A stretch of 55,006 bases of DNA, the filler included, from Sluysia triapertura (taxonomy: Eukaryota), in NCBI GenBank assembly GCA_046118255.1. It is 4 parts of 4 records of this genome, joined end to end, with 100 filler letters (N's around TTAATTAATTAA, not from the genome) between each part and the next. Parts side by side here need not be neighbours in the genome. Positions count along the whole stretch, not along the records: positions 1 to 16,817 come from JBJNIA010197487.1; positions 16,918 to 28,035 come from JBJNIA010188687.1; positions 28,136 to 40,054 come from JBJNIA010145832.1; 1 more part is not named here. One strand, written 5' to 3'. Positions 1 to 55,006 of the stretch are shown here, in pieces. The notes under the pieces are model-generated. The model worked only from the letters and a program-made list of their open reading frames with translations, was not told where the DNA came from and did no database searches. The translations under genes and the position numbers were made by a program. Numbering within the stretch: position 1 is the first letter of the stretch; each line of letters begins with the position of its first letter.

Positions 1-85
1 TTGTTTAATAATCTGTGTACATGTGAAATGTTTTTATGTGATGAAGTGTGATGAATTTTGTGTGATTTCCCTACAATTATTATAT
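1..85 (-). repeat. Partial copy of the C/A-rich leader module also at 48608-48692 and, inverted, at ~54160-54225
   Basis: TGTGAAATGTTTTTATGTGATGAAGTGTGATGAATTTTGTGTGATTTCCCTACAA is nearly identical to ~48630-48685. Confidence 0.85.
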
Positions 86-90
86 TAAAA

Positions 91-148
<58 letters not shown>

Positions 149-359
149 GGAGTATTAAATTAATATTTTGAAAAGTACTAATATATCATCATAATGCTGT
201 GAATCACTAATCAAGTATAAGGTCAATGATTGTAAATCAACTATAAATAACGTTTAAGTAAGTGATTTAAATCACAAGTTACAAGTCATTTTGAGACAAA
301 AAGAACTTCATTTTTCACATAGAAACGTTTTAAATCATTTATAAGTTTTTACGTCTATT

Positions 360-1219
360 TGTTTTGCGAATTATTTTTGAAGACGTCATTTGTGAAAGAT
401 TATTTTTCCCACCTCCTAATGCATCCATAAACGAACCCAATATTTACATAAATAAGAAGTGCTTTACATGCAATATCATTTTTACCAAAGGACAACACGT
501 ACTTGAGTATAAAATTAAATCCCACTATATTGTTCCTATCTTTCCTGAAAAATCTAGTACACTGTCTCCAATACCTGTATCTAAATCTCCTACAATAACA
601 ATGCTCTTAACCAATATCGTCAAAAATTATAGCTTCCTCGGCCATGCAATGGTACCCTAATTATTCAGGCAGAAAAAAATGATATAGCATTATTCCACAT
701 TTGGATGAATTATTTACAACACCCGTAGAGCAGCACTCGATCATCGACCTGGAATACTATTTCACTTCCATAAGCTGTGATTCTCGGAAAATCAATGGAT
801 TTATTTGGAATAAAATAGTTCATGTAAATTGTTTGTCAATTTGTTTATGGTAATATGTATTTTATTAAGTGTTTTCAAAGACTTATGAATCAAATCTTCT
901 GTTGTACTTGTTAACTGTCCATCGCAATCTGAAATGAATATTGCCAAATGACGAATCTTTTGAATAAGTTTCTTTGTAACCAATCTTGATAGTTTAGTAA
1001 AGTTTCTTCGGTCATTTTTAAAGTAATAGCAAATGCTAATGTTGTCCAATCTTATTTTTCTAGATTGATAGTTTTCATTTGAGCTTCAAAACGTTGTTGT
1101 TGAAATTCATGTAAAACATGATATTCATTTATACAAATCCAGTAGTGCATTGTTTAAATCGGTTTGAATATTATTTGAACTATTCGTTACTCTATAAAAT
1201 CTCTTTCTCGAACTTCAAT
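360..1219 (-). pseudogene. Decayed coding frame of unknown identity behind a splice acceptor
   Basis: After TTTGACAG (AG ~1220-1221) one minus frame reads as protein-like text with many stops (IEVRERDFIE*...HEFQQQRFEAQMK...YQDWLQRNLFKRFVIWQYSF...RITAYGSEIVFQVDDRVLLYGCC). Family not recognised. Confidence 0.4.
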
Positions 1220-1699
1220 CTGTCAAATGTAAAATGATAACTTAAAATTAAGGTTATTTTTTGTTTTAAATTCTTGTCAATGTCCACTTGTTGTTTCTTA
1301 TTATACTTGGATTGAGAAAATTTACAACTCAAAAAGAAAGAAAAAACATGACATATAAATTGGAAAGGATTTAGAAAAGTTAGGAATGTTTACAAAAATT
1401 TTATTATTGAAAATTCAATTTGATTTTGATTTCTTAAATGTTTTGATGTTGATATGAAATATTTATATTGGTTGTTTATTTTAATTATTTTATGATATTT
1501 ATGAGATTTTAGTGAAAATTTTAAATGAAAGCTTTGTTTCAACGCAATTATAATTTTTATATTTGTTTGATAACGATGCAAATTTATTTTTGTGGTATCG
1601 ATTTTTTTCTTTGAGTTTAATAAAACTGCATTGGTTTGTTGGGTCTTAATTATTCTGATTAATCAAATAATAGGAGTTTGATGCAAATTGGTGTTGGTA

Positions 1700-1905
1700 A
1701 CTTTTTTGAATTGTTGGGATTAGTGAAGGATAAGGAGAAATATAATGTTCATGGCTCATGATAACAAGATAAAATGAACATCAGTGAAGAATTAGGATAA
1801 GGTATTATGATGAATTGTAAGAACAAAATACTTGAATCAAAACAAAATAATGAGAAATGCGAAGAAACAACCTTTTATAAAGTTTTTCTTATTAAAGTAT
1901 TAAGT
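1700..1905. repeat. Diverged interspersed repeat, second copy at ~20548-20757
   Basis: Shared blocks TGTTGGGATTAGTGA, ATTATGATGAAYTG and TTGAATCAAA...AAATAATGAGA in the same order. Confidence 0.8.
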
Positions 1906-2269
1906 ACACTTGTTAATTAATTTAATTAAAATTTGTTTAATTTCATAACTTAATAAAATGTTTGCTCATGATGGAATAATATTAGATTTAGTGTATAATT
2001 ATGAGTTTTATTAGTATTCTTAATGATAAAGTATTACGAAGCACGTCGAAGTAGACAACGTAAAAAGTAGTTATTTTAATTTAAAATTAAAGTAAATATT
2101 TTTGATGTTTAAGTATTAATAAAGTAGATATTAAATTGATGCTTATAAAGATAATAATCCAAATATGTTATTGAACTTGACGCGCAACGCATTATACAAA
2201 AGATTCCCATAGAAAAATAAACTTATTATAGAATCATTATAAATTTATTATTTTATTAAATTTTATCAT

Positions 2270-2515
2270 CAATTTAACTCATTAAATTACACTATCAATA
2301 CAGTAACACTGTAGTAATGATATTAAATTTTAATTTAATGATGTTGAGAAGATAGGGAGACTGTTTACCACAAATCCCATTATCTTTAGATAATTACAGT
2401 ATAATGAAATTGAATACAAGCAGAAATTACTGCCGAAATGTAATCAGTAAAATTGGTCGGCTTAGCACCGACTAAAAAGAATGGACAATTTTAATTTCGA
2501 CTTGTCCAATTTCCC
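2270..2515 (+). other. Hairpin cluster (structured leader-like module)
   Basis: Stems TCATTAAATTA/TAATTTAATGA, TTACTG/CAGTAA (2427-2450), TTGGTCGG/CCGACTAA (2453-2475), TGGACAA/TTGTCCA (2482-2508). CACTATCAA..CAGTRACACT is shared with ~10328-10346. Confidence 0.55.
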
Positions 2516-2829
2516 AAATGATCGTAAAACTGATATATAAGCAGTCATATTTTTTCAGAAAATTAGAAACAAAATAACAAGACAAGAATAGGCAATGATA
2601 ATTAAGAAAATGAAAACGTTTAGTTTTAGGGACGTTACTTCTATTCATCTGCGGAAAACGATTAAATTGAGGCTTATTCTTTATCTATCAACTAAAATAA
2701 ACATTTAAGTGGTTATAAGAAAAAGGGTAAGTAACTTTTTTATTCATTACATTTTAGTTAGTACGGGCGTCAATATTTATTTTAGATATCACCACTAATA
2801 TTAATGTTAATAAATAATAATTATTTTTA

Positions 2830-3075
2830 TTTATTTTTTCTTTTACAACAAATATTTGAAATGTGAAATTTTTTTAATCTTTTATTAATTAAGTTAAAAA
2901 ATTTTCATAACACAAAAACATTAAACTATAATTTTAAAACAATTAACGAAATACTAAATTTTTTAATTAATAAACTAGGCTTAAGGCCTGTAAAAAATAA
3001 CAATTTAAGACAAACAACAAAATTTAACGGTTTATTCATACAATAAAACATAGCGAAAAAGCGTATAAAAGTACT
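2830..3075 (-). repeat. Shared 3' module (copies at ~46070-46295 and ~50085-50260)
   Basis: TAAACTAGGCTTAAGGCCTGTAAAAAATAACAATTT versus TAAACTAGGCTTAAAGCCTTTATACAATAACAATTT (~46205), with weaker flanking similarity. Confidence 0.75.
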
Positions 3076-3199
3076 TATACCATTATAATGAAGTTTAATT
3101 GATATTTCTTTTCTATAATCACAATTAAGAAAGGTGTAGTAAAAGAGACCTTTTTAACGTTATCGATTGTTTTTACAGGTTCTCTTTTATTGAATTAGT

Positions 3200-6180
3200 G
3201 TGTAGTAGCTCCGGTATCAAAAGTGACGATTTGATTACTTTTATTGGGTCATTTTCATGATTTTGCACAAGTTTATATTTCGATATTGTCCAGCGATTGA
3301 GATAATAACAGTTTGGTTTTCATTATTAATTTTTATTATTCTATACGAACCTATATATCTTGGCTGCAACGAATGAAGGTTTTCCGCGATCAACCAGACA
3401 TATTCACTATCGGTGATACTTTGTGGTATGTATACATGCGATGAATTATTACTTACTGGTGATTTGTTTAATTCGCTGAAATATTCTCTTAAATGCCTAG
3501 AAAAAACATTTTCTTTTGGTAGCGAAGTTTTGAAGTTCGTATGGTAATCTTTTATTTATACCAAACACGATTTGAGCTGGAAAATATCCGGTAGATGAAT
3601 GTGGAATATTCCTCCCAACCAAGTAGTATAAGGGGCAGTGTATCCGATCAATTGTATTTGATTGATAGTGCCTGCAGTGAACTTTTTACTATGCGGTGAA
3701 ACTGCTCTATCATTCCATTTGATTGCGGATGATAAACTGTGGTTCGTAATCTGGAGCTTCCTAGATGTTTTAATAAACTATTGAAAAGCTCAGATTCGAA
3801 TTGTTTGCCTTGATCGGTAATTATTCTTTTAGGCACACCAAACCTAGCGATCCAATGCGTTACGAGGATATTTGTTATCGTTTCAGTAGATATTGAGAGC
3901 ATTGGAAACGTCTCCAATCAACGACTATGTCGGTCTATGATTGTTAAAATGTAAATGTATGCCCTTGAATTTGGAAGTGGACCGACAATGTCCACGTGAA
4001 TTGTGTCAAAAAGCTGACCGGTTGGAAAATGGAGGATTTCCGGTTTGGTATGTTTGGTTGTTTTTACCGCCTGGCAGGTGAGGCATGCTTTGGTCCAGTT
4101 TTTGACGTCCTTCTGTATAAAAGTCCAAATCACTTCATATGTGGATTTGGCACCTGAGTGCGTTGTGTTATGAATAAATTCGAACGCTTTAATCCTCAGG
4201 TTTGGACCAAGGACTGGCCGTGAAATTCCTGATAATTGGTGATCAAAATACACTCCTTCTCGTAGAGTTGGTGTTGAAGAGAACTTCAATAAATCTTCTG
4301 CTGAAGGAGGATCACCTTTTACATCTTCGATAGAAAACATCGACTGAAATTCGATGCTACTGATGCCAACTAGTGATAAGACATCAGCGACCACATTTTC
4401 CTGCCCAGGGATATGTTGTATGTCGAAATTTAACTGGGACAGGTAGCTGATATGCCTTTGTTGCCTTGGAGAAGGATTTTTCATAGAAAAGATAAATAGC
4501 AAAGGCTTGTGGTCGGTCCGAAGCGTAAATTTCACTGGAATTAGCAAGTATTCGAAGCGTTTCACTGCCAGGTAAATTGCCAAAAGTTCGCGATCAAAAG
4601 CAGAATATCGTGTTTGTTGGTTGAACAATTTATGCGATTAAAATTCAATTGGTCGTGGCACTTCGTTGTGGTATTTGGTTAAAACTGCACCAACTGCTAT
4701 GTTTGACGCATCGGTTGTTAAAATGAATTTTTCATTTGGTAATGGAAACGCTAGACTCTGCATTTTGGTAATGTGTTCTTTGATTTATTGAAATGCAGAT
4801 AACGAAGTTCCATTCCAGTTTATTATTCGCGTCTTTTTTCCAGATGATAAGGCAGTTAGTAGTGCTAAGATCTCAGAGAGTTTTGGAAGAAATCTGCGGT
4901 AGTAATTGACTAGGCCAAGGAAACTCCGCATTTGCGTGACTGTTTCTGGTTACGGAAAATTCCTTATTGCTTCTGTACGGCTTGGTAATGGTTCGATGCC
5001 GTCAGAAGAGATCTCATGGCCAATAAATGCAATTTTAGATTGAAAGAATTGGCATTTCTTTGATTTGATTATTAAATTGTGATCTGCCAGCAGTTTTAAA
5101 ACTTGGTCGAGATGTTCTTTGTGTGAATTATCATCAGTTGAAGCGATGATAATATCATCAATATATGCTGCAACCAATGGTAGACCTTGAAGTATTTGAT
5201 CTATGTGTCTCTGAAAGGTCTGAGCAGCATTTCGAAGACCAAACGGCATTCTTGTATATTCGAATAAGCCAAAAGGTGTTGTAACTGCGGTCTTCGCGAT
5301 ATCCTCTGAGTATACCGGGATTTGATGGTACGCTTTCGCTAAGTCAATCGAAGAGAATAACTTGCAACCAGAGAACCTATGTAAAATATATGTTATTAAA
5401 GGCATAAGATATGCGTCAGGGATCGTGACTTTATTTAGCATTCTGTAGTCACCGCATATCCTGACTGACCCGTCTTTTTTCTTAACTATTTGTAAGGGTG
5501 CCGCACAAGATGAAGAAGATCGGCGCACAATTCCTTGTTTCTCCATGTCGAGAAATTCTTGTTCTGCTTGTGCGCGGACTTCTTGAGATAGTTCCCGACG
5601 ACGTAATTTGCACGGTGCAGTTGGGATTGTTTGAATGAAATGGACAGAGGTAGAGTTATGATATGTTGAAAACTCTTCCCTCAGTAAGTTTGGATATTTT
5701 ATTTCTATGTATTGTGTAACATTCTCTTTATTGATAGAATTGTGGTCCAAACTTATCTGGTTTCTTGTTTCTACAGTCTACCAGGAGTTCGTAATAATCG
5801 AAGAAATCAGCTCCTAGTATTGGTTGTTGCACTGAAGCTATTGTGAAATCCCATTCAAACAATTTATTGAATTTTAGTAAATGGAATTTTAGTTTTTGTG
5901 TTCCTTAACACGCCACGGATAACCCGTTTGCTGCAGTTAAATATTGACTTGGTTGATTCGATTTTCTACATAGCGTGTTAGGAATCACTGATACCGCTGC
6001 TCCCGTGTCGATATGGAATTCTAGTCGTCGGTATATGAAATTTTCGAATATAAACGGCATGGAGAGTGATGCCATTTCGATCGGTTTAGCCGCTATAACC
6101 GATGCACCTTCAGTTTTTTGTTGGCGCTTTGAAGTTAGCGAAGTGCACGCAACCTTCCATTCACTTGCGCGCCAAATTCT
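3200..6180 (-). mobile_element. Decayed Ty3/gypsy LTR-retrotransposon: gag tail plus pol (PR-RT-RNaseH-IN)
   Basis: Gag end ARK*MEGC...KN*; protease HIDTGAAVSVIP (~5980-6015); [38 protein letters not shown]; RNaseH TTDASNIAVGAVL and RELLAIY; integrase HVDIVGPLP, ITDQGKQFES, YHPQSNGMIE. Domain order is gypsy-type. Multiple stops and a frameshift; no LTR pair seen. Confidence 0.95.
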
Positions 6181-6459
6181 TTAGGCCTATATCCAACAAT
6201 ACCTTTTATAAAGGACTAGTTATACTTTTGTGCACTTATCTAATTGTTATGCTGTACAAAATTATTCTATTCTTCCTTAGATAAGGAACTGAATGTAGCT
6301 ATCCTTCCTATAATTTACCCCTACTAACAATTACTTTTACAATTATTATTTGAAAATTATTCTACAAATGTTTGTGTTGAAGTATAAAATGTTTAATGCT
6401 TTTACAAAAATGTTTTATTAGATTATAATGCAAAAAAAGATAGAACAAGTAATATAAAG

Positions 6460-7560
6460 TGTGGTGGCCAACCCATTACGTTAAAAATTTGATATCAACA
6501 AGATATAACAAAATTCCTTTTCAGAACATTTCATAATTGTTAATGCTGGCAAACATTCCATACATAAAATTTCCTAACATTAAAATTATAATTAACATCG
6601 AAATTCATCAATGATATACTTTAAAAAATCATTTCAAAACACTTTAAATCTACAATTTTACAACACCAAAATCACATCTACATTCAAAACCATTAACCCT
6701 CATTAAATTTTATTCAAAACATTTTAAATTCACAAGTTTTCAACATCCAAACTTTGCCTCCATTCAAAACCATCAATGCTCATTTAAAAATTCATTTAAA
6801 ATATTCAAATTCACATTTTCAACATCTAAATCATATTCCACTCAAACCATTAATTTACATTTTAAATTCAATTCAAAACATTTTCAATTCATATTTTTAT
6901 TTCATTTTTGAATGGTTCTTAAAAGATTTATGTACAGATGGAGAAAAATAAGATCTTTTTTGTATAACTTTATTGTTATTATTATTATTATAATTAATAT
7001 TAACATTTTATTGCATTATTAATTATTATTTTCATCATTATTTTAACTATTAATAAGCGATTTATTCATCTCTCGACAGTTAAATTGAATTTAATTAGCC
7101 ACGTCATGTTGGTTGTTCATCGATAACAGCTAGTTGCCAGGATCGAGTGTTTTGTATGTGCTGATTCTGATCTGATTGGACATCCAATAAATACCTCTTC
7201 TTTTATGATCATTGTTATTGTAAGTAGGTGTCCAATCAATCGTCCAACTGGCAGATGCTACAAGCACAGCAAGAATTTATAAAGTTAAATGTGCTACTAG
7301 ATATCAAACAGATTTCAACACCCACTACGACAGAGTACAATCTCATTTAACAAATCTCGGAATCAACTTCAATTTACGGAAGTTACATAGAGAAGTTGTT
7401 GGATCTTGTGGTAACCACAACTGTGTTCCACTCGCCTCCGAAATATACAAAGAATTAAAAGTAATTCTAAATTTTTTATTAAACTTTATTCATTTGAACT
7501 ATTTTTATATCTCATTTATTTTAGAAGAGCGAAAGAAACGATCACGTGGCTTAATCATAA
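6460..7560 (+). mobile_element. Cassette copy A: motif, C/A-rich tract, hairpins, short frame, terminal intron
   Basis: TGTGGTGGCCAACCC 6460-6474; G-poor tract to ~6900; stem TGCCAG/CTGGCA (7135-7253) encloses TGATTGGACATC/GGTGTCCAATCA; open frame VQSIVQLADATSTARIYKVKC...EIYKELK; GT-AG intron 7461-7524. Confidence 0.55.
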
Positions 7561-9247
7561 AAGTCTAGAACATTATGCTGATAAATTTCAAACTTTTAAT
7601 GTGAAAACTAATAAATTAAATTGTTGTATTAGTCCTGATTTACTCGTATTATTTTCTAATTTAAAATTAATTGTTATAATTTTTAATAAACACAATTTTA
7701 GTATTCATTATCAATATTTATTAACTTGTCTCAATAAATTTAAATTAAATTTTCTAAAGAAATTTTCAATTAAATGTAGTAATTCAAGAAATTGTAATTT
7801 ACTCAATAATAAAAAACACAATAATACACCACATAAAGAATGTTATACACAGTAATACACATTTATAATTAAAATCAGAGGGTCTTTACTTATTTTGTGA
7901 AATAAATATAAACTTACCGCGATACATTACCGAAAACAGCAATAAACAAAAACAATATTGTAAAATTGTTTCTTTATATGCTAGTCTTTTTTGAAAAATA
8001 ATTTCTTTTTTGGAAAAATAATACTTCAAAAAGACTTTTTAAATAATTTTAAAGATTGTGATAGCATTTTTTTATTGATTTACAGGGTTGCGATAGCAAT
8101 CTGACATTATATAAGGAGTATTCAGAAAATGTGTTATAATTTGTATTAAAATTTGTAATTATTATTTAACTAGTGAATTATCAAGTTTATTACAATTTTG
8201 AACTGTATTTGATATTATTATTATTATTAATCATGATTTTGAATTATTGAACCTAACTTCTATAGTTATTATAACTAAATTATTTAAAATTTAGACATAA
8301 TCAAAACAGAAGTTTTAAACCCTTCTCGGTCCGATGATTTTATTGGAGTGCTGGTGTCCAGATGTATCTGAATAATTGGAAAACAAACACATTTGTAATA
8401 AATTCCAAATGATTCCTTTGGTAAAATCATTATCTTGTTAACTACATGTTTTCACAATAAATTATAGTATTAATTAGTTAACTTTCTCAGTAGGGCAACT
8501 CAAATAAAGCAATAAGAAATGTTTTTTACCAATTAATTTAATTTTATTATAATTAAAATATGACGTAAACTCAGTTGTAAAACAATTAACATCAACCAAT
8601 TATTTTATTATAAACTTTTATAGTATCCATAGTAAAATACACAAATTAAATTTAACAGTATATTGTTATGTAAGTATTTACTTAGATACATAAAATTAAA
8701 ACCAATTTTATGATATTTTTAGAGAATTTAATTTAAATTTTCGTCAAGACAGATTATTTACTCAAGAATCATTTCAATAAGTAATTAATTTATTAAATTA
8801 CTTTTGTTTCACAATATATTATTCAATAATTCATATAACCAGAAATTACAGTTTGAAGTAATTATTGCATCATTATTACAAGTAATACTAATTATAAATA
8901 TATTTCGAAAAACAGTTAAATTAACGTACCAATTATTACTTACGTTTATAATAAAAATAATACGAACATTCATAAAAATAATAAATTTATTACAATAATT
9001 TTCATTTTTCTGAAAACTAATTTATTCTGTGATTTCTAATTACCATGATTATTTATCTCGAATACTCATAAATCGAATAATATGTTTGTTATTAATTAAA
9101 ATCTTTGCAAAAATAATCAATATTGGTAAAATGTATGTTAATTAAGTTATTGCTTTTGAACCACATGACTTTTATCCGCACAGAACAAACAAGTTAAGTG
9201 ATTCAAAACTGCTATATTATAAATGGTTTCTTTTTCAATTTCGTTCA

Positions 9248-9660
9248 TTGTATACTTGTATTTCATCATCATATGGTTTAGATTTCATTGAATTCACTAA
9301 TTTTTGTTGTAAATACGAATTTGTATTTGGAGTGATTTATTATATAACATTCATTATAATAGAAGTGACTTATTCAAAATTGTCTATTGGTCGGATTATT
9401 AATTTGATTCCAGAAAGTTGCTTTGAAACGTTTACAGCTTTTATAGGTAATGAAGTATCTATTGACAGTGTTATCGTATGTCGAGTATTATGAGTACGTG
9501 AGATACAATTATATATTAATCGTTTTGCTGTGGTTTTATGTCCTAAACTTAACCTAATCAGCAAAATAGATTAACAGAGTTCGCCTACAATATACGGCTT
9601 ATCAGTATTTGTAAGTGCGTGAACGTAATTAATATGCAAAGAAAGATTCAATAGATTGCC
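9248..9660 (+). pseudogene. Possible decayed coding remnant, unidentified
   Basis: The 81-aa ORF continues in frame past single stops (VIVCRVL*VREIQLYINRFAVVLCPKLNL). No motif recognised. Confidence 0.25.
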
Positions 9661-9949
9661 TTACTAGTTAAGTGAGGATTATTGATTTCACTAAAGGAAG
9701 ATTTTATGTTAAAGTTTATGAATTTTCAATTACTCAATGATTCGTATATTAATAAATTATTCGCAATTGTGTAATAAAGTGAAAACAAATGCTATTAAAG
9801 TATATTATATCAAAATATCGACAAATTATTAACACAATAGTTTATGTTAAAAGAACAAAATTATACAGACAAATTATTAATATTGCAATAATAATAATAA
9901 TGATAATAATTTTAATTCCTCATACCTAGTCTAAACAAAGGCTCGGTCT

Positions 9950-10630
9950 AATTATGATTGAAATTTAAAATGATTTAAAATTTAAAAACAATTAAATCGC
10001 ATTTAAAAAAATCATTTAAAACATTTAAGTATCATTTTATAACATTAGAATCACAATTACATCTTTAAATTTTACCTAAAATGTCTAACATGAATTTAAT
10101 ACATCATAAGTTCACAATCTCATCATTTAGCTTTTTAGTCTTTCAAAGATAATAAAGACCTTTAAATAATGTCTTATTTAAACAGAAAGTTCATGTAATT
10201 TTCAAAAAGTTTATGCAATTTAGAATAATAGTAATAATAATATTATTTTTGTTATTGTTACTATCATCATTTTAATTTTTCATTATTTTTAATAATACTT
10301 TTATTAATTTACTAAATTTGCAACTACCACTATCAACAGTGACACTATTAATTCATACTTACAGTTTATTGTCACTATTGATAGTGGTTGTGTTTTCAAC
10401 ATACGTAAAATCTTACTATTACTCATCAGTCGACGGGCATTTTAAATCTTTTGATGTTGCTTTACTAACTGTCGATTGATGACGGTTCTTTGTTAGTGTT
10501 TCTGAGTATTTTGATGATTGCCCAATTAAAATTATGAATATCACTATCTTTTTGTGTTTTGATTGGGCAACCATTCACATTATGAAAAAGATTTCTCATC
10601 ATAATTTCTTGTTGTCATTGTTAGTTTAAA
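9950..10630 (+). repeat. Cassette copy D leader: 5'-truncated C/A-rich tract plus three long hairpins
   Basis: Tract resembles 6615-6740 and the reverse complement of 22380-22510. Hairpins at 10326-10388, 10423-10482 and 10518-10570. Confidence 0.65.
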
Positions 10631-10651
10631 AAACATAATATTAAAACTTAC

Positions 10652-11582
10652 TTTAGAGATTTTTATCTTAAAAATAAAAACAGCAATGGCAATTAACAAT
10701 AAAGAAGACATGCAGCGTAGATTAAAAGCTCATATAGAATTAATAAATTTCTCTTCAAACGTGGAAACACACATTACAATAACTCCAAGAATTAATGATA
10801 AAGAAAATTTTGAAATAACTACTCTACGATTTGATGTTGTAAATGATAGCATCAGAGAACAAGTTGAATTTATAATTGATTGAGAAAATAGATGCCGAAA
10901 GATGTGACTTAAGTATTAATTCTTTATTTTTAGATGAAGATGTATTTGTTTATGAATAACTTGGTTACAGTAAAGATTTAGAAAATAATATTATCTGTTT
11001 TATTGGAATCAGTGCTAATCGAAGTCAAGAACATTATTTAAGAATTTTACGATATTTTAGATTTTCTGGAAGAATCCAATCCATGCGTTGAAGAAATTTT
11101 ATCTGATATCAAACGAAATCCCGATAGTCTAAAAATTATTATCGGTGAATATATTTTGGCAGAATTGAATAAAATTATTAAAGGTAAACACGCATGTGAT
11201 ATATTAAAGCGAATGTTTAAAGTAAATTTGTTTTCTTATATCGATTTAGTAAAAAATAATTTTTAAACTAAGAAAAAACGATTTTGTGAGTTTTATGAAA
11301 ACTTACAGAAAATTGATGCTAAAAGTGCGACGTTTGTAAATTAATTATTGATAATGAAAAGGAAGTAGAAATTATTCGCAAGCGTTTTAAGTTAAACAAT
11401 AATGACTTATTTATTATGCGTTATTGATTTGATAAATGTGATACGAAGGTGACATTGAAAAATTAACAAGATGATTTCATAATATGCGATATTAAAAAAG
11501 AATTCAACATAATCGATTGGAAATATGTCAATTCGAATCGTTGAAATTACTAGGAAGACCAGAAACAATTGATGAATGGTCT
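10652..11582 (+). pseudogene. TRNT1: Intronless decayed copy of the CCA-adding tRNA nucleotidyltransferase
   Basis: Across frameshifts: ETHITITPRINDKENFEITTLRFDV...VEFIID*; DAERCDLSINSLFLD; [12 protein letters not shown]...[19 protein letters not shown]; IGEYILAELNKIIKGKH; ETIDEWS. These match animal class II CCA-enzyme motifs as I recall them ([49 protein letters not shown]). RRD and EDxxR motifs are mutated. Confidence 0.9.
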
Positions 11583-12149
11583 TTAAAAAAGAACAACGTT
11601 CAAACTGATACTACCAAAACTCAATTAATCCGATCAGATCTGGACGATGAGTCACGACACTTCAAGTCTGGTTTGTGTCTAGATGCTGTGACCTAGACGG
11701 AACATGTATAAGGTATGGTAGTAACTTATCCTGGACGTCACGCTTAACGAATCATAATCATCGAATTCAACAACTCGTTTCGTCATTGAGAGAAATATCT
11801 TTGGACAATAACAAATGTCATAACTTAAAAGTAATCATATTTTTTTATTCTAATCTTGTTGATACTCTTATAATCATGTTTTATTATCCCTTAATATTTT
11901 TTAGAAACCTGGAAAGTTTGCCTTTGAAACATGCCAAGGAAATGATGTGCAAGAAACGTATTTCAAAATTAATTGTCAATAAATTTTTAAATTTAAGTTT
12001 TCTTCATTCATTTAATGTTAAAAAAGATTGTGAAATGTACCAAAGAATGTTTAAACTTTAATGCTAATCTAAATATTAAACTAAAAAATGTACGAATTTA
12101 TTTAAATTTAAAAGTTCTAAATCCTAAATTTCAACGTATACCCCAACAC

Positions 12150-12620
12150 TTACATCTTATTGGTCTGGAGATCCACGCCTGAAAGTTTTAGATCAAGCTT
12201 ACGTGTTTTACTAGCACTACGAGAATTAATTTTATGCGTCTTAGCGTCACTTTTCTCATTATTCAGATTACATTTATGTTTACATGACCTTGTCGAGAGT
12301 GTTGTCTTCAGTAACATTAAAATTATTATCATCATCATTATCAACCCAAACTTTCCTAACACTTTTCAAATGTAAGATTCGCAAAATCATCCGTCATTAA
12401 TTGTTCTGCGATGCGTTCATTTTGGAGTCCAAACAGAAAAAATGGTTTGCAACACTTTATTACTTATAGACTCCCGTTTACTTTGTTTTGATTTATTGAG
12501 AAATTTACTGCTTCATAATATGAATGCACATAATACGAAATATTTGTAATATTTTACATTATCATAGTTATCTTTGGGTTCTCTTGATCTGTCATGTGTT
12601 TAATTCAAATCTACCCAATA
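12150..12620 (-). mobile_element. Remnant of an LTR-retrotransposon gag
   Basis: Minus frame FLFGLQNERIAEQLMTDDFANLTFEKC (~12360-12445) resembles the gag FxxGL...I...LL....LT.EKA signature; stops on both sides. Confidence 0.5.
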
Positions 12621-26125: not shown

Positions 26126-26419
26126 GAAACACCTGGAAGACGTCCTGGTGGTCCTCTGGATTCCTCTTCACTGCCAGGTGCAGTATCTTCAGGTTCTGGA
26201 AATTGTGGTGGTCCTCTTGGTACAATTTCGAGTAGTAACAATAGTGGGATGGGAATAATACCTTCAGGATATTTTCCACTTGATATAATTGGTGATGGTT
26301 GCTCTAGTTCCTCTACAAATATGACAGCTTCTACGAAGAATTCGTCGAATACTTCTGGGACAATAGGTAATTCAGGAAGCGGTAAGAAGAGTTTATTGAA
26401 AAACCTGAAGAAAAAATAA
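26126..26419 (+). CDS. Terminal exon encoding a Ser/Gly-rich tail
   Basis: Intron 26048-26125 with GTAAGT donor, CACTAAC branch point and TTTAG acceptor; 97 codons ETPGRRPGGPLDSSSLPG...GKKSLLKNLKKK*. Upstream exon not resolved. Confidence 0.5.
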   Translation, partial: ETPGRRPGGPLDSSSLPGAVSSGSGNCGGPLGTISSSNNSGMGIIPSGYFPLDIIGDGCSSSSTNMTASTKNSSNTSGTIGNSGSGKKSLLKNLKKK

Positions 26420-26749
26420 AATATTATATTGCAATGTGTTACTGACTATTATTAGTATATTATTGTATCTTAATGTTTGTTGTGATAATTAGAATGATTA
26501 CTTTTGTAATTAAGTGATGATTTTTAACATGAAACGTACCACGACCAATCAAATGACCGTTTTTAGTTTTTACTTCAAATAAGTACTATGAAATTGTATT
26601 GTTTGTTCACCATTTTATAATATGACTTTTAATTTTGTATATAAACAAATCAGTTTACATAATTAAAATGATTAACAATGACATTTTTCCTTTAAATATT
26701 TCGGATTTTTGAATTTCTGAAAAACGTTACTTTTACATTAAACTTAACG

Positions 26750-27790
26750 ATGTTTGTCATTCAGAAAATCAATAATCGAGTAGTAAATGCTGACTTATTA
26801 AATGGAATGAGAATTTTTGTCACTGTTGAAGAATAGGCTGAAAAACATCGTGCAATTAACTAAAATGAAAATAAATTGTTAGAAGAAAGGATTTTGGACT
26901 GTACAGCGAAAAGGTCGCGTTTCGAATCCAAGTAAATTCATTATACCAAGTCTAAGAATAATTGAAATTCGTAATAATTGAAACATTTCTTAGTAAAAGG
27001 TACTTTGTTTCGGTATTCAATAAACCTTAAAAAGCATACTTTGGAACAAAAAAGAGTTGTCATTATTGCAGAAGAGTCATGGCGATCTTTAACGATATTC
27101 AGAAGATCGTAAACAGTTAAGATTTCTTAAATTACGTAAGCGACTTAATGCTATTTATTACATCTGAGATGAGTTTTACGCAATAAGGAGACAAATGATA
27201 ATTTATTTTGGCATTTGAAAAGATTTTTGCTTTTTGTGAAGACATTCGTTGGTTGAGGGATAAGCATTTATGAAGTAAGTGAAGAACAACGTTCATAAAA
27301 AATGGTTTAAGTAGGCAGCTGCTATGGTTTTATGCCAAAATGTTTCAATCTATAATTGCAAAATAGTCGCCTAATAGATACGACTTAAATCTGAACGAAG
27401 GCGGACTATTAGGATTTTGTGCTAAAAATTTAAGAATGTCACGTAAGAATATTTATTTAAAAACTAGTCCTTATGTCTACGATGAATGTCATGCAATAAT
27501 GTGTTACAACTGTATCTAATATAATATATTACAACTGTAAAAAAACTAGCCGAATTATGGTCTTGTTTTTCCGAAATATATTGAGCTGGACGGTTGTATA
27601 AATCAAGTGTTATTTAGGATTTTTAACTTTACATTAGCCTTTTTAAGGTCTAATCAAAATAATTTAGTAATAAAAGTGATTTAACGAGTCAACGTTTATT
27701 AACAATATAAATTAAAGACAATAAAAATATAACATACAAAGTAAGTAAAACATATAGTAACGGTATAATTTAACTTAATATTCAGAAAAT
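26750..27790 (+). pseudogene. Decayed Cys-containing coding remnant followed by a 45-nt intron
   Basis: Fragments KAYFGTKKSCHYCRRVMA and YVYDECHAIMCYNC in broken frames; GTAAGT...TTTCAG intron 27741-27785. Confidence 0.3.
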
Positions 27791-27960
27791 TTACTTTTCT
27801 GATATCAAATTTAATTATTTTAATTTTAAATTTAAGTATTTTAAAAATAATATAATTCACTGATTTTAATAGGATTCGGTTATACGAACCTTTTAGGATG
27901 ATTTTAATAAGATTCGATGAAACAATGATTAATTTTTGATTTTAATTAGATTCTTTATAT

Positions 27961-28035
27961 CAGTGGTGTCAAAGTGGCGGCCCGTGTATTTACAAACAAT
28001 ACCAGGATAGGTACACGAATATTCATCCGTTATTT
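27961..28035 (+). mobile_element. hAT/Charlie-like terminus truncated by the scaffold end
   Basis: CAGTGGTGTCAAAGTGGCGGCCCG resembles hAT-Charlie ends (CAG(G/T)GGTGTCCAAA..GCGGCCCG). Confidence 0.5.
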
Positions 28036-28135
28036 NNNNNNNNNNNNNNNNNNNNNNNNNNNNNNNNNNNNNNNNNNNNTTAATTAATTAANNNNNNNNN
28101 NNNNNNNNNNNNNNNNNNNNNNNNNNNNNNNNNNN
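28036..28135. other. Artificial scaffold linker
   Basis: N44-TTAATTAATTAA-N44. Confidence 0.97.
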
Positions 28136-30159
28136 TTATATAAGTAAAAAACATTTATATTTTATGGATCGCAATGAGGAATCTTTTTTAAATTCTCTTC
28201 AATCATAATGATACTGTTGCTATATTACGAATTTTGAGTTTAAGCTTTTAAAATTTTCTTTATTCTCAATTCGTAAAACTTAAATATAAAATCAAAAAAT
28301 TCAAATAAAACTTTAACAACTTAACAAAATAAAAATAAACTTATAATAAAATGCAACTTAGTAGATCCATAAAACTTAAATATCGAAGTATGTGAAACTC
28401 AAATTTAAAGTTAGAAAATGTATCAAATAAGTAAAACCTAAAAACAACTTATACGAATTTTATAATTCGAAACTTATAATGAATCAAACTTATAAAACCG
28501 TAATATAAATACAAATTGAACTTATAAATATATCCAACTTTATACTCAAACACTATTCAATATTCAAATTCACTATAAAATTCTTATAAATGTATCTAAA
28601 ACTTCAAAATGCAATAAATGTACATTTTGAGATACTGAAATACAAATCAAAATATAGAACTTAATGAAATAAGTAATTCGAAACTTTTAAAATCAAATCT
28701 TAATCTTAACATCAAAATGAAATCATATTAAATATCAAATCTTGATCAATCTTTGTATCAAGGTAAATCGAAGTAATATAAAAACTCGATTTCTAAATCG
28801 CAAACTTTATATCAACTTAACAATGTGAAATATGTAATATGATTTATGTCAGAATTGTCACGTTTAAAATTTAATAAATTTAAATTTGATTAAAGTAATT
28901 TCCAAAAAAGATATGATGATAATAATAATTTTGCAATAATAATATTAAAATAATAAGTATAAAATAATAATAATTATTATAATTATAATGTTAAGATATC
29001 TGATGCATCTAGAAGATAAAGTACAATTCTAATTAACAATGTAATAATAAAAAAAATAATAATGATAATACTAATAATGTATCAAATGTATTTAGTACAT
29101 AAAGTACAATTCTAAGTTCTACAATAATAATAATCATCATCATAATGTTGTGCGTAATTATTTGAACTTTGTAATTATTATTGATAAATAATGTGTATTA
29201 TTTTATGATTAAATTTTATTTTGAATATTTGAATTGGAACATTTATATTTGAATTTTATTTTTTGGAAATATTTGAAGATTTTTATTTTTGGAAATATGT
29301 GAATTAAAGTAAGAAATTATATATTAATTAATTAAACTAACGTAATAAATAAAATTTAATGTTTTGTTTTAATAAATTAAGCTTTAGTGTTTTGTTTTAA
29401 TCTGAAGGTCAGATTAAAAGCAATTATAAATATACTTGCATTTTATAAAACAATTCACAATTTTTTAACATAATTTTGTTATTCGTGGTGGACAGTTTTG
29501 GAGCCAGTTCACTGTTTAATTCCAAATAAACTCTTTTTCGTGTTACGTTAGTTTCATTATTATAAGTTACGATATTAATAATAATATCAACGTAAAATCA
29601 CACGTAAAATCTTTTATTAAATATTTGGATCTTATAATAGATCCTACGAAAAATCATTTACTAAATTTTTTACTATATTATTTTTAAATTTTAACCCTTA
29701 TTGAGTTAAAACACGTAAATTAATATTATTGTACTATACGTTTTATTATTACTTCGTAATTGTTTCATAATAAATTATTAAAAGCGAGTTTTATTCAATT
29801 TATTTAGCTATAAATTATAAAATCAGTAGAAGGAAGTGTTTTCAACAATTGAAATTTAAATCCAATTATGTAAAATCTTTTTAGATTCCATTTCAAAGAA
29901 TCTACGTAAAATAATTCAAATTATGTTTGGTAAAATCTCATAAAATTTCTTAGTATTAAAACTTACCTCCAGACATTTTTAATATAAATTAGCATCACTA
30001 GCAAATTCCTTTGAGCATTTCTTTTAATCTTACTCAAAGATCCTTTTATTCGTAAACCCAACGGCTTGTCCTAACCGGTAAGCCCAGTACGTTGGTGAAT
30101 TCAAGTTAAAATTATCTCTTTATTCTATTACTTTACTTTTAAATTTCTCACAATAATAA

Positions 30160-30322
30160 TAATGTTGGGATTGACCAACTGTAGATCAGGAGATGAATGA
30201 GAAACATATACATTTAGTAGATGAAGTACAATTCTAAGTTCTGATAATAGAAATAATGTTATACTTCATAAAATGGACTGACCGGGGATCGAACGAGGGA
30301 CCTCTCGCTGCGCAGTTCGATG
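30160..30322 (-). mobile_element. tRNA-derived SINE-like remnant (3' half of a tRNA-Ala-like head plus body)
   Basis: Minus strand GCGAGAGGTCCCTCGTTCGATCCCCGGTCAGTCCA contains a B-box/T-arm. The adjacent body motif AAGTACAATTCTAA(GTTCT) recurs at ~29019 and ~29102. No 5' half or A box. Confidence 0.6.
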
Positions 30323-30371
30323 ATTAAAAACATGTATTAATATAATAGTTTTCGACTCTTCTTTCTTCTAT

Positions 30372-31750
30372 TCAGGGACCTTGTAGGACATGGTCGCGGT
30401 ATGCGTTATTCGAGGACTCCACAGCTAGTCGTGCACACTGGTGCGAGGGTCTTGATTTCGGTCTTGTGGAAGCCAAGTGCCTTGAAAAACTTGTCATTCT
30501 CGGAATCCCATGACACCAAGGCTCCAACGACACCAAGAGGCACCTTGCACTTCAGTTGTTCATGCAGTTTACCCTGACGATCAGCATACTTCGCAATAGT
30601 GATAGTTCGGATTATTTCGAAGGTTTTTTTCAGGACCATGGGAGTCATGATATCAAACAAGAACAGTTGGGATGAGGAAGTACCCATGGCCTGTATGTCA
30701 GGTCGCCGAGTGTCACTGATAATTGGTGTAGGTGAATCCTTATTCCGGTTATTTAGTTTTTGACTTCGAGATAAGTTCGGTGTATTTGATGTTCTTGTTT
30801 AGTAAATCATGAATTCTGTACCGTTTATAGTCACTAAATTGAACGCCAAGATATAGAGTTTCGTTTTCGCTGGTGACACATGAATCGGAGTATTTTCGAT
30901 GAGTATGGAATATCTCGAGTCCCGGGATGTTATAGTTGAAGAAGCATTTCGTAGGCAGGAATATGAGGTTGGCTGATTTCGCATTTTGGACAACTCCGTT
31001 AACAATTTGTTGTAGTCCATCGAAGGTAGTGCCGATGAGGGCTATATCGTCAGCACATGCTACGTATGGAAGAAATTTCTGGTCATCAGTTATTTTGATG
31101 TAGTCATCATCCGTGAACTGGAGGACAGAATAGTGTCATGGACAATGGACATCCTTGTTTCACTCCATACATGATCGGTACGGCTTTAGTTATAATACCA
31201 TTGAATTTGTAGGTGATACTGCTGCCTTTATATAGGTCCTTCAGGATGTTCAGGGTTTACTGTTGGAGTCCCATACTTGAGAGTGTATGCCATATTAGAT
31301 TGCATTCGCCAAGTCGAGAAAGACAATGTGTAATTCGATTTTGCGCGATTTATCGACTCCACTATTTCTTTAAGTGAGTGGAGTAGGAAGTTGTGCTCGG
31401 TGCATCCATCTGATTGGAGAAGAGCAGCTTGGTGTGTACTAATGAGGTTGCCACTTTTGATCCATGCCAGTAAGCGGTCATTCAAGATCTTGGCAAAGAC
31501 TTTATAATTGCAGTCCACTATAGGTATATGTCTCTGTGAAGCGACGTCTTGCGCCAAGTCATATTTATTGGGTTTGATTATCAGTAGAGTGTTGTAGTTC
31601 TTCCAAGCAGTCAGGAATTTTTGGTTGATCAAGATTCTGTTAAAAGTTGACCAGTGGGATCGGAATTTCTTAAATTCTCAAATGTTATGACTTGGTTGTG
31701 GCCTGATGCTGAGTGGTGAGGATCTCAATCTCCAGGATGGTATCAGTACT
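30372..31750 (-). mobile_element. Decayed, internally deleted RLE-type non-LTR retrotransposon (NeSL/Utopia-like)
   Basis: RT motifs QAALLQSDGCTEHNFLL, FLDLANA, YGVKQGCPLS, YVACADDIAL. Endonuclease motifs RRPDI...LFDIMTP...AKYAD, VVGALVSWDSENDKFFKALG, SSNNAYRDH. Frameshifts present; zinc knuckle not seen. Confidence 0.85.
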
Positions 31751-32039
31751 CATATAGTGTATGAATGTTGGCAGGTGAACTATCAGCCCCGTTTAACAAT
31801 TTTGTTTTATTATAGTCAATATTTATGCATGGCACTTTAGGCCTTTGTCTCAACAAACAACAACAAAACAGTAGCAACGATTAATAATGCAAATGAGAAG
31901 ATCCATGCTTTAAGGAATTTTTGAATTTATTTTATAATTAAAAATAATATTATTTTGGGAAATTTTATTAAAATAGTTTTTGTTTGTATTGTTTTTTTGG
32001 AAATTTATATTTGATTATTATTACGAAATAATCGTGAAT

Positions 32040-32290
32040 AATAATTAATATTTTTCTTAGTGTTTGTTGCGTCACTCGTGGTTTCATTAGATAGATTGTT
32101 ATATCCTTGATACTATTATAAACGTTGTTACTCATTTTTAGTATTGTCTAATGGAGATTTATAATAATAATAATAATAATAACAATAATAATAATTTGAT
32201 TTTTGTTTAACGAGTAAATTATTGTGTTGTTATTGATTTGATTTTCAATGGCTTAATTTTGGGGTGAATAATTATTATTATCAAAGTTTG
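32040..32290 (-). repeat. Inverted copy of 44360-44600
   Basis: Reverse complement shares AAGCYATTG.AAATCAAATCAA...ACACAATAATTTAC...TTAAACAAAAATCAAA and GAGTGACGCAACA.ACACTAA. Confidence 0.8.
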
Positions 32291-32401
32291 AGAATAACTG
32301 AAAATTTATATTTAATATAGTGACCACTTAAATTATTGCGATTTTATTAAAGTTAATTAATTTGATATTGATTTAGCGTAATTAATAATTTTCAAAGACG
32401 C

Positions 32402-32447
<46 letters not shown>

Positions 32448-35400
32448 TGGAGATCAGTGTTATTCAAGATAGATATTTGATTTAAATTAGATGCCTTATT
32501 CTTATCGTAAGTTCTCTATGATACTGGACTTACTCACTGAAGGACCAGCATATAGACTTTCAGCTTAAGAAAAATAAGATTGGAGGTATATGTTTAGACT
32601 TATTCTTAATTTTACGTATTTCTTAATTCTAGATGCTTACAGCCACTAAGTTTTCTTCATCTTTTATAATTTAAAGAATAAATGGAATATAGTTATGATT
32701 CGAAGGATGCAGAATATTAATTTCAAGTGCTATTTTATTTTCCAGAAATTATCAAAATGTTAAAATGTTTAATAATATCCAAATCTTTCAAAAAAGGCAT
32801 AAGAAACGATATGATCAATTTATTAATATAAACACAAAAATCAATGATATCAGTTTAATTATATATTGATATATAAAAAATATATCCTGATATATTATAT
32901 ACTGATTATATAAAAAAATTATATACTGATACATATGACAAAATGTAAAATCAAACTTATATAGGAATACAAATTTCAATCGTCAAATGCGTTTATGTAA
33001 TATCAAATATACAAAAGTTATCTTAAATAAAAATATCACACAGAATACTAAATATTAATTTACACAATATTTAATAATATTAACTTTATAATTATAATAT
33101 TAAACTATCATAATTTATGAAGGAAAATTTATTTTGTAAATAAATATTACTAAGTTATAATTTAAAGTGTAGTTTATGCAATTAATTTAAATTTTTTCTT
33201 AAAATTATCAGAAGACTAATGAATAGTTAAGGTAAACTATTAATGTGAATTTCCAGAGATTAAATTGATAAATAAAGTGTGATTTCTTTTCTTCAAATAA
33301 AATATATCTTCCAACGTATAGACAATTTAATTTTCTCTTCCAAATATAAACAATACAACAAATATAAACTATAGTTTTTTATTTTTTTATTATGAATAAA
33401 ATATAGTTTTCTCCAATTGTAAAATATATCTTCTTAAAATATGAAATATAATTTTCTTTCAAATATAAACTAAAATTTTTAATATACTTGTAAAATATTA
33501 TTCAAAATTTCAACATTAAATACCTTTTGATATAGAACAAAGTACAGGTTCATGAATGAAAATGTCCTAATTTAGACATAAATGATGATAAGTCTTACAT
33601 AGTTAAACTCTGGAAACACAATTACAGAATAAACAAACATCACAATTCATAATAAAACCATAAAAAATATTTTATACTTGATAATGTCTGCATAATATTA
33701 ACACTTTGTAGTTATCTTAATAATACATTAATCATGTATTTATGTATGTTTACACAATTCAATAGTTATGCATAATAATTAAATACATTTTGTCGCATGA
33801 ATTGATTTAGTCTAAAAATAGATTGTATATTATATGTGGTTTGATGTGATTAAATTTTAATAATAATACAAATGATAATAATAATAAAAATGATAATAAG
33901 ATTAATGATAATAATAATGATAATGATAATAATATTAATGATAATAAGAATAATACTCATGATTGTTTAAACTGTAACATAATGCTCAATTTTAATCTAA
34001 GATTATTTTTCAAAATTAATGAAATACAATAAAAATTTAGTACTAATTATAATTTATACATAAATACATAATGATTAAAAAGTACATAGAAATAATAATT
34101 TTTACTTTAAGATAATGATGCCTCTACAGTATATTCAATTATAATAATAGTAATTTTATAATAATTACTTAAGAGCATCGTCTTAGTAATTATCTATTGT
34201 TGATTTTAAAGGCTAAGTTAACCAAGCCTTATTAAGGTCTTGCAACAATATTAAGAGTGTAAGTCAAATTTAAACTTTCCTTATATGGTACAGTTTATAA
34301 ATCCTATATAAAGACGAATTGCTTATGCATGGAAATACTATGAGAACTGTCTCTGAAGAGATGATCTGCAAAGTTATCGTGTCAAAAGCGATCGAAAAAT
34401 TTATGTCCAAATATGATTATTTGAATTCTTTTTATGCTGTTTTCTCTGTCGCGAAATTGTATATTTATATTTTTTACTTCATTAAAACAAATTAAGTAAG
34501 AAAAACAAATTATTTTAGAATAAAATATCCAATAAGAATTGAATAAAAATTTTCTATACCTTTTTATAGTAAAAAATTTTTAAAAGAAAATTTTTATATT
34601 GATTTAATAATTTATTAAATTATTGTAATATTTAAATCAAAAGTAATCAAATAATAATATAGTTAATACATTATTTACATAAAATATTATATAAATTGTT
34701 CATTTATTTATTTATAATTGATCACAAAAGTCCATAAAAAATAATCATAACAGTCATATCATAAAAAGTCACCCTCACAGCAATATAAATTAATTTGAAT
34801 TTTTATTTTTTCAAAATTTGTTTCTGTAGAGGAATGATCATTCCGAATCAAAAGAAAATAAGCATAAAAATACAACTTAGCTTTAATTACATCATAGTTG
34901 ATAAAAAACAAACAAGTATTTCATCTAAAAATTGAAGAAAATATTCAATTATCATGTGCATAATTTGTTGTTGATTTGTACAATTAATTATAAGACTTGT
35001 TTATTGTTATACAAATGATTAATGCAGTATCAAACTAGAATCATAATAGATTCAGACAAACAGTTATGTGAACGATCAATGCTTATATAACCCATAACCC
35101 TGCCAAATTACGATGATCGGTTTGTTCACATGAAATATGATTGTAAAGATTTGGCCATTTATCTCGATAACATTTTCATGTTTAAAATGTATCAATAATT
35201 TAATTTTATGATGAATTCTTTGACTCTATGATTGATGTACAAAAAGTAAAGTCTTCCATAATAATGATTCAGAAGTTATAAAATAAAACTGGATATATTA
35301 AACATGGACTGGTGAATAACATTTAAAATAGTAATAATACCTTGCCCACCATGCGAATTAATGCGGATCTCGAAGGTTTCCCGAAACGTACAATTCATCC

Positions 35401-35576
35401 AACAGATGTCAAGTTCTTTGTGTCTAGACCTAATGAATTTTTAGCAATGAAGTTATAGTCGATAGTAAGACTTAATTTTCATGAACATATTACTAAGCCT
35501 ATTATGTTGCATTCTTCTACATTTATGATTTTATTAGTGGTCTTATTGTCTTTTATATCATTTCCTGATACGTACA

Positions 35577-36900
35577 TGTAGTGACCAACCTTAATAACCA
35601 CTAAAATTTTAATAAAAACTAATATCCTTTTCTTCTCTTTTCATTGTACTTAAACAGACACACATCTATCTATTACATACCTTTTAAAACTAATCTATAT
35701 CCACAATTTTACAACATCCAAATTATATTAACCATTTCACCAGAAACATTACTCGACAATCACAACAATCCAACAACAAACGCATTTGAAATAATATATT
35801 CAATACTTTCGAACCCTTTATTTTACACTACACTTTAATAATTAATACCTAATATTTAATAATATTTATTCATTAGTTTATTTGCTTAACCCAAATCACA
35901 ATCACAAACTTACAATACATGAACCATAATCACATCTAATACCATTTCACAACACCAATAAATCTACTCGAAACATATAAAATACCTACTTCATATCTTC
36001 GAATCAATCACAACATTTAAAACTCACTATGCATCTAAGCATAATCATCAACAACACAGTACAACAAAAACATCAAATAAATGAATCACACAAAACATTA
36101 TACAATAACATCTTAAATATACCAAGATTTATATTGTAATTGTCCTTTTAGATTCATTAAATTACAATCTTCTCAATAAGCCTTTCATCCACGATATTTC
36201 AATACATAAAATTTGTTTTCAAATATGAACTTCAATCACTATCGAAGAACCTATTCTAACATTCTTTATTTTATTTCAAGACTCAAATCAATTATTATAT
36301 CTTCATAGGTTAATTATACTTACCAATTCACTCGAAACAATTATTGCTCAGATGCTTATTCCAAAGTACATTTTTTATTCATTTTAATGTCTTACAGACC
36401 TTCAAGAAATTAAAGAAAATCGTATACAGTTTTGAAGAATTCAATTTTATATAATGAAATAACAACGATAACTCGAGCATAGTACACCCTGTTATCGTTG
36501 CTGTTTTATATTTTATATTTTATTTTTTATGTGTAAGAAGTATATAAAAGAAAGAAAAGATCGTATTATATTATTTTCAAAGAATTTTATGCATTATCTT
36601 TGATTTTCTTTTTATTAATAATAATAACAATATTATTGTTATTATTATTATTATCAATTATTAAGTTAATTATTGTACAGATTTTATAATCATTAAAAAC
36701 TTGTTACTACCACCACCAGTGTTGACACTACTCATTACAATTTTCATTAAAGTGTCAACACTGATAATGGTCAATCATCAGCGTTTTTGGTTTATACATC
36801 TAAATTTGTATATTCTGCCTGTCATCCAATCAGGTAGAATTTCACTAATTATATATCACAATCCCTGATTGGATGAGGAAAGGCAAGCTAAATAAAGAAT
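35577..36900 (+). mobile_element. Cassette copy C leader
   Basis: TGTAGTGACCAACCT 35577-35591; ~800-bp G-poor tract; perfect stems CAACGATAAC/GTTATCGTTG (36463-36500), CAGTGTTGACACT/AGTGTCAACACTG (36717-36763), TCATCCAATCAGG/CCTGATTGGATGA (36822-36876) inside TGCCT/AGGCA. Confidence 0.65.
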
Positions 36901-36922
36901 TACACAATTTATTTGTACAAAA

Positions 36923-38032
36923 ATGATTAAAAACAAGACTTTCCTTAAATTTCATACTATACATCTCATACTTAAATCTCATACTATACATCGTTCCTAC
37001 ACTCAATCAGAACTGGTCAATTATCATCGAAATTTGCAACGTAATCAAATGATTTCAAATATTGTTATACGAAGTTATGAATTATTAGATTTAATGTCTC
37101 ATATGAAACAATAGACTTTTAATGAATTTCAGAACCTACAGAATGCACGTACTTGCAATTTTGCTACTTCGGATTGCCGTTTGAAATATTTACTTAGCCT
37201 GTATGAAGATATACAGATATGTTACAATATTTTACATTTATTATCGAATTTTATACATAACAATTTAAATATTCAAGCTTATTTATTTTATTGTCAATTT
37301 AACCGAAAAGATTATTTACAAAATTTTCATTTATTGTCGTCACAAATGATTTTAGTAAGTCGACGAGTTATATCGCAATTCTCTTTAGTATTGTCACACT
37401 CAGAATTCTCGCTCCCTTTACGTCAAGTTCGTTGGCAAATACTATTTAGTATCGAAAATTTCCAAATATACATCGATGTTCATTCAGTAGAAAAGTCACA
37501 AAAATTCAATCGTGATCACTGTTCATAAGAATTATTTAGTTTTGATTTTGTTAATTATTCATTGGATCATCAAATTATTAGCATACAATTAATGTCGTTC
37601 AGTACTATGTTATATAAATTTACGTTGGAAGGATTAATTTTGTTTACTAATGATGCCAATCGTTATTTAATTAAAATAAAATATTTTAATGATTCGTTGA
37701 GTAATCGGTGGAGTCAATATATAACATTGATGGACAAATATGTCGTAAAAGAAATTAGTGATAAATTATACGATTCCGAAAGAATGTTATCATTTGCAAA
37801 ATATTCACATTATAGAGCTATCGAAATGTATAAAGATAAGGTAGTTATATCTTCGTCGCTTTCAGATAAAGAATGCAGTTATTTAATAGAGCAATTAGTT
37901 AACAATATGATCACATTAGTTTTTAATTGATGGCGAATGCTAAGAGATCATTATCTTATCCGGCAATCATTTTCTTCGGGTGAACAAATACGGTTGACAT
38001 CCACCAAAACCTTAAATATTGGAAGATACTCG
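36923..38032 (+). pseudogene. ~370-codon single frame with 3 stops; gamma-tubulin complex component (GCP4-like) C-terminal domain
   Basis: ORFs at 36923, 37181, 37562 and 37937 share one frame. VSRRVISQ...LRQVRWQILFSIENFQIYIDVHSVE...FSFDFVNYSLDHQIISIQLMSF resembles GCP4 SVRRVQ...LRNHMAFLVDNLQYYLQVDVLE...RDFESIRLAHDHFLSNLLAQSF as recalled. Intron 38033-38087 follows. Confidence 0.5.
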
Positions 38033-38479
38033 GTAAATTTTTATTATTCGTGTATAATTAATAATTATAATATCTTTTATTTTTTAGATTGTAATTATAA
38101 AGCTAGGATTCGCGAACTACAATGTGGTGCAATGACAATCATTATGTCAGCAAATTTATCATTACAAGGAAATATAAAATATATGTTTAGAATTCATTTT
38201 ATATTCAATAAAATCTTTTTCTTTATTTCTTATAAGGTTTTTATTACTCCTTCAAAAAGTTAAATTATTATTACTTCAAATCCAAGTTATGAACTATAAT
38301 GTAGAGAATAATAGGAACAATTTTACAAATATGTTTTAGGTCAATTGATAACAAACGTAACTATATTTGCCTTATATTAATAACTTCCTTCTCTGCAACA
38401 TCAAAACTCGAATATATATCGTAAGAGATTAATCTATAATAAAAACTTTATTATTAAATTTAAAATTAAACATATTATT

Positions 38480-39140
38480 TTTAATACTCGGCCGAACAAA
38501 TACACTACCAAACCAGTTTCAGCAGAATATCAAAAACAAACCTCCAAATTGGTATCTAATTTTAAACATTTCAAACTTCTAAAGTACAAATAATATAATT
38601 CTCCATATAAAATATCAGAAATTAAATTTCGTGGTAATTTTAAATACCGTAGTAATTCAAGTACAAATATAAATACAAATCCCGTAAATATATGTCTTGG
38701 TTTTAAGTGAACTTTAGTCAAGCTTGAACATATTCAAATTATGTAAAATTTCATAATGATCCAATAAAGGCTATGAGTACTATTTAAACTCTGTGTAATT
38801 ATTTTAAGATGCGTAATGTAATGTGCAATAATATGGTCTTTCTGAGTCCTTTAAGTGATACTTTAAATGATTAAATACCTTCAAAATATCGAAACCCATT
38901 TTAAAATGTCATACGACATGCGTCGCAAATTTTGGACAAATCTTTTCTTATTACTATTGTAATCTTTCTCTCACACTCTGAAATTAAATGTACAAATGAG
39001 CCAGTTAACTTAAACAGTTCAGAAAATAATAAAATGACTAGAAACATAACACATTTGAAAACACTTGTAAATATATCATGTATGGCTCTTCTAACCATTT
39101 GTCGTATAATAAGATGCTTGATGAAAGGAAAGCCCTAATT
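38480..39140 (-). pseudogene. Possible decayed coding remnant convergent on cassette C
   Basis: ORFs 38901-39098 and 38530-38721 with protein-like text between them; no family recognised. Confidence 0.25.
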
Positions 39141-40012
39141 GAAAGATTTTACACAAAACTATTAATTCACAATCATTCATTCATTCATCTTTAGACTTCC
39201 ACATTTTTATAACTTTCCATGTAATAAAATTTTTAAATGCAAATTATAAAACGTACATTTTTTTAAGTACTATAATTTTATTATTAATAAACTCTTTTAT
39301 TAATTTTATTATTAAATATAATTAAATTTCATTATTTTCAATTTTATTATTAATTTTTTATTATTTTTGTTTTGTTTAAAATATATTATTTTTCAAAATT
39401 TAAATCTTAAAAATTCTCAAATCACGGAATTGAAATGGAACATCATATTTTACGGCTGTTATTTCGAGTAAAATTAACAGTATTTTTAGATACAAGTAAC
39501 CCAAGAAATCATAGTTCTAACTAAAACAAACAGTTCAAAAGTAAATCAGGAATCACAACCACATTTAAAATGTGAAAGACTTGACGAAATAAATATAATG
39601 TAAATTTTGTTACATGTACAGATGAAAACAAGGCTATTTTGCTACAGTTGGAACGAAAAACACTTGAAGAACCACTTAATTTTAAGAAACCAACATCATG
39701 TAAGGAAATTGTCGTAGTATTGGAATTAGAATTAGATCTTCATTTTATTTTGACATTTAAATTCTTTGATACATACAAGATCATGTAAGGTATAAAAGAA
39801 AATGTATAAAGAAATGCAAAAAAAGGCAGAATAAATATTAATAAAAAGTTCTGGAAACAGTAAAAGCTTTATATATTAAGATTATTAGTATTTAAATTAA
39901 TTCAAATCTATGTAAATTTATGTTCAGGACGTGTTAAACAAGAACAAAAATAAAATAAATAAATAAATCAGGTTTAGAATTATAATAAGGATAATGTAAC
40001 AGGAATAATTAA

Positions 40013-40051
<39 letters not shown>

Positions 40052-40054
40052 TAT

Positions 40055-40154
40055 NNNNNNNNNNNNNNNNNNNNNNNNNNNNNNNNNNNNNNNNNNNNTT
40101 AATTAATTAANNNNNNNNNNNNNNNNNNNNNNNNNNNNNNNNNNNNNNNNNNNN
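40055..40154. other. Artificial scaffold linker
   Basis: N44-TTAATTAATTAA-N44. Confidence 0.97.
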
Positions 40155-40545
40155 TTCTTGATGATTGTTCTACATCAAGAACGTAAATTATGGAATTAGA
40201 TGATGGAATTACTTGAATTGGTAAAAAAACATCAAAAAATATTCAAAGAAATAACAAAAATTTGTAAAATCTAACATATTTAATTTTTAGCGCCCCACCC
40301 TCTTTTGCGCACCTTTGTGTTAGAAGACCATATTTAAAAAATATAAGCCGCAAAATCTTACACTGTACCTAGACCGAAATATATTTACTATTCAATCATA
40401 TCTGAATGTGAATTGATTGTGGTTCTAAAATGTGTTGTAATGACGATTTACAACTTTATTTCAACTCTACTGAAATTTATGACGAACATTTTTTATTACC
40501 AAAAGCCTTTCACAGAACCATCTTAGTAATACGTTCTTATTTCAG

Positions 40546-40854
40546 AGATATTACGATTACTCAAGTTCCAGAAATAGAGGCAATTATCCTTTTACAAATA
40601 ATAACAGTTCGAACAGCATCAGTACAAACCGCAAAGGTTCTAGCTTCTTGGATTCAGGAGGGGTTGATAAGTATCGAAAGGCTCACCATGGAAGCAGTAA
40701 TGGACCTCTCAAATACAAAACTGACAACAGACGTCACAGAGCGCGTAGGGGCAACAGTCAGGGCAGGTTTAACAGTGCGAATAGTAACGACAATAATTAC
40801 AATAATTACTGTGGCAGCTATGGACGTGACAATAGATCCAGTCGTCGCAAATAG
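40546..40854 (+). CDS. Terminal exon encoding an Arg/Asn/Ser/Gly-rich low-complexity tail
   Basis: Acceptor TTCTTATTTCAG (AG 40544-40545), then 102 codons RYYDYSSSRNRGNY...RRHRARRGNSQGRF...RSSRRK*; locally higher GC. Confidence 0.55.
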   Translation, partial: RYYDYSSSRNRGNYPFTNNNSSNSISTNRKGSSFLDSGGVDKYRKAHHGSSNGPLKYKTDNRRHRARRGNSQGRFNSANSNDNNYNNYCGSYGRDNRSSRRK

Positions 40855-40896
40855 TGGCAAAATTATTATATTAACATTATTATTATTATATTATTA

Positions 40897-40955
<59 letters not shown>

Positions 40956-42465
40956 TATCGAAATCAAGTGGTGATAATTCGTAATAATGTTACAGAAATT
41001 GTTCCGTTTTCTAATTGTGATTATGGATTTGTAAATAAATTTGATGAAATTCAAACTTTGCAATCATTTGAAGTTTTGCGTCTTTTTTCGATTACTCTTC
41101 AAAGGGTTCTCATATCATCTGTATTACCGTACGTTTTAAATTTTATTTATCGATCAAATTCCGGTCTCCTTTTACTTGCTGTTTGTGTGCACATTTATTA
41201 CAAGGTGGCTCAATATCCAGGCAACTTGGATCATGGAAAGTTGTGGGGCTATTCAAGTATTCATTTAGTTGTACCGTGATTGGAATTTTTTCATTTGATA
41301 ATTGAATAGTTTCAGAAGTATTTATTATTTCTCTTAATTATCTTAATTATTATTTCTCTTACTGCGTCATTGTTGATTCAGATCAATGTTGGGCTTTAAT
41401 TGTTCACTTATAAGTAGCGTATTTCGACATAGTTCACATAACTGGTCCATTATTTATTTATTTCGGATCTATTTTGAAGATTGTATTAGTTTATCATACT
41501 TTGTTATGTCTTCTCTCGCACTGTTTCTCGAGTGTGCTAGAGTAGCACTCGAAATGATGTGATATCAGTTGGTATGGTAGTTACTGGGTGGTTGGAAATA
41601 CGAAGAGATATATAATCGATTTCAAATAAGTACACTGATTTTTCAGAGACTTCCGAAAAAAGATATTCGATGCCGAGAGGAAATAAGATATTGAGGTAGT
41701 CTTTGGAAGTCTGTAGCAATATCAAGTTATTTATTACATCGTAACATCTGACATTTCTATTTAATTATTTCCATTTAGTTATTTGTGATCACGCAATTGG
41801 TTCGAGTACTGGTGCACTAAACAACACTTTGTTGACAGTAGTAATCACAATCCATGTTTTATCTTTATTTATTCGCCGTCTTCGCACACACACTGTAACG
41901 CTACTCTATGCCTTGCTTATTTTCGTATTGCATTGGTGATGCTTGGATTTGTTGAAGCTTATTTAGTTACATTGAAACATTAATTTTGGTGAATAAATCT
42001 ATTTTTGAAATTGGTGTTGTATAAGGGACCGCTAGACGAAATGTGAGATTTGTGGTGTACGATAATTGTTGAATCTGTAGCGAAATGAATATGACACAGC
42101 AATTCAGCAAAATCGTAAAAAATAAAAGGTTTACCAATTGTTGAGAATACGAAGGAAGTACAAGATTGTATAATTAAACAGGTATTAATTCCTCTTTAGA
42201 TATTTAAGTACTCAAAAGCGTTTACAATTAGAAAAAATCGCTTCAAAATTTAAGTTGATTAAATGATAAAATGTTATTTTAAATTGAGATGTGTTTATTG
42301 AAACAAAGAAACGTATAACCTAAACTTAATTAGCCATAGTAGAGTCTTATAAGACAGAACTTGACAAGATTGCTTGATCTTGGTTTGATTAATAATGTCG
42401 TTTTCGGGTCAAATGTTAGGCTAACTTATTAATTTTATTCACGCATTCTCAACTTCAGGGTAATA

Positions 42466-42947
42466 TAGGGTTGTGCAAGTCTCTAATCATCGAAATAAGT
42501 TTTTAACATATGAGTTGATAAAAGCATTAGAAGTATGAAAGAATGTATTTAATATTAAATAAAATTTTCTCTTTCGATTCATGTTCTCATATTTCTGTAG
42601 AATTCTTAACACTAATGAATAATTTCATAGTAATAATTATAAATCAATCGAGGTTTTAAGTGTATTAGCTTGATTCACCCGATTTGAATTTGATTGGAGA
42701 ATTCTTGAGTAATTAGAGCAGAATATAATTCTATAACGATCGTCGATTTTGATCTTACAACCGAACAGTCGTTATATCACATTTTATTGAATAAATAATA
42801 ATTATTCAATTTAGGAATATAAGAACATCCTAGAAAGAGCAAGAATATGAGAAAATTTTATTTCATATTAAATGTATGTTGTCACATTGTTAACTTTTAC
42901 ATATTAAATAAAATTACTTGATGGGTATATAGACTTGCACAACCCTG
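42466..42947. mobile_element. 482-bp MITE, Tc1/mariner-type ends
   Basis: Perfect TIR AGGGTTGTGCAAGTCT / AGACTTGCACAACCCT flanked by TA on both sides; internal IR AATATTAAATAAAATTTTCTC / GAGAAAATTTTATTTCATATT. Confidence 0.85.
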
Positions 42948-44359
42948 TAATAATAAGCGTAAAATTTTATTAATATTAAAATTTTATTAATTTTAGCTAA
43001 AAAAATTAAGTACTTTCTGTACTTTTAGAATTAATGCATGCACATTAAAAAAAAGTATAAATAAGCGCCGATTGTGTAGATCTCGCCATCAAAATTTTAG
43101 TAAAAATTCGTTTAATAAAAAATTTTAAATAACGGTTAAAAGAAAACAGCTCGCCACACAATAAGCATTATCTATTTTCTTAGACAAGCATTTTACGTGA
43201 GTCGAAACAATTTCTAACTATATAAATTAACAAATATACTTTTATGTTTTAACAAGTAAACATTATAGAGGGTTTTCTCTTGTCGTTTTTAACTTAAGCA
43301 TTTTACAAACATATCTAACTACTAGTATTTTTCTTACTTTCGAAAATTACCTCCTAACTTAAAGGTTCGTTTACAGTCTACGTTTGATCTCAAATAGAGG
43401 ATGCAGCTGTAAAAAGTACGACTAAAATAAATTCTTCAAATGATGGTCTACTTAATTCAATATCTAACTTTCGAAAATCTAATTAGTATACTGAGCAACA
43501 ACAAAAATTATCGAAATTATATAGTAACAAAAGTATGATAAATGTAAAGATTACTTAATAAAATATAGAAATCAACAGAAATTTAAGTCTTACAGATGTG
43601 AGGCAGTCCTTGCAGAAAATAGATTCCAAATAAAATCCAAAAATGTATGAGTAGCTGACTGCTCAATGTGTTCCAAATCCATTATTTGTTAAATGTTGTC
43701 TTCTGTTTTCTTGTCTTATTATTTTAAAGGTGATTTTTATAGAAAGTCGATGAATCTAAAAATTGGCAATAAAAATTTTTAAAACAAACTCAAAAATAAA
43801 TTCAGTATTAAAAAACTAATAAAATTTTCAGTAATAAAACTTTTTTAAAATAATACATTAATACAAAATCATTAAATCAAATTTTTGTTATTTTCCTCAA
43901 AGCTGCTATCATCAGTCTAATCCTCACAGGAGGTTCTAATGATGTGTATAAGAAAATGTTTGGTATTAAAACTCAAGAGTGCTTGGTTAATGAGAATGTA
44001 TAAAATGCAATAATTGTAAAATTTTACAACTCAAATAATGTTCGTGCAGGACAATGAAAGATCTATGATATAATCGTTTCTTAATGTTTTCAATCTTCAT
44101 TAAGGTCTCAAAACCTTATATAGGTCTTTGGAACTCCAAAGTATACTTCAACTCTTAAAATTATTAATAGATGTCTTCATTTATAATATTCTATATATCT
44201 CTTACTCATTTGTTGATACACACTTTGGCAATTCCAACGGTATTGTTGCATCTTTAAAAATTGTTAGCTATGATAATTCAATATTATTTTAATTATATTA
44301 AAAGAATCTTAATAATTTAAGTATTTACTATCTCAAGTATAATTTTTCAGTAATTCTTT

Positions 44360-45510
44360 TACTTAATATCAATAATTATTTACCTCAAAAATAAGCTATT
44401 GGAAATCAAATCAAAAATAACACAATAATTTACAATTAAACAAAAATCAAAATATAATTTATTGTCATTGTAAATCTCTACTAAAAAATATTCACACTGA
44501 CTAAAAAAGCCAAGATTAATAATAATGTTTAGAATAATATTAAGGACACTAGAATATAACTAAAGAAAACAGGAGTGACGCAACAGACACTAAAAATATC
44601 AATATCTAGAAAGTGAGGATTCATGATACTGCCTAAATATTTTTAGATAATTTAACCAAAAGGATGAAATATTATAACAAAAATTTTGAGCAGAGATCCT
44701 TCCTAAAATTTAACAATAATATAAAAAAATTAATTTAAAAATAAATTGTGCAGGGTGTCTCACAAAACTAATTTTAAAGTCCCAAAAAAATAAATTGCAA
44801 AGGGACTCCCCACTAAATGATTTTTTAAAATCCTTTAAAAACAGATAAAATAATAATGATGATAATAATAAGAATTTTAAGACGACATTAAAATAATAAA
44901 TTAGAATAATAAAATAATAAAATATCCCTATAAAAAGTATGGACCATCTTAATTCTGAAAATCTTGTGATTGTGTGATTGTGTTGTAAAAATTTAGAAGT
45001 TTTTATTGTACATTTCTCATCATCCAATCAATCCACAGTCTCACAATTAAATACTCTCACACAAATCATCCAAACTTCTTTGAGAATCAAACCGACAATA
45101 ACAAATTTGACAATTACATGGTACGGTATGTCAAACTTCATTAGGTACCCAACATATAAATTTGATTTATTATCAACCATTATTTCCTTTTACTCTACTC
45201 AATTTATTTTCACTTAAATTACTTCTCATATTAAAATAAAAATTAACAATATAATATTGTTAATATATATAAAAATAATGAATTTGATTTCACTTTTTAG
45301 AATTTAATTAATATTCGATTTTTTACACCCAATTTTCTAATGAAAAATGTTTTAAGCTTCTTATTCTCAAACGAACCATTCTACAAACATTTCAAACTCA
45401 CTTATATATTCTCCTATTTCATAGCAATCATCTCATATTTCATTCATTACATTTGCATCACTCTAAGTATAAAAAAATATAGAAAAATTAATTAAAATTT
45501 GACTTTGGTC
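44360..45510 (+). repeat. Long repeat module, copy 1
   Basis: 44940-45510 aligns by eye with 49548-50069 (CTTTGAGAATCA, TTGATTTATTATCAACCAT, TACTCTACTCAAT, TTTCACTTTTTAGAATTTAATTAAT, ACATTTCAAACTCACTT). The upstream part shares the TRACGCAAC motif and spaced GC islets. Confidence 0.85.
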
Positions 45511-46069
45511 AATATTAAAGCTTTCCTTGCATGAACTCGGTTAAACTATACACAGTTTCAAATTTAACATAGCATTTCTCATTCGAAAGTACTTTTTTTA
45601 GTTAAGTTAAGATTTTAATTAATTAATCTATTTTTAGACTTAATTTTATTTTATGTTTAAATGTTTATTAAGGTTCCTAGACTATTTAGTAAGTTATAAG
45701 ACATTCAGGAGGCTATAGATGTTTTCACCTTCACCTGTCCGATTCATTTTTCTGCCACATTAAACTTGTCTTCACTATTTTAAACAAAGATTTTATTTTT
45801 CAAATATTTTAAAGATTTTATACATTTTATAATATTATTCGAAGATCTTCAATGCTTATCAAGGTTTCCAGAATACTTAAAGATTAATAAAGTCTCAGAT
45901 TAGCTCAAAATTAACAAGCTCAAAGGTATTCTAATGCCTTAAACCCTCCACAAGGTCTTGAATGTCAAGGTATTCTTTAGCTGTTATTATTATTATAACA
46001 GCGATGATATGGAGAGGGCTTTTTAGGTTTTGTAAATATTAAATTAAAATTATTTATACGTAATTTTTT

Positions 46070-46295
46070 AAATGCACAAAAATTATTAGAAAAATGAAAT
46101 TTTATTTTTATTTTTTTATTACATAAGTTTAAAATTTTATCTAAAAAAGAACATTTTAATTTTAATTTTCTAACCATTAACAAACTGTTAAATTTATGAA
46201 TTACTAAACTAGGCTTAAAGCCTTTATACAATAACAATTTAACAAAAACGATGAAATATGAAACATTGAAGTAAAACGTAAAAATGCACTTACAA
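46070..46295 (-). repeat. Shared 3' module downstream of the CLASP copy
   Basis: AGGCTTAAAGCCT at 46211-46223 with flanks similar to 2830-3075. Confidence 0.75.
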
Positions 46296-46588
46296 TATAA
46301 GAATATAGTAGTAATAAGCGTCCAAATTTTATTATATGAACTGTTGATGCATAAACATCAAAAAATGTTAAGCATAAAATACTAAAGTGAATAAATTTTA
46401 AAATACTAAACTTCATGAAATGTTTACCATATATTTAGTAATAAAAATTTCGAAATATGACGATGACAAATCCAAGACAAACAGCAATAAATATTAGATA
46501 AAAAGCGTTTGCTGTTTTTACCTTTTTACAAAAATACAAAATTGATTTTTTATTATAGTATTTCAATTGGTAAAAATGTAAATAATTT

Positions 46589-48344
46589 CTATTTAATTCT
46601 ATTAACATACAGTTTTAAAAGATAAACTTTTGGTCGAGGAAACACTTTTAACTGAGGCCATATTTTATATTCTATTTTCTTGTATATTTCAATTAAACAG
46701 AATATAGTCCATTTTCTGAACAACAATTCTTTGTGATTTATAAAGATATTTAAAATAGCCAAAGTTTCCACTGACATTACATTTATAATGATGGAACTAG
46801 TGGCTCCTTTGGTAGCTCGCAAAAATCGCAATGCAGTTAATTTATCTATCGACTTAGTCGATTGCGGTGTTACGTCAATGATAAACGTATTTAAAGTGTA
46901 CCAAAGTGTATTTGTGTTGACACTTTGCAAAAATAATCATGCACGATGTGTTGCTTCTACGACTTCATTGTCGATATCTGAGAAATTAATAATCAGTTCT
47001 TCTGCCACCTGATGCATGGACTCCCGAAATCGTTCTGGTTCTGTTTTGGCAATTTCTTGAATAGAATCGATTGCTAATTTTCGAATGTTACCTTCATTAT
47101 AACTGAGACATTTGAGCAGCGCGGATGTTACTTATCCGAAATGAGTATCCCAGTCGAATTGTTTAACCGAGTAAATCCAGTTAATGGTAGAAATCAGTCG
47201 GGAACTTTCAAGCGGATCATCCAAATTCTTCAAGATCTCCTTCAATTCCATATTGTAATCTGCAATAATAGATTTATCAATGTTCATTGTTGCTTTATTT
47301 CTATTTTTATTTTTCTCATTACCATGTCCATATTCAACAATATTTTTAATCGAATATGACTCAGTGAAGTTTCTTGATGATTCATGATTCGAATATTTAC
47401 TATCCGAATAACTTTTCTGTTCCGTATTCCTTTTTTACTTTTACATAAACTATCATGACTTTCTGAAATGAAATCGTTGATCCTGTATCTCCTCGGAAAC
47501 AATCTGTTTTCTGCTGAATGGGAGACATACGAGTTTTACGACGATTAGATCTACTCTCCCGTTTGCTGTTGGCATTGGTTTATTATTGATGTCATTTCGA
47601 TTATATGTATTAAATTGGGATGGGGTGGTTCAATAACTCGTGTTAGACTTTGTGTATGTAATTTCTTCCGAAGAACCTTCTGACAACGCAATAGTTTTGT
47701 TTACTAATGCCATCTATTGCACCTTAAAGATAGGGTTATTTTCAACAGTTTTCGAATTATTTTTATCAGCGACAAAATGTGCAGCCATTCTAATGACTCC
47801 TTGAATATTATAATCATTGATAATTTGATCGTCTGAGAGCAAAAGTCTTTCTAACATAATTAAATAAACAATTAAAGTCACTAAACAAGAAATATTTAAT
47901 ATACAATTTGTTGCTACGACAATCTTGGGTAATTTTACTTCACGAGTTAATATTTTCTTAGCAAATTGTTTAGAATTTACAAAATTTCTTATGCACAAAG
48001 ATTGAGCCTTAACATTGAAATTCTAAACTCTCAATATATCACTGTATCGATGAGATGGTTTACATGAGCACTCAATCTACTGATATTTTAATTAATTTTT
48101 GAAAAGAATCATTGCGTATAATATTCTCGTAATTGAATTAGTCCAGAAATACGAAGAACTGACCGAATAATTATGAAATATTGCTTCACAGCAGTACTAT
48201 TATAAAACCATAATACATGTGAGTATTTACCAACGAACGTAAGCTTTAGTAACCATGGATTCTGAAATGTGTCCAACAAAATCATTTGATTGGATAAAAT
48301 CATAAATGAATCCTGGTATTAGCACAAATAAATATATGAATAGA
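46589..48344 (-). pseudogene. CLASP: Decayed copy of the CLASP/Orbit C-terminal region
   Basis: Frame ~47434-46589 with stops at 47134 and 46939: WDTHFG*VTSALLKCLSYNEGNIRKLAIDSIQEIAKTEPERF...DNEVVEA...FRKWTIFCLIEIY...PKVYLLKLYVNRIK*. Matches recalled CLASP WDEHFK...IRALAL...QPARF...KEVVRSA...VRKACVFCL...KMKLLNLYIKR. ORF 47714-47998 weakly resembles TOG3. No introns in the C-terminal block. Confidence 0.8.
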
Positions 48345-48692
48345 CTGGGAAAAACAAAAAAATAAAAAGAGAGTTTAAAAATAAGGATAAAAGAAATAAT
48401 AATGATAACAACAACATGATTATTATATGTTTAAAAATAATGATATTGTTGATGTTAATATGAAAGTTATTATAAAAATTATTATTTGATAATCATATTA
48501 TATAACAATAATGACAATAATTATTATATATATTGTTTAATACGATTTGAACTGTAGTTCATAATAATTATGTGCAATAATGTTTGTTTTTTGAATGATT
48601 TTAGTAATTTGTTTAGTGATCTATGTATATGTGAAATGTTTTTACGTGATGAAGTGTGATGAATTTTGAGTGATTTCCCTACAAATATTATG
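48345..48692 (-). repeat. Leader module: C/A tract, ATT tract, polypyrimidine tract and CAG acceptor
   Basis: Ends TTTTTCCCAG|TCTATTC; homologous to 1-85 and 54150-54415. Confidence 0.65.
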
Positions 48693-49099
48693 AATTCTAA
48701 ATCAATCAGTTAATTATTTCTTTATGATTTTATCCAAAATAACTTGGGCAGGAAATCTCTCAAAAACCAAAAATACTTTAATCTAAATATAAAAAATCAA
48801 TAATTTACAAAATGTTGCATCTTTAAAATTAACTTGGATAGGGAGCCTCTCAGAAATGAAAATTATTATTAGTAGAATTATTAACGATTTATTAATTATT
48901 ATTTAAAAATAAAATAATAAATAAAAGTGCCCATACACGAATATAACTACAAGCTTTATTTTGTGTTATTGTTGCGTCTTTGAATTATCCGATTATAATG
49001 AGTCAGTAATAGCTTAATTTACGTAATCGGAATCCCAATATTTTCAATACTTATCAAAAAAAATTTAAATTATCTCATATTAGATTAGTAACGGTAACT

Positions 49100-50069
49100 G
49101 TTCAATCCTAACAAAACTCAAAAAATAAATACAAATTACCACAGTAATCACAATAATATAAATGATTTAACTAGAAACTATAACAATTAAAAGAAAATTA
49201 ACAATAACTTTTACAACAATATTAACCCTTGTCAAAAGAAAAACCAGAGGTAACGCAACGAAAATTAAGATTTGACAAATAATACAAAACAAAATCAAAA
49301 TCGAATATTGGGCAGAGTATCTCCTACAAATAGTTAAAAATGAAATAATATACTTAAAATATTTTAAAATAAATTTGGCAAAGTGTTTCACACAAGTTAA
49401 CTTAAAAATAGCTAAAAATCAAAATCAAATACTTTAAAAATAAATTGAGTAGGGTTTAGCCCACCAAGTTAAATTATATTAAAATTGTTCAATAAAATTA
49501 TAAATAAAATTAAATGAAATTAATAAAAATTACCGACAGCATGGAAATGGGCCGCATGAATCGCGGCTGGTGTGGTGATGTTAAAAATTTTAAGTTTTTC
49601 ATCTTATACTCTTTTCATCCAAACACTTCTCAATTTCACAATCAAACACACAAATCATCAAAACCTCTTTGAGAATCAGACCTACAATAACAACTTCGAC
49701 ACTTACGTGGTACGTTCTGTCAATCTTCATTAGGAAAAAAATTGATTTATTATCAACCATCATTTTCTTCTACTCTACTCAATCTACTTTTACTTAAATA
49801 ACTTCTCATTAAAATAACAATGAATAATATTATTAACATGTATAAAAATAATGAATTTAATTTCACTTTTTAGAATTTAATTAATTTTATAATAAAAAAT
49901 GTTTGAGGTCCTTATTCTCAAACACACTATTTTGTTAACATTTCAAACTCACTTTTCAATTCTTCTTTTTCGTAGCAATCACCTCATATTCAATTCATTA
50001 TAATTCATCATTATAAATGTGAAAAATTCAACATTTCATAATTAAGAATTAATTAAAATTTGAATTTGC
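49100..50069 (+). repeat. Long repeat module, copy 2, abutting the stop codon of the 486-aa ORF
   Basis: Homologous to 44360-45510; contains TGTGGTGATGTTAAAAATTT (49571), reminiscent of the cassette start at 6460. Confidence 0.85.
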
Positions 50070-51530
50070 TCATATGGGCGTGGAGGTGTTATTATTATTG
50101 TTTTTAGGTTTCAAAACTTTAATTTTACGTTTATTGTATAATAATTTATGATCGTGAAATATGTGCTTAAGGCACTTAAAAAGTTTTAATTGAATACTAA
50201 TGTGCTTAAGGCACTTAAAATTACAATTTCTGAAGCAAAAGCAAGTATAATACACTGAAATTATATTATTAAAACCTTTGAACACATCTACAACTATTTT
50301 ATTTTTAAATTGAATCATGAATAGTTTGTTCATAGCTAACATGTTCAGTGACAGCCGGATTGGTATATTAGCATTCCCGTGTCCAATAGTTACTGCTAAG
50401 CGCGAACCGAATTCTCCGTCCCAGACTCGATCTGTCTTGCCCATACTTCCATAGAGAGTGGCCCAGGTGACTTCACTATGTTCGGTAGAATAAGATGGTT
50501 CAGGTAGAATAGGATAAAAATATTTAAGACAACGAGTAGTTTTATTTACCTCTTTATTGAGAAATATAAAGTTAAAATTAAATGACGTAAATACAAGATA
50601 ATTAATTTCAAAGTTTTTTGAACCTGATGACAACATAGTAGTTCTCAATTTCACAAACTCTTCAATAATGAAACCACTATCTAAGGACACACGTAAAACG
50701 TCTCTAGTATATTTAAACTCATGGTCGATCAGGTCTTTATTTATATTAAAACACGTACAATTTAAAAATCCTTTAATATAAAAATTAATGTTTAAAGATA
50801 TATCTTTAAAAACTTTTAATTCATTATGGGTTAAGCCCCTATTTATAACAAAACACACGTAATTTAAAAATTGCCCGACATTAAAATCGCTACTCGATAA
50901 CGCGTCTTTAAAGCTTTTCAATTCGTGATCCATTGAGTCTTTATGGATTGAATCACACGACGCGTAATAAATCATAGAGTTTTCAAAAAATAATTCGCTC
51001 AACAACAGCAGGCATACATCATGGCACCTCGTGATCACTGGGTAGTCAGATTCATTAGTTCGACTATTCGAATGAATCTCCACATTACTGTCCTTGTATT
51101 TGTGCGGCCCGCGACGCAGCATTTCATTAAAGTCATCCTTTTTAAATGAAGGTAGTCGCTTGGACTCGTACATAGTCACTGGAAATTTCATAACGTTGTT
51201 GTTTAAGGTGAGACAATCGCGACTTTCGAATATACCTGTGTCTTCTACATATACAGAAGGAGAACATGGTGCTCTATGGATAATACTTTCATTCTTTTGC
51301 AGATAATCCAGAGCATTACACAATTGACAATCTACTGATGCTATGAAATGCCCTGAAGATGTACTGAAGGCATCTTTTGATGGTGAATCATTATTTGTTC
51401 CATACTTCGGTCTGCAACGTTTAATCTTAATATATAAATTACTAAAAGGAACATCATTTACGCTAAGGATATTGTGGCGTTTCAATAACTGGATTAATGG
51501 AATAACATCTGATATTTCATTCATTTTCAT
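50070..51530 (-). CDS. Intronless 486-aa protein of unknown function
   Basis: 1461-nt open frame in very AT-rich DNA; possible acceptor AACCTAG|GTTATTGATCAG-ATG upstream. No domain recognised. The last ~65 codons overlap the shared 3' module. Confidence 0.75.
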   Translation of the reverse strand: MKMNEISDVIPLIQLLKRHNILSVNDVPFSNLYIKIKRCRPKYGTNNDSPSKDAFSTSSGHFIASVDCQLCNALDYLQKNESIIHRAPCSPSVYVEDTGIFESRDCLTLNNNVMKFPVTMYESKRLPSFKKDDFNEMLRRGPHKYKDSNVEIHSNSRTNESDYPVITRCHDVCLLLLSELFFENSMIYYASCDSIHKDSMDHELKSFKDALSSSDFNVGQFLNYVCFVINRGLTHNELKVFKDISLNINFYIKGFLNCTCFNINKDLIDHEFKYTRDVLRVSLDSGFIIEEFVKLRTTMLSSGSKNFEINYLVFTSFNFNFIFLNKEVNKTTRCLKYFYPILPEPSYSTEHSEVTWATLYGSMGKTDRVWDGEFGSRLAVTIGHGNANIPIRLSLNMLAMNKLFMIQFKNKIVVDVFKGFNNIISVYYTCFCFRNCNFKCLKHISIQLKLFKCLKHIFHDHKLLYNKRKIKVLKPKNNNNNTSTPI

Positions 51531-52858
51531 CTGATCAATAACCTAGGTTAATTATTTCGGAATTTTTTAGACATCAAAATTAACAAAACTTCAAAAAATG
51601 GAGCGGAAAAATATTATTCAAACAAAAATGACTTTTAGCTTAATTGCATATAAAAATAAAAATAATNNNNNNNNNNNNNNNNNNNNNNNNNNNNNNNNNN
51701 NNNNNNNNNNNNNNNNNNNNNNNNNNNNNNNNNNNNNNNNNNNNNNNNNNNNNNNNNNNNNNNNNNNNNNNNNNNNNNNNNNNNNNNNNNNNNNNTGAAA
51801 CATTGACTAAATAATTGTATTACTAGATTAACTCATATTTTTGTAAACTCGCAGAGGATTTAAATTTGCTGCAACTCATTAAAAATAAAAAGCAGATCAC
51901 AAATTATTCATTTATCATTTTGTCTCTGATTTTCTGAATCCCACTAATATTTAATGATGATAGTTGATTTTGTGAAATAGATTGAACATGTGAAATGGAA
52001 GACACTATTATCTGCTTACAACGAATGTTATCTATAGCTACAGAATCATTACTTATTTAATTTACTGTGCGTACATAAATGATTCAATAAATCCGTGTTT
52101 CTTTGTAAACACATACAANNNNNNNNNNNNNNNNNNNNNNNNNNNNNNNNNNNNNNNNNNNNNNNNNNNNNNNNNNNNNNNNNNNNNNNNNNNNNNNNNN
52201 NNNNNNNNNNNNNNNNNNNNNNNNNNNNNNNNNNNNNNNNNNNNNNNNNNNNNNNNNNNNNNNNNNNNNNNNNNNNNNNNNNNNNNNNNNNNNNNNNNNN
52301 NNNNNNNNNNNNNNNNNNNNNNNNNNNNNNNNNNNNNNNNNNNNNNNNNCTCCACAAATAAAACTTGTTTATTGGATATTTTGTCCCTGTTTTGTCTAAC
52401 TGAAATGCTACTATAATAGTAAACAGAACAATTACATCATTCGAGATAATGAACCATCAACAAAGGCACAAGCCATAGTCAATAGGATCACAACAATATT
52501 TCACAGTTAATATAGAATGATGGTGTTATAAAAGATGCAATTTTTTGTGATCAACAAATTCATAGACCAATCAATTTCATCCAATAAAAATTAATCAGCT
52601 ATGACCAACCACAGAAGAAGATTCATTTACTTAAAACATAGATCCAATTAACGTTTTGACAATTAACAATTTGGCATGCTTCTCATTAATTTCATTATCA
52701 AATGTCAACGAAATATTCGTATATTACTCAGAAACGTATTCTGTTTGCTAAAGCTTATTAGAGTATTTAATGTAAAAATATAGTTATTTACATTTATCCA
52801 ATACAACAATCTGACAAGAAAATGTTCAACATTTTTTGAAACTATATATTTATTGTTC

Positions 52859-53113
52859 TTAATTATTATTAGAAAATTTTCTACTGCTACTACCACCAGC
52901 CCCACCAGCACCAGTACCAGCATTTGCATTGTACGCTCCTAGTCCGCTAAGAGCACCACCGTTCAGTTGATTAGTCTCGATATCGCGCTCAATTCCCACA
53001 TACTTCAGGACTTCCAGTGGACCGTATCGATAGTCGAAAAATAATTCCTCGCCGGCATTGATGTCGCGCTGAGCAAAAATACCGATACGATAATCTCCAT
53101 TCACCATGAGAAC
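52859..53113 (-). CDS. EZH2: E(z)/EZH H3K27 methyltransferase, last exon
   Basis: Acceptor TTTCCAG|; [44 protein letters not shown] followed by a Gly/Ala-rich tail and stop. Confidence 0.95.
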
Positions 53114-53600
53114 CTGGAAAAATAACGATTACTTAATATAATAATACAAGAGGACTTTAACTATTGCCAATGAATTTCGAAGAAACATTTGAATTTCATT
53201 GGCTTACATACATGTTGATATAATGTGACTATTTATACTGATGACGACTGCATCAATGATTGTGATGATAATGATGATGAGGATAATAACAGATATTGAT
53301 GATGAAAAATATGAGAAGCATAGTACTCAAGTTAATGATTACTATATTTTTATAAAAATTTATTTTTACTTACTAAGTATTAATATTAATAATAGTAGCA
53401 TTATTAATAATAATGATAATAATGAAATAAAAAAATAATNNNNNNNNNNNNNNNNNNNNNNNNNNNNNNNNNNNNNNNNNNNNNNNNNNNNNNNNNNNNN
53501 NNNNNNNNNNNNNNNNNNNNNNNNNNNNNNNNNNNNNNNNNNNNNNNNNNNNNNNNNNNNNNNNNNNNNNNNNNNNNNNNNNNNNNNNNNNNNAATATAC

Positions 53601-53826
53601 TCGAGCAAAACAATTCGGATTAACCGAATGATTAGCAAATCGAATTTTGTTTCCTTTTCTTGTAGCATCCACAGCAAAGTTTTGATTCAAGTTAAATAAA
53701 TAGCTGCATTTAATTCGATCGTATATTTTACCGCGCCGCTCCGCCTCATCTTGACTGATGATTTCCCCGCAGTATTCATAAATGAATTCATTTTTGTTAA
53801 TGGCACTTTTTGCGAATATTCCCCAA
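53601..53826 (-). CDS. EZH2: E(z)/EZH SET domain, penultimate exon
   Basis: TTTAG|[76 protein letters not shown]|GT; splices in phase 0 to 53113. Confidence 0.95.
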
Positions 53827-54149
53827 CTAAATTAAAATATAATTAATTAAATAAATCTTTATTAATCACATATTTATTTATTTAATTCATCGGATTTTTT
53901 CGAGAAAATTCCATCATTGCTATTTGTCTCACATTAACAAACAAATGTCAACCATCTTCACAACATCAAAAGAAACTTAAATGAGTTAATTTTAAATATT
54001 TTATTCGAAAAAAATTCGTTTTCCAGTATAGAAAAGAAGATTTTAGAAAGTTGAATCAATAACCAAACAAAAGAATTCATTTTTAATTCATAATTAACAA
54101 TTTCAAATCAGAATTTTATCACGATTATATTTAGAATTCTTTCAGTTTT

Positions 54150-54415
54150 TCAACTCTTCACAAGAGTCACAAACACAGTTCATCACAAATCAATTATTCA
54201 TACATAAATAAATTGCTAAACAAGTTACTCGATACATTCAAAACATAAACGCAGTCATAATTTATAGTTATCATAATTTCACAATTATTATTATCATGAT
54301 TATGGCTATCATAACTATTGTCGTTATTATTGTTATAATGTCTGTTTTGCTGTTCCTCTTCTGCTTTTATCTATGTTTATCTCTATTCTTGTTTTATTTC
54401 TCCTTCAGTATAGTT
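54150..54415 (+). repeat. Leader module ending in polypyrimidine-CAG
   Basis: TCACAAACACAGTTCATCAC...CTAAACAAGTTACT...CATTCAAAAC resembles the reverse complement of 48580-48690; ends TCTCCTTCAG|TATAGTT (AG 54407-54408). Confidence 0.6.
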
Positions 54416-54710
54416 GTACTTCACGAAATCAGTATATTTTTGAAGACCAGTATAAAGATCGAATAATTTTTCGTGCTCAAAGAGAAAGGAAGAAATAGTT
54501 CCTCTTGATAGATGCTTTAAAGGTTGTAAAAATTTCGCAAAAGCAAACAATTAAAAGAAAAATTGGCTAAACTTAGAAAATAATATTCAAATTATTATTA
54601 ACATAAATTAAAATTAATAATTCATCTTTAAAAAAGTCGACATAATTTTGTTTTAATAAATTTGAAGTTCTAATAACGTGATAACACAAGAATATTGTTA
54701 AAATTGAGCA

Positions 54711-54915
54711 ATGAAAATGGCATTTTACTTCTTTTGTTTACTATTTTTGATGATTTCAAATACTCGCGTATGGTCTGATTCTAATGCGGAATATGCGGAA
54801 ATTAAAACAGATGTACATGTTCCTGATGATTTAATAGTCGAGAAGTCTCTCAAACAGGGTGCTTTTAAAACAACCCACATTGAAACACAATATACACCAA
54901 AATCTAACTTTTTAC
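54711..54915 (+). CDS. Probable first exon of a secreted protein
   Basis: MKMAFYFFCLLFLMISNTRVWS (signal-peptide-like) DSNAEYAEIKTDVHVPDDL...PKSNFL, then GTAAGT at 54916. Missed by the ORF track because the frame runs off the window. Confidence 0.5.
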
Positions 54916-55006
54916 GTAAGTTTATGTTTTATACTTTCGTTTTGTTTTTCCTGTTATTTAATAAAAGAATTTTCCTAATTGGGTTAATTTATTTGTTATT
55001 CATTCG

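Follow-up and report, generated by a model that had tools for sequence, protein, structure and literature searches.

The question raised here is why similar AT-rich sequence carrying a small hairpin lies at or near the 3' ends of three otherwise unrelated coding sequences on the minus strand. The window, that is, the whole stretch of 55,006 nucleotides from Sluysia triapertura that was analyzed, consists of eukaryotic DNA of ~25% GC, and the initial annotation proposed that a single 3' module with a covarying hairpin comes after a gypsy integrase (copy c1), a CLASP copy (c2) and a 486-aa orphan (c3). Linkers of the form N44-TTAATTAATTAA-N44, which have no strand, are present at 16818..16917, 28036-28135 and 40055-40154. 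The window therefore most likely represents separate scaffolds joined by these linkers, with c1 presumably on one scaffold and c2 and c3 on another, so that c1 is not physically tied to the other two.

Copies c1 (2808..3094, minus strand, 17% GC) and c2 (46031..46309, minus strand) give a local alignment (3094-2808 against 46309-46037) in which 201 of 293 columns match, with a z of 30 and a score reached by none of 300 shuffles; 198 of the 268 aligned bases (74%) are identical. At the level of sequence comparison, this establishes the two as true homologues and as copies of a ~290 bp repeat. One module at three sites was thus borne out for c1 and c2, whereas c3 is borderline: its likeness to them is confined to a core of ~45-60 bp, its local alignment score was reached by 22 of 300 shuffles against c1 and by as many against c2, and 11.6% of 1222 AT-rich tiles reach the score of its global alignment with c2. 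What links c3 to the module is a covariance model trained on c1 and c2 only, whose top non-training match it is (50140-50200, 26.6 bits, E 0.11; the next lies ~6 bits lower, at 20.4 bits), together with the same open frame and a contig joint leading from c3 to c2 (50218->46154). A pattern fitted post hoc to all three copies finds only these three. Pattern searches of metagenomes gave one match, in a contig of 49% GC and judged to be chance, and those of viral contigs gave none. The Rfam search of the window returned no match for the module and one weak match elsewhere. Overall, c3 is probably homologous to c1 and c2, at about two in three.

All four hairpins claimed within the module were found on the minus strand: AGGC-CTTAA-GCCT in c1 (2977-2989), AGGC-TTTAA-GCCT in c2 (46211-46223), where it caps a longer stem rich in A and U (RNA z -3.55), and two copies of GTGC-CTTAA-GCAC in c3 (50163-50175 and 50202-50214), produced by a 39-nt in-frame tandem duplication (50163..50214) within an open reading frame. 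The window has 16 hairpins in which four base pairs close a YTTAA loop; only these four have three G/C in the stem. GCYTTAAGC has four exact matches against 0.27 expected. The proposed stem covariation held in that both bases differ in two of the four pairs (16 of 500 shuffles); it represents, however, one event only: the double changes are seen only between c3 and c1/c2, the hairpins of c1 and c2 differ just in the loop, and the value of the covariation as evidence depends on c3 being homologous to the other copies. As a single event, it does not support an RNA signal. Compared with shuffles, c2 alone folds better, and the c1/c2 consensus structure retains four pairs, for which reasons the long AU-rich stem was rejected as a conserved structure. 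Each c3 hairpin also includes GTGCCTTA, which we take to be a miR-124 8-mer site; with 0.56 expected per window, it is unremarkable alone.

Next to c1 lies a decayed Ty3/gypsy pol (3126..6200, minus strand) comprising protease, reverse transcriptase, RNase H and integrase, with stops and frameshifts, a gag C-terminal remnant and no 5' LTR; its closest solved reverse transcriptase is that of Ty3, and its 5' end has been replaced by another repeat, not by the module. The homology between c1 and c2 begins ~30 nt past the complete integrase C-terminus. In Ty3/gypsy elements, a polypurine tract (PPT) and then the 3' LTR normally come after integrase. Just ahead of c1 stands a 10-nt purine run (3105..3114, minus strand), a possible A-rich PPT of a kind found in 51 of 2004 AT-rich 60-nt tiles, and just after c1 a tRNA-Trp primer-binding-site (PBS)-like motif in two halves split by AT-rich DNA (2763..2794, minus strand). 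This split pattern, which is post hoc and uses a consensus from the pertinent part of PMC2582038, has one match against 0.01 expected; the unsplit motif is absent, and no gag was found behind the split one. The distance from purine run to PBS-like motif is ~305 bp, and the mean length in the CsRN1 LTR training set, as given in one section of PMC3601003, is 330 bp. The decayed gag remnant (near 6150-6200, C..CX3C) resembles the CHCC gag motif described for the CsRn1 clade in the relevant portion of PMC2582038, and the gypsy remnant is probably CsRn1-like. Copy c1 itself has no TG start, TATA or TCA, and the GC content is 17% in the module versus 39% in pol. At 2456-2510 (minus strand), a 7-bp inverted repeat is followed by a GC-rich GTCGG/CCGAC hairpin, a structure absent from c2 and c3 that resembles a Helentron/DINE-type end.

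The sequence ahead of c2 is a CLASP copy (46589..48022, minus strand), intron-less, 5'-truncated, with premature stops and at single-copy depth. It matches the CLASP2 C-terminal domain (E 1e-10) and has no intron across 233 codons, whereas EZH2 nearby is split; no homologue of the piece was detected among 2149 longer candidates. Copy c2 carries TGTAAG at 46294, TTACA ending at 46031, TATAAA at 46228, TCA at 46199 and AATAAA at 46120, 46112 and 46106. Its TG..CA ends include a 5-6 bp inverted repeat (chance 0.09, found post hoc in AT-rich DNA), the TATA lies at -31 from TCA and is accompanied by AATAAA (chance 0.043, post hoc), and a GT-rich stretch follows AATAAA. TG..CA ends, TATA, AATAAA and a GT-rich stretch are LTR marks according to the part of PMC3601003 concerned, which also notes tandem repeats in U3; in the present case, each mark is weak or post hoc, in AT-rich DNA. 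No 4-bp target-site duplication (TSD) was found at the candidate ends of c2, which are uncertain, the copies being ~26% diverged, nor was a G-run PPT found at any copy; a purine run is likewise missing at c2 and ahead of c3. No second LTR was found in the window upstream of gypsy, CLASP or the c3-bearing reading frame, and upstream of CLASP there is no module or gypsy sequence except the far more diverged c3. A single LTR pair around CLASP, formed by c2 and c3, was considered and rejected since their divergence is too high for the state of CLASP.

Copy c3 lies in an intact, multi-copy 490-codon ORF (50070..51542, minus strand), whose residues ~3-120 form a truncated STRAD-like pseudokinase N-lobe: the N-terminus matches protein P0010 (33% over 124 residues), whose best solved relative is STRAD-alpha. 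The supposed orphan is therefore no orphan, and the placement of the hairpins at coding 3' ends needs amending for c3, where they fall inside the ORF, 138 nt and ~100 nt before the stop. No homologue of the ORF was found among 3854 candidates or 395 shorter ones, and none in viral contigs; 17 of 19 representative matches cover only residues ~335-396, in repeat proteins, and were set aside. An atlas search with the whole ORF returned kinase-like entries, all below 0.9, and one with residues 125-400 returned nothing; the single-sequence structure prediction had a pLDDT of 29 and was unusable. Beyond the STRAD-like part, no homologue was found, and the sequence belongs to no known family. A literature search on the combination of STRAD pseudokinase, multicopy and retrotransposon found no paper; among the by-products of the analysis, this STRAD-derived, multi-copy ORF is the most interesting. 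The last EZH2-like SET exon lies ~1.3 kb upstream of the ORF, and two N gaps that also precede the ORF (51667-51795 and 52119-52349) could conceal a 5' LTR.

Contigs of a single sequencing run were aligned, at 80% likeness, to 43600-51650 only; this run is possibly the source of the window itself, so the contigs are not independent evidence. Summed contig depth, which is rough and not equal to copy number, was 40-76 over CLASP, 390 just upstream of c2, 1746 over c2 and 869-1408 over the ORF. The module was expected to be a repeated unit, and the contrast between c2 and CLASP agrees with this: c2 depth is roughly 23-50x that of single-copy bins, which suggests that module and ORF are each present in tens of close copies. 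In the contig matches listed, a minority of the total, the reading frame of the ORF survives the indels whose letters are known: a deletion of 9 nt, a net deletion of 36 nt and a -1/+1 pair. The 36-nt deletion, seen in some contigs of the run, coincides with a GT..AG segment (51426..51461, minus strand) that is coding in STRAD (chance 0.009; in one contig a substitution at the junction has to be assumed), which hints at an RNA step in the history of the ORF. Immediately before the ORF, a 72-nt intron-like stretch (AT..AG; 51543-51614, minus strand) is skipped or replaced in one contig. Intron lengths of parasitic flatworms peak near 36 and 73 nt. The joint 50218->46154, leading from the hairpin side of c3 to c2 at a depth of 533, keeps the hairpin frame; it is a single contig match, with side length not given, in low-complexity DNA.

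Our preferred reading, held tentatively and with slightly less than even confidence, is that the adjacent gypsy family has the module as its LTR. Copy c1 would then be the decayed 3' LTR of the gypsy element itself, and c2 a related LTR, brought to the CLASP copy by a template switch of the reverse transcriptase (LTR-mediated retroposition); alternatively, c2 might be a solo LTR inserted behind a CLASP retrocopy. This would place the hairpin in U3, between the TATA box and the start site, and so make it a promoter or DNA motif rather than a 3' RNA signal, a role that we consider at least as likely as the latter. Diverged module copies are likely to supply the 3' end of other sequences. The least certain step concerns c3, which would represent the core of a still more diverged LTR, duplicated in tandem and now forming an in-frame part of the STRAD-derived ORF. 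All this would probably be a case of LTR reuse or LTR-mediated retroposition, which is known elsewhere, in a genome so far unstudied. Of the two roles initially offered for the gypsy pol, progenitor fits better than cargo, whereas the vector as such finds no support, there being no 5' LTR, PPT or TSD at c2 or c3.

As far as the sections of PMC2582038 and PMC3601003 concerned go, the module resembles CsRn1-clade LTRs (PwRn1/AgCR) in its post-integrase position, its length of ~270-305 bp, the TG..CA-like ends and AATAAA with GT-rich downstream stretch of c2, the tRNA-Trp PBS-like motif and the decayed C..CX3C gag remnant. Unlike them, it has no LTR pair, clear PPT or 4-bp TSD, its 5' motif is not TGTGGYG and its GC is much below that of pol. 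With LTR-mediated retroposition in animals, in the portion of PMC5131818 that deals with it, the locus shares a partial, intron-less mRNA copy in the sense orientation followed by LTR-family sequence, and the multi-copy chimeric ORF would fit re-mobilised non-autonomous copies. However, the retrocopies described there have LTR-element sequence on both sides and microsimilarity at the junctions, whereas beside CLASP no 5' element sequence was found and the flank is one-sided.

Rather unlikely, although the most durable of the alternatives, is that c1 and c2 are copies of an independent AT-rich dispersed repeat lying near coding ends by chance, with c3 a chance likeness or an old local duplicate of c2 and its downstream neighbour. 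That neighbour is a high-depth repeat, Y (~1.1-1.3 kb, summed contig depth up to 1.2 million), found after c2 (44241..45511, minus strand; another repeat fills 45511-45990) and after c3 (48965..50072, minus strand, 70-83% identical to the former) and absent after c1; as c2 and c3 are 4 kb apart and both have Y, they may be one local duplication. The distribution itself speaks against a chance repeat: a random site falls near a co-oriented coding 3' end with a frequency of 0.071, which gives 0.005 for two copies and 0.0004 for three (14 coding 3' ends, 8 belonging to ORFs that are unverified, within -150 to +400 nt, a range set post hoc), and 4 of 22 copies of other repeats lie near such ends, on either strand. 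An absence of position bias, which would make the module an independent small repeat, is thus moderately contradicted within the window by its location near co-oriented 3' ends. The bias is weakened by the ~10 repeat families present and the possible single duplication behind c2 and c3. As the window contains 10 or more further repeat families, one with such a pattern is fairly likely; in addition, the c3 alignment is not significant, PPT, TSD and paired LTR are all missing, and Y is common only to c2 and c3. Also against a chance repeat, c1 starts at the integrase end, between the PPT-like and PBS-like motifs. A repeat family at 44241-44603 and 48965-49330 (minus strand) and 32044-32408 (plus strand) ends in GA(C/T)GC followed by AAT-type runs, and is non-LTR/SINE-tail-like.

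Closest to the idea of the initial annotation, and improbable in our judgement, is a non-LTR 3' tail, in which a LINE reverse transcriptase would recognise the hairpin, prime on the module and switch template, yielding 5'-truncated chimeras. All cargo is indeed 5'-truncated and without a 5' LTR, AAT runs come after c2 and c3, and an RNA intermediate, which would equally suit the LTR reading, is hinted at by the intron-less CLASP and the contigs lacking the GT..AG 36-mer of the STRAD-like ORF. The small stem-loop near the 3' end, with constant loop and exchangeable stem, is also like those of stringent LINEs (ZfL2/UnaL2), at least as portrayed in the part of PMC4176376 that bears on them. Unlike in ZfL2/UnaL2, however, the hairpin is not beside the tail (in c2, ~230 nt separate it from the AAT run; c1 is tailless), AAT runs are ubiquitous in the window, no TSD of at least 9 bp surrounds CLASP and c2, and no partner LINE was found in the window, where the decayed non-LTR reverse transcriptase at 30406-31677 (minus strand) lacks the module. 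Moreover, the folding advantage is restricted to c2, and if gypsy RNA were copied starting at its 3' end, its own PPT and U3 should be retained.

The open frame shared by the three copies points in another direction, namely that the module is the coding tail, or the last intron and exon, of a STRAD-derived gene family, moved behind CLASP and gypsy pol by recombination, which we regard as very unlikely. The hairpin-anchored frame is open for 74 codons in c1, for 126 codons in c2 (45980..46357, minus strand, stop-free across the copy and without family match) and through the tail of the 490-codon ORF in c3; the empirical chance of this is 7.9% for c1, 0.8% of AT-rich sites for c2 and 0.8% for the 73-codon tail of c3. 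The frame-keeping indels listed for the ORF family and the similar depth of ORF and c2 would also suit this explanation, as would GT..AG segments of 93, 72 and 78 nt that terminate at a hairpin arm, but each copy offers 8-9 GT sites from which the donor was picked. Conservation of the module as coding sequence found no support: c1 and c2 differ by 1 synonymous versus 26 non-synonymous codons, with differences spread evenly over codon positions, the c2/c3 peptide alignment score is reached by 279 of 1000 shuffles, and a Pfam search of the module frames gave no match. Open frames in all three copies may be partly due to periodic low-complexity DNA; the module as a gypsy LTR does not account for them.

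According to the pertinent parts of two reports, the Helitron 3' end has CTRR ~11 nt after a 19-bp palindrome (PMC4778049), and Helentron/HINE ends have subterminal inverted repeats of 12-15 bp and a 3' palindrome at most 35 bp from the end (PMC4067079). A Helitron or Helentron terminus capturing DNA fragments is very unlikely, in line with the doubt voiced initially, since CTAG|T directly after the hairpin in c1 and c2, gene-fragment chimeras, the multi-copy chimeric ORF and the 72-nt intron-like stretch ahead of it are outweighed by misfits in spacing and hairpin size (CTAG overlaps a 13-nt hairpin), homology that continues ~170 bp beyond CTAG, the lack of CTAG in c3, subterminal inverted repeats that never exceed 6 bp with no such terminal palindrome, and no RepHel in 128 ORFs scanned. 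That Pfam scan of 128 short ORFs, which covered few of those within the gypsy, LINE, CLASP and STRAD-like regions, detected no transposase or GIY-YIG either. A hammerhead core, described for Penelope-like pLTRs and as absent in Naiads in the section of PMC8557442 concerned, has three matches in the window, none of them in the module, and domain scans of the window revealed no Penelope-like reverse transcriptase/GIY-YIG domain.

If the module is simply the LTR of the gypsy family, the case is an ordinary one, with one LTR after integrase and another near a pseudogene. A role of the module as a vector is possible, but its full form is doubtful: the gypsy LTR would have taken pieces of CLASP and STRAD mRNA and amplified the chimeric ORF via RNA to tens of frame-preserving copies, and the U3 hairpin region would have been recruited as a coding C-terminus. 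If true, this would mean that a truncated LKB1-adaptor pseudokinase gave rise, through LTR-mediated retroposition, to a new and amplified gene family, and that LTR sequence was converted into coding sequence.

Several other elements were observed in the window. A small RING-finger ORF (21000-21503, minus strand) has a CTGACGA motif just downstream, with no complete match to the hammerhead core. Consecutive open stretches at 37115-38263 and 10605-11400 (both plus strand) have no Pfam match and resemble intron-less genes in decay. In addition, two tRNA-like SINE heads were recognised by eye at 30270-30310 and ~26900, and the segment at 42461-42952, bounded by terminal inverted repeats (~110 bp arms, 72%), is probably a MITE.

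What the first reader, a model, noticed from the sequence alone, without database searches (positions are those of the whole stretch)
6460..38090. Dispersed gene-capture cassette family: same leader architecture, different cargo in every copy
Seen: on three separate scaffolds the motif TGTRGTGRCCAACC (6460+, 22745-, 35577+) starts a 450-800-bp G-poor C/A-rich tract, then an ATT/T-rich stretch, then a hairpin cluster, then a coding cargo. A 5'-truncated copy starts at ~9950 and a related hairpin cluster sits at 2270. Cargos differ: a short unknown frame (A), TRNT1 (D), an intact RING ORF (B) and a GCP4-like frame (C). Established: LTR elements, Pack-MULEs and Helitrons can capture host genes; LTRs typically begin TG; planarian giant gypsy (Burro) elements are, as I recall, strand-skewed and carry captured domains. 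Inference: this is a non-autonomous mobile vector that swaps host-derived cargo behind a conserved structured leader. I do not recognise it as a described family.
Basis: partly seen in the sequence, partly recalled or inferred. Interest (0 to 1): 0.9.

Follow-up and report, generated by a model that had tools for sequence, protein, structure and literature searches.

The report
Gene-carrying LTR-like repeats in a flatworm
These are ends of a high-copy jumping-gene family in a parasitic-flatworm-like genome; different sub-families carry different, now broken genes, including dozens of copies of the tRNA CCA-adding enzyme gene, which is a new example of a known kind of gene capture.

Summary
The repeat is real; two cargo labels are wrong. 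The motif occurs 3 times (0 of 100 shuffles), each heading a G-poor tract. Homology links B-A-D-C in a chain; C joins mainly through one 21-bp hairpin shared with D. Copy A is a closed 1,374-bp unit: TAAAG|TGTGGTG...CACCACA|TAAAG (7-bp inverted ends, 5-bp target duplication), and its start matches the published CsRN1 LTR end motif TGTGGYG. Contigs of one public run show the tract, cargo A and the TRNT1 copy are all multi-copy (up to 83, 21 and 39 contigs at single sites; 2-6 just left of the motif). So cargo is fixed per sub-family and amplified, not swapped copy by copy. TRNT1 is confirmed but broken; the RING frame has an internal stop and belongs to an orphan family; the GCP4 label found no support. 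Hairpin clusters are strong only in C and D. Best reading (0.55): long LTR-type ends of Gypsy-like elements carrying captured or accessory genes, A being solo-LTR-like. No primer-binding site, polypurine tract, second LTR, autonomous partner or RNA evidence was found. A TG..CA DNA transposon remains possible.

The parts
6460..7833 (+). Copy A: closed 1,374-bp unit, TGTGGTG...CACCACA, flanked by the 5-bp duplication TAAAG (6455-6459, 7834-7838); solo-LTR-like
   Evidence: chance 0/1000 strict, 4/300 liberal; contig depth stays 335-400 up to 7845
6460..6940 (+). A leader: motif plus G-poor tract with an internal 80-bp tandem repeat (6633-6898); high copy
   Evidence: summed depth 4,000-10,600, up to 83 contigs at one site
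6941..7330 (+). A T-rich stretch and weak hairpins (best 7168-7242, with inverted CCAAT/ATTGG words), TATA-like TTTATAAA near 7277
   Evidence: promoter reading is inference from sequence
7224..7560 (+). Cargo A: unknown frame with a putative GT-AG intron 7461-7524; multi-copy; inside the closed unit
   Evidence: no Pfam, no atlas hit; intron from sequence only; 14-21 contigs at single sites
9950..10290 (+). Copy D: leader tract without the motif, then ATT stretch
   Evidence: A-D z 5-8; contigs join A tract 6696-6879 to D tract 10030-10044
10323..10575 (.). D hairpin cluster: hp1 10323-10391, hp2 10423-10482, hp3 10513-10575, each pre-miRNA sized
   Evidence: z -7.5, -4.2, -3.7 on the better strand; no Rfam family
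10662..11610 (+). Broken TRNT1 (CCA-adding enzyme) copy, frameshifts and stops, no intron over residues 55-232 of the human chain; multi-copy
   Evidence: PDB E 1e-5, 5e-14, 0.08; Pfam PF12627 4e-6; summed depth 1,450-2,180 over 10756-11725, up to 39 contigs per site
22140..22745 (-). Copy B leader: motif plus G-poor tract; homology with A starts exactly at the motif under strict scoring
21601..21717 (-). B single long irregular rod hairpin
   Evidence: z -5.6
20979..21455 (-). Cargo B: RING-finger gene of an orphan family with a basic C-terminal motif; in-frame stop at 21105-21107
   Evidence: Pfam zf-RING_2 6e-8; family members P0128, P0137, P0162, P0206, P0207
35577..36380 (+). Copy C leader: motif plus G-poor tract, not alignable to A/B beyond the motif
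36448..36885 (.). C hairpins: 36448-36502, hp1 36709-36771 (homologue of D hp1), hp2 36816-36885
   Evidence: C-D z 4.7, 0/200
36923..38260 (+). Cargo C: 377-codon frame with 3 stops, then a putative intron 38033-38087 and a further exon; unidentified, not GCP4 by any test
2270..2520 (.). Hairpin-rich stretch; kinship to the family unproven
16918..17009 (-). Further TGTAGTG start followed by a G-poor tract cut by the scaffold end; possible extra copy
   Evidence: 2 G, 19 C in 77 nt; no significant alignment to A, B, C

Best explanation
The motif is the integrase-recognition end of long LTR-type repeats of Gypsy-like elements in a neodermatan-type flatworm genome. The G-poor tract, T-rich stretch and hairpins are the promoter/RNA-signal part of that repeat. 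Sub-families picked up different genes (a host TRNT1, probably from mRNA by template switching; a RING gene and two unknown spliced frames that may be old accessory genes or read-through captures), were amplified with them, and are now decaying. Copy A is a solo-LTR-like remnant that holds its cargo inside. Shown: repeat end, target duplication of A, multi-copy cargo, TRNT1 identity. Inferred: LTR class, promoter role, capture route, RNA role of the hairpins. If the introns are real and the route is retrotransposition, the element's genomic RNA would be the G-rich strand and the cargo antisense; hairpin 1 also pairs best on that strand.
For: TG...CA ends with 7-bp inverted repeat and exact 5-bp duplication in A. 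Start equals the CsRN1 LTR 5' motif TGTGGYG in PMC3601003 Table 3 (passages). A-B homology begins at the motif. Contigs per site fall from 45-83 inside the tract to 2-6 just left of it; single-copy contigs have depth 14-20 while summed depth is 335-400 over cargo A and 1,450-2,180 over TRNT1. TRNT1 is colinear without intron over 178 residues/533 nt. C/D hairpin 1: 21 pairs, 3 compensatory and 4 G-U changes, 97.6% paired on the minus strand. A decayed Gypsy pol lies in the same scaffold. LTR-mediated capture is documented in animals (PMC5131818, abstract) and extra domains in planarian Burro elements (PMC6431247, passages).
Against: No primer-binding site, polypurine tract or second LTR next to A, B or C. 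Right ends of B, C, D not found; the candidate for C is at chance level (39/300 and 104/300). A loose all-against-all search gave 5 other 'closed' pairs besides A, so such pairs arise by chance. CsRn1-clade elements have 4-bp duplications and 330-380-bp LTRs, unlike A. Putative sense-strand introns in cargo A and C fit DNA-level capture at least as well. The covariation rests on 2 sequences (58/500 shuffles reach it), hairpins 2 and 3 of D fold better on the other strand, and G-to-A bias alone could give the strand asymmetry. The 5-mer TGTRG is not enriched before G-poor tracts (5 of 132 vs 2.3% background). Summed contig depth is not a copy number and the run may be the assembly's own sample.
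Confidence: 0.55

Rival explanations
1. A non-autonomous cut-and-paste DNA transposon with very short TG..CA ends (Ginger2/Tdd-like or Pack-type) that captures genomic gene pieces with their introns; A is then a whole element, not a solo LTR.
For: A is one closed unit with cargo inside and no internal direct repeat other than the 80-bp array; putative introns in cargo A and C; Ginger ends also read TGTNR and TDD-4/5 make 5-bp duplications (PMC2836005, passages).
Against: Described Ginger elements have 40-270-bp inverted repeats; A has 7 bp. No transposase seen in the units. TRNT1 copy has no intron over 533 nt.
Confidence: 0.2
2. No shared cassette: a high-copy skewed repeat has inserted or nested beside separately amplified pseudogenes in a repeat-dense genome, and the order tract-ATT-hairpin-gene is partly pattern-seeking in AT-rich DNA.
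For: C tract does not align to A or B; A, B hairpins are unrelated to C, D; other G-poor tracts of unrelated sequence occur at 45001, 49581, 1341, 48461; D's hairpin region has lower summed depth (400-900) than TRNT1 (1,450-2,180) and no single contig spans leader and TRNT1 from another locus.
Against: Cargo A lies inside the target-duplication-bounded unit and is multi-copy; C and D share about 200 nt leading into a structure-conserved hairpin directly before their cargo; depth stays far above single copy without a break from D tract to 11900.
Confidence: 0.17
3. A host gene family: pri-miRNA or promoter/outron modules duplicated by segmental duplication in front of genes.
For: Hairpins of pre-miRNA size with 13-21-bp stems; best Rfam E-value hits are miRNA models, all far below threshold; G-poor tracts also lie upstream of other gene-like frames.
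Against: Target duplication and TG..CA ends, very high contig multiplicity, and every cargo tested is broken.
Confidence: 0.08

Closest known systems
CsRN1-clade Gypsy LTRs (PMC3601003 passages; PMC2582038 passages)
   Same: 5' end motif TGTGGYG; flatworm hosts; a decayed Gypsy pol that looks CsRn1-like (clade call from my recall of its motifs, not from a tree) sits beside A
   Different: 5-bp not 4-bp duplication; unit 1,374 bp versus 330-380 bp; no tRNA-Trp PBS after an LTR end; cargo inside
Burro giant Gypsy elements of planarians (PMC6431247 passages)
   Same: Flatworm LTR elements with extra domains, among them a RING-type motif
LTR-mediated retrocopies in animals (PMC5131818 abstract)
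   Same: Intronless host-gene copy fused behind LTR-type sequence
   Different: Here one copy type is amplified to dozens of variants; the downstream LTR part was not found; other cargos appear spliced
ta-TRIM and solo LTRs of taeniid tapeworms (PMC4558846 passages)
   Same: Neodermatan non-autonomous LTR family whose solo LTRs drive spliced read-through transcripts into neighbours
   Different: ta-TRIMs have paired LTRs, a Leu PBS and mostly 4-bp duplications; neighbours are not amplified cargo
Retand/Grande plant elements with antisense extra ORFs (PMC11963269 passages); orchid Gypsy AlkB (PMC9289625 abstract)
   Same: Extra genes fixed in LTR-element lineages, some antisense, one an RNA-modifying enzyme
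   Different: Plant lineages; ORFs lie between pol and 3' LTR and are intact
Ginger1/Ginger2-Tdd DNA transposons (PMC2836005 passages)
   Same: TGT start, 4-5-bp duplication, introns allowed
   Different: Long inverted repeats and an integrase-like transposase, neither seen here
Schistosoma W-elements (PMC8490949 passages)
   Same: Flatworm repeats with predicted miRNA-like hairpins
   Different: Satellite-like, some with hammerhead ribozymes; no hammerhead found here

Membership tests
LTR retrotransposon (solo LTR or LTR end) | TG...CA ends with short inverted repeat | tested here: met
   Copy A only: 7-bp TGTGGTG/CACCACA; B, C have the left end only
LTR retrotransposon (solo LTR or LTR end) | 4-6-bp target site duplication | tested here: met
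   A: TAAAG, 0/1000 strict, 4/300 liberal; C candidate at chance level; B none
LTR retrotransposon (solo LTR or LTR end) | Two direct LTR copies around an internal region | not testable with these tools
   No genome held; none inside the 4.5-10 kb available downstream
LTR retrotransposon (solo LTR or LTR end) | PBS after the 5' LTR, PPT before the 3' LTR | tested here: inconclusive
   None convincing at A, B, C; absence is expected for solo LTRs and outer ends; no host tRNA set available (one search found none in the window)
LTR retrotransposon (solo LTR or LTR end) | Linked gag-pol | tested here: inconclusive
   Decayed pol at 3650-5780 minus abuts A, but A's own duplication shows a separate insertion
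CsRn1 clade | 5' motif TGTGGYG | tested here: met
   A, B exact; C TGTAGTG
CsRn1 clade | 4-bp target duplication | tested here: not met
   A has 5 bp versus 4 bp in PMC2582038
CsRn1 clade | tRNA-Trp PBS and CHCC gag linked to the LTR | tested here: inconclusive
   No PBS after A's right end. The motif itself contains TGGTGACC, close to the published PBS start TGGTGA(G/C)CCCG, but the high-copy side is downstream, not upstream
Ginger1/Ginger2-Tdd DNA transposon | 40-270-bp terminal inverted repeats | tested here: not met
   7 bp in A; no inverted copy of the first 13 nt downstream of A, B or C
Ginger1/Ginger2-Tdd DNA transposon | Integrase-like transposase | tested here: inconclusive
   None in cargo frames; non-autonomous copies need none
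Helitron | TC...CTRR ends, no target duplication (recalled) | tested here: not met
   A has TG..CA ends and a 5-bp duplication
Pack-MULE | Long inverted repeats and 8-11-bp duplication (recalled) | tested here: not met
microRNA cluster | Pre-miRNA-sized stable hairpins | tested here: met
   C and D
microRNA cluster | Precise mature/star small-RNA reads | not testable with these tools
   No RNA run listed
Retrozyme / Penelope-like | Hammerhead ribozyme | tested here: not met
   No Rfam hit; 3 loose core matches, none with a credible fold context in the hairpin clusters

The most novel reading that the evidence does not exclude
A lineage of LTR-type elements in a parasitic flatworm uses its terminal repeat as a modular expression cassette: a structure-conserved cluster of miRNA-like hairpins plus a captured gene, and one sub-family kept a working CCA-adding enzyme because it repairs the 3' CCA end of the tRNA primer (or marks RNAs) for the element's own replication. 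Other TG-headed leaders in the same genome (for example the one before a broken CLASP copy) would make this a general gene-amplifying system.
Probability: 0.12. Interest if true: 0.85.

Novelty: new variant of a known kind. Interest (0 to 1): 0.5.

Why it matters
It shows mobile elements mass-producing copies of host genes in a parasitic-flatworm-type genome, which affects gene counts and annotation there. A transposon-borne CCA-adding enzyme did not turn up in two full-text searches (open-access library only), and it has an obvious possible link to tRNA-primed reverse transcription. If the hairpins yield small RNAs, they bear on how neodermatans, which lack the canonical PIWI pathway (PMC4558846 abstract start), and their transposons interact. 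If no intact copy exists, it is a passenger pseudogene burst of modest interest.

Tried and rejected
Own genome not held. Rfam: no hit at gathering score; 9 weak hits at E up to 10. Hammerhead scan negative. No tRNA genes in the window. Motif scan of metagenome contigs: 16 hits, all 16 without the G-poor tract, read as chance; viral contigs 0. RING family in viral contigs: 9 loci matching the RING fingers only, not the family. RING family search: 5 members, 2 found anew, all unnamed. Cargo C: no Pfam, PDB or homologue support for GCP4; no language-model or fold result was obtained for it. Cargo A: no atlas hit. Bulk six-frame Pfam scan of 33 frames gave 0 hits and missed an RT found earlier, so it is uninformative; the other half of the window was not scanned that way. 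No RNA holder listed, which says nothing on expression. Earlier findings of this scan: three look-ups, nothing shown. The Burro primary paper was not available. CACTA reading of the motif's reverse strand and a PBS reading of the motif were rejected because the high-copy side is downstream. The 490-aa ORF at 50073-51542: no Pfam, atlas uninformative, no phage match, model pLDDT 30. Supplements of the cited papers were not read; LTR end alignments there could bear on the clade call.
Full report
Setting. The window is four pieces joined by N-TTAATTAATTAA-N spacers, about 75% A+T. No whole genome is held. The EZH2 SET exon at 53594-53831 is 79-82% identical to cestode, trematode and monogenean proteins, the top identities among the 120 listed of 2,137 hits apart from one unnamed protein, and shares their IYEY and KIYD residues and a cestode-like tail. 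I read the host as a neodermatan-type flatworm; no tree was built.

Observation. The 14-mer occurs three times and never in 100 shuffles; allowing 4 mismatches to a 15-mer adds one site without a skewed tract. Each site heads a tract with 4-6% G. Local alignment against 60 shuffles per method for 66 pairs gave A-B z 11-16, A-D 5-8, B-D 3-4 and C-A 2-3, C-B and C-D near 0-1. C joins the family through about 200 nt shared with D that ends in hairpin 1 (67% identity; hairpin regions z 4.7, 0 of 200). So the family is a chain B-A-D-C, not four alignable leaders.

Hairpins. C and D each have three pre-miRNA-sized hairpins (z -3.7 to -7.5 on the better strand); A's two tested hairpins are weak (z -2.3, -0.4); B has one long rod (z -5.6); 2270 folds modestly. 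Hairpin 1 of C and D aligns without gaps; on the minus strand 41 of 42 cells pair, with 3 compensatory and 4 one-sided G-U changes, but with two sequences 58 of 500 shuffles reach this. D's hairpins 2 and 3 and B's rod prefer the cargo strand. A model of hairpin 1 finds only C and D. Rfam has no matching family and no hammerhead was found.

Cargo. D carries a broken TRNT1: three pieces match human residues 55-102, 106-167 and 177-232 (E 1e-5, 5e-14, 0.08), 178 residues over 533 nt, hence no intron there; a fourth piece had no relevant PDB or Pfam hit. The RING frame in B is interrupted by a stop at 21105-21107; the frame continues into a basic motif shared with five unnamed 116-157-aa proteins from metagenome or run assemblies. 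No named host orthologue appeared, so it may be an element-borne family rather than a fresh capture. Cargo C is a 377-codon frame with 3 stops and no support for GCP4 in Pfam, the PDB or 720 homologue candidates. Cargo A is unidentified. Cargo A and C have putative GT-AG introns judged from sequence alone.

Copy number. One public run holds the region (it may be the assembly's own sample). Laid on 6100-11900 at 80% likeness, contigs identical to the window have depth 14-20, while summed depth is 4,000-10,600 on A's tract, 335-400 on cargo A, 77 on A's hairpins, 3,450 on D's tract, 400-900 on D's hairpins and 1,450-2,180 on TRNT1; single variant sites are seen in up to 83, 21, 47 and 39 contigs, against 2-6 just left of the motif (only 40 of 829 variant rows and 8 of 5,293 pieces were shown). 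Summed depth is not a copy number, but dozens of distinct TRNT1 variants are present, 2,011 of 4,653 laid records being under 90% alike. A 1,019-nt contig from another locus aligns from 6459 onward.

Ends. Copy A reads TAAAG|TGTGGTG...CACCACA|TAAAG over 6460-7833. The exact 12-mer arose in 0 of 1,000 simulations of the downstream 10 kb, a liberal version in 4 of 300; a loose all-against-all scan found 5 other pairs, with 3-6-bp inverted ends. Depth stays level up to the predicted right end. The start equals the CsRN1 LTR motif TGTGGYG (PMC3601003, passages), but that clade has 4-bp duplications and short LTRs (PMC2582038, passages). No PBS, PPT, second LTR or long inverted repeat was found for A, B or C, and C's candidate right end is at chance level. 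Of 15 TGTRGYG sites, A, B, C and 49571 head G-poor tracts, as does 17009 up to the scaffold end; the shorter TGTRG shows no enrichment (5 of 132).

Mechanism. Most likely these are long LTR-type ends of Gypsy-like elements; sub-families acquired different genes and amplified them, and A is a solo-LTR-like remnant. TRNT1 fits capture of an mRNA by template switching as described for animals (PMC5131818, abstract); spliced cargo needs either antisense orientation to the genomic RNA, as for extra ORFs of plant Retand elements (PMC11963269, passages), or DNA-level capture, the main rival (Ginger ends, PMC2836005, passages). Whether the TRNT1 was ever useful to the element is open: the window copy is broken, and other contigs show many indels.

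Comparison and novelty. Gene-bearing LTR elements are known from planarians (PMC6431247, passages) and orchids (PMC9289625, abstract); solo LTRs driving neighbours from tapeworms (PMC4558846, passages); Saci2 and CsRn1 elements dominate tapeworm LTR sets (PMC12471100, passages); hairpin-bearing repeats from Schistosoma (PMC8490949, passages). Searches for a transposon-borne CCA-adding enzyme and for LTR-encoded miRNA clusters in flatworms returned no such paper; these cover the open-access library only. I file it as a new variant of a known kind, not a member of CsRn1 or Ginger, with interest 0.5.

Noticed in passing
window 48683 (minus) to 46592; second copy at 1-83 (minus): A different leader starting TGTAGGG with a G-poor tract (two copies 92% alike over 83 nt) lies upstream, same strand, of a CLASP C-terminal-domain copy with two in-frame stops (PDB E 1e-10): the same leader-then-broken-host-gene layout with unrelated sequence.
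   Followed up: partly
window 44241-45511, 48860-50072, 31924-32408 (minus): Another dispersed repeat of about 1.2 kb with a G-poor second half; two copies 69-75% alike, both ending in TCA; one has TGTGGTG at the start of its tract (49571).
   Followed up: partly
window 50073-51542 (minus): Uninterrupted 490-codon frame of higher GC, no Pfam, atlas, phage or fold assignment; its stop coincides with the end of the repeat at 50072.
   Followed up: partly
window 42076-52042: TGTAGC...GCTACA pair with a 5-bp flank match GAATC, 9,967 bp apart, enclosing the two repeats above, the CLASP copy and the 490-aa frame; may be chance.
   Followed up: no
window 3240-6200 (minus): Decayed Gypsy pol (RT, RNase H, integrase) whose gag end is cut short close to copy A.
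   Followed up: partly
window 30400-31750 (minus) and 30270-30330: Decayed non-LTR-type reverse transcriptase (weak RVT_1) followed by a short stretch resembling a tRNA-derived SINE (from sequence).
   Followed up: no
window 18724-18815 and 20239-20328: 92-bp inverted arms, 91% alike, 1.4 kb apart, enclosing decayed gene-like sequence; MITE or Pack-like candidate.
   Followed up: no
window 1712-1956, 20551-20755, 24269-24370, 43205-43281; 2808-3088 with 46037-46300; 7985-8081 with 16261-16353: Three more dispersed repeat families; the last is very high copy (summed depth 11,300 at 7846-8039).
   Followed up: no
window 11600-12300 (plus): Spliced-looking decayed gene pieces follow TRNT1, and depth is still 924 at 11726-11900, so unit D may carry more than one gene.
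   Followed up: no
window 15114-15299: Five copies of a 36-bp tandem repeat, 97% alike.
   Followed up: no
window 52862-53831 (minus): Apparently intact EZH2 SET-domain exons, used to place the host.
   Followed up: yes

Follow-up and report, generated by a model that had tools for sequence, protein, structure and literature searches.

Conserved hairpins between the shared leader and the cargo of a many-copy mobile element in Sluysia triapertura

Three tandem hairpins (HP1 to HP3, Table 1) stand between the shared leader and the unit-specific cargo of a many-copy mobile element in the AT-rich animal genome of Sluysia triapertura, and selection is likely to act on their pairing. We tentatively regard them as RNA helices that act in cis, within the leader of a non-autonomous element mobilised by an integrase, a reading that we hold at a little under an even chance. 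The stretch of DNA analysed (the window, 55,006 nt in four joined parts) is mostly 18–30% G+C with few long open reading frames, and positions below count along it.

Position and stability of the hairpins

The three stems of 14–19 bp with loops of 25–32 nt (75–80% A+T), noticed in a sequence-only reading of the window, are all confirmed at the positions in Table 1. The mismatches given by that reading (one C–A in HP1, G–U only in HP2 and HP3) are correct for the stems as it drew them, and lengthening the HP3 stem by four pairs adds an A–C at 10517/10571 that it had omitted. Comparison of fold stability with shuffled sequences, a check which it had proposed, gave for 10316–10580 a z score of −6.47 on the + strand and −5.23 on the − strand, and none of 200 shuffles folded as stably on either strand. 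When the entire window was scanned without regard to strand, only four hairpins scored 28 or more, namely HP1, HP3 and two at 36709–36876, and ten scored 23 or more. Twenty block shuffles gave zero to five hairpins at the lower threshold; at the higher one two of them gave a single hairpin and 18 gave none, and three hairpins within 260 nt were seen in 0 of 20. ARAGORN gave no match at cut-off, and a scan of metagenome contigs with the HP1-arm pattern returned 0 matches.

Table 1. Features of the hairpin-bearing unit and of its sister units.
Feature	Position	Strand	Remarks
Leader of the hairpin-bearing unit	9930–10200	+	C/A-rich; homologous to the leaders at 6460 and 22745
(AAT)n/(ATT)n tract	10217–10300	+	Directly before HP1; present in sister units too
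HP1	10326–10344 / 10370–10388	+	19-bp stem, 25-nt loop, one C–A at 10337/10377
HP2	10423–10436 / 10469–10482	+	14-bp stem, 32-nt loop, two G–T
HP3	10518–10531 / 10557–10570	+	14-bp stem, 25-nt loop, one T–G
HP3, extended	10514–10574	+	14–18-bp stem, CCAAT/ATTGG core
Cargo, decayed TRNT1-type CCA-adding enzyme gene	10582–11554	+	Frameshifts, stops
Probable 3' end of the hairpin-bearing unit	12141–12148	+	..CCAACA; contig depth single-copy beyond
Complete sister unit	6460–7833	+	1374 bp, TGTGGTG..CACCACA, 5-bp target duplication
Sister unit with RING-finger cargo (21108–21503)	20551–22745	−	Start and leader as in the 6460 and 35577 units
Sister hairpin set	36709–36876	+	Unit starting at 35577; HP1 homologue 36709–36771, probable HP3 homologue 36822–36876

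Conservation of pairing among copies

Copy diversity was read from the contigs of a single sequencing run, possibly the window's own source and hence not independent support, of which 231 align on 10316–10580 at 80% likeness or more. Contig depth is not copy number, and the variant tables are per site and unphased rather than haplotypes. Site counts within 10316–10580 leave out the two outer arms, 5' in HP1 and 3' in HP3 (about 31 nt at each edge), and were made among the variants listed, with nine of 49 variant rows outside them. On this basis 5 of 68 stem sites vary, against 23 of 72 in the loops and 5 of 62 in the spacers (231 contigs). The contrast between stems and loops has a Fisher p of 2.7 × 10−4 among the variants listed, would weaken to p = 0.18 if all nine remaining rows fell in stems, and is biased because the stems anchor the alignment of distant contigs. 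Contig depth is about 1500–2560, 360–990 and 660–1510 over HP1, HP2 and HP3, respectively, and about 160–480 over the spacers, a profile of peaks and dips which indicates that distant copies retain the hairpins and lose the spacers. Together with five contig joints that link hairpin parts across 64–136 nt, this profile indicates that HP1 and HP3 are more widely shared than HP2 and the spacers. HP1 is the family's most widely shared hairpin, while HP2 is covered by fewer copies and is missing or replaced in others, and a given hairpin variant is carried by up to 47–48 contigs. The variants in the HP1 loop, checked by eye, do not fit a reverse-strand alignment artefact.

Two comparisons bear on the pairs themselves. 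At 10518/10570 in HP3 this copy has T–A and the majority letters are C (89% of depth, 20 contigs) and G (94%, 48 contigs; both unphased), so that both states pair. HP1 aligns without gaps to its homologue in the sister set, with a loop of identical length that matches at 14 of 25 sites. Among the 19 pairs 12 are unchanged, three are changed on both sides (all Watson–Crick) and four are C–A in one of the copies, and the inner arms differ between the units. For these two sequences the shuffle of a covariation tool reaches the same double changes in 65 of 500 cases, which is not significant, and our own calculation, including the clustering of changes, gives p of about 0.003–0.009. The second hairpin of the sister set, probably the HP3 homologue as judged from sequence, has a CCAAT/ATTGG core as in HP3 with other flanking pairs, and the T–G of HP3 is C–G there.

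Double changes would also be produced by templated copying, and arms kept matched at the DNA level by occasional correction of one from the other are an explanation that we consider possible but unlikely. The proposal of the sequence-only reading that selection acts on RNA structure in the cargo-sense transcript survives in part: pairing is conserved through changes that affect both arms, and the hairpins immediately precede the cargo on the cargo-sense strand, but the supposed G–U bias does not hold. A dimerisation signal, also suggested there, is disfavoured by the variable loops and the lack of a G+C palindrome. The search for a conserved self-complementary loop yielded only A+T hexamer palindromes, at variable sites and unshared between copies, and loop–loop duplexes are weak (−8.5 kcal/mol at best). 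What is conserved in the three hairpins is the helix and its approximate spacing and not the loop, which argues against dimerisation by kissing loops.

Mismatches and strand of action

The G–U bias had been read as a sign of an RNA of the + strand and is unsupported, as a tally over both copies (this one and the sister) and the family variants listed gives five G–U and six C–A mismatches (binomial p = 1.0). The C–A of HP1 is a minority variant (90% of depth has a pairing letter), and so is the G–T at 10429/10476 in HP2, where 79% of depth reads otherwise and is Watson–Crick. The other G–T in HP2 (10435/10470) is absent from the listed variants, and for the T–G at 10527/10561 in HP3 the variant check covers the 5' side only. 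Listed stem variants contribute two more G–U (14% and 6%) and one A–C (8%, its partner outside the listable range), the sister HP1 contributes three C–A, and the lengthened HP3 stem contributes its A–C. By predicted energy HP1 is more stable antisense than sense (−31.4 vs −25.9 kcal/mol, and −32.3 vs −22.5 in the sister copy), and HP2 and HP3 are more stable on the sense (+) strand. As the leaders share a G-poor sense strand with the Gypsy and LINE fragments of the window, the C–A mismatches may themselves be products of mutation pressure, which softens the case against the sense strand.

Most copies have near-perfect Watson–Crick stems with no strand bias, as would also be expected if the inverted repeats acted as DNA, either as paired protein sites or as single-stranded hairpins, in the promoter or end of a cargo-carrying Ginger- or IS481-like transposon. 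We think this unlikely, though it is the main rival reading. It would account for HP1 having the same spacing in two units whose loops have diverged, and for the inverted CCAAT/ATTGG pairs, 40 and 42 nt apart, that form the HP3 core (the CCAAT of which may be an NF-Y site) and are found in the 6460 unit as well. On the other hand, the three double changes in HP1 fall between the shared motifs, where independent binding sites need none, and of the nine CCAAT/ATTGG pairs in the window six are found elsewhere than in these hairpins, which makes the motif by itself common.

The element family

The start motif TGTRGTGRCCAACC occurs at 6460 (+), 35577 (+) and 22745 (−), where 0.21 occurrences are expected and 1 of 100 shuffles reaches three; these sister units begin TGTRGTG and each start opens a C/A-rich leader. 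The leader at 9930–10200 resembles those at 6460 and 22745 (z = 7.8 and 5.1, respectively; 0 of 100 shuffles). It shows no direct likeness to the leader at 35577 (z = 0.0), the links between the two being the 6460 leader (z = 3.4) and HP1. Several contigs join a 6460-type leader to the hairpin-bearing unit (6777–6879 to 10030–10044), for which no TG start was found in this copy, its 5' end being lost. The 48683 and 49571 units have a similar layout and were not counted as members, as their leaders do not align significantly.

In the complete unit at 6460 the end at 7833 is the inverse of the first seven letters, and the chance of such a duplication-flanked end within 6 kb is about 2 × 10−4. 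This unit carries a TGATTGG/CCAATCA hairpin at 7174–7237, in a region (7130–7265) that is not significant as a whole (z = −1.6); an HP1-like candidate there was dropped (z = 0.9), and no hairpin comparable to HP1–HP3 was found in 20551–22745. The 6460–7833 and 22745–20551 units both run from TG to CA, their termini matching in inverted orientation over a short, imperfect stretch, and among the three starts tested a 4–6-bp target duplication was seen at 6460 and at neither 35577 nor 22745. Neither a primer-binding site (PBS) nor a polypurine tract (PPT) stands beside any of the 11 termini checked in the window, and direct repeats at both ends were absent from the three units compared (start vs end, z = 0.0–0.4), so no full LTR element is seen. 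The same two absences leave solo-LTR-like units or DNA transposons with short inverted ends, and the lack of PBS and PPT is expected for solo LTR copies and for a DNA transposon alike. On balance, and with modest confidence, we take the units to be solo-LTR-like, the alternative of DNA transposons with very short inverted ends being doubtful. Packaging signals are normally located outside the LTR, a point against the reading of the hairpins as RNA helices of such a unit. Terminal inverted repeats of 40–270 bp were not found, the inverted match in 6460–7833 being 7 bp and the inverted comparison giving z = 0.3 and 0.4 for two units; the truncated hairpin-bearing unit gave z = 4.3 (1 of 100 shuffles), in AT-rich sequence.

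The 3' modules share no protein that we could find. That of the hairpin-bearing unit has a GT..AG intron-like segment (11825–11906, +), and the same donor and acceptor pattern recurs elsewhere in the window only at 7455, in the 6460 unit. Retention of this segment in two units fits copying at the DNA level better, and so counts in favour of the inverted repeats acting as DNA.

Cargo

HP3 ends 7 nt before a candidate ATG at 10582, which from its position would be the start of the cargo, although the profile alignment falls short of it. The cargo matches Pfam PolyA_pol_RNAbd (27 bits, cut-off 22) and the human enzyme (E = 9 × 10−6); its 5' fragment gave homologues, 38 in all, the best being insect proteins in a word-limited search, and its middle fragment gave no match. 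Positions 102–373 of the 451 in a TRNT1 profile built from 33 proteins match 10725–11554 in three frames. This match is collinear (272 profile positions in 830 nt) and thus shows no introns, and the region of the first catalytic motif is without alignment, which marks the copy as a pseudogene. The cargo of the 22745 unit is a RING finger (E = 6.5 × 10−8). Frames of the 6460 and 35577 units gave no match, and an atlas search with the 35577 cargo gave scores all under 0.9.

Small-RNA, translational and coding explanations

The arms are conserved and the loops free, as in a small-RNA cassette that yields the arms as its product and discards the loops, and the hairpins measure 57–69 nt. Canonical miRNA precursors have a stem of about 33–35 bp and give stacks of reads on the arms. 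The continuous helices here are only 14–22 bp, pairing in the flanks of the stems is broken and differs between copies, and the inner arms of HP1, as noted above, are not shared between units. On the + strand the loops of HP2 and HP3 contain runs of four or five T, and no B-box pattern was found on either strand; HP1 taken alone is followed by T4 on the + strand here and by T5 on the − strand in the sister copy. HP1 weakly matches miRNA models of Rfam (28.6 bits, cut-off 80), but no Rfam family reaches its gathering cut-off in the window, and the seven weak matches in 6400–12300 are far under it. Short stems and T-runs in the loops speak against a cassette of the Pol III or canonical miRNA kind, so that the small-RNA precursor offered by the sequence-only reading is disfavoured in its canonical form. 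A cassette within the LTR, of the type found in foamy-virus U3, has a precedent in the system described in PMC6950176 and seems to us improbable here.

The hairpins stand directly before the cargo here, and in the 35577 unit a long frame begins about 50 nt after them, as might be expected if the helices controlled translation of the cargo as an IRES or ribosome shunt. The profile alignment that stops short of the ATG, the loss or replacement of HP2 elsewhere and the antisense preference of HP1 make this very unlikely. Least probable of all, and by our estimate barely credible, is that the conservation of HP1 partly reflects an overlapping short Thr-rich frame past a hydrophobic stretch, with the hairpins as by-products. 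The variable sites of the HP1 loop are indeed scarce at one codon position (1 of 8 vs 11 of 15; p = 0.009 before correction for three phases), and a Thr-rich frame is similarly placed in the 22745 unit. However, stops arise in this frame in two of the variants listed, at 8% and 12% of depth, the copy at 36.7 kb has a stop in the loop, the HP3 loop is without a phase pattern, and the frame leaves the double changes, HP2 and HP3 unexplained. The Thr-rich frame of the 22745 unit (21800–22060, −) lies between two hydrophobic stretches, at about the place that HP1 takes in its sisters.

Possible mechanism and comparison with known systems

If HP1 to HP3 act as cis-acting RNA helices, the units would have been inserted by a Gypsy-type integrase, as solo LTRs or as non-autonomous elements derived from LTRs, and transcription would begin in the leader and pass the hairpins before reaching the cargo. 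Proteins of a helper retroelement might then recognise the helices in the element transcript, reading helix shape rather than loop sequence for the packaging or handling of the RNA, and reverse transcriptase and integrase would be borrowed from a retroelement. Reverse transcriptase pausing at the HP3 base could lead to a template switch by which a copy of a host mRNA enters the slot. The TRNT1 cargo, free of introns over its aligned part, would fit such RNA-based capture, as expected for retrocopies (PMC5131818). Extended in this way the proposal is of a cassette vector, in which a fixed leader with covarying hairpins amplifies captured copies of host mRNAs (CCA-adding enzyme, RING finger and others) and the hairpins serve as both mobilisation signal and capture site. 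We regard this extension as speculative and rather improbable. The CCA-adding enzyme could even serve the element by repairing the ends of primer tRNAs.

Several related systems have been described. In LTR-mediated retrocopies the cargo replaces the internal sequence between two LTRs (PMC5131818), and LARD-type elements are non-autonomous LTR elements (PMC6431247). The units studied resemble both in having an intronless host gene copy, integrase-type ends and later amplification, but here the cargo occupies a fixed slot behind the hairpins, within a single TG...CA unit that lacks direct repeats at its ends. Among the non-autonomous LTR elements of tapeworms (flatworms), ta-TRIM and lennie have many solo LTRs and 4–5-bp duplications, 5-bp duplications thus being known from tapeworm LTR elements, and for them a packaging signal conserved in structure only has been proposed (PMC4558846). 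Unlike them, the units described here are 1.4–2.2 kb or more, lack PBS and PPT and carry captured coding sequence.

The TGTNR termini of the units are typical of Gypsy LTRs, which suits the LTR reading, and are also those of Ginger1 and Ginger2, which can hold introns (PMC2836005); the likeness to Ginger speaks for the DNA explanation. Ginger1 and Ginger2 have terminal inverted repeats of 40–270 bp and mostly 4-bp duplications according to the same account (PMC2836005), against the 7-bp inverted ends and 5-bp duplication of our complete unit. Animal Pack-TIRs, DNA transposons that capture host sequence, have a median insert of 224 bp as summarised in PMC8277862. The units share with Ginger elements and Pack-TIRs the TGTNR termini, tolerance of introns and capture of host sequence, and differ in that they have no 40–270-bp repeats and no transposase was seen, and that their cargo looks RNA-derived and is longer than 224 bp. 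Foamy-virus miRNA cassettes likewise cluster several hairpins inside an LTR, but these are Pol III dumbbells of 111–128 nt (PMC6950176), whereas the hairpins here are three separate short helices with large loops and no clean Pol III layout. Burro, a giant Gypsy element of planarians, has captured host domains, the cargo lying in an internal polyprotein (PMC6431247); a possible likeness is to flatworm Gypsy-like elements rich in such domains. As the units lack a defining feature of each of LTR-mediated retrocopies, Ginger elements and foamy-virus cassettes, we do not place them in these groups and regard them as a cargo-carrying, integrase-ended variant. No published description of the family was found in the literature searched, which covered neither Repbase nor most subscription papers.

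Conservation of shape alone makes structured cis-signals of non-autonomous elements hard to find, and the present candidate offers natural double changes and many copies, making it testable with one assembled genome. Were the slot model true, whole host genes would be amplified inside a single LTR-like unit, unlike capture between two LTRs; were the element a DNA transposon, the hairpins would be a more ordinary feature of a promoter or end.

Other features of the window

A broken Gypsy-type pol (protease, reverse transcriptase, RNase H and integrase) lies at 3244–6180 (−), and the 6460 unit is just upstream of it in the opposite orientation. Another TG-start family with a C/A-rich leader and an ATT tract is present at 46550–48683 (−) and 1–75 (−). 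Its cargo is broken with weak HEAT-like matches, its leader is not significantly similar to that of the hairpin family, and the sequence at 48240–48325, which contains a CCAAT core, is structured (z = −2.7 sense, −4.4 antisense). The unit ends on the − strand at 1712, 20551 and 24221 are related (..CCCAACA; 1712 vs 20551, z = 35; 1712 vs 24221, z = 8.7). A 1.6-kb stretch with 93-bp inverted repeats, 90% complementary (18724–20328), is likely to be the remnant of a DNA transposon, and 30409–31677 (−) holds a broken reverse transcriptase fragment (RVT_1, E = 0.0012) of a type that by eye appears to be non-LTR. The segment 52862–53831 (−) holds the last two coding exons, with a Gly/Ala-rich tail, of a host E(z)/EZH2 gene. 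Among its 120 homologues the best totals are to tapeworm, about 224 bits, vs 218–221 for molluscs and other animals, which by a thin margin makes this animal host probably a flatworm. At 50070–51542 (−) some 490 codons form an open frame that has no Pfam match; searched against 1.84 billion representatives, it matched mostly WD40-repeat proteins and in one case a kinase-domain protein, all weakly and over short lengths. Repeat pairs of about 75% identity are formed by 32044–32408 and 44241–44603 (inverted), 44980–45511 and 49575–50072, and 2808–3023 and 46037–46257, and a tandem array of about five copies of a 36-nt unit, 96–99% alike, lies at 15114–15299.

Follow-up and report, generated by a model that had tools for sequence, protein, structure and literature searches.

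The window, by which we mean the whole 55,006-nt stretch of Sluysia triapertura DNA that was analysed (assembly GCA_046118255.1), is very AT-rich, with a GC content of 0.18-0.40 per kb and many AAT microsatellites. It contains three identical N44-TTAATTAATTAA-N44 spacers (16818-16917, 28036-28135 and 40055-40154), which appear to be artificial joins of unrelated scaffolds, so that neighbourhood across them means nothing. A decayed copy of the C-terminal part of CLASP lies, with the repeats around it, within positions 40155-55006, together with the two 3'-terminal exons of an E(z)/EZH gene that looks intact (52859-53831, minus strand). The best identities of E(z) were to cestodes (82%), schistosomatids (80%) and a monogenean (79%), against 78% to vertebrates, and this likeness to neodermatan flatworms suggests, by a small margin, a flatworm genome. 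No tRNA gene was found in the window and no Rfam family scored above threshold; a tRNA-like 3' piece at ~30320-30270 was not called by ARAGORN. The window also holds a decayed non-LTR-type reverse transcriptase (30400-31677, minus strand, weak RVT_1) with a motif that may resemble that of a restriction-like endonuclease, a tandem array of about six copies of a 36-nt unit (15078-15299), and a gene fragment (13300-13710, minus strand) in which, by eye, there seem to be very short introns of ~40 nt.

The CLASP copy stands in a row of repeats, listed here in the order in which they are read on the minus strand. Depth is summed depth in Logan contigs, a rough guide and not a true copy number, and is ~35 for unique sequence.

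48813-50072, minus strand: upstream direct repeat R2, 1260 nt, starting TGAGC and ending AAAGATGCAACA; the first ~500 nt are from a family of very high abundance
48684-48812, unstranded: AT-rich spacer of low copy number that separates R2 from the leader; bin 48743-48883 has depth 160
48345-48683, minus strand: leader repeat, starting TGTAGGG, C/A-rich and then AT-rich, ending in polypyrimidine-CAG; depth 54k-140k
47249-48303, minus strand: 5' part of the decayed ORF, a hydrophobic stretch and then a polar linker of ~165 residues; depth 37-170
46589-47248, minus strand: C-terminal TOG4 (CLIP-interacting) domain of CLASP, intronless, with two stops inside it (47134 and 46939) and a terminal TAG
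46316-46588, minus strand: 3' spacer, already repeated, with AATAAA ~36 nt past the stop; depth 195-475
46037-46315, minus strand: shared 3' module, a mid-copy repeat with AATAAA signals; depth 1.2k-1.6k
45512-45995, unstranded: repeat B, more abundant than anything else in the part of the window covered by the depth search; depth 330k-800k over 45500-45922
44244-45511, minus strand: downstream direct repeat R1, 1268 nt, starting TGACC and ending AAAGATGCAACA

The order of leader, acceptor, decayed CLASP and 3' module is as an earlier, sequence-only reading of this DNA had described it. The decayed frame runs from an ATG at 48303 to the terminal TAG at 46589 and holds 14 internal stops when read over 48400-46592, while the remaining two frames of the region hold 40 and 60, against ~48 expected. 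The minimum cost of stops and frameshifts is 14 in the cargo and 26.5 in the best of 30 block shuffles. That reading had also proposed the frame 47434-46589 for a homology search, and the PDB, hhalign and representative-sequence searches bore out a CLASP identity for TOG4 only. Residues 385-602 (47248-46595) match the TOG4 domain of human CLASP2 (PDB 8whh, E 4.7e-10), a 12-sequence CLASP profile aligns by hhalign over residues 381-602 only (98.3% probability, E 1.6e-14), and the 19 matches among 1.84 billion representatives all fall inside residues 381-603, at 22-30% identity. Six of 10 matched clusters that were looked up carry a descriptive name, five of them CLASP and one TOG-domain. The colinear match to TOG4 of CLASP1/2 (orbit/mast; 8whh) spans 218 residues and takes in the terminal KLYVNR/NLYIKR helix, but the copy departs from CLASP1/2 in its 22-30% identity to any relative found, in its missing N-terminal domains and in its stops. 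With flatworm CLASPs the copy shares only ~25-27% identity.

Judged by these comparisons of sequence, the TOG4 third is the only part of the frame that is statistically CLASP. The layout of the upstream ~380 codons fits a CLASP TOG3 remnant and linker, and the ~165-residue polar linker resembles, in composition and length, the 160-197-residue linkers of four homologues; homology of this part is statistically unsupported, with a TOG3 profile scoring -0.6, below the best of 500 shuffles. A TOG3 alignment that was convincing by eye failed against the shuffles and was dropped. Pfam gave no significant family for the CLASP copy (HEAT/Vac14 sub-threshold only), a word-based homolog search returned 0 of 1280 candidates, and a single-sequence AlphaFold model was uninformative (pLDDT 40.2).

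All 14 stops are covered by public Logan contigs of run X1, possibly the source sample, with 0 differences, and they are therefore not errors of the present assembly; contigs of run X2 hardly cover the cargo. Depth over TOG4 is doubled (43-71), with a second locus ~89% identical over 46747-46946, and falls to single copy in the linker. A one-base indel at 48184 against the sister copies, of which about two further copy-equivalents are seen there (62.5 of 94.5), accounts for the early stop cluster of the cargo. Since the cargo has sister loci, it is not the sole CLASP-like locus in the genome. The second locus and the recurring stops thus contradict the case that the sequence-only reading had set against itself, of a single CLASP locus with stops from assembly errors. 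In a wider form, in which the stops could also be reassigned codons, that explanation would account for a frame largely kept across 600 codons, and we find it scarcely credible: the stops recur in independently assembled contigs, all three stop types occur among them, the standard code gives clean E(z) exons, and the N-terminal ~900 residues of CLASP are missing from the window, where a six-frame scan found no further CLASP match. The ciliate code was tried and does not open the frame, 3 of the 14 stops being TGA. The CLASP copy is a real pseudogene and a member of a small family.

Such a family might instead consist of lineage-specific, once-expressed truncated CLASP paralogues (TOG3 remnant, linker and TOG4) with a transposon-derived leader and 3' UTR, the member seen here being dead. 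An acceptor 41 nt before the ATG would suit expressed paralogues, as would an early stop cluster explained by an indel against sister copies, a depth that is single-copy in the linker and doubled over TOG4, which selection on domains would give, and an identity of merely ~25-27% to flatworm CLASPs. However, no intact sister sequence was seen and a linker deletion in the sisters explains the dip in depth equally well, and we hold this explanation to be very improbable.

Upstream of the cargo, positions 48609-48691 match positions 1-83 of the window at 92%, and the TGTAGGG start of the leader at 48683 recurs at 75. The latter was considered as the 3' LTR of a gypsy pol and dropped, having no polypurine tract (PPT) before it. 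A diverged inverted leader copy lies at ~54160-54340 (z 3.3-8.6), and no leader copy lies 3' of the CLASP copy inside its block. Counting the polypyrimidine-CAG at 48345, the window has six such strong acceptors, and another one, at 54408, is carried by the diverged copy near 54160; both leader copies long enough to show an acceptor have one, and the acceptor therefore belongs to the leader. TGTRGKG sites number 16 in the window against 8.5 expected, and six of them precede DNA with a strong excess of C over G, marking three leader-like families. Two other leaders share their distal part (36541-36771 and 10175-10388, z 7-9) yet precede different sequences. Within 50 nt of the acceptor the GC content rises to a coding-like ~0.30 from 0.14-0.26 upstream, which places the end of the cargo at the leader and not beyond it.

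Downstream of the cargo, the 3' module (46315-46037), which has a GTAAGT/AG donor-acceptor look, matches positions 3099-2808 (z 14-18, 75% of aligned columns), and this second copy sits about 140 nt past the stop of a Ty3/gypsy pol. In each of its two copies (2/2) the module thus comes after a stop codon and in the same orientation. When eight 3' flanks were compared pairwise (28 pairs), only those of CLASP and pol (z 17.9) and those of the RING ORF and 2178-1700 (z 10.1) were clearly related. A search of metagenome contigs with patterns of the leader and of the 3' module had 0 matches. No A-run of 8 or more was found over 46001-46600, where decay may have removed a poly(A) tail. The position of the module after the stop, the lack of poly(A) and a depth that drops stepwise from the flanks into the cargo favour a captured unit. 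As to the pol itself, a decayed Ty3/gypsy protease-RT-RNaseH-integrase is found at 3241-6200 (minus strand), apparently gag-truncated; it lacks a recognisable LTR pair, and the CLASP-type 3' module comes after it. The depth of repeat B, which the sequence-only reading had not mentioned, peaks at 800k per bin and declines steadily toward 45995; a single-contig joint from 45995 to 49358 could be a cargo-free relative and is too weak to use.

The flanks of the CLASP copy are thus repeats on either side, with a real acceptor, as had been claimed, but the further proposal that leader and 3' module belong to one unit is less secure. Their summed depths lie ~100-fold apart (54k-140k and 1.2k-1.6k, the 3' module being the rarer), which counts against one unit; no second pair of leader and 3' module occurs in the window, where the other decayed ORFs have 3' flanks with no relation to that of CLASP. 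Depth on the two sides of the leader is alike (160 and 170), as expected of a later insertion of the leader, and this too counts against one unit. An ordinary CLASP pseudogene, either a non-LTR processed copy or part of a segmental duplicate, into which leader, 3' module, B and R copies inserted independently would leave just such a pile-up, with the leader being solo-LTR- or SINE-like. We consider this explanation, including that nature of the leader, somewhat unlikely, although it is the chief rival of the reading that we prefer. It draws further on the different abundance of each flanking repeat (from ~1k to 800k depth), on the near-duplication AATATT/TATATT around 48683-48333 (rough chance estimate ~0.2), on the absence of LTR hallmarks, and on solo LTRs beside genes, which are known in flatworms (PMC4558846). 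Independent insertion is opposed by the coding-like composition, which breaks off at the acceptor and is not taken up again beyond the leader, as well as by the 3' module after the stop in both copies and the missing poly(A) tail.

The whole block is bracketed by ~1.26-kb direct repeats, R2 (50072-48813) and R1 (45511-44244), which were absent from the sequence-only reading. Over the first ~500 nt the two are 84% identical when aligned columns alone are counted and 74% when gaps are included (z 55), and the distal parts are weakly alike (z 6.5, 53% with gaps). The 84% is not far from the ~89% seen at the sister locus, pointing to direct repeats of similar age and favouring one unit, and R2 and R1 would be the LTRs of one insertion; the R family is abundant enough for the pairing to have arisen by chance, with an R2 depth of 200k at 49589-49700 and 0.9-4.4k at 48884-49588. 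The TG starts are sharp in both repeats. The CA of the end motif runs on into common letters, which makes the repeat end uncertain, and a second copy of AAAGATGCAACA lies inside R2 at 48981-48970. No TGG primer-binding site (PBS) occurs within 10 nt of the R2 end that was tested (48967) or ~20 nt of the leader end, nor, by eye, past 48813. Before R1, no purine run exceeds 8 nt, and the one of that length lies 9 nt away, not adjacent; those before three other candidate starts are 2-4 nt. Around the R2-R1 block there is no 4-6 nt target-site duplication (TSD), with CCATA before R2 and ATACC after R1 sharing only ATA, and decay may have erased one. An open frame of 490 aa (50070-51542, minus strand), whose stop codon overlaps the first bases of R2, had no match in Pfam or phage tblastn and only kinase-like leads below 0.9 in a language-model atlas.

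The introns bear on whether the cargo passed through RNA. The TOG4 alignment has no intron-sized gaps, also at two sites where the gene calls of another animal break relative to its spliced form (P0022-P0025 vs P0004/P0026), and where the CLASP gene of that animal probably has introns. The split E(z) at 53831-52859 shows that host genes have introns, which favours a spliced-RNA origin of the cargo. The parental CLASP gene did not turn up in the searches, so that a loss of its introns is only presumed. A DNA-level capture, in which a Helitron or Pack-type DNA transposon took up an intron-poor CLASP segment and the modules are other captured or internal pieces, would explain why the modules retain intron-like donor and acceptor sequences, which spliced RNA would lose, and such events are known (PMC6431247). 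It is nevertheless quite improbable, since no recognisable intron is seen across about 1.7 kb, the bracketing repeats are direct, and none of the 25 longest of 578 inverted pairs involves 45511-48700.

The reading that we prefer, with a probability of about 0.5, is that a CLASP mRNA was captured into a non-autonomous LTR-like transposon unit, which was copied a few times and then decayed. The source would have been a fast-evolving host CLASP gene, of which the dead, 5'-truncated copy would represent roughly the last 600 codons. The reverse transcriptase of an LTR-type element may have switched template onto the CLASP mRNA and then back, and the spliced fragment would have landed between an element leader ending in an acceptor and the element 3' region. 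The resulting non-autonomous unit would be bounded by R2 and R1 and would have multiplied a few times, the present copy decaying afterwards. It is the RNA origin, the template switching and the co-mobility of the modules that we infer here.

LTR-mediated retrocopies made by template switching have been described in animals (Tan et al. 2016, PMC5131818). The CLASP copy is like them in being a partial host CDS flanked on both sides by transposon sequence, with no poly(A) and with signs of further non-autonomous copying, but unlike them in that its flanks match no one characterised LTR element and that PBS, PPT and TSD were not found. Given the absence of these three LTR hallmarks, we do not file it as an LTR-mediated retrocopy; at best it works like one. 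The ta-TRIM/solo-LTR fusions of taeniid tapeworms likewise combine an abundant small LTR-like repeat beside a CDS with acceptor splicing as the link; their downstream genes are intact host genes with demonstrated transcripts, a PBS and TSDs of 4-5 nt (PMC4558846), whereas in the CLASP block the repeat itself contains the acceptor, and what follows is a dead, truncated gene copy. The giant gypsy elements named Burro, from planarians, are likewise flatworm LTR elements with host-like accessory domains, but they are autonomous, over 30 kb long and encode a polyprotein of ~4,900 aa (PMC6431247), while the CLASP block is 5.8 kb and has no element-encoded enzyme. Pack-MULE, Pack-TIR and Helitron capture (PMC6431247) resembles the present case in placing a host gene fragment within a non-autonomous element and differs from it in acting at the DNA level with inverted or hairpin termini, in contrast to the direct repeats and intron-free cargo of the CLASP block. 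The literature, as far as our incomplete search reached, held nothing on a transposon-borne CLASP copy or on genome-wide capture of such a kind in flatworms. The capture event is most likely of a known kind and no new system.

The sequence-only reading had further named a GCP4-like second cargo (37115-38263) and, with CLASP, a microtubule theme among the captured genes. This stretch lies beyond the spacer at 40055-40154 relative to the CLASP copy and is a single plus-strand frame interrupted by stops, predicted with low confidence to be all-helical. By eye it may resemble GCP C-termini. It had no match in Pfam, PDB or a homolog search, nor in a fold search (AlphaFold pLDDT 35.5; Foldseek, no match at E 0.001); these tests are weak, as the same homolog-search method also missed CLASP, and the GCP4 identity is unconfirmed rather than excluded. 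Other host-like cargos are a copy of the CCA-adding enzyme TRNT1 that is decayed and carries frameshifts (~10600-11500, plus strand; PF12627 E 8e-5, PDB E 5e-14), downstream of a C/A-rich leader-type repeat, and a RING ORF (21503-21105, Pfam). Of the three host-like cargos that are confirmed, one is a microtubule gene, so that microtubule genes are unsupported as an enriched class and there is no enrichment to explain. A second C/A-rich repeat family starting TGTRGTGRCCAACC occurs at 6460 (plus), 22745 (minus) and 35577 (plus), each time some way upstream of a stop-poor frame, namely the RING ORF and the stretches 37115-38263 and 7224-7855, the latter two without identity.

A more far-reaching proposal is that the non-coding mobile families form a modular expression chassis whose acceptor is routinely loaded with host coding sequences all over the genome, the animal equivalent of Pack elements; we regard this as unlikely. 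The chassis would consist, on this doubtful view, of a TG-start leader with a cis- or trans-splice acceptor and a 3' module bearing an intron and a polyA signal, and CLASP, the CCA-adding enzyme, RING and even gypsy pol would, just as doubtfully, be its cargos.

Taken by itself, the CLASP copy of the preferred reading is one dead gene fragment, and its importance is that of a pointer only. Two intron-free decayed host-gene copies (CLASP and the CCA-adding enzyme) and a RING ORF after leader-type repeats occur within 55 kb, and such clustering gives a hint that transposons often capture genes in this little-sampled and probably parasitic flatworm lineage. Such copies would mislead gene annotation and CLASP counts in the genome.
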